Positions 1 to 64,000 of a stretch of 64,000 nucleotides of DNA are shown here, in pieces. Where the stretch lies: positions 36,294 through 100,293 of the IMG/VR virus record IMGVR_UViG_3300022562_000520. One strand, written 5' to 3'. A model generated the notes under the pieces. The model saw nothing but the letters and a program-made list of their open reading frames with translations. It was not told the origin of the DNA and did not search any database. A program made the translations under genes and the position numbers. Source of the DNA: a virus. Positions within the stretch are counted from its first letter, which is position 1. Each line of letters opens with the position of its first letter.

Positions 1-3000
1 AATCATAAGCAAGATTTGGAAATGTAGGAACATTGTCATATAAACGCGTTTCAATTTCATAGATAGTATCCCCCAATAAAGTATCAAGGTTTACTTCTTG
101 CCATGCAGAAATTGTTGCGGTTGTTACATCATTTGGATCTGTTCCATTATGCAATCTTCCACCACCCAATAATAGACCTGTTACTTCATTCCATTCTACA
201 TTACCCTGATAATCAGTTTCTTTTATACGTAAAACTTCTAAACTTGGTGTCAAATCCATCCACAACGTTCCATCTGGAAGTGATGATGATGGTTGATCTT
301 CACCAGATTCTGCCACAATATAACGATATAATATGTTAGGTTCACCAGATTTAATTTGATACCAATAAACACCTTCTCTGTTTGATATAGCATCAAAGCT
401 TGTTAAAAATTCGGAAATATTGTCGGGTGGAGACATTGATGATGTTACACCAATACCTCTATCAATAGTTCTAGGATCTGGTGAAGATACTACTAATTGA
501 GAAATAATATCTTTTGTAGCTTGTGTTAATTTATAACTATGACGATGGCCATCATGATGAACAACATCATTAAGGGACAAATTATCATCGACTATTCTAT
601 TAGGAGTCATAGCATTGACAAGATTAATATATGGAAGTGTGGCAATCCAATTTCTAATACCAATATCATTACTACCTTCTACATCTATAAAAGTTGTAGA
701 ATCTCCATATACAAATGATGCTTGATCATTTAATTCGTGTTCTGTTATAACATTAGTAGCAACATAAGAAGATAAATCTAGGATGTTTGCTATTTCTAAA
801 TTTGTAAGTAAAGATATAGCATTTTCACGATAAATTTCTTTAACTGAATTTAGTAACTTTTCATATTGATCGTGGGCAAATTCTATTAATGTTCTTGGTG
901 TAACAGTATCAATAAAAATGGATGATAGTAAATTATCAAAACCATAGTTAAATTCTTTAATAGTTCCACCATATCCATAATTTACGTCATTAATAGGTAA
1001 TAAATTAAACATACCATCTTTAGAGCCTGTATAACCAGGAATCAATGGTTGTTCTTCAATAATTGTTGAAAAATGTGTTAATAATTCGCGGGAATTTAAA
1101 TATTTGCGATTTTCATGTAAATGATTATAATATAATGGATCTGGTATTTCCCAATCACCGATCCACGTGCCTGTAGAAGAAAGATGGTTAATCTGACTTT
1201 GGAACCATTCTTGTGTTGCCTGTGTAATGGCTTCTGCTTCTATAGTATATGTTCCTTTAAGTATTAATTCAGCAGCACGAGCTGTGATATAATCATCCTT
1301 CTCTGTATTATATTCTTCTAATGAACGTACATCCCAATCTACTTTTTCTGGAATATACATTTCATCGTTTAATCCACCTTTCCAAATGGTTTGTAAATTT
1401 ATATCCGTTACATAGTTATCAAATTTTTCAATTTCTACCCATATATTACCAGATACAAATCTTCTATATAATTTATCTAATACAGGATTATACCAATATA
1501 ATCCATCAATAGCACGTAAACGAGAGTCTGGTTCTACTTCACTAACTATAGCTTTAGTATAGTGTTCTGACATTTCTGTCTTATCGCTCCATTCTACACC
1601 TCTCCAAAAATATACAACCTGTGTATCAGGATTATACCAATAATCTTCTTCTTTATTAGCATAATCACGATAGGCATATAAAACACCGTCATCTTCTTCT
1701 AGTAAAAATTGGTCAAATTCATATATGTCATTGACTGAATCATATACTATACGAAATCCAGTATTAACATTAATTTCATATTCCGAGGATGTTCTATATC
1801 CAAAAATTGGATTAGCTTTATATGCTGGCGTTCCATCAACATTAAATATATCAAATAACGGATATTGATTAGTTCTAGTTTTTATCTGTTCTACTTTACG
1901 ATAATTAATTAAACTTATAGCAGAATCACCAACTAAATCATAAGTTTCATCACTTTCTACCATTCTAACTTTATTTAAATGACTACCCAATTCATCAATA
2001 GAAGAAGCACCTACTTCAATAGCAACATTTAATCCAGCATCAACTGGGTTAAAAAATTCTATACCAACTACATAAACAGTTATACCATTTTTATTAGAAG
2101 AAAAGTCAGGATCAGCATCAGGTTGAATTGGTGATGTGATATTTGATATATCACCGCTTATTGTAGCACCTGGTGGAATTCCTGGACTACCGCTGACACG
2201 TATTCTATTTGAATTAGGTACAGTTGGTGGTATAACTTGAAAATCCATAGTTCCAAAATTGCTATTTCCAGATACACGAATTGTATCACCAGTATTAAAA
2301 TATTGTGAGTAATTTCCATCAACTATAAATTCATTCGTATCATAATCTATGGATATAATATCTAAAACTACTTCACCCAATTCATCATATGTTCCAAATT
2401 GGCGTTCTATATCAGTTCCAGCTGCATTAGTAAGGTAAACACGTATATCATCAAAACCATATAATGCTTGACGATTCAATGGACGGGTGTGTCCTACTTC
2501 TATACTATCAGTTAGATAAAATGTTGACCAACTATTTCCCGGTGAACCGACCTTTGTTACGAAATATTTTTGTTGATATGCCGATGTTGTATATTCATAA
2601 ACTTCACTTTGTGGTGATCCACCATCATATCCAAGTATTGGTGTTGCAGAATCTGATATAGCAATATATGGATTATCCACTTGGTGGGGGGCTGGTGTAG
2701 CATCGTCTGCACCAAGAAATAACCAATGCACTCCATAACCTTGCCACACATCATCCATAACGGTTTTAAAAGGATAGATTTCATATGTATTAGGTATTAA
2801 GTTAATAAGATCACCGGTTGAGTTTGGTTTTACTGTAAAAGTAACAAACGTTCTATATGGATGTGTACTAGGGCTTGACTTGTATTCAGAATAATCAACC
2901 GTATATATTGTAGGTGATGTTCCATTACTAATATAAACCTGTTTACCAGCCACGAAGTAATCTGTTAAATCACCATAACGTGTATCAAATATAACTGTTT

Positions 3001-4726
3001 TATTATTAATATCTACACTACTTTCAAGCTCCCACCATGTAATTGGTGCAATTTCTATTGAAGGCGGTTTAATATCTGTAGCGGAGAATATATCATCTAC
3101 TTCGCTTCGATATGACCAGTTGTATAATATTCTTGTCCATTCATTTAATTCTAAATCCCAATCGTATTCAATAATTGGTTGTGTGGCTCGTCTGACAGAT
3201 GCGTAATTTGTAATATCATTTTTATGTACCCATTTATTTTGCGAAATCCACTGATCCATGGCTTCTATTCTTGGTCTTATATCACATGCTTCAGTAAGAT
3301 CCCATAAGGCAAATCCTGTTGTAGCATCGAGTAATAAGTTAAAATTATTCCAAAGAATCTTCCAACCTATTGTAGTATCATACTGATAAAGTCTGTTATT
3401 AGTGGAATCGTGCCATAATTCATCTTGTGAGCCAGCACCAACTGGTGGGCCTGCATTGGTGATACTATCAATGAAGTTTGTGTGGTCTGAAATACCATCA
3501 CTTACAGGATTACCAAAACTATCTATAACATCACCCCATAATGGAATGTTTGGGTTATCATCCCACAAATTTCCTTCATCCCATCCGCCCAATATACCAC
3601 ATTGACAGTTCTTTTCAGCTATATAAACTGAATACTGTTCATTTAATGATAATTCACCACCCAAAACCGTATTATCCGTGACCGCGTTTTTAATAGTTAT
3701 AATTGTTTGTAAATTATCAATATCTGCTTCCGAACTGACGATTTCAATATATGAGTTATTTAATTCAAGGTTGGCCAGATTTCGTATAAAGATAATAAAA
3801 CCTTCTTTAAATAATTCTGAATAGTCACCGCTTTCTAAACCGGATGATGTTACTACTTCTGGTGAACCTTCATATGTAAGAGTATAATTTGACCCGATTA
3901 CAATTTTATCAAACCTGCGAAGTTTTAATGTTCCTATGGAGTTCTCATTAGTGACTAGATCATTAACGGTAAATATAGTTAAATTGTTAACCCCATCATA
4001 TACTGGTAAACTATTAACCTGATGTGCACCATTATTATACGCCGTTCCTTCAATAGTAAAGTATTCATTTTCTGATAAGCTACTGGTTGCATCACCAATA
4101 ACACTAATTTCATTTCCTGAAAAATCTATATTAGAGATTGTATATGATGGTAAGCTGTTTATGTTATCGGCGGGTAACATTTCAACAAGAGGGAAAGTAT
4201 CACCATATTGATTCATTATGCTTTCCCACCATGTTACTCTTGAAGTAGCTGTGGAGCATTTGTTACGAACGGTTATATATTGTGGAAGTTCATTAGTTTC
4301 AGAATCCCAATAATAATCACGATAGTTTATTATTTTATTAATATCGATTGGTGGTGCCCAGTTGAATTTTTGGGTTGCACCCCAATTAGCAAAATCTTCA
4401 AGGTCTACACCCAATCTTTCTAATTCGTGTTGGATATCTTTCCATGAAGCCATGTGTTCTATGGAACCAATTTTATCATATAGGATAGGTTGTAACTGGA
4501 AGGCTTGACGATGAACGTCTTTTTCTTTTATTTGACGTTTAACTATAGCGGAGCTATTTCCTTTACCAATATAACCCGCGACCTTATCTACTTCCTGTTT
4601 AGATAGGTATCTATTAAACAAGTTGCTGAATAGGCTGATATTTGTATCAGACTGATATGGCTCTGGCAGCAAATGTACCAAATCCATAAAAGCTTTTGTA
4701 TAATCTGATTTATTATTGTGCGACAC
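1..4726 (-). CDS. Giant baseplate wedge/virion structural protein, >1570 aa, truncated at the left window edge
   Basis: Absent from the ORF track because its stop lies outside the window. Read by hand: GTG at 4726 after GGAGAA and a late ATAAATA box, giving VSHNNKSDYTKAFMDLVHLLPEPYQSDTN...FNWAPPIDINKIINYRDYYW. Spot-checked segments down to ...EIETRLYDNVPTFPNLAYD at position 2 are in the same frame. Follows the gp6-like gene. Confidence 0.8.
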   Translation of the reverse strand, partial: MSHNNKSDYTKAFMDLVHLLPEPYQSDTNISLFSNLFNRYLSKQEVDKVAGYIGKGNSSAIVKRQIKEKDVHRQAFQLQPILYDKIGSIEHMASWKDIQHELERLGVDLEDFANWGATQKFNWAPPIDINKIINYRDYYWDSETNELPQYITVRNKCSTATSRVTWWESIMNQYGDTFPLVEMLPADNINSLPSYTISNIDFSGNEISVIGDATSSLSENEYFTIEGTAYNNGAHQVNSLPVYDGVNNLTIFTVNDLVTNENSIGTLKLRRFDKIVIGSNYTLTYEGSPEVVTSSGLESGDYSELFKEGFIIFIRNLANLELNNSYIEIVSSEADIDNLQTIITIKNAVTDNTVLGGELSLNEQYSVYIAEKNCQCGILGGWDEGNLWDDNPNIPLWGDVIDSFGNPVSDGISDHTNFIDSITNAGPPVGAGSQDELWHDSTNNRLYQYDTTIGWKILWNNFNLLLDATTGFALWDLTEACDIRPRIEAMDQWISQNKWVHKNDITNYASVRRATQPIIEYDWDLELNEWTRILYNWSYRSEVDDIFSATDIKPPSIEIAPITWWELESSVDINNKTVIFDTRYGDLTDYFVAGKQVYISNGTSPTIYTVDYSEYKSSPSTHPYRTFVTFTVKPNSTGDLINLIPNTYEIYPFKTVMDDVWQGYGVHWLFLGADDATPAPHQVDNPYIAISDSATPILGYDGGSPQSEVYEYTTSAYQQKYFVTKVGSPGNSWSTFYLTDSIEVGHTRPLNRQALYGFDDIRVYLTNAAGTDIERQFGTYDELGEVVLDIISIDYDTNEFIVDGNYSQYFNTGDTIRVSGNSNFGTMDFQVIPPTVPNSNRIRVSGSPGIPPGATISGDISNITSPIQPDADPDFSSNKNGITVYVVGIEFFNPVDAGLNVAIEVGASSIDELGSHLNKVRMVESDETYDLVGDSAISLINYRKVEQIKTRTNQYPLFDIFNVDGTPAYKANPIFGYRTSSEYEINVNTGFRIVYDSVNDIYEFDQFLLEEDDGVLYAYRDYANKEEDYWYNPDTQVVYFWRGVEWSDKTEMSEHYTKAIVSEVEPDSRLRAIDGLYWYNPVLDKLYRRFVSGNIWVEIEKFDNYVTDINLQTIWKGGLNDEMYIPEKVDWDVRSLEEYNTEKDDYITARAAELILKGTYTIEAEAITQATQEWFQSQINHLSSTGTWIGDWEIPDPLYYNHLHENRKYLNSRELLTHFSTIIEEQPLIPGYTGSKDGMFNLLPINDVNYGYGGTIKEFNYGFDNLLSSIFIDTVTPRTLIEFAHDQYEKLLNSVKEIYRENAISLLTNLEIANILDLSSYVATNVITEHELNDQASFVYGDSTTFIDVEGSNDIGIRNWIATLPYINLVNAMTPNRIVDDNLSLNDVVHHDGHRHSYKLTQATKDIISQLVVSSPDPRTIDRGIGVTSSMSPPDNISEFLTSFDAISNREGVYWYQIKSGEPNILYRYIVAESGEDQPSSSLPDGTLWMDLTPSLEVLRIKETDYQGNVEWNEVTGLLLGGGRLHNGTDPNDVTTATISAWQEVNLDTLLGDTIYEIETRLYDNVPTFPNLAYD

Positions 4727-4787
4727 GGCTACACATTCTCCAATAGTTCCAAGTATTTATCTGACTAACATTAGGCAAAAAAGCGCC

Positions 4788-7700
4788 TTATTGACGGATA
4801 TTTTCCGGTGTAAATGACTGAACAATTTCAATGTTCTGCGTAGATATATCAGGTACAAAGATTTCATTTTCACGGGATTGAACTTGAAACAAATCACCAA
4901 ACTGGTTTGTAGAAAAGGTTGGAACCAACACGATTGATTTTATTTCAGGACCAAGTGCGGCATGGATTGAAGCGGACAATTCGGTAAAAAAGAATGTACT
5001 ACCAAAATCCCAATCATCAATGTCAAAATAATCACGAATAACTTCAACGATTCTAACTTTAACTTCATTATCAGTTAAGTTACTGATTTCAGGGCGTATT
5101 ACTTTAAATGTAGCTTGTAATTCTGGAATTGCACGACTTCCAAAAAGTATTTTAAATAAACCAGTTTGTAATATTACCGTATCAGATATCATACGATTTT
5201 CAAGTAGGCTGTCATAGGCCGTTCTTAAATCTAATGGCGTTGGTGCATCTGGACTAATGTCAGTTTTATTTTCGAGCCAACGTGTAACACTTTCATAGTA
5301 GCCAGAAGTAATTATAAACATATCTATAATATTAGACGCAGCTGGATCTACTAAATGAAAACGCGGGGTTGTATAAAACCATGCAAAGTTCAAAGGATAT
5401 CTTCCATGTTCACGTCTATAAAGTCTATTGCGTTCAGAATTTAATAAATCAAGATACCATGCGGAACGAACAATAGCTGTATCCGTTACTGGAACCCATT
5501 CACTTGTTGAAGAATCGCGATTAAAATATACAAACTGCTTAGTACTAATTTGTATAGTCTGTCCTGCTGTAGTTCCATTTACGGTTAAATTTGTAAGTTC
5601 GGTACCTGTAACAGGTTCTATATTAGAAACGGTTCCATAAACAGTCGGGGAACCAAAATTCAATACCGGGGAACCACCAAAAGTTGGTAATAATTGGTCA
5701 TGTGATAGTGGATCATTATATTGACCTATCGGAATAGTTGTATATCCTGGTGAGCCGCCTGTATAAACTGCGCCCGTACCATCGTTTAAAACACTATACG
5801 TACCATTATAGTTACCATATGATGGATCTGTTGCACCATTTTGTATTCTTATTTTTGAACCTATTGGAAAATCTGCGGTAACATCACCTGATACTAAGAC
5901 AGTATCTGGCGCTGATGGTGAACCTGGCATTGGTGAACCAATAGGGTTATTAATAATATTAACATCAATTATATCAAAAACAGGGTATAATCCCCAAGTT
6001 CCTATTGTGGCAGACCCATTGTCATAGTCAAAAACAGTACCATCGACGCTTACCAATACACTATCTGCTTCTGTACCATTTATAAAATATTGTGATGGTT
6101 TTATGAAAGTTACAGAAGTATAATCGTCTGTAGCTGCAAAAGTATCTGTAGAATATAATAATTCTAACTGGTCAATTTGATCTGGAATACCGTCATCATT
6201 AGTATCTGTTGGTATAACAAACAATCTACTATCATCTGGAACTCCAGCATTTGGAAGATTTTGAGCTACTAATTCTTGACCTAAAACGTTGTAAATTTTA
6301 TTTTCAGTTAATACTGCATCCAAATTTCCATTTAAATTGGCGCGTAATATAACAATATTATCGTCATTAGAAGTTAATGTATTAAAGTTTATTACGCTTG
6401 ACGTATTAGCATTTCTAAATTTAGTGCTAACGCTTTGCGCATTCATACGTTTAACTTGCCAACGTACTGTCCATCCTGATAAATTGCTTGCTGTAAATTG
6501 CGCTTCAATTCTTATCATAAGACTTGAAGAAAATGGCAAGCCAGTTGATGGATTTATAGTTGTATTTGGTCCAACCGTCCAGTGTGGTATTTCAACGGTT
6601 GGGCTTCCAACAGCAGTTTGTGATTTAAAGTATAAATCTACCTGTGGGTTTGCTGACGTTGCTGCACTATTGAGTGCCGTTTCTATAAATGGTCTTTCTA
6701 AATCAATATCAAAAGTACAAGGTATTTGCCCAAGAATATTATAAAAATCACCACTACATAATAATGGTTCTACAAGATTGGTTATTACTTCATCCGCAGT
6801 TAATGCTAAATTTGAAATAGCAACGCCACCATTATTAATATCGTCTTCTACCCAAAATAATGCTAAATCTTCACCGAAAATTTTAACATCTTCATAGTAT
6901 TCTTTAGGATCGTGCCACGCTATATACTTAGAATCACCAGCAAACGTTCTATTAACTGCTTGTAATTTCAATATAGAGGGGTCTTGTAACATAAAAGAAT
7001 TATAGTCACGGCCATTAACCATTCTATCCTGTGTATAATAAACAGATGGTGCAACCCTACGAATATGTTCAATATCTTCAGAAACCGAAGCATTTTGTAA
7101 AGAATTTATTAATGAGAATGTAAACTTAAAAGTCTGTGTAGTATTTGTTAGGTCAAGATATGTAAATGATGCCGTTTGATCTACAACAGATGATTTTTGT
7201 ATAATACTATTACTGTTCGCAGAAATTCTGTACCAAATATCAAATTCACCAGAAGGTATATCTGAGAATTCCCCGTCACCAAAAATTAATCGTACTTGGT
7301 CATTATCTAATGTTTCAATTTCATATTTTTGACGATTTTTATCTGTATTAAAAATTATATTTTGCGCATTCGCCAAATCAACTTCGGTCCATTCACCATA
7401 TCTACCAATACCGTCTTCTAAGTGTGGCAATATATCTGCATATGGATTAGTTTCTACGATAACACGTGTACTTGGATCTACATTATTGAGCCAAACATCA
7501 GTTTCATTAATATTGCTAACTAAAATATCGTGGGTTTGGTTTGGGGTAACACCATCGAAAGATTGGGTTACTAATTGTAATGTTCCTTGTTTTGTAAAGC
7601 AGAAAAATCCTGTGGTATCTGAACCATCACCCAAACCATCTGAACCGTACAAAATTGAAAATTTGGCGTTTCTTTCGGGACGTTTTTCTACAGGCGAAGT

Positions 7701-8357
7701 TGATGTCAATGTAACAGGTACCAACTCCATTGGGAATGCTGTACCTGATGATGTTGCAGAATAGTTAAATGTTGAAACTCCACTACCCTTTAACGGTTGA
7801 TTGTTCCAAGTATATAACTCAAACAATACGTCTTCTATCTGTACACGTTCATTCGGTGAAACGGTTCCAAAATCTTGTTCTAAAACACGATTCAATACAA
7901 GTAAAAATTGTTCTTTCCAATCTGGATTATTTAAATCGTTCCAAACTATTTTGGTGTTAGCTAAATTTCTACCTTGCGAATCATTAACTTGTTCTGTAGT
8001 TTGAATAGATGTTATTTTAACTAAACCACGCGCAGCAATATTTCTTGATACTTTATAAGATATTAATTTTGCAAGACGAAGGATGGATTCTTTACGTTCA
8101 GCAGTACTGATAAAGTTTTCGTGGGCATTTAAATCAAGTCTGTAAGAAATGATTTCACCAACGTATGCAAATATTTCAAGGATTGCTATAAATTCACTTG
8201 ATTCAATATAATCGTTAAAATCTTCAGGAAAGTAAAGTTTTACATAATCTAAAAGACTTTCTTTGATTGTATTATAATCGAACGCCGAAAAGTTAACACG
8301 GGTAAATACCTCGTGTGCGCGTGTCCAAGCCTCCGCTCTAGATATTTCTATAGCCAT
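4788..8357 (-). CDS. gp6: Baseplate wedge subunit, T4 gp6-like, with a large central insertion
   Basis: N-terminal DYNTIKESLLDY...DFNDYIESS, ENFISTAERKESILRLAKLISY, LIFGDGEFSDIP and EDIEHIRRVAPSVYYTQDRMVNGRDY are gp6/J-like motifs. ATG at 8357 follows GAGGA. Confidence 0.9.
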   Translation of the reverse strand: MAIEISRAEAWTRAHEVFTRVNFSAFDYNTIKESLLDYVKLYFPEDFNDYIESSEFIAILEIFAYVGEIISYRLDLNAHENFISTAERKESILRLAKLISYKVSRNIAARGLVKITSIQTTEQVNDSQGRNLANTKIVWNDLNNPDWKEQFLLVLNRVLEQDFGTVSPNERVQIEDVLFELYTWNNQPLKGSGVSTFNYSATSSGTAFPMELVPVTLTSTSPVEKRPERNAKFSILYGSDGLGDGSDTTGFFCFTKQGTLQLVTQSFDGVTPNQTHDILVSNINETDVWLNNVDPSTRVIVETNPYADILPHLEDGIGRYGEWTEVDLANAQNIIFNTDKNRQKYEIETLDNDQVRLIFGDGEFSDIPSGEFDIWYRISANSNSIIQKSSVVDQTASFTYLDLTNTTQTFKFTFSLINSLQNASVSEDIEHIRRVAPSVYYTQDRMVNGRDYNSFMLQDPSILKLQAVNRTFAGDSKYIAWHDPKEYYEDVKIFGEDLALFWVEDDINNGGVAISNLALTADEVITNLVEPLLCSGDFYNILGQIPCTFDIDLERPFIETALNSAATSANPQVDLYFKSQTAVGSPTVEIPHWTVGPNTTINPSTGLPFSSSLMIRIEAQFTASNLSGWTVRWQVKRMNAQSVSTKFRNANTSSVINFNTLTSNDDNIVILRANLNGNLDAVLTENKIYNVLGQELVAQNLPNAGVPDDSRLFVIPTDTNDDGIPDQIDQLELLYSTDTFAATDDYTSVTFIKPSQYFINGTEADSVLVSVDGTVFDYDNGSATIGTWGLYPVFDIIDVNIINNPIGSPMPGSPSAPDTVLVSGDVTADFPIGSKIRIQNGATDPSYGNYNGTYSVLNDGTGAVYTGGSPGYTTIPIGQYNDPLSHDQLLPTFGGSPVLNFGSPTVYGTVSNIEPVTGTELTNLTVNGTTAGQTIQISTKQFVYFNRDSSTSEWVPVTDTAIVRSAWYLDLLNSERNRLYRREHGRYPLNFAWFYTTPRFHLVDPAASNIIDMFIITSGYYESVTRWLENKTDISPDAPTPLDLRTAYDSLLENRMISDTVILQTGLFKILFGSRAIPELQATFKVIRPEISNLTDNEVKVRIVEVIRDYFDIDDWDFGSTFFFTELSASIHAALGPEIKSIVLVPTFSTNQFGDLFQVQSRENEIFVPDISTQNIEIVQSFTPENIRQ

Positions 8358-8358
8358 A

Positions 8359-8736
8359 TTAATCCTCAAATTGGATGTTTAATTCAAAATCATCCACCTT
8401 ATTTAATTCTATATAAAACAATGTTGCATTAACATACAACGAGTTAGTATCAAAATCTGGTGTTACAGACATGTTTACCAGATTTATTCTTGGGTCATAG
8501 TCGAAAATAGCCAAAAGTTCAGCATATACTTCATCCACCAAATCTTCATCTAATGGTTCAAACGCTAATTCAGGTATAATACTTCCAAATTCTGGCATCA
8601 TCACACGCGTACCTTTCACTGTAAATATATGATTTAACAGATCCATTTTCACCAGTTCAACATCACGAAGTCTTAAAGACTTGTTTTTTTGAAACTCGAA
8701 TGAGGAATATCCCCTGTAAAGATTAGTGCGTGCCAT
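8359..8736 (-). CDS. gp25: Baseplate wedge / sheath initiator, gp25-like
   Basis: DLLNHIFTVKGTRVMMPEFGSIIPELAFEP...YDPRI is the gpW/gp25 signature. Probable start is MARTNLY at 8736. Confidence 0.9.
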   Translation of the reverse strand: MARTNLYRGYSSFEFQKNKSLRLRDVELVKMDLLNHIFTVKGTRVMMPEFGSIIPELAFEPLDEDLVDEVYAELLAIFDYDPRINLVNMSVTPDFDTNSLYVNATLFYIELNKVDDFELNIQFED

Positions 8737-8786
8737 ATAATAAAATCCCAATACTATCTAATATTTATTTCCTGTCGGTTTAGTAA

Positions 8787-10289
8787 TTATCGGTGCCAAT
8801 TAGGGTTACGATCAATGAGTTCCCCGCGTTCTGATTTACCAACATTTGGGTCATCATATGTAAATTCTGCGGAATTGGTATGGGTATTACCAGTACTGTT
8901 GTCTGTGGCAGATACTTTAGTCATTACCCTTGCCCATGGTTCATGTTCTGGAACGCGATTAGTCCAAAAAGCTTCCTTGGTATTACTGGCACTGGCTGGT
9001 GTTGCAGCAGCAGCTGGTGGTCCATTGAGGTGAATCGCGGAACCAGTTTGCAATATCTGACCACCCGCATTTATATTCGCATCACCATCGGAAGCCAACT
9101 TTAATACACCACCTGTTATATTAGTTTCACTTGAGCCAGTTAAATGTATATTCGTAGCTAATATATTTAAATCACTATCACTTTTAAGTTGTAAATTTCC
9201 AGACTTGGCGTGAAGTCGTACCTCCGTTTCTGAAATAAGATGAATACCATTTTTGGCTTTTACGCGAAATGTATCACCAGCTGTAAAGTTAATATCTTTT
9301 TCTGCATGATATGAAATGTTTCCTTTTGCATAGATATCAATATTACCTGTTTTTTCATCAAGTTCTATCCACGATTTTCCACCTGCTACACTAAGATAGA
9401 TGCGTTCATTAGTATCATCTAAAATAATTTGATGTCCTTGTGTTGTTCTAACACGAATGCGGCAACTTTTAGCTGAGTCACCCATCGATATAGAATGAAA
9501 GCCTGGAGTAGTCCACGAATAAACTTGTGGATCATATGCAAAAACTGTAGTATCGGATGTTAATCCATCTTCTAATCTTGTCTTGTGATATCCATGTGTA
9601 TTCTCTATTTCGTTACCGTCTTTTTCTGTAAATGTTTCCGCTTTATCATCTATATGTGAAGTAAAAAGAACATCATCAGTATCAATAAAAAACGAATCGA
9701 TACCTGCTACACCAATATCTGCACCACGTGTTCTATATTCGTAATTTTTTCGTGGATCAATAGGTATTCCTGAACCAACACTATCTAATGATTTTTGGAA
9801 GGCCATTGTTTGACTATCATATAAAGGTTGAAGTGCTTCTTCTGTTGATGTTAATGGCCCAGAGGGTTCATCTTGTAAACCATTTTCTTTATTATACGAA
9901 TATCTACCATGAGGTAATGTGTGTGGTAAAAATTGATCATGTAAACATCCCAAATAAACGCGGAATTTAGGATCGCCTTCGATACATGCTACTAAAACAT
10001 ATGTGCCGACTTTGGGCACATTAAACATACCATATGCTACAGGCCCAGATGATATATTATCTTCACGGCCACGGGCTAGTGAAGTTGTTGTACCTGCTAA
10101 TGGTGATATTGGTGTTGCCCATGGAATGGTTTTTATTGGGGTATCTTTTGTATCACCAAAATATGGACATGCGATACGAATCCTTCCCATTTGCTGCGGA
10201 TCGTTCGTATCTACTACTTCACCCAATGTTAACTGTTCAAATTCACCAGTAACACCAAGGCCATTGTTTATATCATCAAATATTGACAT
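8787..10289 (-). CDS. gp5: Baseplate central spike/hub, gp5/VgrG-like, no lysozyme domain seen
   Basis: GEVVDTNDPQQMGRIRIACP OB-fold start, PKVGTYVLV, RTTQGHQIILDD, beta-helical repeats and IHLNG end. Confidence 0.85.
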   Translation of the reverse strand: MSIFDDINNGLGVTGEFEQLTLGEVVDTNDPQQMGRIRIACPYFGDTKDTPIKTIPWATPISPLAGTTTSLARGREDNISSGPVAYGMFNVPKVGTYVLVACIEGDPKFRVYLGCLHDQFLPHTLPHGRYSYNKENGLQDEPSGPLTSTEEALQPLYDSQTMAFQKSLDSVGSGIPIDPRKNYEYRTRGADIGVAGIDSFFIDTDDVLFTSHIDDKAETFTEKDGNEIENTHGYHKTRLEDGLTSDTTVFAYDPQVYSWTTPGFHSISMGDSAKSCRIRVRTTQGHQIILDDTNERIYLSVAGGKSWIELDEKTGNIDIYAKGNISYHAEKDINFTAGDTFRVKAKNGIHLISETEVRLHAKSGNLQLKSDSDLNILATNIHLTGSSETNITGGVLKLASDGDANINAGGQILQTGSAIHLNGPPAAAATPASASNTKEAFWTNRVPEHEPWARVMTKVSATDNSTGNTHTNSAEFTYDDPNVGKSERGELIDRNPNWHR

Positions 10290-10291
10290 TT

Positions 10292-12280
10292 TTAACCTTT
10301 TCTACCATTTCGTCCATATGTTCTATTTTTAACTTCACCAACTGTTCGTTCTTCGTTTGTTTTATCATAGGTGCGTGTACCTCGATGTCCTACAGTTGTT
10401 GATGAGGTTGTTGTTGGTTCTTTTATAGCTTCTTTCGTTGGTATATTTTTGTCACGCGGTTTAGTATTGGATGTTGTTTTATCAGAAACTGGAATACTCA
10501 TTAAATCTAATTCTTGTAAAAATTCACCATCTGAAAACATTTGTTTAACACCAAATATCATATAATATCCCTTATACCAAAAGTCTTCATATTCTGTGTT
10601 AAAGTCATTAGCATCAACGGGCATCTTTATATTTACTTTGCAAAGAGTTGGCGTTTTTAACCATTCAGGATTTATTGTCTTATTTTCTTTTGCATCTTCT
10701 GTCTTACCAGCTGCTAACTCGGAAGGAAGAATTAACAATTCGCCCAATAATTGCGGATTACCAAAAATTGTCATTTTAGCTTCTATATTTTCCAGTGCAG
10801 CATGGCGGCTTAATAACGCTTGAAAAGTTGCACTACTTACAGGATTTTTTGTATTACGAGCCATGGGTTGTTTAATTATAGAACCTAAAAACAAAGGTGT
10901 TTTTGGTCTTGTATTGTTTGCTTTATTAGCAGGAGACTGACCACTTTGATGTGTCATACCATTTATATCAGCTGTAAGTTTTGTTTTTTGGTCTGGAACT
11001 GTATCTGTAGTAGCAGCTATTTGAAAGAATGCCATACCCATTTCCATTTTAATATCGAAACTTTTAATGTCTACATTTTTACCAGTAAAAATATAATTAA
11101 AATCTATGGATTGGCCGGGTCTTGGTTTATATTCTTCACCTTTAGAAGCTGCATCAAATGGTTGTTCAATTAATTCATATCTATTAACATAATATTGTAC
11201 TACAAATTTGTCGTGGGCAGATTTTAACCCTGATGCGATTTTGTAAATATATCTTTTACCACTATCACCTTCTGTTCCATCCTTAATAACACCTTCACAC
11301 GAGGCCATTAATTTTTTAATTATTTCTTCGACGCCCAAATCTGAACCAAAATTATATGGGGTGTCAGAACCCCTACCACCTACTCTAATAGGTTCATTTG
11401 ATGCGGCTTGATATTCAGACTTATCGTAATCTGGTGCAATTATTTCATATGTAACTGGTCTATAATTATTTTGATAAAACTGTTTTGCTTGTTGGGCAGC
11501 TGAATCCTCCGAAATAGCATTTCCAGTTTTCTTAGCTTCTTCATATAGTGTGTTGGCATAATCTTCTATAGCCTGTTGTTCATATTCCTTATATGAATCA
11601 TTAACACGCAATGCCAATCTCTCAAAAGTTTTTGCTAATGTTTCACCTTGTACAACATTTATAGAAACACCATTAAAAATCTTTTGCGTGTGTGGTAGTT
11701 TACCTAGACCATTAACAGCCCCAACAAAATTCATTTTATATTTTGCACCAGAGCTATCAAATAATGCTGTAATATCGTAGTTTATAAACAAAAGTGGACG
11801 AATATTTGATATCATTTCTGTAGAACCATCGTCATTATGTCCAACAAAAATAGTCTTTAAAACAAATATCAAACCTACAGGATCAGTTTCTAAATCATCA
11901 CATATATCAGTTAATCTATTAAGAAAACTTGCGCCGAGCGGTTCTACTATTTCTAGTTCACCTTCTAATGACATAGATGTTGATTGTGGTATATCACCCT
12001 TACCAACATAATTTTCCATTGCTATTATATTTTCCCACGATGCATTAATAATAAAAAACCGCGCATCTGTTGTACCATCTATAATAGTTACATACTTATT
12101 ATTAGGATTTCCACCTATTTGTCTTGGTGTATATCTTGCCTGATTAAATGGATGTTGAAAAACGGTTATCTCACTAGTGTTTGATAACTCTTCGGCTGCT
12201 TCTGTACTATTACAGGCCATAAGAATGTGGTGATAAGCGTACGACCTGAATTTTCCAAGTATATTCTGTGGATTTGACAT
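10292..12280 (-). CDS. Baseplate hub protein (gp27-like)
   Basis: Lies directly upstream of gp5. NILGKFRSYAYH start, FNYIFTGKNVDI, MTIFGNPQ and YKGYYMIFGVKQMFSDGEFLQEL resemble jumbo-phage hub proteins. Confidence 0.6.
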   Translation of the reverse strand: MSNPQNILGKFRSYAYHHILMACNSTEAAEELSNTSEITVFQHPFNQARYTPRQIGGNPNNKYVTIIDGTTDARFFIINASWENIIAMENYVGKGDIPQSTSMSLEGELEIVEPLGASFLNRLTDICDDLETDPVGLIFVLKTIFVGHNDDGSTEMISNIRPLLFINYDITALFDSSGAKYKMNFVGAVNGLGKLPHTQKIFNGVSINVVQGETLAKTFERLALRVNDSYKEYEQQAIEDYANTLYEEAKKTGNAISEDSAAQQAKQFYQNNYRPVTYEIIAPDYDKSEYQAASNEPIRVGGRGSDTPYNFGSDLGVEEIIKKLMASCEGVIKDGTEGDSGKRYIYKIASGLKSAHDKFVVQYYVNRYELIEQPFDAASKGEEYKPRPGQSIDFNYIFTGKNVDIKSFDIKMEMGMAFFQIAATTDTVPDQKTKLTADINGMTHQSGQSPANKANNTRPKTPLFLGSIIKQPMARNTKNPVSSATFQALLSRHAALENIEAKMTIFGNPQLLGELLILPSELAAGKTEDAKENKTINPEWLKTPTLCKVNIKMPVDANDFNTEYEDFWYKGYYMIFGVKQMFSDGEFLQELDLMSIPVSDKTTSNTKPRDKNIPTKEAIKEPTTTSSTTVGHRGTRTYDKTNEERTVGEVKNRTYGRNGRKG

Positions 12281-12292
12281 TATATTCTCTTA

Positions 12293-12652
12293 TTATTTTA
12301 TAACTTTACCGCCTTCCGTTTTCGTCATTATATCTAACGTTAGGCGTTGTTTTGTTGGCATAACAATTTCTGCACCTGCAACAAGTTCTGTTACCGGGTC
12401 TACAATGTTGTTATATTGTAGAACTATCCATGCATAAGTTGCTTTACCATATAGACGATATGATAATAAATCTGGTCGTCCTGCTTCATGTTCACGCACA
12501 GTTATTCTAAGATCGTTGTCTTGTTTTTCTAGTGCACGTCTTTCCCACCAACCAAGTCTTTTGGTATATCTGTCTGTTAATCCGCCTTGTACCATGCGCG
12601 AATTTCTATTATCTACCGAATTTGTATTTCTATCATCAATACTGTAAGCCAT
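12293..12652 (-). CDS. gp53: Baseplate wedge gp53-like (LysM-like) protein
   Basis: GRPDLLSYRLYGKATYAWIVLQYNNIVDP matches the gp53/tail-X motif. Confidence 0.8.
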   Translation of the reverse strand: MAYSIDDRNTNSVDNRNSRMVQGGLTDRYTKRLGWWERRALEKQDNDLRITVREHEAGRPDLLSYRLYGKATYAWIVLQYNNIVDPVTELVAGAEIVMPTKQRLTLDIMTKTEGGKVIK

Positions 12653-12654
12653 AA

Positions 12655-13380
12655 TTAAAATCCTTGTAATATTCCTTTTTTGTACGCATCCAAATTAAAC
12701 CCTTCATATGAATTGGGTGAATGAGTTTCAATTAATGCTATATCAATATTCATTATTAGTGGCATTGGTACACCATTTGATGTAGTTATATAATCCATAT
12801 CATTAGGATAAGGTATTGTGAGTTGTTGTATAACAACAGGAACGCGGTTTATATGTTGTGAAACGTTCCATATGTTTGATGTATTACCAGATTTATTTTG
12901 TTTAGTTTCCGAACCAACATTTCGTGAATAGGCGCTCAGATAAAGAACTGGTGGTGGTGCACCCAATAATTCAGTACCATAGTATCTTTCCAAGTCTTCT
13001 TCATTATCTGATTGTGGTCTATATGGATCGTATCCGCCTTGTTCTCTGCGTGAACGGGCTTGTCGCTGGCCATCTTCTAATGTGGTACTGTTTCCAAACC
13101 GTGGCATACACCATGCGCGAAGTGTCCAAAGCTTTGCCAAGTTTCGGTCGGCTTCTTGAATTGTTCTAGAAATTAATTTAACGTCCGATATTTGAAAGGT
13201 GCGTGAAGCGGTATTCTTATACACCTGAATTTGACCGGGTGCGTGTAATGGGTCTAAAGAACCATAATTGACGCTTCTATTTTCCGAAACAGTTGGTGAT
13301 GCATCAAAAGATACAGTTTTTCCGCCGCGAGACGCAGCCGTCAACCTTACTTTATAGGGATTTTCTTGCGATTTTGCCAT
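12655..13380 (-). CDS. Tail-tube-fold baseplate/tube cap protein (gp48-like)
   Basis: GAPPPVLYLSAY and VPVVIQQLTIPYPNDMDY resemble tube-initiator proteins. First gene of the baseplate operon. Confidence 0.6.
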   Translation of the reverse strand: MAKSQENPYKVRLTAASRGGKTVSFDASPTVSENRSVNYGSLDPLHAPGQIQVYKNTASRTFQISDVKLISRTIQEADRNLAKLWTLRAWCMPRFGNSTTLEDGQRQARSRREQGGYDPYRPQSDNEEDLERYYGTELLGAPPPVLYLSAYSRNVGSETKQNKSGNTSNIWNVSQHINRVPVVIQQLTIPYPNDMDYITTSNGVPMPLIMNIDIALIETHSPNSYEGFNLDAYKKGILQGF

Positions 13381-13418
13381 ATAATTTCCTTAACCTATGT
13401 TACTGATATTTATTACAG

Positions 13419-13447
13419 TTGACATAGCTTAAAAAGTGATATATAAT
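13419..13447 (+). promoter_or_regulatory. Consensus sigma70 (early) promoter for gp55-gp47-gp46
   Basis: TTGACA (13419-24), 17 bp, TATAAT (13442-47); GGAGA RBS downstream. Confidence 0.85.
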
Positions 13448-13467
13448 ACTGATAATTGGAGAATAAA

Positions 13468-13989
13468 ATGGCAAAAGAAGAACAAAAAACGCCACCCAAG
13501 AAAAAAACTAACTATTTAAGAAATAAAGACTTGCTTGTTGAAGTCATAGCCTGTAAAGAAACAGGCGTAATGTCAGACACACTAGCAAGAATGCTTCAAT
13601 TACTTACAGCAAAATATGGCCGGTCAGCGCAGTTTGGCGGTTATACTTTTAATGAAGATATGCAGGCATATGCGATGATGATGTTATGTAAAACGTGGTC
13701 TAGTTTTGACCCGATGCGCAGTGATAATCCATTCGCATACTATACGCAAAGCATTAAAAATTCATTCAAACAATTCTTAAATCGTGAAAAAGTTCAAAGG
13801 GTTGTACGAGATGAATTATTAGTTAAACGTGGTTTAAATCCATCGTTTACATACTTGGCTGAATATGCAGATTCCGATCATCACCATGTCCATGATGAAG
13901 AAGATCACAACCAAGTAATGCAGGACATGAAAGATATAAATGATAGTGAAGATAGTTCTTCAGATGATTTAATTTCTTTCGACAAATAA
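13468..13989 (+). CDS. gp55: Late-transcription sigma factor, T4 gp55-like
   Basis: NYLRNKDLL, FGGYTFNEDMQAYA, FDPMRSDNPFAYYTQSIKNSF and an acidic C-tail. ATG at 13468 follows GGAGA. Confidence 0.92.
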   Translation: MAKEEQKTPPKKKTNYLRNKDLLVEVIACKETGVMSDTLARMLQLLTAKYGRSAQFGGYTFNEDMQAYAMMMLCKTWSSFDPMRSDNPFAYYTQSIKNSFKQFLNREKVQRVVRDELLVKRGLNPSFTYLAEYADSDHHHVHDEEDHNQVMQDMKDINDSEDSSSDDLISFDK

Positions 13990-14019
13990 TATAACTATAA
14001 AAAATAGGAAATAATAAAA

Positions 14020-15084
14020 ATGGGAAATCAGCCTAGGTTGATGAAAGGCGCATTTTTCAGCGATATACACGTAGGTGCTAAATCGAATTCACAACAGCAC
14101 AATGATGACTGTATGGAATATATTAACTGGTTCTGTGATAAGGTTAGATCAGATCCTGATATAGACTATGTTTGTTTTTGTGGTGATTGGCATGAAGTTA
14201 GAAACGCTGTCAATGTATTCACTTTAACATATTCTTACCAAATTGCTTCCAAAATCAATGATTTAGGTCTTCCAGTATTTTTTATCATAGGAAACCACGA
14301 TTTATATAATAGAAATAACAGGGAAATATATTCAGTTATTCCTTTTCACGAATTTGAAAACTTTACCATAATTGATAAACCTACCGTTTTTGACAACATT
14401 GGTGATGGTGTATTGATGTGTCCATTCCTATTTCATGAAGAATACCCTAGTTTAATTGACTACAATAACATTCCTTTTTGGGTAGGGCATTTTGAATTTA
14501 AAGGATTTATAGTTACAGGTTATAATATTACCATGAAAACAGGCCCAGACCATACGGACTTTTCTGCGCCAGAAAATATTATTTCTGGACATTTTCACAA
14601 ACGACAAACTAGTGGTAATGTAACTTATATCGGAAATACGTTTCCTACAAACTTCAGTGATGCTGATGACAGTGAACGAGGTATGATGGTATTTGACCAT
14701 GGTACTAAAACTATGGTATTCTATGATTGGGAAGATTGTCCAAGATATACAAAAGCAAAATTAACAGATATTGTTGGTGAAAAGGTTACACTTTACCCCA
14801 AATCGCGGGTACGCTGCATTGCAGACATTCCTATAACTTATGAAGAAAGTATAGAGTTAAGAAGAACTTTTATGGAAGGTTATAATTTGCGGGAATTTAC
14901 AATTGAAGAATCTATTGAAATTCATGAAGCATTAACGGATACCGAGGTTGATATTGATATGGCGGCTGAAGATGATGGAAAAGATCTTGGTTCGACAGAC
15001 GAAATGGTAATTGACATGTTAAAGGCTATAGATTCAGAATTAATTAATAGCGACTTGTTAGTAGACATATACCAAAAAGTATAA
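14020..15084 (+). CDS. gp47: Mre11/SbcD-like recombination nuclease
   Basis: Metallophosphoesterase motifs SDIH, GDWH, IGNHD and SGHFH. Confidence 0.93.
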   Translation: MGNQPRLMKGAFFSDIHVGAKSNSQQHNDDCMEYINWFCDKVRSDPDIDYVCFCGDWHEVRNAVNVFTLTYSYQIASKINDLGLPVFFIIGNHDLYNRNNREIYSVIPFHEFENFTIIDKPTVFDNIGDGVLMCPFLFHEEYPSLIDYNNIPFWVGHFEFKGFIVTGYNITMKTGPDHTDFSAPENIISGHFHKRQTSGNVTYIGNTFPTNFSDADDSERGMMVFDHGTKTMVFYDWEDCPRYTKAKLTDIVGEKVTLYPKSRVRCIADIPITYEESIELRRTFMEGYNLREFTIEESIEIHEALTDTEVDIDMAAEDDGKDLGSTDEMVIDMLKAIDSELINSDLLVDIYQKV

Positions 15085-15110
15085 CATAAAAAATAAAAAA
15101 TAATAATGTA

Positions 15111-17405
15111 ATGATTAGGTTTAAAACACTTTCGATTAAAAATTTTCTTTCTTATGGTGAAGCACCAACAGTGATCAATCTTGATGATGTTGGCACTACA
15201 TTAATAGTTGGGGAAGATTTAGATAATACTGCAAGCGGTACAGGTGCTAATGGTGTTGGAAAAACTGTTTGGATAAATGCACTTATCTATGCTTTATATG
15301 GTAAACCCATATCTAAAATTTCCATGGACAATCTTATTAATAATATTAATAAGAAAAATATGGAAGTAGCGGTTGAATTTGAAAAAAATGGTGAATTAAT
15401 TACCGTAATGCGTGGACGAAAAATAACAGGCGTTGGTAATTTATCAAAAATATACATTCGTCCGGCTGGAACAGATTTAAATTTAGATAGTACGGAACAA
15501 GATAAAACACCAGCCAATCCAAAAGAATTTGATAATTTTATCGTGGAAAAACTTGGCATACCATATGAACTGTTTGTTCGTATAGTTGCTTTTGCTGCTA
15601 CTCATACGCCATTTTTAGAACTCCCTGTTCGTGCCGCATCAGGTGCAAACCAATCAGATATTATGGAAGAATTGTTTAGATTAACCCAATTATCTGTTAA
15701 AGCTGAAGGACTTAAAGAAGCAATAAAAGACACCAAACAGCGCCTTGAAATTAAAATTAAACACAATGAACAATTAGAAAAAGAACACAATCGCCATAAT
15801 ATACAATTGGAATCTGCACGTGCGCGTGTAAATGATTGGGAAGAAACCCGCAACGATGATATTGAAAAGATTAAAGTTGAATTGACAAAGTTTGAAAATG
15901 TTCCTATAAAGGAACAAGAGTCACTTTATAAGCGTATTGATAAGGTTAAAACTGAACTTCTAAAAGTAAAAGAAGAACAGAAAGAAGTTGAATCTGTGGT
16001 TACTAAAATAAGTACCGAATATACAATAGCCACAACTAATATTAAACGCTTCAAGGAAGAAAAGGAAAAAATTGTAAACTGGAAAGACGAAAATATTAAA
16101 AAGGCCGCAGCATATAAAGAGGCCGCAGAAAGATTGCCCGAAGCATATGTCCTTTCAAAGCAGAAAGAATTACATGATGGATTAACGGTTTTAACAGAAG
16201 AACTAGACGAGTTGAATTCAAAAAAAGCCGATTTGGAATATTTTATAAAAGATACAAATAAAATTACAGAAAAACTCCAAGAAGAACTTCAACACCTTGA
16301 AGAAGCGAAGTGTCCATATTGTTTACAGAAATATGAAAGTAAAGATAAAATAAAGGATGCTCAACATACCATAAAAAACAAAAAGCAGGAAGAAGTTGAT
16401 GCCACATTACTTTTAGATGTTGTTATAAAAAATATTAGCGGTACTAAAAATAATATTGACATGATATCTGAAGAAATCAAATATACTGTTAAAGAAATAG
16501 AAAATTATGAACGTGAACGTGTAGAATATGCTAAGAAAATGGAAGAACTTCTCAACGAAAAATGTCCATATGGTGATAAACATGGTACGGGTGATTTGAT
16601 TGATGCGATACACATTTTAGAAAAAGAGGCTGAAGAATTAAAAGAACGATTGGATGAAGAAGCTGATCGTTTAGTAGAAGTAGATGAAATAGTATCTGCA
16701 CTCGAAAAAGAAGTTTTACAATGTAAAAATGCTATTACTATTTCATCGATTGATGAATTATACCAGATTAAAAACAAAATTATACAACTTAAAGATAAGA
16801 TTAAAGAACTTGAAGATTCAGTAAACCCATATTTAGAACCATTAAAAGAACTAGAGATGATTGAGCTTGAACCAATTGATATGGATTCTATAAATGAACT
16901 TGATAATTTGATGAAGCACCAAAACTATTTATTGAAACTTTTAACCAAAAAAGATAGTTTTATTAGAAAGACGCTTTTGAATAGAAACCTTTCATTCTTA
17001 AATCATCGATTAAAGGAATACTTAATTGCCCTAGGTCTACCGCATAAGGTTGAATTTACTCATGAAATGACAGCCCATATTTCACAATTTGGGCGGGAAC
17101 TTGATTTTGGCAACCTATCTAGCGGTCAGAAGGCGCGTGTTAATCTTGCGTTGTCGTTTTCATTCAGGGATGTGCTTCAAAAATCACATGATAGTATAAA
17201 CGTGTGTATGCTTGATGAAGTTTTAGACGTTGGCCTCGATTCAGTAGGTGTTCAAAATGCCGCAAGAATGTTAAAACGAAAAGCACGCGATGAAGATTTA
17301 GCGCTTTTCATAATTTCCCATAGGGATGAAGTCAGCAACATTTTCGATAAGAAAATGGTAGTTCAAATGACAAAAGGTTTTAGTTCTGTAAAAGAAGAAG
17401 AATGA
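15111..17405 (+). CDS. gp46: Rad50/SbcC-like recombination ATPase
   Basis: KNFLSYG, Walker A GANGVGKT, zinc hook CPYC, signature LSSGQ, Walker B LDEVLD and H-loop ISH. Confidence 0.95.
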   Translation: MIRFKTLSIKNFLSYGEAPTVINLDDVGTTLIVGEDLDNTASGTGANGVGKTVWINALIYALYGKPISKISMDNLINNINKKNMEVAVEFEKNGELITVMRGRKITGVGNLSKIYIRPAGTDLNLDSTEQDKTPANPKEFDNFIVEKLGIPYELFVRIVAFAATHTPFLELPVRAASGANQSDIMEELFRLTQLSVKAEGLKEAIKDTKQRLEIKIKHNEQLEKEHNRHNIQLESARARVNDWEETRNDDIEKIKVELTKFENVPIKEQESLYKRIDKVKTELLKVKEEQKEVESVVTKISTEYTIATTNIKRFKEEKEKIVNWKDENIKKAAAYKEAAERLPEAYVLSKQKELHDGLTVLTEELDELNSKKADLEYFIKDTNKITEKLQEELQHLEEAKCPYCLQKYESKDKIKDAQHTIKNKKQEEVDATLLLDVVIKNISGTKNNIDMISEEIKYTVKEIENYERERVEYAKKMEELLNEKCPYGDKHGTGDLIDAIHILEKEAEELKERLDEEADRLVEVDEIVSALEKEVLQCKNAITISSIDELYQIKNKIIQLKDKIKELEDSVNPYLEPLKELEMIELEPIDMDSINELDNLMKHQNYLLKLLTKKDSFIRKTLLNRNLSFLNHRLKEYLIALGLPHKVEFTHEMTAHISQFGRELDFGNLSSGQKARVNLALSFSFRDVLQKSHDSINVCMLDEVLDVGLDSVGVQNAARMLKRKARDEDLALFIISHRDEVSNIFDKKMVVQMTKGFSSVKEEE

Positions 17406-18328
17406 TGAAATTTAGAAAAGTTACCTTTAATAATAATGATTATGGAATCGTCACAATTGATGATGAAGCACCCACGAATATTGTAGAATTTGATTTAACC
17501 CAAATACATTTAGTTGAAAATCCCATGCCTGGAATGGAAGTACAACCATCTAATATGTTATTGGAAATTGGTGATTTACTTTATGTCCATGGAACAACCC
17601 ACGTATATGATGGGACAACATGGTTATGTGTTGATGTTGTTGAAACTAATGATGAAATTTTTATGCAAACTCCAATAAAAAGCCACCCCGGACGTGTATA
17701 CCCACGTGCAGATAAAACTATCAGATTAGATGTATCTGAAACAAAAACAATGTCTTATTGGAATAAAGGTATAGATGGTAAATGGCACATGTTCGTTACT
17801 GTTGAAGAAGGTGGAAAAGTTAAGGATAGATATATCGACGGTTTAATTGTCGATAAAAAACAGTGGGATGAATTAGTAGTTCCTCCCGCAGATTGTTGTA
17901 TAGATACACCAAAAACAGAATCTCCGCATAAATACAACAAATCATTAAACATAATGGAGAAACAGATGAACGACCAAGATACACTTCTTGCAGCTAAAAC
18001 AGTAATTAAAGACGTAATGATACATCACCTTTTTGAACCTATCGACAGGATAACCTTTTCTTCCATGGAAAAAATGATTATTGATAGATTGATTGATACT
18101 ATCGATATTGATTTTTCGGTGGATGTGGATTTATATAAAGATGATGATGTAAAAGTCAAACTTATTCTTTACTGGAATGATGATATACACAAAGATACAG
18201 TAATTACAGCAAGTTATGCTGATTGTCCTGTTTTCTTTGATGGTGAAAAGAATGAAAGACCTGTAACAAAAGAATCTGAAAAGGAAATTAAATTTCGCGC
18301 ATTTGATGATGCGATGGGAGTTGTATAA
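17402..18328 (+). CDS. Hypothetical protein with a tail-sheath-C-terminus-like segment and C-terminal AFDDAMGVV tag
   Basis: 308-aa ORF coupled to gp46 by an ATGA overlap. HHLFEPIDRITF resembles SFVFEPNDQLTR in this phage's own sheath. Confidence 0.6.
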   Translation: MMKFRKVTFNNNDYGIVTIDDEAPTNIVEFDLTQIHLVENPMPGMEVQPSNMLLEIGDLLYVHGTTHVYDGTTWLCVDVVETNDEIFMQTPIKSHPGRVYPRADKTIRLDVSETKTMSYWNKGIDGKWHMFVTVEEGGKVKDRYIDGLIVDKKQWDELVVPPADCCIDTPKTESPHKYNKSLNIMEKQMNDQDTLLAAKTVIKDVMIHHLFEPIDRITFSSMEKMIIDRLIDTIDIDFSVDVDLYKDDDVKVKLILYWNDDIHKDTVITASYADCPVFFDGEKNERPVTKESEKEIKFRAFDDAMGVV

Positions 18329-18669
18329 TGAAGTACTGGAAGGAAGATGAAGTTCAAGTTCTTCCTTATTGGGAAGGTAGTAGAATTTTACCATATCATC
18401 ATCCTGCTTCTAGGGTTGTAGACCATGATACAGGTTCAACAGTCTTTGAATGTGAAATTATTCCTTTTACGGAAAGAGAAGCGGAATATATTGACCATAT
18501 TGAAAAAACACTTGTAACTGGAAAATGTGTAAAGGTTGAAATTCGTGAATGGAGCGCAAATAGTTTAATGGGCGTTCGTCATGAAGTAGTATCATTAAAC
18601 AGTATGGGATATCTTGAAGAACCTGATAATAAAGATGCCACGTTCGCACGGGCAATGAAAATTGTATAA
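18328..18669 (+). CDS. Hypothetical protein with C-terminal TFARAMKIV tag
   Basis: 113-aa ORF with TAATG overlap and GGGAG RBS. Confidence 0.65.
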   Translation: MKYWKEDEVQVLPYWEGSRILPYHHPASRVVDHDTGSTVFECEIIPFTEREAEYIDHIEKTLVTGKCVKVEIREWSANSLMGVRHEVVSLNSMGYLEEPDNKDATFARAMKIV

Positions 18670-18772
18670 TAATAACATAATATAACTTGTTATTATTAAA
18701 AAAGAATTTATAAGTTATTGAATTCTTTTAAATGTGTAGCTAAATACTACCGTTTATAAGGACAATAACTAT

Positions 18773-19441
18773 ATGTACATATGTTACCAGTGGACTTGCA
18801 CTGCAAATAATAAAAAATATGTTGGTGTTACAAAAAATACACTCAATGTTAGGTGGCAAAGACATTGCTACGATGCCGATAATGGTAGTCAGTGCCTATT
18901 TCATAAGGCAATACGAAAATATGGTAAGGATGCCTTTAATGGGGTTATTTTAGCTACTACCAAAAGTGAAAAAGAAGTTTTATCACTTGAAAATAAGTAC
19001 ATTGAAGAAAATGGTACATTAGCAGATAAACATGGATATAACTTAACTACAGGTGGTGAATATCCAAAACTTAGCAAAGAGTTACGAAATTATTTGTCAG
19101 AAAAGGCTAAACAAAGAAAGCCAGTTTCTAATAAAACAAAAAGAAAGTTATCAAAAAGTCTTAAGGGAAATACCAATAAAAAAGGTAAATTGTTATCCCA
19201 AAAGACCAAAGATAAAATTTCTGAAAAATTAAAGGGGACAAAACAACCCGAATACGTTAAAATAAAACGTAGAGGTCAAAACCATTACAATGCTAAAAAA
19301 GTAATGGTGGATGGTACGATATATGCTACTATTTTAGAAGCCTCAGAAAAGTTAAGTATTCCTTATGGGACGGTTTATAATCGTATTAAAAGTTTAAATA
19401 CTAAGTTTGGTAGTTATCATCTAATAGAAGGATGTGTATGA
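18773..19441 (+). mobile_element. Free-standing GIY-YIG homing endonuclease with NUMOD3-type DNA-binding repeats
   Basis: YICYQWTC...KKYVGVT, RWQRH, FHKAIRKYG, E-x-x-YI, GYNLTTGG, and repeats SxxTKxKLSxxLKG. TAAATA box and AAGGA upstream. Confidence 0.88.
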
Positions 19442-19920
19442 TGCGCATCCTTGGAATAGACCAAAGCTACACTTCTACTGGAATAGTGGTTTTGGAAAAT
19501 GGTAAAATGATTTATTCGGAACGTTTCGTATCAGATAAGGAACGGGATCGTTTTGGTCAGGCATATGAAATAGCTTTACATATCGCAAGTGTATATGATA
19601 AATTTGCACCTGATATTGTAGCTCTTGAAGGACTTGCCTTTGGAATGAAAGGTAATGCGACTAGGGATTTGGGTGGATTACAATTTGTAATTGTTTGTCA
19701 CCTTCAGGAAGTTAAAAAACAACCTGTAAAAATTATTGCTCCTCTAACTGTGAAAAAATTTGCTACAGAAAGTGGACGAGCGAAAAAAGAAGAAATGATA
19801 GAAAGCTTGCCCAAAAATATCTTAAAAGAATTTGAGGATATGGGGTTAAAGAAAACTACAGGGCTTGCAGACCTTGCTGATGCATACTGGATTGCAAAGA
19901 CAGTAGAGAACTTAAAATAA
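19438..19920 (+). CDS. ruvC: RuvC-like Holliday junction resolvase
   Basis: RILGIDQSYTSTG, VALEG, VKKFATESGRAKKEEM and DLADAYWIA give the D/E/D/D catalytic set. Confidence 0.88.
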   Translation: MMRILGIDQSYTSTGIVVLENGKMIYSERFVSDKERDRFGQAYEIALHIASVYDKFAPDIVALEGLAFGMKGNATRDLGGLQFVIVCHLQEVKKQPVKIIAPLTVKKFATESGRAKKEEMIESLPKNILKEFEDMGLKKTTGLADLADAYWIAKTVENLK

Positions 19921-19932
19921 AAGGTAAAAAGT

Positions 19933-20157
19933 ATGGCAACATACACATACAAATGTACAAATGAAAAATGCGATCTTAACACGCTGGCTGATGAGCCTAT
20001 AATTTTAGAAGTTCAACAAAGTATGAAAGACGAACCACTCACTATTTGTCCAGATTGTAAGAAAGAAACATTAAAAAAGGTTATAATGTCCGCAGGTGGT
20101 GGATTCCGAATTGGCGGAAAAGGTGTACATAAACCGACAGCGCACTGGGGCAGTTGA
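19933..20157 (+). CDS. FmdB-family zinc-ribbon protein
   Basis: MATYTYKCxxxxC...QSMKDEPLTICPDC...LKKVI...GFRIGGKG. Confidence 0.8.
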   Translation: MATYTYKCTNEKCDLNTLADEPIILEVQQSMKDEPLTICPDCKKETLKKVIMSAGGGFRIGGKGVHKPTAHWGS

Positions 20158-20462
20158 TGGGCTGCTGGAAGGAAGATATTAAAAATCTTACTTCCAGTGA
20201 AAATCCTCTCTCCTTTTATAACTGGATACAGATATTAAATTTTTTTGAAAACCATAAAAACGAATTAGATATAGAAGATGTTCAATTAATAGTAGATAGA
20301 TCAGAAAAAATTAGATTATATGTAAATGAAGAATATCGTTCAAGGATAGAACGATGTGAAGTACGACCAAATGTATATCTACATTTGGAAAATCTCAAGG
20401 AAGAAAAAAGCAGAAGTGACATACAAGTCAACGAAGACAATCTTATTGCTTGTCACCAATAA
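20154..20462 (+). CDS. Hypothetical protein
   Basis: 102-aa ORF overlapping the preceding stop; start position uncertain. Confidence 0.5.
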   Translation: MMGCWKEDIKNLTSSENPLSFYNWIQILNFFENHKNELDIEDVQLIVDRSEKIRLYVNEEYRSRIERCEVRPNVYLHLENLKEEKSRSDIQVNEDNLIACHQ

Positions 20463-20770
20463 GTCGGTGTACGGTGCCCAACTTGAAGCGTAAGCTATTG
20501 CGGCTAGTCCATCGTTAGATGAATATCATTAAAAGGTAGAAATCAGATATGCTGCGGTATTCCAGATTTCACACGTTATGGTGGTAGTTTTCCACTAGGT
20601 AGCCGTGACCCCTTCGGACATTGACCTTGGTTTTTATAACCTAAACGAGGGAAGGGGATAATTTATCCAACAATTAGACATAAAATAAAACAAGCCAGCG
20701 CATATATGGCAAGCGATAGCGCAGACATATATGGCTCGGCTTCACCAAGTGCGCAGCACGTAGGTGGACC
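20463..20770 (+). ncRNA. Putative structured non-coding RNA or cis element
   Basis: Longest intergenic stretch in the window and GC-richer than its flanks. Contains several nested stems with G-U pairs, e.g. CCCCTTC 20609-15 with GAAGGGG 20651-57. Confidence 0.45.
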
Positions 20771-20778
20771 TGGAAAAC

Positions 20779-20807
20779 TTGCTTTTAATCAATTGCTGTG
20801 ATAAACT
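20779..20807 (+). promoter_or_regulatory. Sigma70-type promoter for the helicase
   Basis: TTGCTT, 17 bp ending in TGA (extended -10 TGn), TAAACT; ATG 7 nt downstream. Confidence 0.6.
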
Positions 20808-20814
20808 TGTACAG

Positions 20815-22416
20815 ATGGATAATAATAACAATAAAATTTTAGAAAGTTGGGCTACACCTGAATTAATCCCACGTGAAAACCAAAAGATAGCTCTTGAATG
20901 GCTTGCACAACAAGATTCCAAATATCTCATACTTGAACTACCTGTTGGTTCAGGTAAATCAATTTTAGGTCTTACCCTTTCAAAATACCTAGACGGAGGT
21001 TTAGGTAGTTCATTCGTATTAACACCACAACGTATACTTCAAGACCAATATGAAAATGACTTCGAACATTATGGAAGAAAATTTCTCGCTTCTCTACATG
21101 GAAAAGGAAATTATAAATGTAAATCTAAGGGAACATCATGTAACGTTGGTACATTAGTTAAACCAAGATGTGAAGATTGTCCTTTTGCGAATGCAAAAAA
21201 AGAAGCACAAAGTTCAGCGAATACTGTACTCAATTATAAACTTGCTTTAACGTCTTTTACATATACTGAAGTATTTAAAAAACGCCATTTAATGGTCTTA
21301 GATGAAGCACACACTTTAGAAAGGCACTTAGTAGATTTTGACTCAGTAGATATCACGTATGCTATGTGTAAGCGATACGGAATAAATTTTAAAGTACAAA
21401 CAAGTATTGAAGATGCACTCGATTGGGTTAAGGTGTCATATTTACCAAAAATGGAAGAAATCTTGGGTGATATGGAATCAGATTATGAATACCTATATGA
21501 TAAGGCAGGTACAGAAATAACACGCAGTGAACTCAGTAAATTGAAAGAAATTGATGAATTAGCAGATCACGTAGCAGATGTATTACAGATGTCTACACGT
21601 ACTATAGATTATTTAAATGAACATTTTGTGTTGGTACATGATAAAACAATGTTTCAATTTAAACGTCTTCGTGGATCATATTCATTTAAAAAGATCCTAG
21701 AACCTATGGCTAATAGGTTCCTATTCATGTCTTCAACAATATTGAATAAAACTTCATTTTGTTACGACTTAGGTATTGATCCAGATGAAGCTGCTTTTCT
21801 TTCACTTGATTCCGAATTCCCTATTGAAAATAGACCCGTATATTATATGCCTGTTATGAAGATGAATGCTTCATGGAATAAACCCGAACAAGCAGCTGAT
21901 AGAAAACAAATGATTAAACGTATTAAAGATCTATTAGAAATTCACAAGGATGATTCTGGTATTTTACATACAGCTAATTATCAAGTTGCACAATGGTTAG
22001 TTAAAGAATTATCAGATGATATTAACCATGTTATCTATAATCACAATCCCGATGAAAACACAAATAGAAACGAAGCAATACAGGGATTTATTGAAAGTAA
22101 TGTACCTGCTATTTTAATCAGTCCATCATGTACAGAAGGTCTTGATCTTAAAGATGACCTTTCTAGGTTTGCCATTACTGTTAAAACGCCGTTTGGATAT
22201 CTTGGGGATCAATGGATTAAGCGTCGTATGGAAATGTCCAATGAATGGTATCGTCGAAGGGCTATGATAGATATTATTCAAGGTGGTGGGCGTATTGTAC
22301 GTTCAGCTGAAGATACGGGTTCTGTTTACATACTAGATGGAAGTTTTGGATACCTTTATTCACAATCCCTAGGAATGGTTCCCAAATGGTGGAAAGAAGC
22401 CTACCAAGTAATATAA
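20815..22416 (+). CDS. SF2 DinG/Rad3-family DNA helicase
   Basis: ELPVGSGKS (motif I), Cys cluster C-x6-C-x9-C-x2-C, LDEAH, MSST, EGLDLKDD and IIQGGGRIVRS. ATG 20815 preferred over GTG 20764. Confidence 0.88.
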   Translation: MDNNNNKILESWATPELIPRENQKIALEWLAQQDSKYLILELPVGSGKSILGLTLSKYLDGGLGSSFVLTPQRILQDQYENDFEHYGRKFLASLHGKGNYKCKSKGTSCNVGTLVKPRCEDCPFANAKKEAQSSANTVLNYKLALTSFTYTEVFKKRHLMVLDEAHTLERHLVDFDSVDITYAMCKRYGINFKVQTSIEDALDWVKVSYLPKMEEILGDMESDYEYLYDKAGTEITRSELSKLKEIDELADHVADVLQMSTRTIDYLNEHFVLVHDKTMFQFKRLRGSYSFKKILEPMANRFLFMSSTILNKTSFCYDLGIDPDEAAFLSLDSEFPIENRPVYYMPVMKMNASWNKPEQAADRKQMIKRIKDLLEIHKDDSGILHTANYQVAQWLVKELSDDINHVIYNHNPDENTNRNEAIQGFIESNVPAILISPSCTEGLDLKDDLSRFAITVKTPFGYLGDQWIKRRMEMSNEWYRRRAMIDIIQGGGRIVRSAEDTGSVYILDGSFGYLYSQSLGMVPKWWKEAYQVI

Positions 22417-22444
22417 CCTATTGATTTATTTAAATATTCATTTA

Positions 22445-22490
22445 TTGACTTTTGTAACCTAATTTATTATAATTTATTTAGGTTACAAAA
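22445..22490 (+). promoter_or_regulatory. Sigma70 promoter embedded in a perfect 13-bp inverted repeat
   Basis: TTGACT, 17 bp, TATAAT (22468-73). TTTTGTAACCTAA (22450-62) and TTAGGTTACAAAA (22478-90) flank the -10 box. Confidence 0.8.
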
Positions 22491-22502
22491 TAGGTGAATA
22501 TT

Positions 22503-23021
22503 ATGTACAAAACACGCAAGCTTTTTATATTATTTTTCTTCCTTTGGACGGGTGCACTATTGATTGCAGCCGTTGTACCAAGTTTCAGTTTAGAAAAAAC
22601 TGCCCATAATATATTCACTCCACTTTACGTTGATATTCCAGGCTGGATTTTTGATTCGATGACCAATTATCAAGAACAGATTAGAACCATGGATACTAGT
22701 GCATATAATCCATTTCAAGATTTTTTGTGGTTAGTTTGGTGGTTAAGTATGGTCGCCCTTTCATTAGTTATTCCAGTTTTCTGGTGGGTGGGTATTACAT
22801 TTGCATTCTGGCTTTCAATTTATGCGATAAGCAACAACGCAGGTATATTTCTTATTTCTGGTGAAACTATTCCACCAGCAGGCGCTCGTTATCGGAATCA
22901 TTCTTCGGCAGAAGCTGCCAACTGGTTACATTTACTTAATGGTCGTACGACTATTGATAAAACGTTCGATGCTGAAGTACAAGCAAATGCAATTGCAAGT
23001 GCTTTAAATCGCAAAAAGTAA
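22503..23021 (+). CDS. Membrane protein, early-expressed
   Basis: N-terminal hydrophobic helix plus about two Trp-rich TM segments; has its own sigma70 promoter and AGGTG RBS. Confidence 0.7.
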   Translation: MYKTRKLFILFFFLWTGALLIAAVVPSFSLEKTAHNIFTPLYVDIPGWIFDSMTNYQEQIRTMDTSAYNPFQDFLWLVWWLSMVALSLVIPVFWWVGITFAFWLSIYAISNNAGIFLISGETIPPAGARYRNHSSAEAANWLHLLNGRTTIDKTFDAEVQANAIASALNRKK

Positions 23022-23031
23022 TATAATATAG

Positions 23032-23051
23032 GGCGGGATTTTTATCCCGCC
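23032..23051. terminator. Hairpin terminator between convergent genes
   Basis: GGCGGGAT-TTTT-ATCCCGCC. Confidence 0.7.
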
Positions 23052-23279
23052 TTAATATACTGGATGTGGTGATTTCATTTCCATTTCAAGACGTTTACTT
23101 ACATAATCAAAAGCTATTTCGCGCTCTATATAAGACATACCATATAAAATATGGTCGTATTTCATACCACCCCGCATGAAATAAGTCAGTTGAACTATGC
23201 TGTTAAGTATTGCCTTTGTTTCACCATTTAATCGTCTGTACATTGCCAAAATCTGGTCGGGTGTTCCATTTTTCAGCAT
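23052..23279 (-). CDS. gp51: Baseplate hub assembly catalyst, gp51-like
   Basis: LTYFMRGGMKYDHILYGMSYIEREI resembles gp51. ATG overlaps the gp26 stop (TAATG). Confidence 0.65.
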   Translation of the reverse strand: MLKNGTPDQILAMYRRLNGETKAILNSIVQLTYFMRGGMKYDHILYGMSYIEREIAFDYVSKRLEMEMKSPHPVY

Positions 23280-24133
23280 TACATAAAAAAACTTATGGGG
23301 TTTATTGGGCTTTGGATTTCTATATCCGCGCCACAATCCTTACATTTGGTTTTGAAAGTAAAGTTAGGACCAAAGTCACTAGCTTTTTCTATCGTATTGG
23401 ATAGTGTTGTAATCCAAGTCGCTGGAATTTTACGTATCCATTCATCTATCATGTTACCATCCTCAATGTTATCAACAGAATGAATAATACTTTTGATAAC
23501 AAAAACCGTCATCTCTAGTTCTTTTTCTGGTGTCAATCCTTCAGGATTTGAATCCTGATACATTTTTATAACATCTTTAAATTTAGAAGGATGTAATTTT
23601 ACTTTTTGCCCGTTTGGTAATTTGGTTGTGTATGTGTTACCAACGGTTGTAGGGTCTATCTTTTTAGATTTTTGTAAAAAGTGTGGAATATTCACCGTGT
23701 ATGGATGGTTTTTAGCATCTTTACAGTTGTGCATATATCTAATTTCCATTTCATCACCATAAGTTACTTGACGTAAACAAACTAGTAAGAAATCCACATC
23801 TTTAGATAATAGTTCTGTTGGTTTCACCACCTGTGGAATACAACGCAGAAATACCTTATGAACGGCTTCCCCTGAGAACAAAGCATCGGGTGTTTTCATA
23901 AGAATTTCATCATATGCACTCATGGGGTGAATATGTACTTCCCCATCCTGAACATCTTCACGCAATTCGCCATTATTATAGAAAATACCACGGGATGGTA
24001 ATTGAAAAGTACTACCCGGCAGTTCAACTCTTGATAATAATGGATTAACAACGGTCTGATTTGTGAATGGTGGCTGCATACCAACATCCGTTTTCGGCTG
24101 ATCGCCTACTATAGGTTTTTCATTATCTGACAT
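23279..24133 (-). CDS. gp26: Baseplate hub assembly chaperone, gp26-like
   Basis: LPSRG, PMSAYDEILMKTPDALFSGEA, DVDFLLVCLRQVTYG, CKDC and C-terminal SFF. Confidence 0.85.
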   Translation of the reverse strand: MSDNEKPIVGDQPKTDVGMQPPFTNQTVVNPLLSRVELPGSTFQLPSRGIFYNNGELREDVQDGEVHIHPMSAYDEILMKTPDALFSGEAVHKVFLRCIPQVVKPTELLSKDVDFLLVCLRQVTYGDEMEIRYMHNCKDAKNHPYTVNIPHFLQKSKKIDPTTVGNTYTTKLPNGQKVKLHPSKFKDVIKMYQDSNPEGLTPEKELEMTVFVIKSIIHSVDNIEDGNMIDEWIRKIPATWITTLSNTIEKASDFGPNFTFKTKCKDCGADIEIQSPINPISFFM

Positions 24134-24159
24134 ATATCTTCTCCATATAACGTATTTTC

Positions 24160-24213
24160 TATTTATACAAGTATTTATACCTGAAAATTGTGTAAATCCT
24201 TAATGTATAAATA
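24160..24213. promoter_or_regulatory. Divergent T4-type late promoters
   Basis: TATAAATA on the minus strand at 24160-67 and 24172-79, and on the plus strand at 24206-13. Confidence 0.75.
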
Positions 24214-24242
24214 GATAAGACACATAATTAGGTTTTTATTAT

Positions 24243-26534
24243 ATGGATGATAATCAAATTCTTGAAACATTAGCACGTTTAGTTGCCAACCAATCTGGTT
24301 TTGCGGGTCGCGCCGTAGCAGATAGAATAGGTTCGGGCGGCGGTAGTGATGCCAAAGCATATAAAATGCGTGACGACGCAGATAGGAACTTTGATGCAAG
24401 TGTAAAAAGATATGAAGCTGCCACTAAAGGTATGAAATATACTACAGATGTTTTTACCAAAAAATTAGGTGAAACGTTTGCACGATCTGAATCAAGTTTG
24501 GTTCGTGGACTTTCAAATAGTGTTAAAACCCTCGAAGATGCCCTTCGCTTTAAAGATCAGGCAACTGCCATGGATGCCGTTGTTAAACAATTACAATCGC
24601 TTGATCGTACACATTATGAAAATCGTGAAGAACTAGAAGAGCACTTTGCTGAAGTAAGTAAAATGGCAGATAAAGCTGGCTGGGCACTTGAAGATATGGG
24701 TGTTCAGATAACCCGTTCTTGGAATGTACAAACACAACAGTACCAATATTTTATTAATAACCAACAGCGCGTTACTGAAAGATTAACAGAACAAACAAAA
24801 GAACTTACAGATGCGTTTGAAGAAGCCGAATTTGAAACTAAGAAACATACAGATAGAGTAGAGTACGCCAAAGAAAAAGTAGGTAAGTTTGGTGAAGTCT
24901 TAAAACATACTGCTAAAGAATTTATGAAATTTGCGGAACAAGAACAACGTTTTGCACAACAAACCGCAACGGCAGACGCTGGTTGGATTGAAGGTATTAA
25001 AGAAATGGGTATATCCCAACTTGCCTACATGAAAATCTTAAAAGATACTAGACATGTTAATTTGGCTATGAATACTTCTGGTGTTGACTTTAAGAAGTCG
25101 TTAATAGAATCCCAAAAATCATTACGCGGTTTAACTACTAACTATGAAGAAGCTGCCAAAGTTTCTGGTATGTTTCATAAGAACATGGCTCGCATTGGTG
25201 TATCACAAGACCAATTAGGTGATGCTGTTCTTCAACAAACAAAAATTTATGAAGATAATTATCGTGCATTGGGTTATACCGCAGAAGAATTCGCCAATTT
25301 AACAAATGAACTAATCAATGATCAAGGTATGCGCGACGTTCTCTTAACTTTACAAGAAAAGGAACGTAAGGCATATGTATTAGGCATTCAACAAAGAATG
25401 GCTGAATATCAAACCATGGGATATACCATCGACCGTGCTAAAGAATTACAAAAAACATTCCAAAATTTAGTAGGAATGGACCCACGTGAACGTATGAAGC
25501 AAGCTGCTAAAAAGCGTGCTATGATGGGCGCAATGGGAATGGGCAGTGAAGCTACTGAATTGTTTAATCTCGAAGTACAATATAGAACCATGACAGCAGA
25601 TCAAAAGAAAGATGCTGATATACGTATGGCACAAATACAATCAGATGCTGCAAAAACTTTTGGTGAAATGTCTGGTGCTGGTTCTTCTTTGGGTCAATCT
25701 ATGGCAATGCAAGTTATGGCATCAAAAACAGGATTTGATCAAGTAGCAAGAACATTTGAAACTGAGTCTGGCCAAGGATTGGTTATTGATAAAGCGCAAT
25801 TGGAAAAAACTAATGAAATAAGTACCACCGCTAAAAATATTTTAGGTGCTATGGATTATTGGGGTGCCGCATCTAATAGCGCAATAGGAAGTCTTGCTAC
25901 TAACCTAATTACAGGTATTGGTGGAATTGTATTAGGAATGGCAGGTAAAAATATGTTAGGCAGTATTTTTAGCAAGCTTGGTATGAGTGGATTAGGTAGT
26001 ATGTTTGGAATGGGCGGTGCAGGCGCAGGCGGTGGAATGTTAGGTGGTGCTGGTGGAATGTTAGCACGTGCGGGTGGTGTAGGTCTTGCTGGTGCCGCAG
26101 GATATGGTGTAGGTACATTAATTAATAATAATTTGGGTGAAGATACTAAAGAGACTATTAGTGATGTTGTAGGAACGGCGGTAGATAGTGTTTTAAGTTT
26201 TTTTGGTAGTGATGAAGCACAAAAACGTTTAGATACTAAAGCATTTGCAGATTATTATGCGGCTGAAGGCGGCTCTTCCTCTAGAAAAACAGCAGCGAAA
26301 CAAGAATCTGAGAAGATGCGAGTTGATAAAGACGAGCAAACTGAAAAAATGATGAAAATGCAGCTTCAGCGCGATGAAGATATTAGTATGATATTACAAA
26401 AAATCGATGAACATTTAAAAATGGTTAATATGCAAAATACCGAACAGGCTAAAGCGGTTTCTGAAACTGGTAAAGCTATAAATGATCAAGTGCGAAGAAG
26501 CAATTTTAAAGGTAAACGACCATCAACAATGTAA
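24243..26534 (+). CDS. Tape measure protein
   Basis: 763 aa, helical and Ala/Met/Gln-rich, with a Gly-rich hydrophobic segment. Lies between gp26 and portal. Confidence 0.7.
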   Translation: MDDNQILETLARLVANQSGFAGRAVADRIGSGGGSDAKAYKMRDDADRNFDASVKRYEAATKGMKYTTDVFTKKLGETFARSESSLVRGLSNSVKTLEDALRFKDQATAMDAVVKQLQSLDRTHYENREELEEHFAEVSKMADKAGWALEDMGVQITRSWNVQTQQYQYFINNQQRVTERLTEQTKELTDAFEEAEFETKKHTDRVEYAKEKVGKFGEVLKHTAKEFMKFAEQEQRFAQQTATADAGWIEGIKEMGISQLAYMKILKDTRHVNLAMNTSGVDFKKSLIESQKSLRGLTTNYEEAAKVSGMFHKNMARIGVSQDQLGDAVLQQTKIYEDNYRALGYTAEEFANLTNELINDQGMRDVLLTLQEKERKAYVLGIQQRMAEYQTMGYTIDRAKELQKTFQNLVGMDPRERMKQAAKKRAMMGAMGMGSEATELFNLEVQYRTMTADQKKDADIRMAQIQSDAAKTFGEMSGAGSSLGQSMAMQVMASKTGFDQVARTFETESGQGLVIDKAQLEKTNEISTTAKNILGAMDYWGAASNSAIGSLATNLITGIGGIVLGMAGKNMLGSIFSKLGMSGLGSMFGMGGAGAGGGMLGGAGGMLARAGGVGLAGAAGYGVGTLINNNLGEDTKETISDVVGTAVDSVLSFFGSDEAQKRLDTKAFADYYAAEGGSSSRKTAAKQESEKMRVDKDEQTEKMMKMQLQRDEDISMILQKIDEHLKMVNMQNTEQAKAVSETGKAINDQVRRSNFKGKRPSTM

Positions 26535-26566
26535 CCCTTTCGTATAGTTAGCCCATTTTTGATGCT

Positions 26567-26574
26567 TATAAATA
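26567..26574 (+). promoter_or_regulatory. Late promoter for portal
   Basis: TATAAATA. Confidence 0.75.
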
Positions 26575-26606
26575 CACTAACATATAACAACTAAAAGAAA
26601 ATTAAT

Positions 26607-28253
26607 ATGACGACAGCAAAATGGACAGGATATTTTAAGGTTGTAACCCCACAACCTACCAGTGTAAAAATGACCGATAGCCAGGAAATGGCTGACGCAG
26701 GTGCATATAATAATTACACATGGTACCAAAGGTTAGTCCAAGGTTCGGCATCGCGAATGACGCGATATCGCGAATATGACCTTATGGATAATGATATTGA
26801 AGTATCACGCGCCCTTGATACGATAGCCGAAGAAATGACAGGTAATAACCCAAAAACTAAAGAACCATTATTAATTGATATATTAACTGAAGATGAAGAC
26901 AACGTTGAAAGTGTTGCTGTTTTAACATTAAAAGCGGCTCTTCGTCGCTGGGCGCAATTGCATAAATTTCCAAATCGTCTTTATAGTATTGCACGGTTAA
27001 CTATAAAATATGGTGATGTATTTTTTAAAAAGGGTAAAAAAATAAAAGACAGATGGGAATTTATTCATCCTAAGAATGTTATCGCTGCTGTTGTTGATGA
27101 AACTGATGCGACGAAAGTTATAGCATGGCAGATTAAAAAGGATGTTGAAAGACCTAAAGTTGCAGGCTATTCTATGCCAATCGGTGGAAAGCCAAATGGC
27201 AACGGTACAGAAAGTGAAATAATACCAGCGAAAGATATGGTACGTTTCACATTAAGTGATGATATGGCAGATACTCAACCATTTGGTGAATCTGTTCTTC
27301 GTCCTGTTTATCGTTCACACAAACAAAAAGAATTATTAGAAGATGCTGTTATTATTTACCGCGTACAACGTGCACCAGAACGTCGTGTATTTTATATTGA
27401 CGTTGGTAAAATGCCACCGCAACGCGTAAAACAATATCTCGAAGGTATTAAAAATGAGATTAAACAGAAAAAGATTCCAACTATAAATGGTGGACAAAAT
27501 GAAGTTGATTCTGTTTATAATCCACATTCAATGAATGAAGATTTTTTCTTTGCATCACGTCCAGACGGTCGTGGTTCACGGGTCGATACTTTACCTGGTG
27601 GTCAAGGTCTTGGTGAATTGTCAGATTTGGAATATTTTCAACGTAAAGTATGGCGTGGTTTGAAAGTTCCAGTTTCATATATGATTGAACAACAAGAAGG
27701 TGGTCAAATATGGAATGATGGAAAGGTGGGTATTGCATATATCCAAGAACTTAGATTCGCTTTATATATTGAAAGGCTACAAGGTTTTATTGAAGAAACT
27801 TTAGATGCCGAATTTAAAGAATTTTTGCGTAAAACAAATATTCGCATTGATGAATCGATGTATCGTGTAATACTCCCAGAGCCTTCAAACTTTGGTAAAT
27901 ATCGTCAACTTGAACTTGATAGTCAGTTACTTAGTGCATACACAACACCAGATGGTTTAAATTATATGTCTAAGCGATTCGCATTGAAACGCTATTTACA
28001 AATGTCTGATGAAGAATTAATAACCAATGAACGTCTAAAACGTGAAGAATTGGGTATTGATCCAGATAGTAAAGATCCTAAAGATTTGCAATTAATTTAT
28101 GGTACACCTGAAGAAGGTATGCCAATGGGCGGCGCTGGTGCCCTAGGTGGCGGATTCGGTGGTGCAGAATTAGGTATTGGTGGTGAACCAACTGCCGCAG
28201 GCGCTGCTGGCGGAACCCCACCACCAGCGGGTGGTAACACGCCAGGTGTGTAA
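26607..28253 (+). CDS. gp20: Portal protein
   Basis: LLEDAVIIYRVQRAPERRVFYIDVGKMP, EDFFF, TLPGGQGLGELSDLEYF and ELRF. Confidence 0.96.
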   Translation: MTTAKWTGYFKVVTPQPTSVKMTDSQEMADAGAYNNYTWYQRLVQGSASRMTRYREYDLMDNDIEVSRALDTIAEEMTGNNPKTKEPLLIDILTEDEDNVESVAVLTLKAALRRWAQLHKFPNRLYSIARLTIKYGDVFFKKGKKIKDRWEFIHPKNVIAAVVDETDATKVIAWQIKKDVERPKVAGYSMPIGGKPNGNGTESEIIPAKDMVRFTLSDDMADTQPFGESVLRPVYRSHKQKELLEDAVIIYRVQRAPERRVFYIDVGKMPPQRVKQYLEGIKNEIKQKKIPTINGGQNEVDSVYNPHSMNEDFFFASRPDGRGSRVDTLPGGQGLGELSDLEYFQRKVWRGLKVPVSYMIEQQEGGQIWNDGKVGIAYIQELRFALYIERLQGFIEETLDAEFKEFLRKTNIRIDESMYRVILPEPSNFGKYRQLELDSQLLSAYTTPDGLNYMSKRFALKRYLQMSDEELITNERLKREELGIDPDSKDPKDLQLIYGTPEEGMPMGGAGALGGGFGGAELGIGGEPTAAGAAGGTPPPAGGNTPGV

Positions 28254-28298
28254 AAAGTTACATAAATATAATAAATCACATAAATAAAGGAGACACTT

Positions 28299-28475
28299 AT
28301 GTCTAGTGACAAAGAAGCACTTAATAAAATGCTTGATAATTTGATCAATGATAAGGGTGAACAAGCTGAAGTGCATTTTCATGATTATTTACAAGGCAAG
28401 ATGCAAGAAGTAATTCATGGAGATGAACAAGTAGTTGAAGAACCCGATACTACAATTACAAACGATGAGGAATAA
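28299..28475 (+). CDS. Small acidic prohead core protein (gp67-like)
   Basis: Below the ORF-track cutoff. AAGGAG RBS, then MSSDKEALNKMLDNLINDKGEQAEVHFHDYLQGKMQEVIHG...EE (58 aa), directly after portal. Confidence 0.75.
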   Translation: MSSDKEALNKMLDNLINDKGEQAEVHFHDYLQGKMQEVIHGDEQVVEEPDTTITNDEE

Positions 28476-28479
28476 TAAA

Positions 28480-28941
28480 ATGGCTAGGGGTGACAAAAAA
28501 GAACTTACAGCAACTGAAATTAAGAAAGAAGCAATCAGCAAGATGCTTGAATCTCTTATTTCTGGTGATGCTGAAAAAGCTGGTGAACATTTACACGATT
28601 ATCTTCAACTTAAAACTCGTGAAATAATCATGGGTGAAGAAGCAGTTGAAGAAGTTTCTGACGAAGAACTTGAAGAACAAACACGCGACCAAGCATTTGC
28701 AATGTCTGGTAAAGTTATGGATGATAAAGTTAAAGGCGATGTCAAATTCGATAACGGCGGTAAGAAAACAGTCAAGCGTCCAGATGGAAATAAAGATGAT
28801 CCAAACCTTGATATGAACAAAAAAGACAAGGTTAAATTTAAGCACGGCGGTAAACAGCCTGCTAAAGTACTCGAACCAACACCAAAACCAGATCACTTTG
28901 ATGATGGTCGTGACCGCAATCTAGGTACAGCTAAGTCTTAA
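28480..28941 (+). CDS. Prohead core protein, paralogue of the preceding ORF
   Basis: GAGGA RBS; KEAISKMLESLISGDAEKAGEHLHDYLQLKTREIIMG aligns with the 28299 protein. Confidence 0.7.
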   Translation: MARGDKKELTATEIKKEAISKMLESLISGDAEKAGEHLHDYLQLKTREIIMGEEAVEEVSDEELEEQTRDQAFAMSGKVMDDKVKGDVKFDNGGKKTVKRPDGNKDDPNLDMNKKDKVKFKHGGKQPAKVLEPTPKPDHFDDGRDRNLGTAKS

Positions 28942-28968
28942 TTTAACCTATTAAAAAGGGATTTATTT

Positions 28969-29190
28969 ATGTTACTAGAAGAACTTTTACCTGAAAAATG
29001 GGCAAAAGCCGGTAAAATGGATACAGAAGAACGTGGTAAGTATGAGGGTAAAACCCAAGAAGAACTTAAATCCATGCTTAGCAAACTTAAAGCATCTGGT
29101 CCACACAAAAAAGGTAGTGCTGAATACGAAAAGCAAAATGAATTAGAATTTGCGCTTCGTGCTAAGCATAACTTTGGAAAAGTAGAGTAA
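28969..29190 (+). CDS. Small head-internal protein
   Basis: MLLEELLPE N-terminus followed by a basic body; lies in the head operon. Confidence 0.65.
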   Translation: MLLEELLPEKWAKAGKMDTEERGKYEGKTQEELKSMLSKLKASGPHKKGSAEYEKQNELEFALRAKHNFGKVE

Positions 29191-29200
29191 GGAAACAACT

Positions 29201-29836
29201 ATGACACAATTACTATTTGAAGAATTGACACCATCACAAGCTGGCCTTATTAGGGAATCATCCCAAGATGGCCAACATATGTGGCTTAATGGTATTTTCA
29301 TGCAAGGTGGTATAAAGAACCGTAACGGTCGTCTTTATCCAATGAATGAAATCAATGCCGCAGTACAAACGGCCAATCAGCGCATCAAAGAATCAAATGG
29401 TATTTTTGGTGAACTGGATCATCCACAAACATTAACGATTAATCTTGATCGTATTTCACACGTTATTACAGAATTGCGTGTTGAAGGAAGTAATGCAATT
29501 GGTAAAGCAAAATTACTTAATACCCCTATGGGTAATATTGCTAGAGAACTTGCGAATTCTGGTGTTGCACTTGGTGTATCATCGCGTGGTGCTGGTCAAG
29601 TAATGGAAGATGGTGGTGTTCAGGGATTCAATTTTGTAACAGTTGATATTGTTGCACAACCTTCTGCACCGAATGCATATCCAAGTACAGTGGTTGAAGG
29701 TTTAGAATTTGCAAAGAATGGACATAACATTCTTGAGCTTTCTGAAGCTGTAAAACACGATCCAGCCGCTCAAAAATATTTCAAACGTGAAATAGAAAAG
29801 TGGTTGAATACAGGGCTTTTTGCTAAAAGAAAATAA
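29201..29836 (+). CDS. gp21: Prohead protease
   Basis: GIFMQ, KNRNGRLYP, GELDHP, LNTPMG, GVSSRGAG and DIVAQPSAPNAY. Confidence 0.96.
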   Translation: MTQLLFEELTPSQAGLIRESSQDGQHMWLNGIFMQGGIKNRNGRLYPMNEINAAVQTANQRIKESNGIFGELDHPQTLTINLDRISHVITELRVEGSNAIGKAKLLNTPMGNIARELANSGVALGVSSRGAGQVMEDGGVQGFNFVTVDIVAQPSAPNAYPSTVVEGLEFAKNGHNILELSEAVKHDPAAQKYFKREIEKWLNTGLFAKRK

Positions 29837-29898
29837 AAAGTTATAAAAAGTTCAAATATTTTTTAACTTTTATAATACTATAACTTATTGAAACAAAT

Positions 29899-29937
29899 AA
29901 GGATTTTGGTTTTATAGTGAAATCAAAATCCTTTTTT
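29899..29937 (+). terminator. Intrinsic terminator after the protease gene
   Basis: AAGGATTTTGGTTTTA-TAG-TGAAATCAAAATCCTT followed by a T-run. Confidence 0.7.
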
Positions 29938-30029
29938 GTGTATTTAAATAAATATTTACATAGCAAAATTATAACTTTTTTATATTGAAATAGTTTTAAT
30001 TATTAACTTACATTTTAGGAGAAAAAACA

Positions 30030-31010
30030 ATGGAAGAACTGCTGCAAAAATTATTGGAAGCAGAAGTACTATCTGAAGAAACTAAAAAAGATTTAGAAAG
30101 TGCTTTCCAAACTAAATTGGACGAAGCGATTGCTGTTGCCAAGGATGACGCTGCGGCAGACGTTCGTGCAGAACTCACAGAACAGTGGGTTATAGAACGC
30201 GATCAGCTTATTGAAGCTGTCGATTCTAAGGTTACAGAATTTCTTGCTAAAGAAGTCGAAGAACTCAAAGAAGATATCGAACGTTTTCGTGATATTGAAG
30301 CTGAATATGCTGAAAAATTAGTTGAAGCTAAAGCAGCAATGTCAGACGAGTTAAAAGATGACTTGATGGAACTTGTAGAAAAAGTTGATGCATTCCTTGA
30401 AATCCGCCTTGCTGCTGAAATTGAAGAATTGCGTGAAGACCTTGACACAGTTCGTAAGAATGATTTCGGACGCCGCGTATTTGAAGCATTTGCTGAAGAA
30501 TTTGTGGCTTCATATGCCGATGAAGATTCGGCTGAAATTTCATTGCGTGAAACACAAGAACGTTTACGTGACGTAGAAGAAGCACTTGCTGAATCTGAAT
30601 CTAAGCGTAAAGAAATTGAACGCGAAATTGCAATGGAACAAGTTTTATCACCTCTCACTGGCCGCCAGCGTGAAGTGATGGAAGCAATCCTCCGTAATGT
30701 TGACACGGAACATTTGGAAGAAGGATATAAGACCTTTATTGGTCGCGTACTCCGTGAAACCTCAGAGAAGGAAGGTTCAGTACTAGCTGAGAGTAAAAAA
30801 GAAAAAGACGAAGATGATGACGACGAAGACGATAAGAAATCTAAGAAATCTAAGAAGTCTAATAAAGAAGACGACGAAGACGACGAAGATGAAAAAATCG
30901 AAGAAGGCGTAATAATCACAGGCGACAAGGAAGAAGAAATCGTGATAGAAAGTGATTCATCACATAAAGCACAGATTGCTTACTACAAGAAGCTTGCAGG
31001 TATTGAATAA
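30030..31010 (+). CDS. gp22: Prohead scaffolding protein
   Basis: Acidic coiled coil, RKNDFGRRVFEAFAEEF, C-terminal KKLAGI; lies between protease and capsid. Confidence 0.9.
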   Translation: MEELLQKLLEAEVLSEETKKDLESAFQTKLDEAIAVAKDDAAADVRAELTEQWVIERDQLIEAVDSKVTEFLAKEVEELKEDIERFRDIEAEYAEKLVEAKAAMSDELKDDLMELVEKVDAFLEIRLAAEIEELREDLDTVRKNDFGRRVFEAFAEEFVASYADEDSAEISLRETQERLRDVEEALAESESKRKEIEREIAMEQVLSPLTGRQREVMEAILRNVDTEHLEEGYKTFIGRVLRETSEKEGSVLAESKKEKDEDDDDEDDKKSKKSKKSNKEDDEDDEDEKIEEGVIITGDKEEEIVIESDSSHKAQIAYYKKLAGIE

Positions 31011-31051
31011 AATAATTAACTTTTAATTTCATTTTTCTGAGGAGAAAACTA

Positions 31052-32515
31052 ATGAATGAACTTTTCGAAAATTGGTCAGAAACTAAAGCAGCATTGCTTG
31101 AAGGTCTTTCCGCACAAAAACAAAAGGTTGTAGCACCTTTGCTTGAAAACCAGAAGCAGCAAATGATTGCTGAATCTGCGGCAGCAGGCTCTACACAAGC
31201 ACACGACATTGCTGGATTTCGTAAAATCTTAATCCCAATGATCCGTCGTATCATTCCAGGCACAATTGCTACAGAACTTGTTGGTGTACAGCCAATGACT
31301 GGTCCAGTTGGTCTGGTTTACACGTTGCGTTATCGTTACGCAGAAGCTGTTGCTAATACTACACACGCTAACCCATTTGGTCTTCCAGGCGCAATTGCGG
31401 TAGATGATGAAGTATTTGGTAATAGTTCACCAATTCGTCAATGGTATTCTGGCGCTGCTGGTCCTAACACAGGCTCACCAGAAGTTGCTGGTCCAGCTGC
31501 TGATCAACCAGCGGGTGCAGGTGCTATTGATAATGCTGATACTACAACAACAGGTATCACTGGACTTAACGCTGATGGTCATGCATGGCCTTCAAGCCTT
31601 GGCGCATCTGCTGGTAACACTGGTTACACAAACGCACTTGGTCAAGTAGTTGCAGGTTCTGTTTGGGGTGGTTCTGGTAGCTTCATCGAAGGTTCTGGTG
31701 GTCGTAAGATGACTATGGACGTTGTAAGTCAGTCTGTTGAAGCTGGAAGCCGTAAGCTCCAAGCTGGATGGACAATCGAAGCTATGCAAGATCTTAATGC
31801 ACAGCACGGTCTTGATCTTGAATCAGAAATGACACAGGCTTTGTCTGCTGAAATCGTTCAGGAAATTGACCAAGAAATCATCACTGATCTTCTTGCACTT
31901 GCAGGTACTGTTGACACGTTTGACGGTGCTGGTACTGGTGTATATGGTTTCAGTGCTGGTAACTACGCGCCTGCTTATGTAGGTGACCGTCTTGCTAACC
32001 TTGGTGTTATCATCAATCGTGTAGCAAACGAAATTGCACGTAAAACACGTCGTGGTGCTGGTAACTTCATCGTTGTTTCACCTCTTATCGTTTCTATTCT
32101 TCAGTCTGCTGCTAAGTCAGTCTTCGCACCAGCTGTTGATGGTAGCTTTAAAGGTCCAAACAACACAATGATGGTTGGTACACTTAACGGTACAATTAAG
32201 GTTTATAGCTATCTTTGGAACCAAGCAGGTGCTGGTCTTGATCTCGGTGGAGCTACTTCACCAATGGGTCAAGCTTCAGATACAATCCTTGTTGGTTATA
32301 AAGGCGGAAATGGAGAAACTGATACTGGTTACTTCTACTGCCCATACATTCCATTGATGTCATCTGGTGTTGTTGTTAACCCAACTACATTCCAGCCAGT
32401 TGTAAGTCTTATGACACGTTACGGTAAAGCCGTATTCACTACAACACAAACATCTCTTGGTAACAGCGCTGACTACTACGGTAAGATCAACGTTGCTAAC
32501 CTTGACCTTGCTTAA
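31052..32515 (+). CDS. gp23: Major capsid protein
   Basis: LIPMIRR, VGVQPMTGPVG, SRKLQAGWTIEAMQDL, ANEIARKTRRGAGN, FYCPYIPL and MTRYG; codon usage looks like a highly expressed gene. Confidence 0.97.
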   Translation: MNELFENWSETKAALLEGLSAQKQKVVAPLLENQKQQMIAESAAAGSTQAHDIAGFRKILIPMIRRIIPGTIATELVGVQPMTGPVGLVYTLRYRYAEAVANTTHANPFGLPGAIAVDDEVFGNSSPIRQWYSGAAGPNTGSPEVAGPAADQPAGAGAIDNADTTTTGITGLNADGHAWPSSLGASAGNTGYTNALGQVVAGSVWGGSGSFIEGSGGRKMTMDVVSQSVEAGSRKLQAGWTIEAMQDLNAQHGLDLESEMTQALSAEIVQEIDQEIITDLLALAGTVDTFDGAGTGVYGFSAGNYAPAYVGDRLANLGVIINRVANEIARKTRRGAGNFIVVSPLIVSILQSAAKSVFAPAVDGSFKGPNNTMMVGTLNGTIKVYSYLWNQAGAGLDLGGATSPMGQASDTILVGYKGGNGETDTGYFYCPYIPLMSSGVVVNPTTFQPVVSLMTRYGKAVFTTTQTSLGNSADYYGKINVANLDLA

Positions 32516-32540
32516 TCGCAAGTTACATGGATGTAACACA

Positions 32541-32568
32541 AAAAAGCCACCTTCGGGTGGCTTTTTTT
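32541..32568 (+). terminator. Intrinsic terminator with UUCG tetraloop
   Basis: AAAAAGCCACC-TTCG-GGTGGCTTTTTTT. Confidence 0.9.
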
Positions 32569-32592
32569 ATTGCCTGAAAAATAAATATAAAT

Positions 32593-32952
32593 ATGAGACT
32601 ATCAGAATTATTTGAATCTATAAGCGAATTTGCAGAACAAACCAAGGCTAAATATGACTTAACCGCATTTCATGTTTATGAAACTGGTAATATTATAACT
32701 CTTAGTATGTTTGAAGTTCCAAAAGCCAACCGTAAAATGGGGATTGGTTCTGCTGTTATGGCAGACCTTGTAAATTATGCAGATGTGCATAGAAAGATGA
32801 TAGTTCTTACCCCAGGACTTCAAGATTCTAGACATGGAACTACGTCGCGTTCAAGGTTAATAAAATTTTATAAACGATTTGGATTTGTTGAAAATAAGGG
32901 AAGAAATAAAGACTTTGCAATATCCGAATTAATGTATAGAAATCCAATGTAA
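32593..32952 (+). CDS. GNAT-family acetyltransferase with capsid-targeting-like N-terminus
   Basis: VPKANRKMGIGSAVM (motif A) and LIKFYKRFGF (motif B); N-terminus MRLSELFES. Confidence 0.8.
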   Translation: MRLSELFESISEFAEQTKAKYDLTAFHVYETGNIITLSMFEVPKANRKMGIGSAVMADLVNYADVHRKMIVLTPGLQDSRHGTTSRSRLIKFYKRFGFVENKGRNKDFAISELMYRNPM

Positions 32953-33028
32953 CATATTTTTTACACGAATATTGATAACTAATATAAATAATCTTAATAA
33001 TAATAACAATGGAACTTTCGTAATGGTA

Positions 33029-33364
33029 ATGAAACTTACTTTCAAAGAGTATCTTGATTCCAAAGAAAAGCTAAGAGAAGCTATTGCAGTAACTCCTAAA
33101 CAAGTTAAAGAATATACTGTAAAAAAGTATTGTAAGCTTGTTATTGGTGAAAGTAAAGATGAAAAGGAACAGGTAAATCTGAAACCTAACCAAAAAATTA
33201 TTATTGAATGGGTCTATAGAAATATAGATGAACCCACCCCTATAAAAATAATATTTGAAGGTGTTAGTCCCGATATAGATTCTGAAGACCATTCAACCTA
33301 TTGGCAATCATTAAAACTTCAAAAATGGCTTCTTAAAAACACCCGCGAAACTGAAAGATCATAA
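33029..33364 (+). CDS. Probable head-internal protein
   Basis: MKLTFKEYL...LRE start resembles the T4 internal-protein CTS; TATAAATA at 32983-90. Confidence 0.6.
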   Translation: MKLTFKEYLDSKEKLREAIAVTPKQVKEYTVKKYCKLVIGESKDEKEQVNLKPNQKIIIEWVYRNIDEPTPIKIIFEGVSPDIDSEDHSTYWQSLKLQKWLLKNTRETERS

Positions 33365-33411
33365 AAATCAGTATTTCACCACAATATAAACCTATTATTC
33401 CCAACGAATGG

Positions 33412-33419
33412 TATAAATA
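33412..33419 (+). promoter_or_regulatory. Late promoter for neck genes
   Basis: TATAAATA followed by AGGAG RBS. Confidence 0.75.
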
Positions 33420-33444
33420 CTTAATACATAGATAGGAGTATTAT

Positions 33445-36400
33445 ATGTCCGTTTTCGATCCTATTGGCGATTCTGCATTTGCTCTAAAAACAGAAGGTCA
33501 AGAAATAAAACTAACTTTTAAACAAGGGGTTCCAGCTACTGGTCAGGGAACAGTAGAATGGAATATTCCTACACCTGCCCATGGTTGCAATTCTGGTGAA
33601 GCAGGCGCATATGCAGGTATTTTAATCCTTCTTCGCACTGAACCATTAGATGCTTCAAATATTCCGCAAGATGGTGAAATATACGTTGCAGACCCGACAG
33701 CAGATGCTGATCTAAGTACAGCGGATAAAATAGGTGATGCTTTTGTAGTAGGTGTATTTTACGAAGCAGAACTAAAGGCACAAAATGGAACATTAACAAC
33801 TTCCTTAGTTATTAACAATATTAAACCTAATACCGCCTATTATATTGGTGGTTATGCTGTAGATGCACAATATAGATATCATTCCGAAGGTGTCCGTGCA
33901 TATTCAGACTCATACGGTGATAAAGCGGGAACAGGTATCCCATCTTATCAACATGTAAAATTGGGTACAAATGGTTCGGGAATTTTACCTACTGACGGAA
34001 CTGGACTATTACCGGGTGCAACATATGAATTTGATATAATTGTTGATAATAGTTTCCCAACAGGTTACGACTATAGAACAATTCAAGTATCTATTGATGG
34101 TATTAATGCAGGCACATATCAAGATTTGGTAGATGAAATTAATAAGCAGATGCAGCTATCTGATAATCCACCACAATCACCAGTTCCACCAAACACTAAT
34201 AGTTTTTATTGGGACCCAGCAGAAGAACAACTTTACCAATTTGATGGAACGACACACGATAAAATTGATGCAATAGTAGAACCTACCGATCCGGCTGTTA
34301 TAGCTATGGGTACTTATTGGTATGATTCTGCAAATAAAGTTTTAAATAGAAATAATATTCCTAATCCAACAGGATGGAATGTTATTAATCATATTGAAGG
34401 TGAATATGATTTAACTAATCCAGAATGTTCATTGTATTGGTATAATGGAACCATAGGACGTAAGTGGGATAGTACAACATGGTGCAACCAAATTACGTTA
34501 GTTTCAGCAGAAGATCCAAGCATATGTCCAACAGTTCAATGTGGTACATATTGGTATAATGAAGCAGCACTTACTTTATACAAATGGAATGAAACAACAA
34601 TTAGATGGGATGAAAAATCTGCAATATATTGGCCTGAAGCACCAAACACATTATCAGATGGTACATATTGGTTTAATGATACTAGTAATAAATTAAATTT
34701 GCGCGTAGGCTCTACATGGTCTGATATTACATCAACTTCTATAATTAGCGAAATAGAACCAACCACACTTACAGATGGATTAGTTTGGTATAAATCTTCT
34801 ACTGAAGAATTAAAAATTTATTCAACATCGTTATCTGCATGGGTAGATACTGATATATTAGTGTGGGCAGAAGATCCAACAGATGTTAATTCTTGTGATT
34901 TGTGGTGGAATTCTACAAATGATGAATTAAAAGTTTGGGATGTAGTAAACAATGAATGGGATCTTGTGATAAGTTTTGTTATTTCAAGTAATGATCCTTC
35001 ACAAATAACAGCCATCGTTGTCGATACCCTGTGGTATAATACAACAGATTCTTCCTTAACACGTTGGGATGGTAGTGATTGGGTAGCTGTTGATTTTATA
35101 GAAAAGATAACAGATCCAACTGTATTAGTAATGGGTGATGCGTGGTATAATCCAACAACAAACGAATGGAAGGTTTATAATACACCAGCATCTGGTTGGA
35201 ATATTATAAATCCAATAGACTCCCCGTTCGATCCAACAAGTATACCAAATAATACGTATTGGTATGATACTACAAATAATGCATTGTTTGTTCGTAATGG
35301 AACAACATGGACAACAGTCACATTTTCTACAATACCATATTTTCCAATAAGAAAAAGTATGTGGTATGACACATCGGAAAATATATTAAAGATGTGGGAT
35401 GGAACAGCATGGGTTGAAGCAGAATATGACGTTTCAGCATATATCAATCCAGCAGGTGGTATAACATTTAGAACTACCAAACTTGGTAGTAGTACAGCGA
35501 TATTAATACCAACACCACCCGGTTCAGTTTCAGAACCCGTTGTTGTTGGTACAGGATTTGCAGATTTTACAGAATTTGATATTAATCCGGTAACAGGATA
35601 TACATATGAACGTGATACTACCGGTCGCGTTTATTCTGCACGTCTTATCAATGATGGTTCATTTTTGTGGTCTAATTTATCACCATATGGAAAACTACAA
35701 GTACCAACTGCCGGAAATGATGGTAAATCTGGTGTTCCATCTTATATGGAAATTGGTGTTGGGACTGATGGCACGCCAGATGAACGCCGTGAATTGATGG
35801 ATAGTCTTCGAGCACAATTAGGTTATCCAGCTATTAAAGTAGAATTAACAAACTATCAATTAGACACCGCAATTCAAAATGCATTAGAAACATTTAGAAC
35901 GGTAACAGGTTCCGCTTATAGACGAGGATTTTATTTCTTAAATATAGAACCTGGTAAACAACAATATATTATGACTAATCGTGTAATGGGATATCATAGA
36001 ATTGTCAATGTAACTGCCGCATATAGATTTACATCTGCCTTTTTATCATCTGCACATGGTTCGGGTGTTTATGGTCAAGTAGTACTTCAACATTTGTATA
36101 ATATGGGCACTTTTGATTTAACAAGTTTTCACTTAGTAGCACAATATGTAGAACAATTAGAGCATTTATTTGCAACAAGATTAACACATACATTTCATGA
36201 AAATAATCGTGTGCTTTCTTTCTTTAATTCATTTACACGTCCAGAACGTGTTCTATTGGATTGTATGATAGAAAGAACAGAACAAGATTTATTCAAAGAT
36301 AGACTTACTAAGCGTTGGATTGAACGCTACGCATTGTCAGAAGCAATGTTAATGTTAGCGCAAATCCGTGGTAAGTTTTCTTCATTACCAGGCGCTGGTG

Positions 36401-36537
36401 GTGGGATATCTTTAAATGCATCGGAATTGATTACACAAGCAAATACGATACGTGAAAAGTTAGAAGAAGAAGTAGATAATTATATAGTTGATACACCAGA
36501 AGATGTAGGTCAGTATTCAACGTTTATTTTAGGTTAA
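33445..36537 (+). CDS. gp13: Neck protein gp13-like, with a ~770-aa N-terminal Trp-rich repeat extension
   Basis: C-terminal LRAQLGYPAIKVELT, WIERYALSEAMLMLAQIRGKFSSLPGAGGGISLN is the gp13 signature. Upstream are repeats of P-x-x-x-x-x-G-x-[YL]-W-[YF]. Confidence 0.85.
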   Translation: MSVFDPIGDSAFALKTEGQEIKLTFKQGVPATGQGTVEWNIPTPAHGCNSGEAGAYAGILILLRTEPLDASNIPQDGEIYVADPTADADLSTADKIGDAFVVGVFYEAELKAQNGTLTTSLVINNIKPNTAYYIGGYAVDAQYRYHSEGVRAYSDSYGDKAGTGIPSYQHVKLGTNGSGILPTDGTGLLPGATYEFDIIVDNSFPTGYDYRTIQVSIDGINAGTYQDLVDEINKQMQLSDNPPQSPVPPNTNSFYWDPAEEQLYQFDGTTHDKIDAIVEPTDPAVIAMGTYWYDSANKVLNRNNIPNPTGWNVINHIEGEYDLTNPECSLYWYNGTIGRKWDSTTWCNQITLVSAEDPSICPTVQCGTYWYNEAALTLYKWNETTIRWDEKSAIYWPEAPNTLSDGTYWFNDTSNKLNLRVGSTWSDITSTSIISEIEPTTLTDGLVWYKSSTEELKIYSTSLSAWVDTDILVWAEDPTDVNSCDLWWNSTNDELKVWDVVNNEWDLVISFVISSNDPSQITAIVVDTLWYNTTDSSLTRWDGSDWVAVDFIEKITDPTVLVMGDAWYNPTTNEWKVYNTPASGWNIINPIDSPFDPTSIPNNTYWYDTTNNALFVRNGTTWTTVTFSTIPYFPIRKSMWYDTSENILKMWDGTAWVEAEYDVSAYINPAGGITFRTTKLGSSTAILIPTPPGSVSEPVVVGTGFADFTEFDINPVTGYTYERDTTGRVYSARLINDGSFLWSNLSPYGKLQVPTAGNDGKSGVPSYMEIGVGTDGTPDERRELMDSLRAQLGYPAIKVELTNYQLDTAIQNALETFRTVTGSAYRRGFYFLNIEPGKQQYIMTNRVMGYHRIVNVTAAYRFTSAFLSSAHGSGVYGQVVLQHLYNMGTFDLTSFHLVAQYVEQLEHLFATRLTHTFHENNRVLSFFNSFTRPERVLLDCMIERTEQDLFKDRLTKRWIERYALSEAMLMLAQIRGKFSSLPGAGGGISLNASELITQANTIREKLEEEVDNYIVDTPEDVGQYSTFILG

Positions 36538-36548
36538 GGAGAAAAACC

Positions 36549-37019
36549 ATGTCAATATTAGACAAAGTAATAAAAGAAATGGGCGGCTATGGTGACATGG
36601 GCATTCCAGATAATAAGGATATGATGGATGCAACTACAACTACAGCTACTGATAGCCCTGTAGTACGTAAAGCATATCGATTATCTGATATTCTTCGTCA
36701 CCGAACACAGTCTGAAGAAGAAGAGTTTAATACATTAGAAGATGATACAGATGATCTTGGAGAAATAAAGCAATTTTTTATAGATAATCCAGAACCATCC
36801 GATGAAGATGTAGAAGCATTTGCAGAAGAACATGGGTTAGATATGCAAGAAATGCGTAGATTGGTTTATAGTCTTATTTCCTCATTGTTGGATGAAGAAG
36901 AACCAATGGATGATGATATGTCAGACGATGATATGTCAGACGATGATATGTCAGACGATGATTCAATGGATAGTGACGTTGATTTTGGTGATGAAATTGA
37001 CTTTAAATCAAAAGTATAA
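36549..37019 (+). CDS. Very acidic small protein, probably head-internal
   Basis: AAGGAG RBS, MSILDKVIKE start, FFIDNPEPSDEDV helical domain and MSDDD repeats. Confidence 0.65.
   Translation: MSILDKVIKEMGGYGDMGIPDNKDMMDATTTTATDSPVVRKAYRLSDILRHRTQSEEEEFNTLEDDTDDLGEIKQFFIDNPEPSDEDVEAFAEEHGLDMQEMRRLVYSLISSLLDEEEPMDDDMSDDDMSDDDMSDDDSMDSDVDFGDEIDFKSKV
36912..36962 (+). repeat. 15-bp tandem repeat, about 3.4 copies
   Basis: GATGATATGTCAGAC x3 plus GATGAT; encodes (DDMSD)n. Confidence 0.95.
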
Positions 37020-37033
37020 GGTAAAAATAATTA

Positions 37034-38737
37034 ATGGCATGTAATGAATTTGATAAAGGGAGTTGCAGTAACTCTGTTGGTCCTGATTACAATTTGGATT
37101 CGAATGGTAAAAAACATCCGAGCCAATCATGCGTGCCTACCGCAGATGGGAAGGGATTCCAAGCTATTCAAAATAATGATCTTAGATGTGGCCCATTTCA
37201 ATTAGAAAACGACACTGCTAATGGATATATTGATGGTTTAGTTAATGAAGCCTTAAATATCGGTGGTGCAACAATAAACGTTTATAAAATGTTAGGTGTA
37301 CATGAACAAAGTAAACTTGTTGATTGTACTGGAAGAGGGGAGGCAATATCAAATGGAGATTTACCAAATTTTCCGTCAGAAAATGCATTTGACAAATATG
37401 TTTCCGAATGGCGATCTATTCAAAAAGGAAGTGGTGTTATCGCTTCTGCTTTTATTGGTTACGATTTCGGTTACATTAAAACAGACGACGAGTCTCGTCG
37501 TGCTTATGGCATTGATACAAGCATCTATAAGCATATCACAGCAATTGCAATTAAACAAAGTTCTCAGCAGAACCGTCGAGTAACGAAAGCTAGACTTGAA
37601 CGTTCTGATGATGGTGTAAAATGGTACGGTGTTAATATTGTGCTTCTTCCGGATGATGATTGTTTAAATACAATATTAGTAAAACATTCAATTCCATCAC
37701 GCTATTGGAGACTTAGACCGATAGAATTTAATGGTACAGATACCAATGATGTATGGGCAGTTGTAGCACTCCAAATGTTTCATAACTATATGGCTACAGA
37801 TGAATATAATATCCAAGATAAAGTATTTCTTGAAAATCGTGATCGCAGTTATGCTGATGAAGAAACCCCAATAAAAGCATTTTATGAAATAGTAGATGCT
37901 ATGACAGAATTATCTCGTGTTGGTATAGATATGCCATTAACACTTTATATTACAGCAAGCTTTTCCGCTTGTGTAGCAGCGTTAGGCAGACCTATTGTTA
38001 TTGGTGATATTGTAGAAATACCTAGTCAAGCGCAATATTCAGCAGAAATGAAAAGACTTTTAAAATGGATGGAAGTTACAGATGTAACATGGGCATCTGA
38101 AGGTTTTACACCAGGATGGCAACCAACATTACTTCGAATTGTTGCACAACCTGCTTTTGTTTCGCAAGAAACACAAGATATATTTGGCGACCTTGCCGCA
38201 TCATTACCTGATGCAATGGGACTTGTTGTAGGTGAGGATGGTAAAAATGAAATATATCAAGACTACTTTGATGTTAGTAAAACTATAGAAGCTGAAGCAC
38301 GTGATAACCGTCCAGAAAATGGCGCTGAAGGTTCTAACACTATTAGAGCGTGGGAAGAATCAGAAATAAAAGCCGCCGCCGAACAAGGAATACCGAATCT
38401 CCAAAAGGTTGGATTAAATTCAACAGGTTTATATGTAGAAGATGCAATGCCACCAAATAATGCACCATTCACAACCGGTGATCAATATCCAGAAGAACCA
38501 AAGCATGGGGATTATCATAGATTAACATATTCAGGTTTAGCTGCGGATTTACCAGCAAGGTTGTATAGATATTCAGCCTCGAAAGGTAGATGGATATACT
38601 TGGAAACAGATCAGCGTGCTTTTCACAATCCAATAAAACCAACATTAAAAGAATTTATAACTAGTCCAAACGCTGTTCCAAATAGCGAAATTTCTAGAAA
38701 TCGTGAGACTATAGACGATAATTGTGAGGAAGGTTAA
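37034..38737 (+). CDS. gp14: Neck/head-closure protein gp14-like with an inserted discoidin (F5/8C-like) domain
   Basis: EALNIGGATINVYKMLG, IQDKVFLENRDRSY, LGRPIVIGDIVEIP and GDYHRL...RLYRY. The insert has NAFD..SEW, IGYDFG, RSDDGVKW and SRYWRL. Confidence 0.72.
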   Translation: MACNEFDKGSCSNSVGPDYNLDSNGKKHPSQSCVPTADGKGFQAIQNNDLRCGPFQLENDTANGYIDGLVNEALNIGGATINVYKMLGVHEQSKLVDCTGRGEAISNGDLPNFPSENAFDKYVSEWRSIQKGSGVIASAFIGYDFGYIKTDDESRRAYGIDTSIYKHITAIAIKQSSQQNRRVTKARLERSDDGVKWYGVNIVLLPDDDCLNTILVKHSIPSRYWRLRPIEFNGTDTNDVWAVVALQMFHNYMATDEYNIQDKVFLENRDRSYADEETPIKAFYEIVDAMTELSRVGIDMPLTLYITASFSACVAALGRPIVIGDIVEIPSQAQYSAEMKRLLKWMEVTDVTWASEGFTPGWQPTLLRIVAQPAFVSQETQDIFGDLAASLPDAMGLVVGEDGKNEIYQDYFDVSKTIEAEARDNRPENGAEGSNTIRAWEESEIKAAAEQGIPNLQKVGLNSTGLYVEDAMPPNNAPFTTGDQYPEEPKHGDYHRLTYSGLAADLPARLYRYSASKGRWIYLETDQRAFHNPIKPTLKEFITSPNAVPNSEISRNRETIDDNCEEG

Positions 38738-39513
38738 TGGCAACATCAGTTTTAGAAAACTACCACTATTCAAGTCAATTGCGCAAATATATTGTACAAT
38801 TTGCGGCTATATTTGCGGGTATTCAAGTTCAGGTTGGAATGCGAAATGATAAAGAACCAGAATTAATACACGTTCCTATAAAAAACGCCAGTACTGATCG
38901 GGTTGTGGCTGCAATAAAAGGCGAAAACACACAAAACAAACCTATTAGGTTACCTATAATGACATTCCAATTGGTTAACGTTGATATGGCACCAGAATTG
39001 CGAAAAGGTGTGGGGGTTAAACGTAGAACCACCTATATGCCAACGGGCGGCCAATTTCCAGATGATATGAAGGTGGTAGAACAACGCCAACCCGTACCAT
39101 ATCGTGCTGTTTTTGAACTGTTTATCTGGGCTAGTAATCAAGACCAACACTATCAAATAATGGAACAAATATTTACACTTTTCGATCCACAATTACAAAT
39201 CCAGACGGATGATGACATATTTGATTGGACAAAAATGACTTCCGTAGAAATGTTGGATGTTAGATTTGATGAAACCGTACCCGTAGGTGGTGATAGAAGA
39301 TTAATTCAATCTAGATTGGGATTTATGGCACCTATTTACCTTTCGGTACCAGCAAAAGTCCATGATAATTATGTTAAAGATATTTACCTTAGAATTGGTG
39401 CGGTCGGAAGTAATGTAAAAAATTCATACGATATTATAGCAGATTTGGATGCACAGGGTGAAGAATATGAAAAAGTATTCTCCCTAAGTGACGTAGATAT
39501 AACCAAAATTTAA
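38737..39513 (+). CDS. gp15: Tail terminator / sheath stabiliser
   Basis: YSSQLRKYIVQFAAIF, PVPY, WASNQDQHYQIMEQIFTLFDP and DWT. Confidence 0.85.
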   Translation: MATSVLENYHYSSQLRKYIVQFAAIFAGIQVQVGMRNDKEPELIHVPIKNASTDRVVAAIKGENTQNKPIRLPIMTFQLVNVDMAPELRKGVGVKRRTTYMPTGGQFPDDMKVVEQRQPVPYRAVFELFIWASNQDQHYQIMEQIFTLFDPQLQIQTDDDIFDWTKMTSVEMLDVRFDETVPVGGDRRLIQSRLGFMAPIYLSVPAKVHDNYVKDIYLRIGAVGSNVKNSYDIIADLDAQGEEYEKVFSLSDVDITKI

Positions 39514-39542
39514 TAAGATTTGCGGGTTTTTGGGTACGTCTT

Positions 39543-39550
39543 TATAAATA
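39543..39550 (+). promoter_or_regulatory. Late promoter for sheath
   Basis: TATAAATA. Confidence 0.75.
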
Positions 39551-39608
39551 CTAACAGCCACAATAGGGTAGTGGATTAAAATAATATTAAGTTTAAGGAG
39601 AATCCGAT

Positions 39609-41360
39609 ATGGCAACTTTGGTAAGCGCAGGAGTAAGCGTAACAGTAACGGATGAAAGTTTTTTCATCCCTGTGTCAGCACCTACCGTTCCGTTGTTTTT
39701 TATTGCTACAGCAGACGAAAAGCTTCAGCCGGATGGTATTACACCAGCTGAAGGCACTTATGAATACGATGTTGTTCGTACTGTTACATCTTTGAGCCAG
39801 AGTACACAATTATATGGTATTCCACGTTTCCTTGAAGATGGTACAACAGGCGATCCACACCACGGCGATGCAAGAAATGAATATGGTTTATTTGCATTGA
39901 ACCAGTACCTTGGCATAGGCAACCGCGCATATGTTATACGTACAAATGTTAATTTAAATGACGATATCGCAGATATTCGCGATATGTTTGATGCGAAAGC
40001 ATTAGAAGCACAGATTGCACTTTCCAACCTTGTACAAAATTTTATAAATGAAAAAGATGCTTTAGCTGGTGACCTTCCAGGTACAACAGTAACAGTAACA
40101 GCTACAGAACTACAAGATCTTGCAAGAACCGCAATGGCAGACCTTTTTGAAGCATATTCTTTTGTTAACATAGAAACAGATTTCTTTGGTGCTGTTGGTT
40201 TAGCATCAGCACTTGATATATTTGCTAATGGTTATGATATGGCATCGACAGGAATATACGATGGTTTTGATTACGTATCAAGTAATATTGGTCTTTATCC
40301 AACTTTTCCAGGTGGTGGAACAATTGCTGGTGAATTTACGCCAACTGAAGCAGGTGATTTTTTACTTGCCGCTACAGATGATTTTAAATTTACACTTGAA
40401 TTTTTAAACGGAACAATGCTTGGCGCTAATGATGCCGCTCGCCGTGTTGCTATCGTAACTGCATTACAAGCATCTATTAATGGTAACACTGACATTCGTG
40501 CAGAAAACTTTGATTATAATTTGATATTGTGCCCAGGTTTTCCTGAAGTAGTAGACGAACTTCTTGCACTTGTGGCCGATATGCAAGACGAAGCATTAGT
40601 TATTGCTGATACCCCAATGGATAAAAGTCCAGATGGAATCACAAATCCATCTACAGGATGGGCTGCAACAACAGCACGTCAACGCTCTGTACATGTAGCA
40701 TACTATTATCCACACGCACTTGCTTCTAACCTTGATGGTAAGAATGTAGTTGTTGCGGCATCTGGTGTTGCATTGCGTACTTACACATATAGTGATAATG
40801 TATCTTATTTGTGGTTTGCACCAGCTGGTATTCGTCGTGGTACTATTACAGGTATTAGTGATTTGGGATATGTTACTGGCGAACTTGGTACACCAACAAC
40901 ATTTGTTTCTGTAGCATTAAATCCAGGACAGCGCGATGCATTATATCAATATCTTGCAAGTGGTGATATCAACCCTATAGCATTCTTTCCAGGAAATGGA
41001 TTTGTTGTATGGGGTCAAAAAACATCAGCACCTGCTGCTAGTGCGATGGATCGTGTAAACGTTTCACGATTAATCAAATATATTAAACGCCAACTTCGTA
41101 GAAATACGTTGAGTTTTGTGTTTGAACCAAATGATCAGTTAACACGCGATAATTTAAAAGCGGTCGTTGATTCTTTCCTTGGTGATTTGATTATCAAACG
41201 CGGCTTGTATGACTTTGCTACGGTTTGTGATGATAGTAATAACACACCAGATCGTATCGATAGAAATGAAATGTACATAGACATTGCTTTAAAACCTGTT
41301 AAAGCGGCTGAATTTATTTACATTCCAATTCGTATAGTTGCAACCGGAGCAGAGATTTAA
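39609..41360 (+). CDS. gp18: Contractile tail sheath protein
   Basis: LVSAGVSVTVTDES, WFAPAGIRRG, WGQKT, DRVNVSRL, FEPND, VCDDSNNTP and KPVKAAEFIYI. Confidence 0.96.
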   Translation: MATLVSAGVSVTVTDESFFIPVSAPTVPLFFIATADEKLQPDGITPAEGTYEYDVVRTVTSLSQSTQLYGIPRFLEDGTTGDPHHGDARNEYGLFALNQYLGIGNRAYVIRTNVNLNDDIADIRDMFDAKALEAQIALSNLVQNFINEKDALAGDLPGTTVTVTATELQDLARTAMADLFEAYSFVNIETDFFGAVGLASALDIFANGYDMASTGIYDGFDYVSSNIGLYPTFPGGGTIAGEFTPTEAGDFLLAATDDFKFTLEFLNGTMLGANDAARRVAIVTALQASINGNTDIRAENFDYNLILCPGFPEVVDELLALVADMQDEALVIADTPMDKSPDGITNPSTGWAATTARQRSVHVAYYYPHALASNLDGKNVVVAASGVALRTYTYSDNVSYLWFAPAGIRRGTITGISDLGYVTGELGTPTTFVSVALNPGQRDALYQYLASGDINPIAFFPGNGFVVWGQKTSAPAASAMDRVNVSRLIKYIKRQLRRNTLSFVFEPNDQLTRDNLKAVVDSFLGDLIIKRGLYDFATVCDDSNNTPDRIDRNEMYIDIALKPVKAAEFIYIPIRIVATGAEI

Positions 41361-41419
41361 GGAATAATTTGAACTTTATGGTAAATACATAAAGAGAACA
41401 TTTAAAGGGAAAAAGTAAA

Positions 41420-42010
41420 ATGGCTACAATTAATGATCAAGGTATCCCTGGTGTAGGAACAGGTATTCTCCATCCAAGACAGAAGAACCGCTGGCGTATT
41501 ACGTTCGCTAATTTGGGTGGTGGGGTTAATTCACAACCACTCAGTTTGCAAGCAGTAACTGTTACGCGTCCAGTTTTATCTTTTGATGAAGTTCAATTGG
41601 ATCGTTACAATTCCCGTGCTTGGGTTGCTGGTAAATATACCTTTGAACCTATTACACTTAGTTTCGAAGATGATGTATCAGGAACCGCATCACAGGTTAT
41701 TCAAGAACAACTTCAGAAGCAGCAATGGTTAATTGGTGCGGAAGGCCAGTGGCTTGCAGCCGCAGGTGAAGCATCAATTTACAAATTTGTAACATATCTT
41801 GATATGTTGGACGGCAATGATAATAGAACAGAACGTTGGACTATTGAAGGTTGCTGGTTCCAGCAAGTAGATTATACTGATTTGGATTATGCAGCTAGTG
41901 ACGCAGTTTTGATAACTACTACATTACGCTACGACCATGCACGCCAAGATATTGGCGGTTATAACCAAGGTGAAGGTGTTGCAACAGGCGGCGCTGGTGC
42001 CATAGGTTAA
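41420..42010 (+). CDS. gp19: Tail tube protein
   Basis: RWRITF, VTRP, AGKYTFEPITLSFEDD, WTIEGC and LRYDHA; follows sheath. Confidence 0.92.
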   Translation: MATINDQGIPGVGTGILHPRQKNRWRITFANLGGGVNSQPLSLQAVTVTRPVLSFDEVQLDRYNSRAWVAGKYTFEPITLSFEDDVSGTASQVIQEQLQKQQWLIGAEGQWLAAAGEASIYKFVTYLDMLDGNDNRTERWTIEGCWFQQVDYTDLDYAASDAVLITTTLRYDHARQDIGGYNQGEGVATGGAGAIG

Positions 42011-42052
42011 TAGATATCAGGGAAGAAAATTCACAAGGAAGTGAACATTTTA

Positions 42053-42079
42053 GGGGGGGGGTTTCCCCCCCTTTTTTCT
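42053..42079 (+). terminator. Intrinsic terminator
   Basis: G-run, TTT, C-run, then TTTTTT. Confidence 0.75.
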
Positions 42080-42121
42080 CTACCGTTTTTATAATAAATA
42101 TAGTAATAATGGGAGTTTAAT

Positions 42122-43483
42122 ATGGCATTAGATCCACGAAGATTTACAGTTAAATATTGTGCACGCGGACAAGTTAAAGACACTTCTGCCTCGGCAGAAA
42201 AACAATCGTTTTTTGCCGAGATTGGTGAATATGCTGGTAAAGTAGGTGATGTAGAACTGTTAAATGAAGTAGGTGGCGGCAAGGTTGCACAAGGTCTTCG
42301 TGATTTGGCAGGACTTTCTGATTCTATTAGAACTGGTGACACAAATTCCGCATTAATACCAAATTCCGCCGGTTATGTTTTTGACGCTGTTGGTATAAAT
42401 CCAAATTCCGCAAGACGTGCAGGTGATTTCAATCCTGGGGTTCTTAACAGAGCTACAGGTGCCGCCGAAGATATTATATCAAAAGTTAAATCTGGTGAAT
42501 TTAAACTTTCTGATGCAGCAGGCTATGCGCAGGATTTACAAAACTTGGGACAGTTGGCCACCGGTATTTTTACAGATGCCGAACCATCACCCGGCACACT
42601 TCGTGAAGTATGTGGTGCATCACCATATGCATGGGATATGATACAGTACGCGCCTAAATTTAAATTTCTTTTCATACTCCAAATAATGATGAAACCACAA
42701 TATAATAATATGGATAGTGCTGGAAGAGTATTAGCATTTGTAGTTAAAAACAGTACACGTCCAAATATAAGTATCGAGCATGAAGAAGTTAATATGTATA
42801 ACTGGTGGACACGTATACCAAAGCGCGTAATTTATGAACCAGTTACTATGCGTTTCTACGATGATAATCAAGGTTGGGGACATTATTTTTATACGCAATA
42901 TTTAGAAAATATAAGTCCACTTGCTAGAGAAGGCGGCATGGAAAAAAATGGTATGTTAAGCGTTGAATATCTTCAAGCACATAGTATGGGGAAAAACGGC
43001 GTAGGATATACCAGCACCGCATCCTTAACAGCATTAGAAGGTGAAAACACATCTATCATTGATGAAATAAGACTCTTCCACATCTATGATTATGGTAAAT
43101 TTATGAATGTATACCATTTCCATCATCCAAAAGTGTTGGCTATGAATCTTGATGATTTAGATATGGCAGACTCTGGCACGGGAAATGAAATAGAATTTCA
43201 ATTAGCATACGATGCACTACATATAACACCCGCATTAAGTATGTTAGATAAGAAAGAATTTGTAGAACAAACTACAACATCAGCAGGCGGTCGTTTCCCA
43301 ATACGTCCAGTATTTGAGCCTGAACAAGACATAAAAGCAGCACAGGAGTTAGATCCAGCAACCGGTGAAACAGCTAAAGGCACAGTAACAAATACTTTTA
43401 CAGATATTTACCAATCAACAGCAACAACTATAAGTAATGCTTTTAGTACAGCTGCGGCATTTGCTGGCTCTATATTTACATGA
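42122..43483 (+). CDS. Tail-tube-fold baseplate/tube initiator (gp54-like)
   Basis: APKFKFLF, VKNSTRP, YEPVTMRFYDD and LAYD form a tube-like C-terminal domain. Confidence 0.65.
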   Translation: MALDPRRFTVKYCARGQVKDTSASAEKQSFFAEIGEYAGKVGDVELLNEVGGGKVAQGLRDLAGLSDSIRTGDTNSALIPNSAGYVFDAVGINPNSARRAGDFNPGVLNRATGAAEDIISKVKSGEFKLSDAAGYAQDLQNLGQLATGIFTDAEPSPGTLREVCGASPYAWDMIQYAPKFKFLFILQIMMKPQYNNMDSAGRVLAFVVKNSTRPNISIEHEEVNMYNWWTRIPKRVIYEPVTMRFYDDNQGWGHYFYTQYLENISPLAREGGMEKNGMLSVEYLQAHSMGKNGVGYTSTASLTALEGENTSIIDEIRLFHIYDYGKFMNVYHFHHPKVLAMNLDDLDMADSGTGNEIEFQLAYDALHITPALSMLDKKEFVEQTTTSAGGRFPIRPVFEPEQDIKAAQELDPATGETAKGTVTNTFTDIYQSTATTISNAFSTAAAFAGSIFT

Positions 43484-43484
43484 T

Positions 43485-43976
43485 ATGATACCAGAAGAAA
43501 TAGAACTTATAGAAAATTTTCATGAATATGGTACTAGAAAGGGTGTTCAAAAAGGTAGATTTACACCAAGACACCCAGAAAAATATGTTGGAAATGTAAA
43601 CAACATTGTGTATCGTTCTTCATGGGAACGCTCATTTATGAACTTTCTTGATAATAATCCCAACGTTTTACAGTGGGGTTCAGAAATAATACCCATTCCA
43701 TATCGTAAGCCAACAACAGGAAGAATTCACAAATATTATCCTGATTTTTGGGTAAAGTATATTAAAAAAGATGGGTCTACGGTGCAAGAAATTATAGAAG
43801 TAAAACCTGAAAAAGAAACCAAACAACCTACTACTCGTGGAAAGAAGAAGAAAACACAACTATATGAAGGTATTACTTGGGAAATTAATAAGGCCAAATG
43901 GCGCTCGGCAGTCGCTTTTTGTAATAAATACAATATGCGCTTTCGTATATTAACTGAAAAAGAGATTTTTAAATGA
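43485..43976 (+). CDS. gp4: Head completion nuclease, T4 gp4-like (TnsA-type fold)
   Basis: PEKYVG, YRSSWE, WGSE, YYPDF, IEVKP, NKAKW and FRILTE. Confidence 0.9.
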   Translation: MIPEEIELIENFHEYGTRKGVQKGRFTPRHPEKYVGNVNNIVYRSSWERSFMNFLDNNPNVLQWGSEIIPIPYRKPTTGRIHKYYPDFWVKYIKKDGSTVQEIIEVKPEKETKQPTTRGKKKKTQLYEGITWEINKAKWRSAVAFCNKYNMRFRILTEKEIFK

Positions 43977-44416
43977 GCACCGAAACAAAAGAAGTAGAAG
44001 TAATTGTCGATCATCCACTTGAAGATATATTTGATATTGAACCTGGTACTACATTAATCCCACGTACTGAAAAGAGCACCGAACTTGTTGTGGCCGAAGA
44101 ATATGATGATAAAGATAAAGAAATAGAAGACCAATTTCAACAAATTTATGACGCAGCACTGGCCGCATTTGAAGATCAGCTTGCAGAAAGTGAAGTTATA
44201 GAAGGTAAATATAAAGCACGAAATATGGAAGTTGGCGTCCAACTTTTAAATACTGCATTAACTGCCGCCAAAGAAAAATCTAATATGAAACAACATAAAG
44301 ATAAGACCGCCGTTGATAAAGGTAAACTTAAAGGAAAAACGGTCAACCATAATAATTTAATAATAGCTGACCGTAATGATATTTTAAAAACATTAGCTGG
44401 AAAAACAGAAGATTAA
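43973..44416 (+). CDS. gp16: Terminase small subunit
   Basis: ARNMEVGVQLL and NNNLIIADRNDIL resemble gp16; lies upstream of TerL. Confidence 0.7.
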   Translation: MSTETKEVEVIVDHPLEDIFDIEPGTTLIPRTEKSTELVVAEEYDDKDKEIEDQFQQIYDAALAAFEDQLAESEVIEGKYKARNMEVGVQLLNTALTAAKEKSNMKQHKDKTAVDKGKLKGKTVNHNNLIIADRNDILKTLAGKTED

Positions 44417-45708
44417 CGTTCCATTATTTCTTTCATAGTTGCTTCAAAAGAATCCTCTTTTATATTTTCTTCTATTTCTTTGATTATTTCTTCTTCGCCT
44501 TTAATAAATTTTATCGTTTCTAAATCATAAACAGGAAAGTTTTCAAACGTAATTTCAGTATAATAATTTGAAGGTTCGCGTCGAATCATAGTAGTAGAAC
44601 CATCTTCAGAAGTTTCTTCTGTTATTTTTCTAGTTTCAACTTTCCCATATCGTGTTATAAAAGAAATAAGAGGTTTAAATGTATCAGGGTCTACAACTTC
44701 GTTGCCCATTGCTACTACATATGGACAATAAAAAAATCCAGTGTCAGTTTCACCATGTCTACCTTTATAACCCATTATAGCTTTATTACTTTTAAGGGTA
44801 TAATCACAATATATGTCAATTACATTATGAAGCGTACCAACATAATTTAAATAACCATAGTCTCGGCATGTTTTTAGTGGATCTATTTTAAAGATAGTTT
44901 TAGCTTCTGAAAGTATTTTAGCAAGAATTTCTGATACTATTAAAAAGTTACCACTACCGCGTCGTGTTTTTCTCGCAATTTCATTTGCACAATAGTTAAA
45001 ATTAATGATAAGAGTTTGTATTTCATTTTGTGTAATTTCATTTTCATTTTTAAAAATTTTACTAGCATCTATATCTTCTTTAGCCGCTAATGCCGATAAA
45101 TCCTGTCTAACTTCTTCATATACTTCTTGTGCTAATTCACGACCGCAACGAAGACATGTTTCTTCAGATATTAAACCTGTAGGTTCGGGAACGATTTTTA
45201 TATTTGTTTTTCTTGAACACGCTTCAACAGTACGACTAACCACTTCCATACTTATCTTACGTTCATCAGAATCTTCTTCTTTATATCCCAGTGAATATAT
45301 TAATCCGACAGGTCCAGCCATTGGTTGAATACCAACCAAGTGTTTAATTGCCAATTGATCTACAAAATGCTCTGTAATAGATAATAACGCTTTTTTGCGT
45401 GGTTCATTACCATATACATGATATGTTGAAGCTGAAACATATTTTTCCATATTTTCTAGGAGTGCTTCCTTGATTACATCTTTTTTAACAGGAGGATTTA
45501 AGTAATCCTTTATCATACTAACAACCGTGCCAACTAAATCTTCGCGTTGTTCCATGTAAGAGGTAAGAATTTCAGGATCTTCATTTTTACATTCTTCTAT
45601 AATATCATCATATATCCTGTTAATTTTATCTACGATTTCTTCATGTTCCATCCCACGAAACTCTTCCTTGGGTGTACTTACTAATCTACGCATATACATA
45701 TCGCTCAT
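44413..45708 (-). CDS. Divergent major-capsid-protein paralogue, inverted
   Basis: LVGIQPMAGPVGLIY, ANEIARKTRRGSGNF, GYKGRHGETDTGFFYCPY and ITRYG match the resident gp23; AGGAG RBS. Confidence 0.88.
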   Translation of the reverse strand: MSDMYMRRLVSTPKEEFRGMEHEEIVDKINRIYDDIIEECKNEDPEILTSYMEQREDLVGTVVSMIKDYLNPPVKKDVIKEALLENMEKYVSASTYHVYGNEPRKKALLSITEHFVDQLAIKHLVGIQPMAGPVGLIYSLGYKEEDSDERKISMEVVSRTVEACSRKTNIKIVPEPTGLISEETCLRCGRELAQEVYEEVRQDLSALAAKEDIDASKIFKNENEITQNEIQTLIINFNYCANEIARKTRRGSGNFLIVSEILAKILSEAKTIFKIDPLKTCRDYGYLNYVGTLHNVIDIYCDYTLKSNKAIMGYKGRHGETDTGFFYCPYVVAMGNEVVDPDTFKPLISFITRYGKVETRKITEETSEDGSTTMIRREPSNYYTEITFENFPVYDLETIKFIKGEEEIIKEIEENIKEDSFEATMKEIMER

Positions 45709-45834
45709 ATTTTTAAAACTCCTATATTTTATCTTTATTTATTAATTATTTTGGGTGCCATTCCAAATAGATTGGTATTTTGTGAAAAAATATACCTAAA
45801 TACATTAATATAAGTTTATTGATAGGGATTTTCA

Positions 45835-47391
45835 ATGGCACGTGGAAAGAATAAAAATCTAAAATCTCCTAATCAGGAGATGGAATATACTTACGAACAG
45901 GTTCAGGAACTGAAAAGATGTTCCCAAGACCCTGTTTATTTCATAAAAACGTATGTAAGGATACAGCACCCTAAAAAGGGCGATGTGCCCTTTAAATTAT
46001 ATCCATATCAAGAAAAAATGATCCGTGCTTATCAAGAGAATCGATATACGGTTGTTTTATCAGCTCGTCAAACAGGAAAATCTGTTACGTCCGCAGCATA
46101 CCTTCTTTGGTTTGCAATGTTCCATTTTGATAAAACTATTTTAATAGCATCAAATAAAAACGCTAACGCCATGGAAATGATTTTACGTATTAGATTTGCA
46201 TATGAAAATCTTCCTTTTTGGATTAAGCCAGGTGTTAAAGATGATGGTTGGAATAAACACGAGATTGGATTTGATAACGGTTCACGTATTGTATCTACTG
46301 CAACATCTGAAGATTCTGGTCGTGGTATGGCTATTTCCCTCCTATTTCTTGATGAGTTTGCGTTTGTTAAAGCTTCTATTCAGGATGAATTTTGGACATC
46401 TATCGCACCAACATTATCTACAGGTGGCTCTTGTATAATGACATCCACACCAAACGGTGATATGAATATTTACGCACAAGTCTGGCGTGGCGCTATTATG
46501 GGTACAAATGGATACCATCCTATTCATGTAACATGGGATGAACCACCAGGCCGTGATGAAAAATTTAAAGAGGATGAAATTGGAAGAATCGGTGAACGTC
46601 GATGGCAACAGGAATATGAATGTGTATTCTTATCTTCAGATGCTCTGCTTATAGATTCTTTATTCCTTGCGAATCTATCACCACAAATTGAAGCAATAGT
46701 ACCTAAGAAAATAGTCAATGATGTTATATTATTTGATGAAATAAAACCGTTTACAACATATTTGGTTGGTGTAGATCCATCAACCGGCAGCGGTGAGGAT
46801 TTTAGTGTTATAACAATATATGAATTTCCTTCTATGATCCAAGTTGGTGAATATCGTTATAATACAATGTCTACAAATGATTTATATACAGTATTAAAAA
46901 ATACAATAAAATATATGGAAAATAAAGGCGCTACTGTATATTTCTCAATTGAAAATAATGGTGTTGGAGCAGGATTAATTGCACTATATGAAGCAGATGA
47001 AGAACCATTAAAAACCGCAGAGTTTATTTCTGAAGTTGGTAAAAATAAATTAGGATTTACTACTACAGCAAGAACTAAAATGCGTGCTTGTGTAAATTTA
47101 AAAGAAATGCTTGAAAAAGGAAAAATGCAAATCCGCTCTAAAATATTTTTATCTGAATTGAAATCTTATGTTCGTTGTCGTGGTGCATATGCTGCACAAC
47201 CGGGTGCTACGGATGATTGTATTTCAGCAACGCTCATTGTTATGCGTTTAATAGAAGAAATTGCAGCATATGAACAGGCAGCGTTTGATAAGTTATATTC
47301 TGGTGAAATAGAAGATTGGGATGACAAAGAATGGGATGGATATGAAGAAGGCTACGATGAAAATGATGAAGGAATGCCAGTAGTTTTTTAA
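45835..47391 (+). CDS. gp17: Terminase large subunit
   Basis: DPVYF, LYPYQ, ARQTGKS, LFLDEFAF, TSTPNG, QEYEC, GVDP, IENN and TDDCI. Confidence 0.97.
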   Translation: MARGKNKNLKSPNQEMEYTYEQVQELKRCSQDPVYFIKTYVRIQHPKKGDVPFKLYPYQEKMIRAYQENRYTVVLSARQTGKSVTSAAYLLWFAMFHFDKTILIASNKNANAMEMILRIRFAYENLPFWIKPGVKDDGWNKHEIGFDNGSRIVSTATSEDSGRGMAISLLFLDEFAFVKASIQDEFWTSIAPTLSTGGSCIMTSTPNGDMNIYAQVWRGAIMGTNGYHPIHVTWDEPPGRDEKFKEDEIGRIGERRWQQEYECVFLSSDALLIDSLFLANLSPQIEAIVPKKIVNDVILFDEIKPFTTYLVGVDPSTGSGEDFSVITIYEFPSMIQVGEYRYNTMSTNDLYTVLKNTIKYMENKGATVYFSIENNGVGAGLIALYEADEEPLKTAEFISEVGKNKLGFTTTARTKMRACVNLKEMLEKGKMQIRSKIFLSELKSYVRCRGAYAAQPGATDDCISATLIVMRLIEEIAAYEQAAFDKLYSGEIEDWDDKEWDGYEEGYDENDEGMPVVF

Positions 47392-48035
47392 CGTGAATAA
47401 TGTTGTTTATAAACGTCTTGACTTAATCCAAGATCGATAATAACAGGATGTCCTTTATACATTCCCCAATTTGCAGCACGTGTAAAATCACCCATTGGTA
47501 ATCCATAATTACCAACAAGATCTACTAAACTATGTAATAATTCATACTTATCTTCATCATTAACAATTTCATTGAATAATTGTTCTTCTTCACCCGTTAT
47601 TCGATTATGAAGTTTTCCAGTTGCCCAATCAACATATCTAGCAAGTACTTCTGGTGTAAAACCAAATATTCTTTTAAAGGATTGTGGCGCAATTTTTTCT
47701 GCCTTTTCTGTATGAATCCACGTGGGTTGCTCGTGCTCTTCATCATAATCAATCATTGGAATGGTTATTCCTAATCCGGTAGCATAATAATCACTAAACA
47801 TTTGCGCTTCAAATTCATTTTGCGCTAATCCCTTCTTATTTTTAGCTATCTTTAAAATCGTTGGACGGCCTTCATACTCAATTTCGAACGCAACACGCGA
47901 AGAACCGGCTCCCATTTTTTTAGCCCGTTCCTGTGCATACCTAATCCTTTGAGCAAAGGATGTTTGCGGCTTATAGACAGATTTATCCCAATCATCTGGT
48001 AGGGGGGCTTCGGATAATAACTCTGATATTTTCAT
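47388..48035 (-). CDS. Protein-kinase-like enzyme with capsid-targeting-like N-terminus
   Basis: Gly-loop GAGSSRVAF, ILKIA, helix-C QNEFE, catalytic GDFTRAANWG and IIDLG; N-terminus MKISELLSE. Confidence 0.8.
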   Translation of the reverse strand: MKISELLSEAPLPDDWDKSVYKPQTSFAQRIRYAQERAKKMGAGSSRVAFEIEYEGRPTILKIAKNKKGLAQNEFEAQMFSDYYATGLGITIPMIDYDEEHEQPTWIHTEKAEKIAPQSFKRIFGFTPEVLARYVDWATGKLHNRITGEEEQLFNEIVNDEDKYELLHSLVDLVGNYGLPMGDFTRAANWGMYKGHPVIIDLGLSQDVYKQHYSR

Positions 48036-48057
48036 AGATATTATTTATCTTTTGTGG

Positions 48058-48087
48058 TTGACAAACCTATGAAAAATGGGTTAAAAT
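48058..48087 (+). promoter_or_regulatory. Sigma70 promoter
   Basis: TTGACA, 18 bp, TAAAAT. Confidence 0.7.
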
Positions 48088-48095
48088 GGGATATT

Positions 48096-49256
48096 ATGGA
48101 AAAAGACTTAAAATCACTATTCATTCGCTGGTATTTCAATGAATTTGCGGAACTTGATCCGCTCCATCTTGAAATGGGCAAAATATTTGAAAATTCACCA
48201 TATCATCGTGAACGTAATGTCGCGGTGCATACCAATATGGTGGTTGCTGACTATTTGTCCCGTACAGCTTCCAAAAATGACGAAAAAGCGTGGGTTTATG
48301 GGGATCTCTACGGTGCTTTCGCGTGTGCTTTTCACGATGTTGGAAAGCCAGCCGCACGCACAGAAGCCTATAAACCAGAACGTGGTACATATTACCGCTT
48401 TGGTGGACATGAACTTATTTCTGCCCGTTTATGGGAAGATTGGGCTGTGCGTAACTGGTTGTTTCTTCAGGAAGAATTTGGCCTATCAGCTGACGCTATT
48501 TACCGTATTGGTTGGTTGATTGAAAATCATCTTCCATGGGCAGTTAAAAAAGATGAAAAGTTGCGCACTATGGCACTTGGCGCTTTTAATATTATAGGTA
48601 CCGTTGACACGTTTATTAATGTTTTGAAGGCCGATTCGTGGGGTCGTATTTCCGATGATGCTGAACAAAAGAAAGCCAATGTAAACGCTTGGTGTGAAAG
48701 CTTCATTAATCTTTATAATATTGTGGTTAATGAATACTCTCATTCTTACAAGAACGAAGATGCACCCGTTTTATATTTGCCAATTGGTGCATCGGGAACT
48801 GGTAAAACTACACGTTTCAATGAATTACACAAAGACAATTCTGATGAAATTTTACATTTTTCATTAGATACTTTGCGTCATGAGCTATATGATCCAAACG
48901 ATTATCGGAACGCTTTTGCCTTATCCTGTGAAGATAGCCAATTTAATAATAAAGCAAATAAAGTTTTTATTAATATGGTTAAAACAGGCAAGTCCGTATA
49001 TGTGGATAATATTAATGTATCTAAAAAGCGTAGAGCATATTATATCCGCGAAGCACGCAGATATGGATATAATGTTGAAGCTATATTGGCTCCTGTAGAT
49101 TTGCAGACTGTTATCAATCGTCAAAGCACCCGCCAAGATAAGTGGGTGCCAGCCGAGGCAGTGGAAAGACAGTATATGAGTCTTACTTTACCTTCGTTGG
49201 GTGAAGTAGATAATGTAGTTACATACGACAATAACCTACCTAAAATCCCTGCGTAA
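48096..49256 (+). CDS. HD-domain phosphohydrolase fused to a polynucleotide-kinase-like P-loop domain
   Basis: YHRERNVAVHT, FHDVGKP, GHE..SA, ENH and KAD, followed by GASGTGKT, SLD.LR and VDNIN. ATG 48096 is the first start after the promoter. Confidence 0.85.
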   Translation: MEKDLKSLFIRWYFNEFAELDPLHLEMGKIFENSPYHRERNVAVHTNMVVADYLSRTASKNDEKAWVYGDLYGAFACAFHDVGKPAARTEAYKPERGTYYRFGGHELISARLWEDWAVRNWLFLQEEFGLSADAIYRIGWLIENHLPWAVKKDEKLRTMALGAFNIIGTVDTFINVLKADSWGRISDDAEQKKANVNAWCESFINLYNIVVNEYSHSYKNEDAPVLYLPIGASGTGKTTRFNELHKDNSDEILHFSLDTLRHELYDPNDYRNAFALSCEDSQFNNKANKVFINMVKTGKSVYVDNINVSKKRRAYYIREARRYGYNVEAILAPVDLQTVINRQSTRQDKWVPAEAVERQYMSLTLPSLGEVDNVVTYDNNLPKIPA

Positions 49257-49270
49257 GTGGGGATTTTCTT
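49242..49270 (+). terminator. Intrinsic terminator with GNRA loop
   Basis: AAAATCCCTGC-GTAA-GTGGGGATTTT. Confidence 0.7.
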
Positions 49271-49290
49271 TATGTACCATAAATAGATAC

Positions 49291-49896
49291 ATGGACATAA
49301 AATATGAAATCATTCGCGGTAAGCGCATTCAAAACCAATTAGATGAAGCTGAACAGTTAGTTGAACGGTCTTCATTTTCTGCACTTCAACAAAATGCACA
49401 AGGTAAAGTCCCTACTCCAGATGGTCGTGCTAAATCTGCCAATGCTTCCAATATTAATATTGGTCAAATGGATATTGTACCATATGTTGGAACCAAAGTG
49501 CTTGACATAAAAGGCGCTGCCCAAAATACAAATTCACAAACTAAGGGTCAATCAACTTCAATGCATTATCCAAAGATTATTTTTAATAATGTGGAATTTG
49601 AAGAAGAAGACACCGCAAATAATATATCATTTAAAGCAAAAGATGGAAACGAATATCACGTTTCTCCAATTGTTTTAACACAAAATACCGTTCGTGTATC
49701 TTGTGACTGTCTTGATTTTAAATGGCGCTTTCAATATTATAATGTGACGGATAGAAGTGCTGCAATTCCAAAAGCACCGAAACCATATCAACCAACAACA
49801 AACAAAGGCCCAGTTAACCCCGCCAAGGTTCCAGGTGTTTGTAAACATATTATAGCACTTGTAGATGTTTTGAAAAAATCACGCTTAGTTCGTTAA
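49291..49896 (+). CDS. SWIM-type zinc-finger protein, late
   Basis: VSCDCLDF...PGVCKHI (CxC...CxH); ATAAATA box upstream. Confidence 0.7.
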   Translation: MDIKYEIIRGKRIQNQLDEAEQLVERSSFSALQQNAQGKVPTPDGRAKSANASNINIGQMDIVPYVGTKVLDIKGAAQNTNSQTKGQSTSMHYPKIIFNNVEFEEEDTANNISFKAKDGNEYHVSPIVLTQNTVRVSCDCLDFKWRFQYYNVTDRSAAIPKAPKPYQPTTNKGPVNPAKVPGVCKHIIALVDVLKKSRLVR

Positions 49897-50888
49897 TGAA
49901 TTGTAACGTCTTTTTTCTTGAAAGGTACCGTTGTAATACTTCTTTTATCTTCAACCGTATTTTCTTTTAATGCTTTCTTTATAGATTCTTCTTTTGATTT
50001 ATCAACTTCAATAACTTTTTTATCTTTGGTGATTTTCTTAATACCACCAGCTTCTTTTATTTCTTGTTTTGGTTTTTCTGGCACGACTGTTTCTTCCTTA
50101 AGGATATTTTTAACCTTATCACCTTTGGAATCTTTTTCGGTTATTTCTTGTTTTGGTTTACCCAAACCCGTAACATCTTGTAGAATATTTTTCGCTACAT
50201 CTTTAGCATCAGTTTCTCTGATAGTATTAATTTCTTCCTTCTTAGGTTCTTCTTTTACTTCAATAGGAACTACGGCTTCTTCTTTTACTTCAACCTTTTT
50301 ATTTTCTTTCTTCGGTTTAGTTTTTTCTTTTTTAGGTTCAGATTTCTTCTCTTCTTTTTTAGAATTCTTCTCTTTTTCAGTATTAGCTATATCTGCAATG
50401 GTTTTAAAAATTTTACCACTGTCTTTAACTTCTACAGGTTCCATTTTAAATTTGCGTTCAGGTTTAACCAAATCAATTTCTTCTGTTTTTGGCTTCTCTT
50501 CCTTTGGCGGCTCAGTTTTTGCCTTAGACATATTAACAATATCTTCCAAACTTTTCTTACTTGGAGCAAGGCTGATATTTTCTGGTTTTGATACTGTCAC
50601 ACTTTCACTTTCGACGACTTTAATATCACCTACCAATGGCATGAAATGGTAGCCATCTACCGTAATATCAATATGAAACGGATAAGATGCTGTTTTAAGA
50701 ATTGGTAATGCTGGAATTTTTACAGACCACTTTTTATCATTTTGTTTAACAGAATCAAAACCGAGTTTCATACCATCCGTTTCGATTATAAATCGAACAG
50801 ACATGTCCAAAGTGTCAACACCTTGAATATCTACTTCAAATTCTAAGATGTTTTCTTTATTTTTTGATATTGTTACAGAGTTATCCAT
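49893..50888 (-). CDS. Hypothetical protein: beta-rich N-domain plus long Lys/Glu-rich tail
   Basis: 331-aa ORF with AGGA RBS and late box. Confidence 0.65.
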   Translation of the reverse strand: MDNSVTISKNKENILEFEVDIQGVDTLDMSVRFIIETDGMKLGFDSVKQNDKKWSVKIPALPILKTASYPFHIDITVDGYHFMPLVGDIKVVESESVTVSKPENISLAPSKKSLEDIVNMSKAKTEPPKEEKPKTEEIDLVKPERKFKMEPVEVKDSGKIFKTIADIANTEKEKNSKKEEKKSEPKKEKTKPKKENKKVEVKEEAVVPIEVKEEPKKEEINTIRETDAKDVAKNILQDVTGLGKPKQEITEKDSKGDKVKNILKEETVVPEKPKQEIKEAGGIKKITKDKKVIEVDKSKEESIKKALKENTVEDKRSITTVPFKKKDVTIH

Positions 50889-50917
50889 TTAAAAATCCTA
50901 AACATCTGGTATTTATG

Positions 50918-51364
50918 TTAATCTTTCTTTCGGAGGTTGCGAATAGAAACTTGAATATTATGTAAAAATCTGCGCAAATTATTGACTCTAAGCTTAAATA
51001 ATTCACGTGTAGAATTAATCAAGTTGAATACTTTAACTATAATATCTCCACGTTCCGCAGCAACCATATAATAACGTTCAATATGAATCTTTCCGATATT
51101 AATTTTAAGAACTATTTGTTTTTGTGGTTTATGAATCTTCGACGGATCGCGAACATAATCTTGAACAGGTTGATAAAAGTTAGAAATATTATCAACTTTA
51201 TTCCATGCTGGACCGGGGTAAGGTCCGCCACCACCACCTTTTGGCGGTGGTGTCGGTACAGGATAGCAATATAGTGAAAAGTATGTAGTAATCAAACCTT
51301 CGCAGGCGTTTACGTTAATACCAAGCCCCTTGGTTATTATTCGTGTCGTTGCTAATCCAGCCAT
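50918..51364 (-). CDS. Hypothetical (probably virion) protein
   Basis: AAGGT RBS; IITKGLG start; PPPKGGGGGP linker. Confidence 0.6.
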   Translation of the reverse strand: MAGLATTRIITKGLGINVNACEGLITTYFSLYCYPVPTPPPKGGGGGPYPGPAWNKVDNISNFYQPVQDYVRDPSKIHKPQKQIVLKINIGKIHIERYYMVAAERGDIIVKVFNLINSTRELFKLRVNNLRRFLHNIQVSIRNLRKKD

Positions 51365-51372
51365 ATGTTACC

Positions 51373-52038
51373 TTATGGTGAACCAGTACAAACTGGTTGA
51401 CCGTCAGTAGCCGAAGATGGTTTACGTTCACAAACAGAATCTGTACTAAGATTGCCGTACTGGTCATATAGTTGAAAGACTCGCAGAGGGGTCGTACAAT
51501 CGTCATCGTACACGGTTAATGTTTTGTTAATATCATCAATTTTTGTTCTATTAGTATCAAATTTAAGAATTATATCGACTATATTTTGTACAGCGGCAAC
51601 ATCAAGAAAAAGTTGTGTAGTATCAGCTTTGATTTGATTTAATGCCAATCCCGTTGTATTTGAAAGTAAATGTTCTGTTCTGTCTTCATCCCAAACACTT
51701 GGATTAATTTCTGCGGTTTGATATCTATCAGTATCTGGTAGCGATGTCCCGCCATCGGTTCTAATTACGTATTTCTTAGTAGGATCATAACCTATTAGGT
51801 CTGTAAATAGGAAAGTATAAAATCCGTCTTTTCCAGCAGGCGAACCCCCATCATCCATTTCTGTCATTATACCATCGGCGGCTTGCCCTGTTCCGGCTGG
51901 TGCCCCCACGATTAGGGTTTGTATAGCACCATTGACTTCCCAGATTCTAACCTTTGGATAACCCGGGGTAGCAGTTGCAATATTGATTGCGGGTAATCCT
52001 GCATTGGAAAAAAGGCTATTAATCTCAATCTGCGCCAT
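51373..52038 (-). CDS. Probable virion structural protein
   Basis: TATAAATA at 52071-78 on the minus strand, GGAG RBS, two GSP motifs. Confidence 0.65.
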   Translation of the reverse strand: MAQIEINSLFSNAGLPAINIATATPGYPKVRIWEVNGAIQTLIVGAPAGTGQAADGIMTEMDDGGSPAGKDGFYTFLFTDLIGYDPTKKYVIRTDGGTSLPDTDRYQTAEINPSVWDEDRTEHLLSNTTGLALNQIKADTTQLFLDVAAVQNIVDIILKFDTNRTKIDDINKTLTVYDDDCTTPLRVFQLYDQYGNLSTDSVCERKPSSATDGQPVCTGSP

Positions 52039-52140
52039 TCGGCTGTACTCCGTATATTAAGTATATCATCTATTTATAAAAATAGAAATCTGAGTGTTTG
52101 GAAAGATAAATATAAAAAAGGTAATCATGGGACTAAAATC

Positions 52141-52380
52141 ATGGAAAATTTTTCATTAATCAAGAAATTAAACAAATCAGATGACAAAAAGCCGTCACCG
52201 ATGGCAGAAGGTATTAAATATCAACAATATGAATTGGAAGTAGACGGAAAAGTACAAGTAGTAAATATTCCTCTTAGAGAAACCGAATCGTTTGAAAAGA
52301 CTATAATAGAAACTGAAGAACCATTAACACGCAAATCACTGAAAAAGATCCTCAGAGAACATCGCGGCGTTAGACAATAA
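52141..52380 (+). CDS. Hypothetical protein
   Basis: 79-aa ORF after an ATAAATA late box. Confidence 0.6.
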   Translation: MENFSLIKKLNKSDDKKPSPMAEGIKYQQYELEVDGKVQVVNIPLRETESFEKTIIETEEPLTRKSLKKILREHRGVRQ

Positions 52381-52394
52381 TAAAAGGATAAAAT

Positions 52395-52886
52395 ATGCCA
52401 TTGGTTTTAACTAGACCAGTTAGCGGCGGCAGTGGTACCGGCATACCTGGTATGTCAATTACTACTATCAATGGTCAACAAATATTAACTTTAGAAGATA
52501 CAACGCGCTCAAATAAGATTCTTTCGGTCGCAGAGGTTCCAGTTGTATATTCTGAAAATACATTAGATGATCTTGAATGGATTAATATAGGCAATGCCGC
52601 AGATGCTGATAGTAGCTATATTGCAAATTTCGATGGAACTATAGTCGCAGCTTGTGGACATTGTGAAAATGTTGGAAATAACGATAAAAACATAAATCTT
52701 TACATTAATACAACAGATATTGGCGCAATAGGTTCATTTTCCGGCGTTGGTGCAGACATTTTTATAAATAATACATTGAACATAGATTTCAATCAAGGTG
52801 ACACCATTCGCTTACGCGCTATGAATATTAATGTAGGAAAAATTCAAGATAGTGTCATAAAACTTACAATCAAATGGAGAGGATAA
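52395..52886 (+). CDS. Stand-alone copy of the C-terminal domain of the downstream fibre
   Basis: TTINGQQILTLEDTTRSNKILSV...KWRG is nearly colinear with the end of 52887-55814. Confidence 0.75.
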   Translation: MPLVLTRPVSGGSGTGIPGMSITTINGQQILTLEDTTRSNKILSVAEVPVVYSENTLDDLEWINIGNAADADSSYIANFDGTIVAACGHCENVGNNDKNINLYINTTDIGAIGSFSGVGADIFINNTLNIDFNQGDTIRLRAMNINVGKIQDSVIKLTIKWRG

Positions 52887-55814
52887 ATGAGTTTTATAAT
52901 TAAAAATACCTATTCTGGTAGCCCACTAATTGCAATTGCAATTGATGACTTAGGTCTTACCGTACCAGCAGGAGGAACGTATAATTTATTATTCGAGAAT
53001 CCTGGTGATGTACAAGCATCTGCACAATCTGGCGGTGATTTAAGTAATGCTATCAATGCTGGTAATATTGTAGTGGTAGACCCACGCGATGGCGTTACAG
53101 ACCTTTCTCTCGCAGATAGTCTTATAGTTGCAAGATCACATAACGATCCGCATTATGGTATAAGAGGCGCGAGAATGACAGACCTCGACGATGTTGTCGG
53201 GTCACCTGTTCCAGTTACAGGTCAAGTTCTTCAATTGAATGGTTCAAACCAATGGGTAAGTGTTCCACCAAGCACAGTTGCTGGCAGCATTTCTCTTGGC
53301 GATCTTTCTGATATTAATCCTGATACAGGTTCTCCATTCCGTCCTACTACATCATTCTTTATTTTAGAAGGTGATGGTGCAGGTGGACTTAATATAGTAG
53401 ATGGTACAACAGATACCACATTATTCATCCCATGGGTTGAAGATACTGCTGGTGCTATGGTTGCAGGTGGTACACAAACGAACCTTACCTTAACATATAA
53501 TACTGGTACAAACCAAATTGATGCATCTGTTAATGATGTTTACTTATTTAATACTGGTGATACATTAGATTCAGGTACATTAACAATCGCATCGGGCGCT
53601 TCAATTGTTGTAGCAACTGGCGCATCTATTTCATGGTCTGATGCTCCAACACAAGCAGCACATCTTGCTAATAAAGAATATGTTGATAGTGTCGCCGCAG
53701 GTCTTGACGTTCGCGAACCTGTTAAAATAGCTTCAACTACTAACATTACAGGTTACGCGCTTGGTTCACCCGAAGGCCCAGGTTTCTTTACAGGTGTAGA
53801 CCTTACAACTATGGATGGTGGCTATAGCCCTATCGCAGTTGGCGACCGTGTTCTTATTAAGAACCAAACAGATGCTAAACAAAATGGTATCTATGTTGTT
53901 CAAGGTACTGGCTCTCCATTAACACCAGCGGGTTCTCCAATTGGTTCAAGTGTAACACTTGTTCGTAGTGCAGCACTTTCTGGTTCGCCATCATCAGAAG
54001 TACACGCGGGTGTTTATACGTTTGTTGAAAACGGCTCATTATATGCTAAAACAGGTTGGATACTTCAAGGCTCTGGATTTTTAACAATTAATACAGATGA
54101 TCTTATTTGGGCGCAATTTTCCGCTGCAAATAACTATTCTGCTGGTATTGGTTTAGGATTGACTGGTAATCAGTTCTATCTTGATATTAATAACCTTACA
54201 GATACTGCTATTGCTACAACAGACTCAATAGCATTTAATGATTCTACTGATACTGTTACCAAAAAACGTACGATGGCCAACGTCATCACCGATTTAGGTA
54301 TCTATACTTCTGGTAATTTAACAGCATCTGACGGTGTTACATTTGTTGGTAGTGATATTCAATTAGATATTACTAACTTAACTGGTACAAACGTTATTAC
54401 ATCTGCTGATGAAATGGTATTTGATGATGGTGCCTCTGGTACACATATCAAACGTACAGTTTCTAACTTCTTAGCAGACTTAGACGTTGTTAATAGTTTA
54501 GGTGGTAATGGTTTTGCAGTTCAAACCGCTGCTGATACTTATACTGCTCGTACATTGACAGCTTCTTCAACTGCTAGTGAAGAAGGTATTATCATAACAA
54601 ATGGTGATGGTGTTGCCGCTAACCCAACTATTGGTATTGATATTGAAGGTACAACAGCTTCTGGCTCTAATATGGCCGCTACGGATGAATTCCTTGGTTT
54701 TAATGGAACTAACAACCGTGCATTTACAGGTCAACAGATTGCCGATGGTGTCTTTTCTATTTTAGGTGGTATCGGTAATGCTTATACTACAATCACTGGT
54801 GATACGGGTTCAGCAACCGCCGCATCTTCATCTGATACATTAAGATTTATTGGCGCTGCAAATGGTGGTATTCTTACAACTGTTGTAGATGGTGCACCAG
54901 ATACAGTATCTTTTGAAATAGATGTTTATGCATTGGCAAATGGTGCAAGTACAATTGCACTTACTGATAGAATTATTGTTGGTGAAGGTGGTTCACCATT
55001 AGGACCAACAGTAAGTTACACAGTTCAAGATTTGTTCGATGATGTAAAAGTTCCATATAATATAGGTACTAGTGCGGGTTTTGTTATTAGCACTGGTGCT
55101 AATGATTATTCAACAACCACACTTGCCGTCAATGGCGCAGGTGATAGAGATGGTCTTATCATAGTTAATGGCGCTTTAACAGGCTCACCATTTGATACTA
55201 CTGTTACTATTGGTTTAGATATTAATGGTAATGCTTCTGCTGGTGAAAATATTGCAGCTGGTGATAAGTTCCTTGGTTATAACCTTTCTGGAACTGCTAA
55301 CCAAGCATTCACTGGACAAGAAGTTGCAGATGGTGTTGCAACAATCTTAGGCTTTGGTGGCCTCGCTGTTACAACAATCAACGGACAAGAAGTTTTAACA
55401 CTTGTTGATACAACACGTGCTAACAAAATTCTTTCTGTCGGTGATACATCTGTTACATTCTCCGATAACCGTGTAGGTAATAATGATTGGTTACAAGTTG
55501 GTGCAGCTGTAGATGCGCTTAGTGGATATATTGTACCATTAAATGCAACTATTGTTAAAGTAACTGGACACACTTCAGATAACAACGGTCTTACAAAAAG
55601 TATCGATTTATACGTTGATGATGTTCTTAATAGTACTATTGGTACATTTAACGGTGCCGCAGGTTCACCACAGATTATAGGTCAGGATGAATTTAGAAAT
55701 GTAACGGTAAATGTTGACGTTAACCAAGACCAAAAAATCACATTACGTGGCGATGCGGGCGGTGGAACAATCGACGATACTGTTATAACAGTTTGGTTAA
55801 AATGGCGGGGATAA
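52887..55814 (+). CDS. Fibre/appendage protein (975 aa)
   Basis: Gly/Thr-rich; ANKEYVD knot, VGDRVLIKNQTDAKQNGIYVV fibre module, internal repeats and 10 GSP motifs. Confidence 0.8.
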   Translation: MSFIIKNTYSGSPLIAIAIDDLGLTVPAGGTYNLLFENPGDVQASAQSGGDLSNAINAGNIVVVDPRDGVTDLSLADSLIVARSHNDPHYGIRGARMTDLDDVVGSPVPVTGQVLQLNGSNQWVSVPPSTVAGSISLGDLSDINPDTGSPFRPTTSFFILEGDGAGGLNIVDGTTDTTLFIPWVEDTAGAMVAGGTQTNLTLTYNTGTNQIDASVNDVYLFNTGDTLDSGTLTIASGASIVVATGASISWSDAPTQAAHLANKEYVDSVAAGLDVREPVKIASTTNITGYALGSPEGPGFFTGVDLTTMDGGYSPIAVGDRVLIKNQTDAKQNGIYVVQGTGSPLTPAGSPIGSSVTLVRSAALSGSPSSEVHAGVYTFVENGSLYAKTGWILQGSGFLTINTDDLIWAQFSAANNYSAGIGLGLTGNQFYLDINNLTDTAIATTDSIAFNDSTDTVTKKRTMANVITDLGIYTSGNLTASDGVTFVGSDIQLDITNLTGTNVITSADEMVFDDGASGTHIKRTVSNFLADLDVVNSLGGNGFAVQTAADTYTARTLTASSTASEEGIIITNGDGVAANPTIGIDIEGTTASGSNMAATDEFLGFNGTNNRAFTGQQIADGVFSILGGIGNAYTTITGDTGSATAASSSDTLRFIGAANGGILTTVVDGAPDTVSFEIDVYALANGASTIALTDRIIVGEGGSPLGPTVSYTVQDLFDDVKVPYNIGTSAGFVISTGANDYSTTTLAVNGAGDRDGLIIVNGALTGSPFDTTVTIGLDINGNASAGENIAAGDKFLGYNLSGTANQAFTGQEVADGVATILGFGGLAVTTINGQEVLTLVDTTRANKILSVGDTSVTFSDNRVGNNDWLQVGAAVDALSGYIVPLNATIVKVTGHTSDNNGLTKSIDLYVDDVLNSTIGTFNGAAGSPQIIGQDEFRNVTVNVDVNQDQKITLRGDAGGGTIDDTVITVWLKWRG

Positions 55815-55817
55815 TGG

Positions 55818-56492
55818 ATGGCTTTTATAGTTCGTAATCTTACGGGCAGCACAGTAGAAATTAATGATCTTGGTTTATCGTTAGCTGCCCTTACGGATTA
55901 TGACCTAGCATATGATGAAAATCGTGATATAGCGGATAGTGATGATTTAATATCCGCTATAAATGCAGATACAGTTATCATACTTGACCCATTGGGTGGT
56001 TCCCCCACATTACCATTATCTAAAGCAGAAAGTATTAAATGCATTCTTTATGCAAATAATCCTCATTTTGGTATTGTTGGTGGAAAGCTTCGCCAAATAG
56101 ACGATGTAACCATTTCAGGCTCACCTGCTCTCCCCACTAACGATCAAGTTTTAATTTATAATACATCAACGTCCGTGTGGGAAAATCACGACGCTGCCCC
56201 ATCTGATAGATTTCAAAGTATTGCAACGATTTCAACGGATTATTCAAGTACTACAAATATAGTTGTTTTGGTTAATACTACAACAGCTGGTGTAACCATA
56301 ACGCTGCCTACCGCAGCTGCTTTTGCTAAAAAATTCTTTCATATTAAATGGATAGCTGGCCCATCTAAAAATAAAGTTACTATTATAACACAAACAGGCG
56401 AAACATTAGATGATCAAACAGAAGTTAAATTAGGTCAATTATATGATAGTTTAAATGTCGTAAGTGATGGTTCTAATTGGTGGATTATCTAA
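55818..56492 (+). CDS. Short fibre-associated protein sharing its N-terminus with 52887-55814
   Basis: INDLGL...NNPHFGI; C-terminal TITLPTA...VVSDGSNWWII module. Confidence 0.7.
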   Translation: MAFIVRNLTGSTVEINDLGLSLAALTDYDLAYDENRDIADSDDLISAINADTVIILDPLGGSPTLPLSKAESIKCILYANNPHFGIVGGKLRQIDDVTISGSPALPTNDQVLIYNTSTSVWENHDAAPSDRFQSIATISTDYSSTTNIVVLVNTTTAGVTITLPTAAAFAKKFFHIKWIAGPSKNKVTIITQTGETLDDQTEVKLGQLYDSLNVVSDGSNWWII

Positions 56493-56534
56493 ACAACAGA
56501 TATATACTATAGATAATAAAAATAAGGTTGAATT

Positions 56535-56795
56535 ATGAGCCATACAGTAAATCCAGTAGTAAAAGATAGAGATATTGCCAAATCTGGCAAATTTAAAACT
56601 GACACGTCAGAACCAGAAGCTACCAATGGCATTTTAATACATGGTGTATGTGATGATAATCAAATACATCCAGTATTAGTTAAAGCAACAACACGTGAAA
56701 TGGGTGTTATAGATGAAATGGTTTTTAATGAACTCAAATCTTTAAATAAAAAAATTGAAGAAGTTATATTTCTTTTAAAAGCAATTGCAGAATAA
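56535..56795 (+). CDS. Small protein with C-terminal coiled coil
   Basis: AAGGT RBS; ELKSLNKKIEEVIFLL. Confidence 0.6.
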   Translation: MSHTVNPVVKDRDIAKSGKFKTDTSEPEATNGILIHGVCDDNQIHPVLVKATTREMGVIDEMVFNELKSLNKKIEEVIFLLKAIAE

Positions 56796-56808
56796 TAGGA
56801 GTTAAAAA

Positions 56809-57465
56809 ATGTCAGGTGAAACAGTTTTAATTAGCGCCGGAGCTAAAAGAAATAGAGCACTAGTAACAGAAGACGGTCAAGTAAAAACATATTCGGCTGT
56901 AGAATCAGAATTTGCAAGTCGCTCGGAAGAGCATAGACAATCATATGAATTCCATCCACATGGATTTGATCTCATTGCTGATAAATGGAATGCTGTATAT
57001 TATATGAAAAATACATCTTCCGATAAAAACTTTCATATTGAATATGTTAGAATGGGAACATCTGGTGGTTATACAACATACACTAAACCAATGCAATTTA
57101 GAATGTATGCTGAAATGACGGCACCAGATACGAATGTTATAACAGGTCAATTTGGTGTAAGTGCAGGCTCTCATAATTTATATATTGGTTCAGAAATTAA
57201 TCCTGAAATGGAAATCATCTTTTTTGATAATTTAGGCTCACCATTAACAGGTGATGGTATGACTATTGGCGGTGTTGCAATGACATCAACACAGCTTGGA
57301 AGTTTATTTAATTGTGGACCACTTGGTGTAGGTTCAACATATTTAACATATGGTGGAGCATTAATACTTCCACCTAGTAGAAGTCTTGGTATTACATTGA
57401 AACCCTTTGTTGAAGATACAAAAGGATTTGCTGTTGTGGCAGGTTATTTTAAGGACGTAGAATAA
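56809..57465 (+). CDS. Virion beta-sandwich protein, paralogue family member 1
   Basis: AGGAG RBS; RALVTEDG, YMKNTS, YGGALIL. Confidence 0.65.
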   Translation: MSGETVLISAGAKRNRALVTEDGQVKTYSAVESEFASRSEEHRQSYEFHPHGFDLIADKWNAVYYMKNTSSDKNFHIEYVRMGTSGGYTTYTKPMQFRMYAEMTAPDTNVITGQFGVSAGSHNLYIGSEINPEMEIIFFDNLGSPLTGDGMTIGGVAMTSTQLGSLFNCGPLGVGSTYLTYGGALILPPSRSLGITLKPFVEDTKGFAVVAGYFKDVE

Positions 57466-57477
57466 AGGAGTAAAACA

Positions 57478-58056
57478 ATGGAATTTCAATTATTTGGTGC
57501 AACTGTACAATCTTACGGAATGGGTGTTAACTCAGAAGGACGTGGTTTAGTAGAATCTGTTGAAATAACAAACTTAACAAACGCCGCTAGAAAAGGTAAA
57601 GCGTTTCTGTTAACTTCCGATTTTATATCTTTAACACCGGGAAGTCCACTAATACATAACGGAATCATATTTCTTAAAAATACTTCTGATACGGAAATAA
57701 TGAAAATAGATAGGATTCGTACATGTGGAACACAAACTAATAGATGGCGAATGATAAAGAACCCCTCTACTGGAACATTAATAAGTTCAGGCTCTAGTAT
57801 AAGTTTTAATAATACTAATTTTACTTCAGGTATTGTTGCACCAGCAACTGCGAAAGTAGGTTCAAATGGTTCTACAGTAACAGACGGCACGTTGATAGGA
57901 CAATGGATAAATGGTACAGGACATTCATTAGAAGAATATAGAGGTGGTATTCAATTAGGTACTAATGACTGTATAGCTTTAACATGTTATGTCGAAGCAG
58001 CCGCTTCGGTATGTGCTAACTTATTAATGTTTTTTGATACAGATAATGGTGTTTAA
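57478..58056 (+). CDS. Virion beta-sandwich protein, paralogue family member 2
   Basis: AAGGAG RBS; GVNSEG, FLKNTS, YRGGIQL. Confidence 0.65.
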   Translation: MEFQLFGATVQSYGMGVNSEGRGLVESVEITNLTNAARKGKAFLLTSDFISLTPGSPLIHNGIIFLKNTSDTEIMKIDRIRTCGTQTNRWRMIKNPSTGTLISSGSSISFNNTNFTSGIVAPATAKVGSNGSTVTDGTLIGQWINGTGHSLEEYRGGIQLGTNDCIALTCYVEAAASVCANLLMFFDTDNGV

Positions 58057-58706
58057 TGGCTGTAAAATCCTATATTATAGATCCTTTTAAAAAATATAGA
58101 GCAAGGGTTACGAAAGAAGGAGCAGTATTAACACAAACTGCCAATACAGTAACTGTTGCACCCGAACCTGGAACAGAAAATCAACAACGATACTTTGAAG
58201 GTGAACTTGGATCGACAGGAATCGATTCTGGTTCATTATCACAAAATGTAGATGGATCTACTACACCACAAACATTTTATTTGGAAGCAAATGCAGATTA
58301 TGATATCCATATAATACAGATAACGGCAGTAGTAGTTGATGGTGCAGTTTCACATTCAAAATTTGGTGCAATAGCAGCATTAACAAATGGATGGGATTTG
58401 GTTTGGACTGAAGCCGGTGAAAATAATTATCTTATAGATAGTGCAAAAACAACTGGTCAGGCACTTGTCCAATCTGGTATTGGTACTCCATTCGGCTCAG
58501 GTAATGCATTCTCAATAATTTCTGCATTTAGTGGAAATGATGATGCTGTTATCATATCATTACCGTTGGGTAGATTTGTACCAGGTGGTGTTAGAATTGG
58601 TAGGGGCACTACAGATAGATTAAAAAGTGTTGTAAACGACAATCTGACAGCATTAACAGATTTTAAAGTCTACGTTTACGGATACAAGAACTTACCACAG
58701 GAATAA
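58056..58706 (+). CDS. Probable virion protein
   Basis: TAATG overlap; RARVTKEG N-terminal motif shared with the preceding ORFs; NVDGSTTPQTF, FGAIAALTNG. Confidence 0.65.
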   Translation: MAVKSYIIDPFKKYRARVTKEGAVLTQTANTVTVAPEPGTENQQRYFEGELGSTGIDSGSLSQNVDGSTTPQTFYLEANADYDIHIIQITAVVVDGAVSHSKFGAIAALTNGWDLVWTEAGENNYLIDSAKTTGQALVQSGIGTPFGSGNAFSIISAFSGNDDAVIISLPLGRFVPGGVRIGRGTTDRLKSVVNDNLTALTDFKVYVYGYKNLPQE

Positions 58707-58709
58707 TAT

Positions 58710-59198
58710 ATGGCACATCAAGGTACTACAGATAGAACACCAGATGGCCGCATGAAAGTTTATGCGACATCAAAACCACACGATACATCAACGTATTTTA
58801 CGGGCGCTGGTGATAATGTTGGTATAGGTGACGGTGAACGATTGTTGTTTCATTTAACAGCATTAGATGCGTATAAATCCGTTGATATAACTTTTATTTC
58901 AGATATATGGATTAAAGATGGTTTTATGATAGTTGATAATGCACCATTTGGTGCATATCTTAATATCGAGGTTGTAATGCCTGGCTCGCCAGAAATAATT
59001 CTTGGTTCATTTGGATATAGTGTTCCAATTTTTGGTTCAGGGTGGTTTCCCATGAATACAGAAGATTGTGCTTTAATCCCAGCTGGTATAATCATGCGTA
59101 TAACAGTTTATAATTCGGATGATACAGATCCAGCACAAGATGCGCCAGCAGAATTTCGTGTAGCAGGTAGATTGGAAATGTTTAGGACCGATACTTAA
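58710..59198 (+). CDS. Probable virion protein
   Basis: 162-aa beta-rich ORF in the cassette; one GSP motif. Confidence 0.6.
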   Translation: MAHQGTTDRTPDGRMKVYATSKPHDTSTYFTGAGDNVGIGDGERLLFHLTALDAYKSVDITFISDIWIKDGFMIVDNAPFGAYLNIEVVMPGSPEIILGSFGYSVPIFGSGWFPMNTEDCALIPAGIIMRITVYNSDDTDPAQDAPAEFRVAGRLEMFRTDT

Positions 59199-59575
59199 TG
59201 TCAAAGAAATCCAACGTTACACCAGGATTGGCACCTACCACACAAATGCAAGATTATAAAGATATTCACGAGGCAATATCTACGTATTTTGGTGGAATTA
59301 ATGCTAGTTCAGTAAATATGTTGCGTAAGGAAGTAACATCATCTGGCAATTTAAGTATAATATTTGTCCTTAAGAAAAATGGACCTAATGTTGTTTCTAA
59401 ATTGGCTGCTAATGAAGATATAATACCATTGAAAAATTTAATTGAATCTATTATTGGAACATCAGTTGAAGTTAAAATAAATGTACACAAATATTTTTTC
59501 TTTATCGGTAGAATTGATCCACCCATAAAGAAAAAATATATAGGTAATGACCAAATAGAAATAATATTTTTATAA
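59198..59575 (+). CDS. Hypothetical protein
   Basis: TAATG overlap; 125 aa. Confidence 0.55.
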   Translation: MSKKSNVTPGLAPTTQMQDYKDIHEAISTYFGGINASSVNMLRKEVTSSGNLSIIFVLKKNGPNVVSKLAANEDIIPLKNLIESIIGTSVEVKINVHKYFFFIGRIDPPIKKKYIGNDQIEIIFL

Positions 59576-59586
59576 AGGAGAAAAAA

Positions 59587-59994
59587 ATGTCAAGTTTTGG
59601 GAAAAGTAGTGCAGATAAATTGGCAACATGTCATCCAGATTTACAACGATTATTTAATGAAGTAGTCAAACATTATGATTGTACTATTCTTCAGGGTGAA
59701 CGCACCAAGGAAGAACAAGATGAATTCTTCCGCACCGGCCGTAGCAAAGTTCAATATCCCAATAGTAAGCACAATTCTCACCCTTCCATGGCGGTAGATG
59801 TAGCTCCATATTTTAAGGAAGCACCACATATCCGTTGGGAAGATAAGGAAAAATTTTATCACTTTGCGGGATATGTACAGGGTGTCGCCGATCAACTCGG
59901 TATAAAGATTAGATTCGGCGGAAATTGGGATATGGATGATGAACTTCATGATCAAACATTTATGGATTTACCACACTATGAATTAATTGAATAA
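59587..59994 (+). CDS. Endolysin, M15-family L-alanyl-D-glutamate peptidase
   Basis: CHPDLQRL, GERTKEEQ, SKH...AVD, RFGGNW and DLPHYEL. Confidence 0.92.
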   Translation: MSSFGKSSADKLATCHPDLQRLFNEVVKHYDCTILQGERTKEEQDEFFRTGRSKVQYPNSKHNSHPSMAVDVAPYFKEAPHIRWEDKEKFYHFAGYVQGVADQLGIKIRFGGNWDMDDELHDQTFMDLPHYELIE

Positions 59995-60428
59995 TGAAAG
60001 AATGTAGAATTTGTAAAGAAATAAAATCTTATTCTGAATTTTATAAACACAATAAAAGAAAAGATGGCTATAGAAGTGAGTGTAAGATTTGTCATAAATT
60101 GGAAGTTGCCAACTGGCAAACCAGAAATCGTGACAAATGTAATGGATATATTAAGAAATGGAAACAAACCGAAAACGGTAAAATTTCATTAAAAAGATAT
60201 AAAAGAAAAAGAAGACAAGTACATAAAAACGCTACACCCCTATGGGCAAATAATACAAAAATAGATAAGATTTATAAAGTGGCTAAAGCTCGTGGTTTAG
60301 TAGTAGATCATGTGGTTCCATTAAATAGTACAATTGTATGTGGATTACATTGTGAAGATAACCTTCAACCAATATCGTGGGATGAAAACCTTCGAAAAAA
60401 CAACAGGTATTGGCCAAATATGCCTTAA
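59994..60428 (+). mobile_element. HNH homing endonuclease with N-terminal zinc finger
   Basis: CRIC...CKIC, ATPLWA, VDHVVPL...VCGLHCEDNLQ...ENLRKNN. Confidence 0.88.
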
Positions 60429-60509
60429 AATCACAATTGATTGAATTCAATTTGTAAATCTACCCTCTGATAAATACAATAAATCTATTGTTTTATACAG
60501 GGGAAATCC

Positions 60510-63080
60510 ATGAAAATAAGCTTCCGCCAAGGTATAGTCAGTCATCAAACTGGCGCTTTTTTGCAGTTATCTGGCAATTCAGTAAATATTTTAGCGCAAA
60601 ACCGCCCAGTTGTAATTACGCTCGCGCATAAGAATACAAATTATACCTATTCCGAAGATCAGTCTGTTGTTGCTGCATGGACAGTACCACTTACTGCGAC
60701 ACGCTATTGGTTATATTGGGATTTTAATAAATTAACTTTCCAGCGTACATTTGGATATACTACTCTCGAACCCGTTGCACAATCCGCTGTTCCCGGCTCT
60801 GGAAACGCCGTTATACTAGGTGTCACTCCAGGTACTGCTGGTGTTGGTAGTTTCCTTGTAAACAAATATTATAATCTTGCTATTGGAAGAACATTTGCTG
60901 TTATCAATTCTACAGGGAATGATGGAACTTATACTGTTAAGTCTATCGATTATAATACATCTACTGGTAAGACTACAATCGGTGTTGAAGAAAATGTAGC
61001 ATCATCTGTTGTAGATGGTGAAGCAACGCTTGATATAGATTCACAGGGAATTCCACTTTATACAACAGGTCGTCATTGGTTCAATACGATAACAAATGAA
61101 CACTTTGTATTAAGCGGTAGTTCATGGCTACCAGTATTGCGTGTATTTTCCGCACTTTTATATAATGGTACAACACTTATTAGTATGAGTCAAAATGCAC
61201 CATCTAGTAATTTTATCGGTACCCAAATCGGTAATAACAATACAGTATCTGCTGGCCGCGTTTTATTTGATGAAGCATCACAACCTGTCCGTAGAGATGA
61301 TGGAACATTTTTTACAACTGAAGATCAATTTTTCGCAAATCAATCACAAGTTAATGCGATTCGTTTAGAATCGAATGTTATTCGTGCACAGTGTGTTCCT
61401 TCCGCACTATCCAAGTTTTCCGTTGTTGCATGGAAAGCAGACGGTAAGATATCCGACGCTAAGTATGATGATGTAGAAAATACTATTGTTGGTATTTTAA
61501 CGGAAGATTTAGTTAGTTATCAAATCGGCGCGGTGGTAGTACAAGGTTCTATAACTAATCCTGATTGGGATTGGCTTTCTGAAACTACAATAGGTGGAAA
61601 ATTATGGGTTAAAAATGGGCAACTTGTTTCCGTAGATCCTCATGAATCTGATCCAATAAATTATCCATATATTCGCGTTCCTATTGCGCGAGTATTAAGT
61701 ACTGATACTGTTATTTTTGAACAAGGTCTTGGTGGTGTTGGACCACCTGGACCATCTGGTGCCGCAGGTGGTATTATACCAGCAACAACTACAGATCTTG
61801 GCGGATGTACACTTGTAACACCATCTACTAACCCACTTCGTTCTTATGTTATAAGTGACACCGATCCTAGATTGACAGATGCTCGAACACCATTATCACA
61901 TACACATCAAGCATCAAGTATCACATTTCAACCAGATGGTGGCGTAGTAGCGACAGACATTCAAGCGGCCATAGCAGAATTAGGTAATGGAAAATTAAAT
62001 AAGAGCGGTGGTACGATGACTGGTGCATTAATATTATCCGCCGATCCTACTATATCACTACATCCAGCCACTAAACAATATGTAGATAATTTAGTTATAG
62101 GTCTTACATGGATTGATCCTATTAAACACGTTAACTTAATATCAAATACTCTTACAACCCCACCGGGAACACCATATTTTTCTGACATATACATTCCAGC
62201 AACAGGCTCAACGGGTGCTTGGTCTGGCTTAGATGGACACGTATTACAATATGATGGTTCCTCATGGATAGACCTTGGTTTACTTTCTGCATATTCTACA
62301 GGTTCTAGATTTGGTATAGCCATGGAAACAACATCAACACCATCTGGTAGCTTTTCAGGAAAAGCAGATTACATTGCTGTGTTGGATAATCCAGCAACAG
62401 CATCGTGGTCATTTATAGCCCCAGTAAATAATACTGCGGTATATGTTAATAATGCTACTTCTTTACATGCCTATCATCAATACGTTTATAATAATATTCA
62501 ATGGGTAGAATTTAGTGGTACACAATCGTTGGGTGCCTCTAGCATTAAAGATCTTGGCGACGTATATTCTTCCATGGTACCTACCAATGGACAAGTATTA
62601 ACGTATAATACAACAAATGGCTGGCAATCAGAAACGTTTGTCATAGATATTGTCAATGATACAACTCCTCAATTGGGTGGTAATTTAGATCTTAATGGTA
62701 ATAGTATTCTTTGTGCTGATAATATAGTAGAAAGACCATTAATTAAAGACTATGCTATTAGTCATTCAACGTTATCAAGCACCGCAGGTGCTGTTACTAT
62801 TGATTGTTCAGTAAGTAACTCTTTTGCTATAACATTAACTGAAAATATTACTAGTATATCTATCGTAAATCCACCAGCTAGTGGTAGATATGGTCAACTT
62901 CGTATTCGTATTACTCAAGGCGCAGGTGCATATACAGTTACATGGCCAGCTTCGGTAAAATGGCCAGGCGCAACTGCTCCAGTAATATCAATAGCAGCAG
63001 GCGCAATTGATTTGATAATATTAGAAACTGATGACGCGGGTACTAACTACTTTGGTAACTTTAATCAAGGATATGCATAA
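60510..63080 (+). CDS. Tail fibre / baseplate-attached structural protein
   Basis: MKISFRQGI start, GPPGPSG, DPRLTDARTP, SGGTMTGAL, ATKQYVD, DTTPQLGGNLDLNG and C-terminal TWPASVKWPG module. Confidence 0.8.
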   Translation: MKISFRQGIVSHQTGAFLQLSGNSVNILAQNRPVVITLAHKNTNYTYSEDQSVVAAWTVPLTATRYWLYWDFNKLTFQRTFGYTTLEPVAQSAVPGSGNAVILGVTPGTAGVGSFLVNKYYNLAIGRTFAVINSTGNDGTYTVKSIDYNTSTGKTTIGVEENVASSVVDGEATLDIDSQGIPLYTTGRHWFNTITNEHFVLSGSSWLPVLRVFSALLYNGTTLISMSQNAPSSNFIGTQIGNNNTVSAGRVLFDEASQPVRRDDGTFFTTEDQFFANQSQVNAIRLESNVIRAQCVPSALSKFSVVAWKADGKISDAKYDDVENTIVGILTEDLVSYQIGAVVVQGSITNPDWDWLSETTIGGKLWVKNGQLVSVDPHESDPINYPYIRVPIARVLSTDTVIFEQGLGGVGPPGPSGAAGGIIPATTTDLGGCTLVTPSTNPLRSYVISDTDPRLTDARTPLSHTHQASSITFQPDGGVVATDIQAAIAELGNGKLNKSGGTMTGALILSADPTISLHPATKQYVDNLVIGLTWIDPIKHVNLISNTLTTPPGTPYFSDIYIPATGSTGAWSGLDGHVLQYDGSSWIDLGLLSAYSTGSRFGIAMETTSTPSGSFSGKADYIAVLDNPATASWSFIAPVNNTAVYVNNATSLHAYHQYVYNNIQWVEFSGTQSLGASSIKDLGDVYSSMVPTNGQVLTYNTTNGWQSETFVIDIVNDTTPQLGGNLDLNGNSILCADNIVERPLIKDYAISHSTLSSTAGAVTIDCSVSNSFAITLTENITSISIVNPPASGRYGQLRIRITQGAGAYTVTWPASVKWPGATAPVISIAAGAIDLIILETDDAGTNYFGNFNQGYA

Positions 63081-64000
63081 TGCTAATTGGTCGTGGAATT
63101 TTTGTCGGCCAGGCGGCTGATTTATATCCTCCTACCGTTACATTGACTTCTCCGGTTGATGGAGCCGCATATATAGAAAATTCTTTAATAGATTATATTG
63201 CAACAGCTTCAGATGCTCAAGGACTTGTAAATAGTGTTGAATTTTTCTACAATACGTCAAATTCACTTGGAATAAGTTATCGTGATTATTCTACAAGTTT
63301 ATTAGATAGATTAAATCCACTTGTTTATTATAAGATGGGTGAAACATCAGGAACTACAATTGCTGATAGTTCTGGAAATGGAAATAATGGTGTTATAAGT
63401 GGAACATATACCTTAAACCAAACAAAATTAGTTCAGAATACAGATGACACAGCTATCCGTCTTGCTTCTCCTGCACAAAATAGTGACGCATCTATTACAG
63501 GTCCAGCATTAGGAGCAATAACATTTCCTATAACTTTAGAAGCATGGTGGGAACCAATCTCAGCAACAACACCTTCAAGCAATCAGACGGCTATTGTTAC
63601 AACTCATTATGTTGAAAACCTTCATATAGGATTTACTCTTAAAGCATTAAGTGATGGTACTAATTATAGATTTGAAGCATGGATGGGTAATGGCGGTGCT
63701 GTTGCTAGTACCAATGCCAAGGCGTATTTTACGGATTATGACTATGGTGTAGGTACTAAGTACCATATTGTTGCGGTATTTGTAGATTTTGCAACCGTTG
63801 AAATTTATGTTAATGGTCAAAAAATATCAAATCTGACACCATTTGGATCGGCATCATCTGTTTCAACAGCTAGTGGAGTTTGTAAAGTTGGTGCATTCGA
63901 TCAAAATGTAGCAAGTAATAATACTATCTATGGATATGGTATCTATGATGAAGTTGTAATTTATAATCAACAATTAACACAAGAAGATATTCTCGAAAAT
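63080..64000 (+). CDS. Ig-like plus LamG/concanavalin-domain virion protein, truncated at the right edge
   Basis: Read by hand from the TAATG overlap: MLIGRG...PPTVTLTSP...ATASDAQG..NSVEFF, then YYKMGETSGTTIADSSGNGNNG, TLEAW, YHIVAV, IYVNG, DEVVIYN. Confidence 0.85.
   Translation, partial: MLIGRGIFVGQAADLYPPTVTLTSPVDGAAYIENSLIDYIATASDAQGLVNSVEFFYNTSNSLGISYRDYSTSLLDRLNPLVYYKMGETSGTTIADSSGNGNNGVISGTYTLNQTKLVQNTDDTAIRLASPAQNSDASITGPALGAITFPITLEAWWEPISATTPSSNQTAIVTTHYVENLHIGFTLKALSDGTNYRFEAWMGNGGAVASTNAKAYFTDYDYGVGTKYHIVAVFVDFATVEIYVNGQKISNLTPFGSASSVSTASGVCKVGAFDQNVASNNTIYGYGIYDEVVIYNQQLTQEDILEN

Follow-up and report, generated by a model that had tools for sequence, protein, structure and literature searches.

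In bacteria, sequon-directed protein glycosylation relies on short linear motifs in accessible loops to mark the residue to be modified: D/E-x-N-x-S/T in N-linked systems and D-S/T-A/I/L/V/M/T in the O-linked systems of Bacteroidota. In these systems, which modify secreted proteins in the periplasm, gain and loss of the motif track the presence of the enzyme. In proline-directed S/T-P phosphorylation, too, the minimal motif, a Ser with Pro directly after it, lies in a disordered loop. In the cytoplasm, Maf enzymes O-glycosylate flagellin at surface Ser and Thr residues (PMC4065374; 10.1101/2020.06.03.131540). The known transferases of this Maf/DUF115 (PF01973) type use CMP-activated nonulosonic or ulosonic acids and accept both Ser and Thr with no strict sequon. 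Among phages, phage-encoded transferases glycosylate virion proteins of mycobacteriophages (Freeman et al. 2023, as cited in PMC12619734), with glycans that the latter account places at capsid and tail-tube C-termini.

The motif considered here is an exact Gly-Ser-Pro (GSP), which recurs in a 64,000-nucleotide stretch of DNA from an uncultured jumbo phage (the window: positions 36,294 to 100,293 of IMG/VR record IMGVR_UViG_3300022562_000520). It has the look of an undescribed attachment tag, with a phage-made sugar as the most plausible attachment; the literature searched held no description of a GSP tag or a G-S-P sequon. What is proposed below would have in common with the Maf flagellin system cytoplasmic O-glycosylation of an exposed Ser on a substrate that later joins an external filament, and relatives of this phage encode PF01973 proteins. 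The differences are that the motif is exact and Thr is not enriched, that the substrates would be phage tail proteins instead of flagellin, and that the PF01973 proteins of the relatives measure ~257 amino acids as against the 632 of Maf (5mu5), with none encoded on this contig. Compared with the described bacterial sequons, GSP is a different motif, and it would not be read in the periplasm; compared with S/T-P phosphorylation, Thr is unused and Gly is obligatory, and the trait is not tracked by PrkA, the one candidate of kinase type. Placement in C-terminal tails, as in the account of the mycobacteriophages, is not what is found: 27 of the 28 sites in the window are internal, and the exact tripeptide sits in loop insertions, mainly of baseplate and fibre proteins.

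The ORFs of the window (20,220 amino acids) contain these 28 GSP tripeptides in nine proteins and none in the remainder, every figure agreeing with a hand count made in an earlier, sequence-only reading, whose eight quoted peptide strings are also all present. The expectation from per-protein composition is 3.98 (Poisson P 4.5e-15); within-protein shuffles (n=5000) give a mean of 4.0 and a maximum of 14, and a first-order Markov expectation is 6.6. GSP ranks first by enrichment, and by a wide margin, among all tripeptides, both in the window and in the whole 100-kb contig (75 observed, about 6.7 expected, P 8e-51), and stands ~10-fold above chance in outer baseplate and fibre proteins. The sequence-only reading had proposed weighing it against GTP, GAP and GNP after composition correction, and that comparison sets GSP apart: GTP (7 observed and 4.6 expected in the window), GAP (3 and 4.1), GNP (3 and 3.5), SSP (3 and 3.9) and also PSG are all near expectation. 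At the middle position of G-x-P only Ser is enriched. The separate scoring of virion and non-virion proteins that had likewise been proposed shows the excess in the virion and no avoidance outside it, the remaining proteins having 4 GSP against 4.1 expected on this contig and 15 against 11.8 in G001, a relative with a complete genome.

The serines of the 75 contig sites are encoded by both TCN and AGY codons, the Gly and Pro codons follow background usage, and the sites lie in 30 distinct 9-mers. This diversity, to which the sequence-only reading had already pointed, rules out a DNA-level repeat as the source and places selection at the protein level; the use of both Ser codon families also argues for independent origins of the sites. 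T, G or S is favoured before the motif and A or L after it, while K, R, N and Y are avoided. Collagen-like G-X-Y repeats do not describe the pattern, since the sites are isolated (median spacing 55 residues, sometimes in tandem 4-7 residues apart) instead of forming tandem runs of G-X-Y triplets. Nor is GSP the formylglycine motif C/S-x-P-x-R of the radical-SAM enzyme anSME: Pro is at +1, not +2, and Arg is not enriched at +4, being depleted only directly beside the motif. A GCP excess in G001 (15 against 3.2) consists entirely of GCPxC zinc fingers in DUF723/DUF4379 homing-endonuclease-like genes, which disposes of a wider G-[S/C]-P motif and also speaks against anSME, as do the nearest solved relatives of the radical SAM protein referred to below, which are sugar enzymes.

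Within the virion, the tag is confined to peripheral baseplate and fibre proteins and a single capsid loop (Table 1). The designation 'virion-wide' given to it in the sequence-only reading must be dropped: portal, sheath, head-tail adaptor, the hub lysozyme and one fibre have no GSP. Thus, not every fibre is tagged and, GSP being confined to nine ORFs, the ORF for the tail tube, whichever it is, must be without it as well. The four sites of the giant baseplate-region protein that fall in the window end at nt 2183, 2540, 2612 and 3860; the whole protein has 11, and its orthologues have 14 in G001, 2 in G004 and 1 in G005. All six sites of the gp6-type wedge subunit lie in its variable C-terminal part (residues 588-906), and its orthologues in G004, G005 and RsoM2USA have none. 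The one GSP of the capsid protein lies in an inserted segment left unaligned with T4 gp23, the alignment covering residues 42-98 and 219-462; that site is kept in G001 and absent from G004 and G005.

Table 1. Virion-related features of the window and their GSP content
Feature	Position (nt)	Strand	GSP	Basis or remark
Giant baseplate-region protein	2..4726	-	4	N-terminal 1575 of 3696 aa; runs off window
gp6-type baseplate wedge subunit, 1193 aa	4788..8369	-	6	PHROG baseplate wedge, E 3.5e-263, residues 8-554
Core virion genes	26607..41360	+	none save one capsid site	PHROG assignments
Portal	26607-28253		0	PHROG
Major capsid protein	31052..32515	+	1 (residue 141 of 487)	62% identical to XacN1 capsid protein
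Head-tail adaptor	33445-36537		0	PHROG
Sheath	39609-41360		0	PHROG
221-aa fibre-region protein	51373..52038	-	2 (one is the last three residues)	No PHROG or Pfam match
975-aa fibre-like virion protein	52887..55814	+	10	PHROG virion structural and head-decoration families
224-aa fibre/baseplate-like protein	55818..56492	+	2	Weak PHROG tail-fibre and baseplate matches
218-aa Gly/Ser-rich protein	56809..57465	+	1	No PHROG match
192-aa Gly/Ser-rich protein	57478..58056	+	1	No PHROG match
162-aa protein	58710..59198	+	1	No PHROG match
856-aa tail fibre protein	60510..63080	+	0	PHROG tail fibre, E 1.5e-19

Most GSP sites are loop insertions of 3-6 residues relative to GSP-poor orthologues and outgroups. 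In an AlphaFold model of the 975-aa fibre, the kind of mapping that had been suggested earlier, all 10 sites lie outside helices and strands; the protein has insertions relative to the orthologues P0002 and P0003. In the domain that this fibre has in common with phages DC31 and PSS2, each of which has 0 GSP, the motif sits in inserted loops. Between this contig and its 64%-identical relative G001, 22 of 36 sites (61%) stay GSP, against an identity of 33% over the 12 residues around them (P 2e-23), and other sites are lineage-specific insertions, again of 3-6 residues. The same positions in G004 hold near-misses (GQS, GTP, ESP, GAP) or are gapped. The earlier proposal of a loop insertion repeatedly gained on exposed surfaces is borne out by the orthologues, the outgroups and the lesser conservation of the flanks; the orthologue comparison goes its way in that G004, G005 and RsoM2USA show no excess, and against it at some sites that are family-wide G-x-P turns. 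Taken together, these comparisons support GSP as a short linear tag which selection has placed and kept in flexible loops on the surface of the virion's outermost proteins. Among the distant homologues of the fibre, P0031, P0069 and P0102 are GSP-rich.

The GSP excess is a trait of certain phage lineages and not of protein families. GSP is the top tripeptide of seven related phage records (observed/expected 75/6.8, 87/15.6, 23/7.1, 26/4.6, 46/10.4, 32/4.1 and 55/3.7), in proteins that include mutually non-homologous fibres. There is no excess in G004 (13/14.9), G005 (10/12.4) or RsoM2USA (14/17.1), which do carry orthologous giant, gp6 and capsid proteins. Only one family, a DUF488 protein, is found in six of the seven GSP-rich records and in none of the three GSP-poor ones; its gene belongs to the replication region and no role in protein modification is known for it, so that it is set aside as a reader of the motif and stays an unexplained correlate. 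Other would-be markers fail: the complete genome of the GSP-rich G001 lacks peptide deformylase, DUF5659 is also present in RsoM2USA, and GT2 occurs only in the GSP-poor G005. A 1029-aa protein for which a single-sequence search returned no relatives was located at five loci when a two-sequence alignment served as the query.

A second set of phages was chosen solely by a homologue of the Maf-like gene of G001, before GSP was scored. The two unrelated ~67-kb phages so chosen have 16 GSP against 4.0 and 14 against 4.6 expected, with 7 in one 583-aa protein, and three further contigs of that clade have 6/1.4, 6/1.2 and 13/1.3. Of the ~100 ORFs of each ~67-kb phage, 6-9 have a homologue in G001, and 4 or 5 of these are genes of one module, which is almost all that this clade and G001, the one complete jumbo-clade genome, have in common. 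The two GSP clades are not fully independent, however, since the tagged fibres of G011 are homologous to those of G001. The module consists of a GT8 glycosyltransferase, a Maf-like (PF01973) protein, a 266-aa protein, a sugar-type radical SAM protein and a methyltransferase; between the ~67-kb phages and G001 the identities are 65% for GT8, 70% for the radical SAM and 58% for the Maf-like protein, and the 266-aa protein is also present. In G001 the module comprises two PF01973 proteins and more than one methyltransferase.

The sequence-only reading had called for a search for glycosyltransferases in the rest of the genome. The module is not on this 100-kb contig, a partial genome; tblastn with the G001, G010 and G011 copies finds no PF01973 transferase there, and the upstream ORFs have no such Pfam domain. 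What the search did yield is the candidate module of the relatives. The module was not found on five other partial GSP-rich records and is absent from all three GSP-poor genomes. In the GSP-rich G003, the block next to which the module lies in G001 is present, but no module adjoins it; within the jumbo clade the link between module and tag comes from a single complete genome. A PF01973 protein is encoded by G001 (37.4 bits, cut-off 34.6) and also by G009, G010 and G011; relatives of this phage encode two such proteins, one of them above the Pfam cut-off and with its best TM-score to Maf 5mu5. In Foldseek, the G001 Maf-like model (pLDDT 79, pTM 0.82) matches Maf 5mu5 (E 9e-3, TMq 0.53, probability 0.99), the archaeal MptE kinase 8sd5 (E 3e-4, TM 0.35-0.41) and ST8SiaIII (probability 0.8), and it fits MptE about as well as Maf. 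The G001-specific genes include two candidates for CMP-sugar biosynthesis, a cytidylyltransferase (CTP_transf_3) and a DAHP/KdsA-type synthase (DAHP_synth_1), neither of which was seen by BLAST in G010 or G011. The nearest solved relatives of the radical SAM protein are the sugar-modifying BtrN, DesII and cytosylglucuronate decarboxylase. On its own it is no marker of the trait: ~50%-identical homologues in 49 low-GC viral contigs that have no other module genes go with a pooled GSP count of 8 against 15.2 expected, while both of the module-bearing phages with tail genes on record are GSP-enriched.

We infer from these associations that GSP is read by a trans-acting factor, that the glycosyltransferase module is that factor and that Ser is the residue modified. 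Our tentative first choice is a sequon for Ser O-glycosylation read by a phage-encoded transferase module. In the cytoplasm of the infected cell, before or during virion assembly, a phage-encoded glycosyltransferase would read an accessible loop bearing (T/G/S)-G-S-P-(A/L) and attach an O-glycan to the serine; the outcome would be a sugar coat over the tail periphery. The candidate enzymes are those of the GT8/Maf-like/266-aa/radical-SAM/methyltransferase module. That a strict G-S-P sequon is read by a compact GT8/Maf-like module which moves between unrelated phage families, any surface loop becoming taggable by an insertion of 3-6 residues, is a bolder extension that we regard as possible.

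The module might instead modify DNA and co-occur with GSP through common hosts or gene exchange. PMC12619734, citing Pyle et al. 2024, presents phage glycosyltransferases as commonly hypermodifying DNA; the neighbours of the module in G010 include genes for DNA polymerase A and QueF, that of G001 adjoins gp30.3-like and nucleoside deoxyribosyltransferase-like genes, and there is the resemblance of the Maf-like fold to MptE. We consider this reading rather doubtful, given FkbM-type methyltransferases and BtrN/DesII-like radical SAM proteins, which are typical of glycan pathways, and the GSP enrichment of module-bearing phages as against the contigs that have the radical SAM alone.

Alternatively, there may be no reader, GSP being a favoured tight turn or loop cap that has spread by drift and recombination of fibre modules. 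G, S and P each favour loops, GSP is not shunned elsewhere in the proteome, many fibre homologues carry exactly one, and some sites are ordinary family-conserved G-x-P turns (at fibre site 366, 20 homologues have GTP and 19 have GSP). This reading is unlikely: enrichment is confined to Ser at the middle position, GSP is conserved far beyond its flanks, and the use of both Ser codon families points to independent origins; moreover, the orthologous folds of G004, G005, RsoM2USA, DC31 and PSS2 manage without GSP, and the trait extends over mutually non-homologous proteins and two unrelated phage clades.

Exposed, flexible, multivalent and at times tandem sites on a contig that encodes no transferase could also serve to dock a partner non-covalently, whether a decoration protein, a chaperone or prolyl isomerase acting in assembly, or a ligand on the host surface, with strong binding arising from many individually weak contacts around the tail periphery. 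This is improbable: a core of three residues is short for specific protein binding, no candidate binding protein tracks the trait (the sole correlate being the replication-region DUF488), and what the second clade has in common with G001 is sugar genes and not a structural partner. Another covalent modification by a phage or host enzyme (Pro-directed Ser phosphorylation, proline hydroxylation or another acylation) would suit an exact, selected, loop-displayed motif equally well and could appeal to the PrkA/YeaH/SpoVR trio of the GSP-rich jumbo clade or to the APS kinase and sulfotransferase of G001, but is quite improbable, since the trio, rejected as a reader, also occurs in the GSP-poor RsoM2USA and megaphage LR756502 (fibre region 4/3.5), the complete G001 has no match to the 2OG-Fe(II) prolyl-hydroxylase domain (PF13640), which removes prolyl 4-hydroxylase, and the second, unrelated GSP clade has no kinase in common with G001. 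Of the chemistries that the sequence-only reading had entertained, O-glycosylation has therefore gained a candidate module in relatives, and Pro-directed phosphorylation has lost its best candidate, PrkA, because of its occurrence in GSP-poor phages.

Tail fibres and baseplates set the host choice of a phage and what the outside world meets. If GSP is indeed a sequon for O-glycosylation, a sugar tag of three residues would alter views of receptor binding, protease resistance and stickiness in environmental jumbo phages. Such a rule of the sequon type would be the first for modification of phage virions and would amount to a portable, programmable glycan coat for tails. Protein glycoengineering in the cytoplasm would also gain a minimal tag of a new kind, usable on any exposed loop.

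The right-hand 64 kb of one viral contig of 100,293 bp (36% GC) make up the window. Judged by its capsid protein, which shares 62% identity with the one from Xanthomonas jumbo phage XacN1 and 51% with the one from Ralstonia phage RsoM2USA, the contig represents about one-third of an uncultured T4-core jumbo phage. Its PHROG matches include a gp6-type baseplate wedge subunit, hub lysozyme, portal, head-tail adaptor, sheath, large terminase, helicase and tail fibres. The tripeptide Gly-Ser-Pro (GSP) occurs 28 times in nine ORFs of the window and not once in the remaining 47, exactly as counted in the sequence-only reading, whose nucleotide positions and quoted peptides are all correct. The composition of each protein predicts 3.98 occurrences (Poisson P 4.5e-15; first-order Markov expectation 6.6), and 5000 within-protein shuffles averaged 4.0 and reached at most 14. 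No other tripeptide is as enriched (the next is YWY, P 3e-6); GTP, GAP, GNP, GDP, SSP, TSP and ASP all lie at expectation, so the possibility that GSP is no more favoured than its nearest kin once composition is corrected for falls away. Another 47 sites lie upstream of the window, within the contig's remaining 36 kb; they fall in the rest of a giant 3696-aa protein and in proteins of 501, 1125, 307 and 1029 aa, and raise the contig total to 75 against about 6.7-6.8 expected (P 8e-51). A few sites belong to a repeat within the 1125-aa protein; the flanks of most are unrelated.

Selection on GSP is at the protein level: the 75 sites are written with 30 distinct 9-mers, Gly and Pro codons follow background usage, and Ser is encoded by TCN and AGY alike. 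The sole bias, the same in three genomes, is strong avoidance of TCT, with TCA and TCG favoured, directly 5' of the Pro codon (CCN). An enrichment of GCP was rejected as a real signal, being accounted for by the zinc fingers of a DUF723/DUF4379 family (listed below).

Nine proteins (9,271 aa) carry 71 of the contig's 75 sites, an excess of about 26-fold; the other 22,593 aa hold 4 against 4.1 expected, which is neither excess nor avoidance. The tag is found in the giant baseplate-region protein, in gp6 (its variable C-terminal part), in a protein adjoining the PAAR spike tip and in fibre-like proteins. The capsid protein has a single GSP, in a segment without alignment to T4 gp23, which we take, from what is known of gp23 and gp24, to be the surface insertion domain. 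GSP is missing from the portal, adaptor, sheath, hub lysozyme and an 856-aa tail fibre. The proposal of a virion-wide tag thus holds for peripheral baseplate and fibre proteins and one capsid site and is otherwise an overstatement: GSP marks part of the virion periphery.

Between the contig and a complete GSP-rich jumbo genome (G001), whose aligned proteins are 64% identical overall, exact GSP is kept at 22 of 36 sites (P 2e-23; any tripeptide is fully identical with frequency 0.33), and the 12 residues around aligned sites are only 33% identical. Sites that are not kept are lineage-specific and usually lie within insertions of 3-6 residues. Two database orthologues of the 975-aa fibre, 58-59% identical to it, have one GSP each, and the fibre's sites appear against them as SP plus 2-5 residues inserted behind a pre-existing Gly; in a domain also present in Limnohabitans phage DC31 and cyanophage PSS2, both without GSP, a tight hairpin is expanded by 14 residues bearing two. 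An AlphaFold model of this fibre (50-sequence alignment, mean pLDDT 71.7) places all ten sites outside helices and outside strands of at least three residues, several of them in locally low-confidence loops flanked by confident strands; this is supportive only, since coil makes up about 60% of the model and is favoured by G, S and P. At two fibre positions the motif is an ordinary G-x-P turn common to the whole family, and a minority of sites may thus have a purely structural role. The 299 distinct sites pooled show a weak preference for T, G or S before GSP and A or L after it, and avoidance of K, R, N and Y beside it.

A gp6 search yielded 78 related viral loci, most of which lack GSP and some of which have it as their top tripeptide; in seven whole records, the contig included, it is the single most enriched tripeptide.

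GSP in related records (observed/expected) and in orthologous proteins (observed)
Record	Description	Whole record	Giant protein	1029-aa protein	gp6	Capsid protein
Contig		75/6.8	11	14	6	1
G001	363 kb, complete	87/15.6	14	15	3	1
G002		23/7.1
G003		26/4.6
G006		46/10.4
G007		32/4.1
G008		55/3.7
G004	292 kb	13/14.9, no excess	2	2	0	0
G005	271 kb	10/12.4, no excess	1	-	0	0
RsoM2USA	cultured, 344 kb	14/17.1, no excess
Megaphage LR756502	40-kb fibre region	4/3.5, no excess

The excess follows the genome rather than the protein family. Fibres of the contig without G001 homologues are tagged, as are G001 fibres without contig homologues. The 975-aa fibre was compared with 119 database homologues, most of them with 0-2 GSP and a subset with 6-15. 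In a quick gp6 tree the GSP-rich genomes all fall in one well-supported clade with GSP-poor G004 nested within it, a pattern suggestive of a single gain followed by loss; at GSP columns G004 has gaps or near-misses (GQS, GTP, ESP, GAP), as would be expected of decay after such a loss. G005 may use a different, linker-type tag.

Features with their positions
Feature	Position	Remarks
975-aa fibre	window 52887-55814 (+)
856-aa protein	window 60510-63080	clear tail-fibre C-terminus; zero GSP, unlike neighbours
763-aa protein	window 24243-26534	9.6% Gly, only 0.3% Pro; no PHROG match; shared with G001 (35% identity), absent from G004 and G005
DUF723/DUF4379 homing-endonuclease-like protein	contig, L001:16608-17534	repeated GCPxC; six copies in G001
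DUF488 protein	contig 20380-20820 (L002:380-820)	between DNA polymerase and 5'-3' exonuclease; only family in 6/7 GSP-rich and 0/3 GSP-poor records
PrkA/DUF444 (YeaH)/SpoVR trio	G001, L094:3921-8744; RsoM2USA, 21.8-26.7 kb	very strong Pfam scores
Glycosyltransferase island	G001, 43.7-51.3 kb	GT8, two PF01973 (Maf/DUF115) proteins, several methyltransferases, radical-SAM/SPASM enzyme, 266-aa protein
Type I-F CRISPR-Cas parts (Csy4, Cas5fv helical domain, Cas3-like C-terminus), chaperonin, APS kinase, sulfotransferase	G001, L089-L099	all absent from G004 and G005
PTP/TPT/TPS excess	G005, L116-L129	PTP 122 vs 9.7 expected, instead of GSP
Two GT2 genes	G005, about 136.7-138.5 kb
Collagen-like GPQ/PQG repeats	G006, L135-L142	34 vs 6.5 expected
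Radical-SAM/SPASM genes, 50-55% identical to G001's	L205-L253	common in short viral contigs of 30-34% GC, without other module genes

The contig ORFs scanned include no transferase, kinase or hydroxylase, and G001 has no prolyl hydroxylase domain. The G001 island lies among genes without homologues in G004 or G005 and is absent from all three GSP-poor genomes. The nearest solved relatives of its radical-SAM enzyme are the sugar-modifying BtrN, cytosylglucuronate decarboxylase and DesII, and the predicted structure of its Maf-like protein resembles both the archaeal kinase MptE and Maf 5mu5. Known Maf enzymes have no strict sequon, whereas GSP is an exact tripeptide.

As a prospective test, viral contigs were searched with the Maf-like protein alone, which gave three further records, and GSP was then counted in them. 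One (G009) is a fragment that resembles G001 and has no fibre genes; the others (G010 and G011; about 67 kb, 50-52% GC, 87-89% complete) are unrelated phages with G001 homologues for only 6-9 of about 100 ORFs each, among them GT8 (65% and 48% identical), the radical-SAM enzyme (70%), the 266-aa protein and the Maf-like protein (58% and 49%, plus a second copy). Both are enriched in GSP (16/4.0 and 14/4.6), a 583-aa protein accounting for seven sites; another three short contigs from this clade, found through the capsid protein, have 6/1.4, 6/1.2 and 13/1.3. The tagged fibres of G011 are homologous to those of G001, and tagged modules may therefore have passed between the two clades. Forty-nine contigs with only a radical-SAM homologue of about 50% identity show no pooled excess (8/15.2). 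The module was not found on the contig (100 kb) or five other partial GSP-rich records; in G003 the block that adjoins it in G001 and G009 is present without the module beside it.

That the module modifies DNA is a serious rival to a role in protein glycosylation, since in G010 it sits among genes for DNA polymerase A and QueF. Only the DUF488 protein of the replication region remains when families are required to occur in most GSP-rich records and in none of the three GSP-poor genomes. The PrkA/YeaH/SpoVR trio, carried by this jumbo-phage clade, RsoM2USA and 630-640-kb megaphages (on the contig it would fall just past the left end), is rejected as the reader: it is clade-wide, but GSP-poor phages such as RsoM2USA and LR756502 have it too.

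A literature search turned up no published description of a GSP tag. The proposed recognition tag on surface loops is supported in part, and not for the whole virion: the enrichment is real, exact, protein-level, loop-displayed, conserved and restricted to certain lineages. Probably, some trans-acting factor reads GSP as a tag; the more specific proposal, in which the putative GT8/Maf-like module serves it as a Ser O-glycosylation sequon, is slightly less likely than not.
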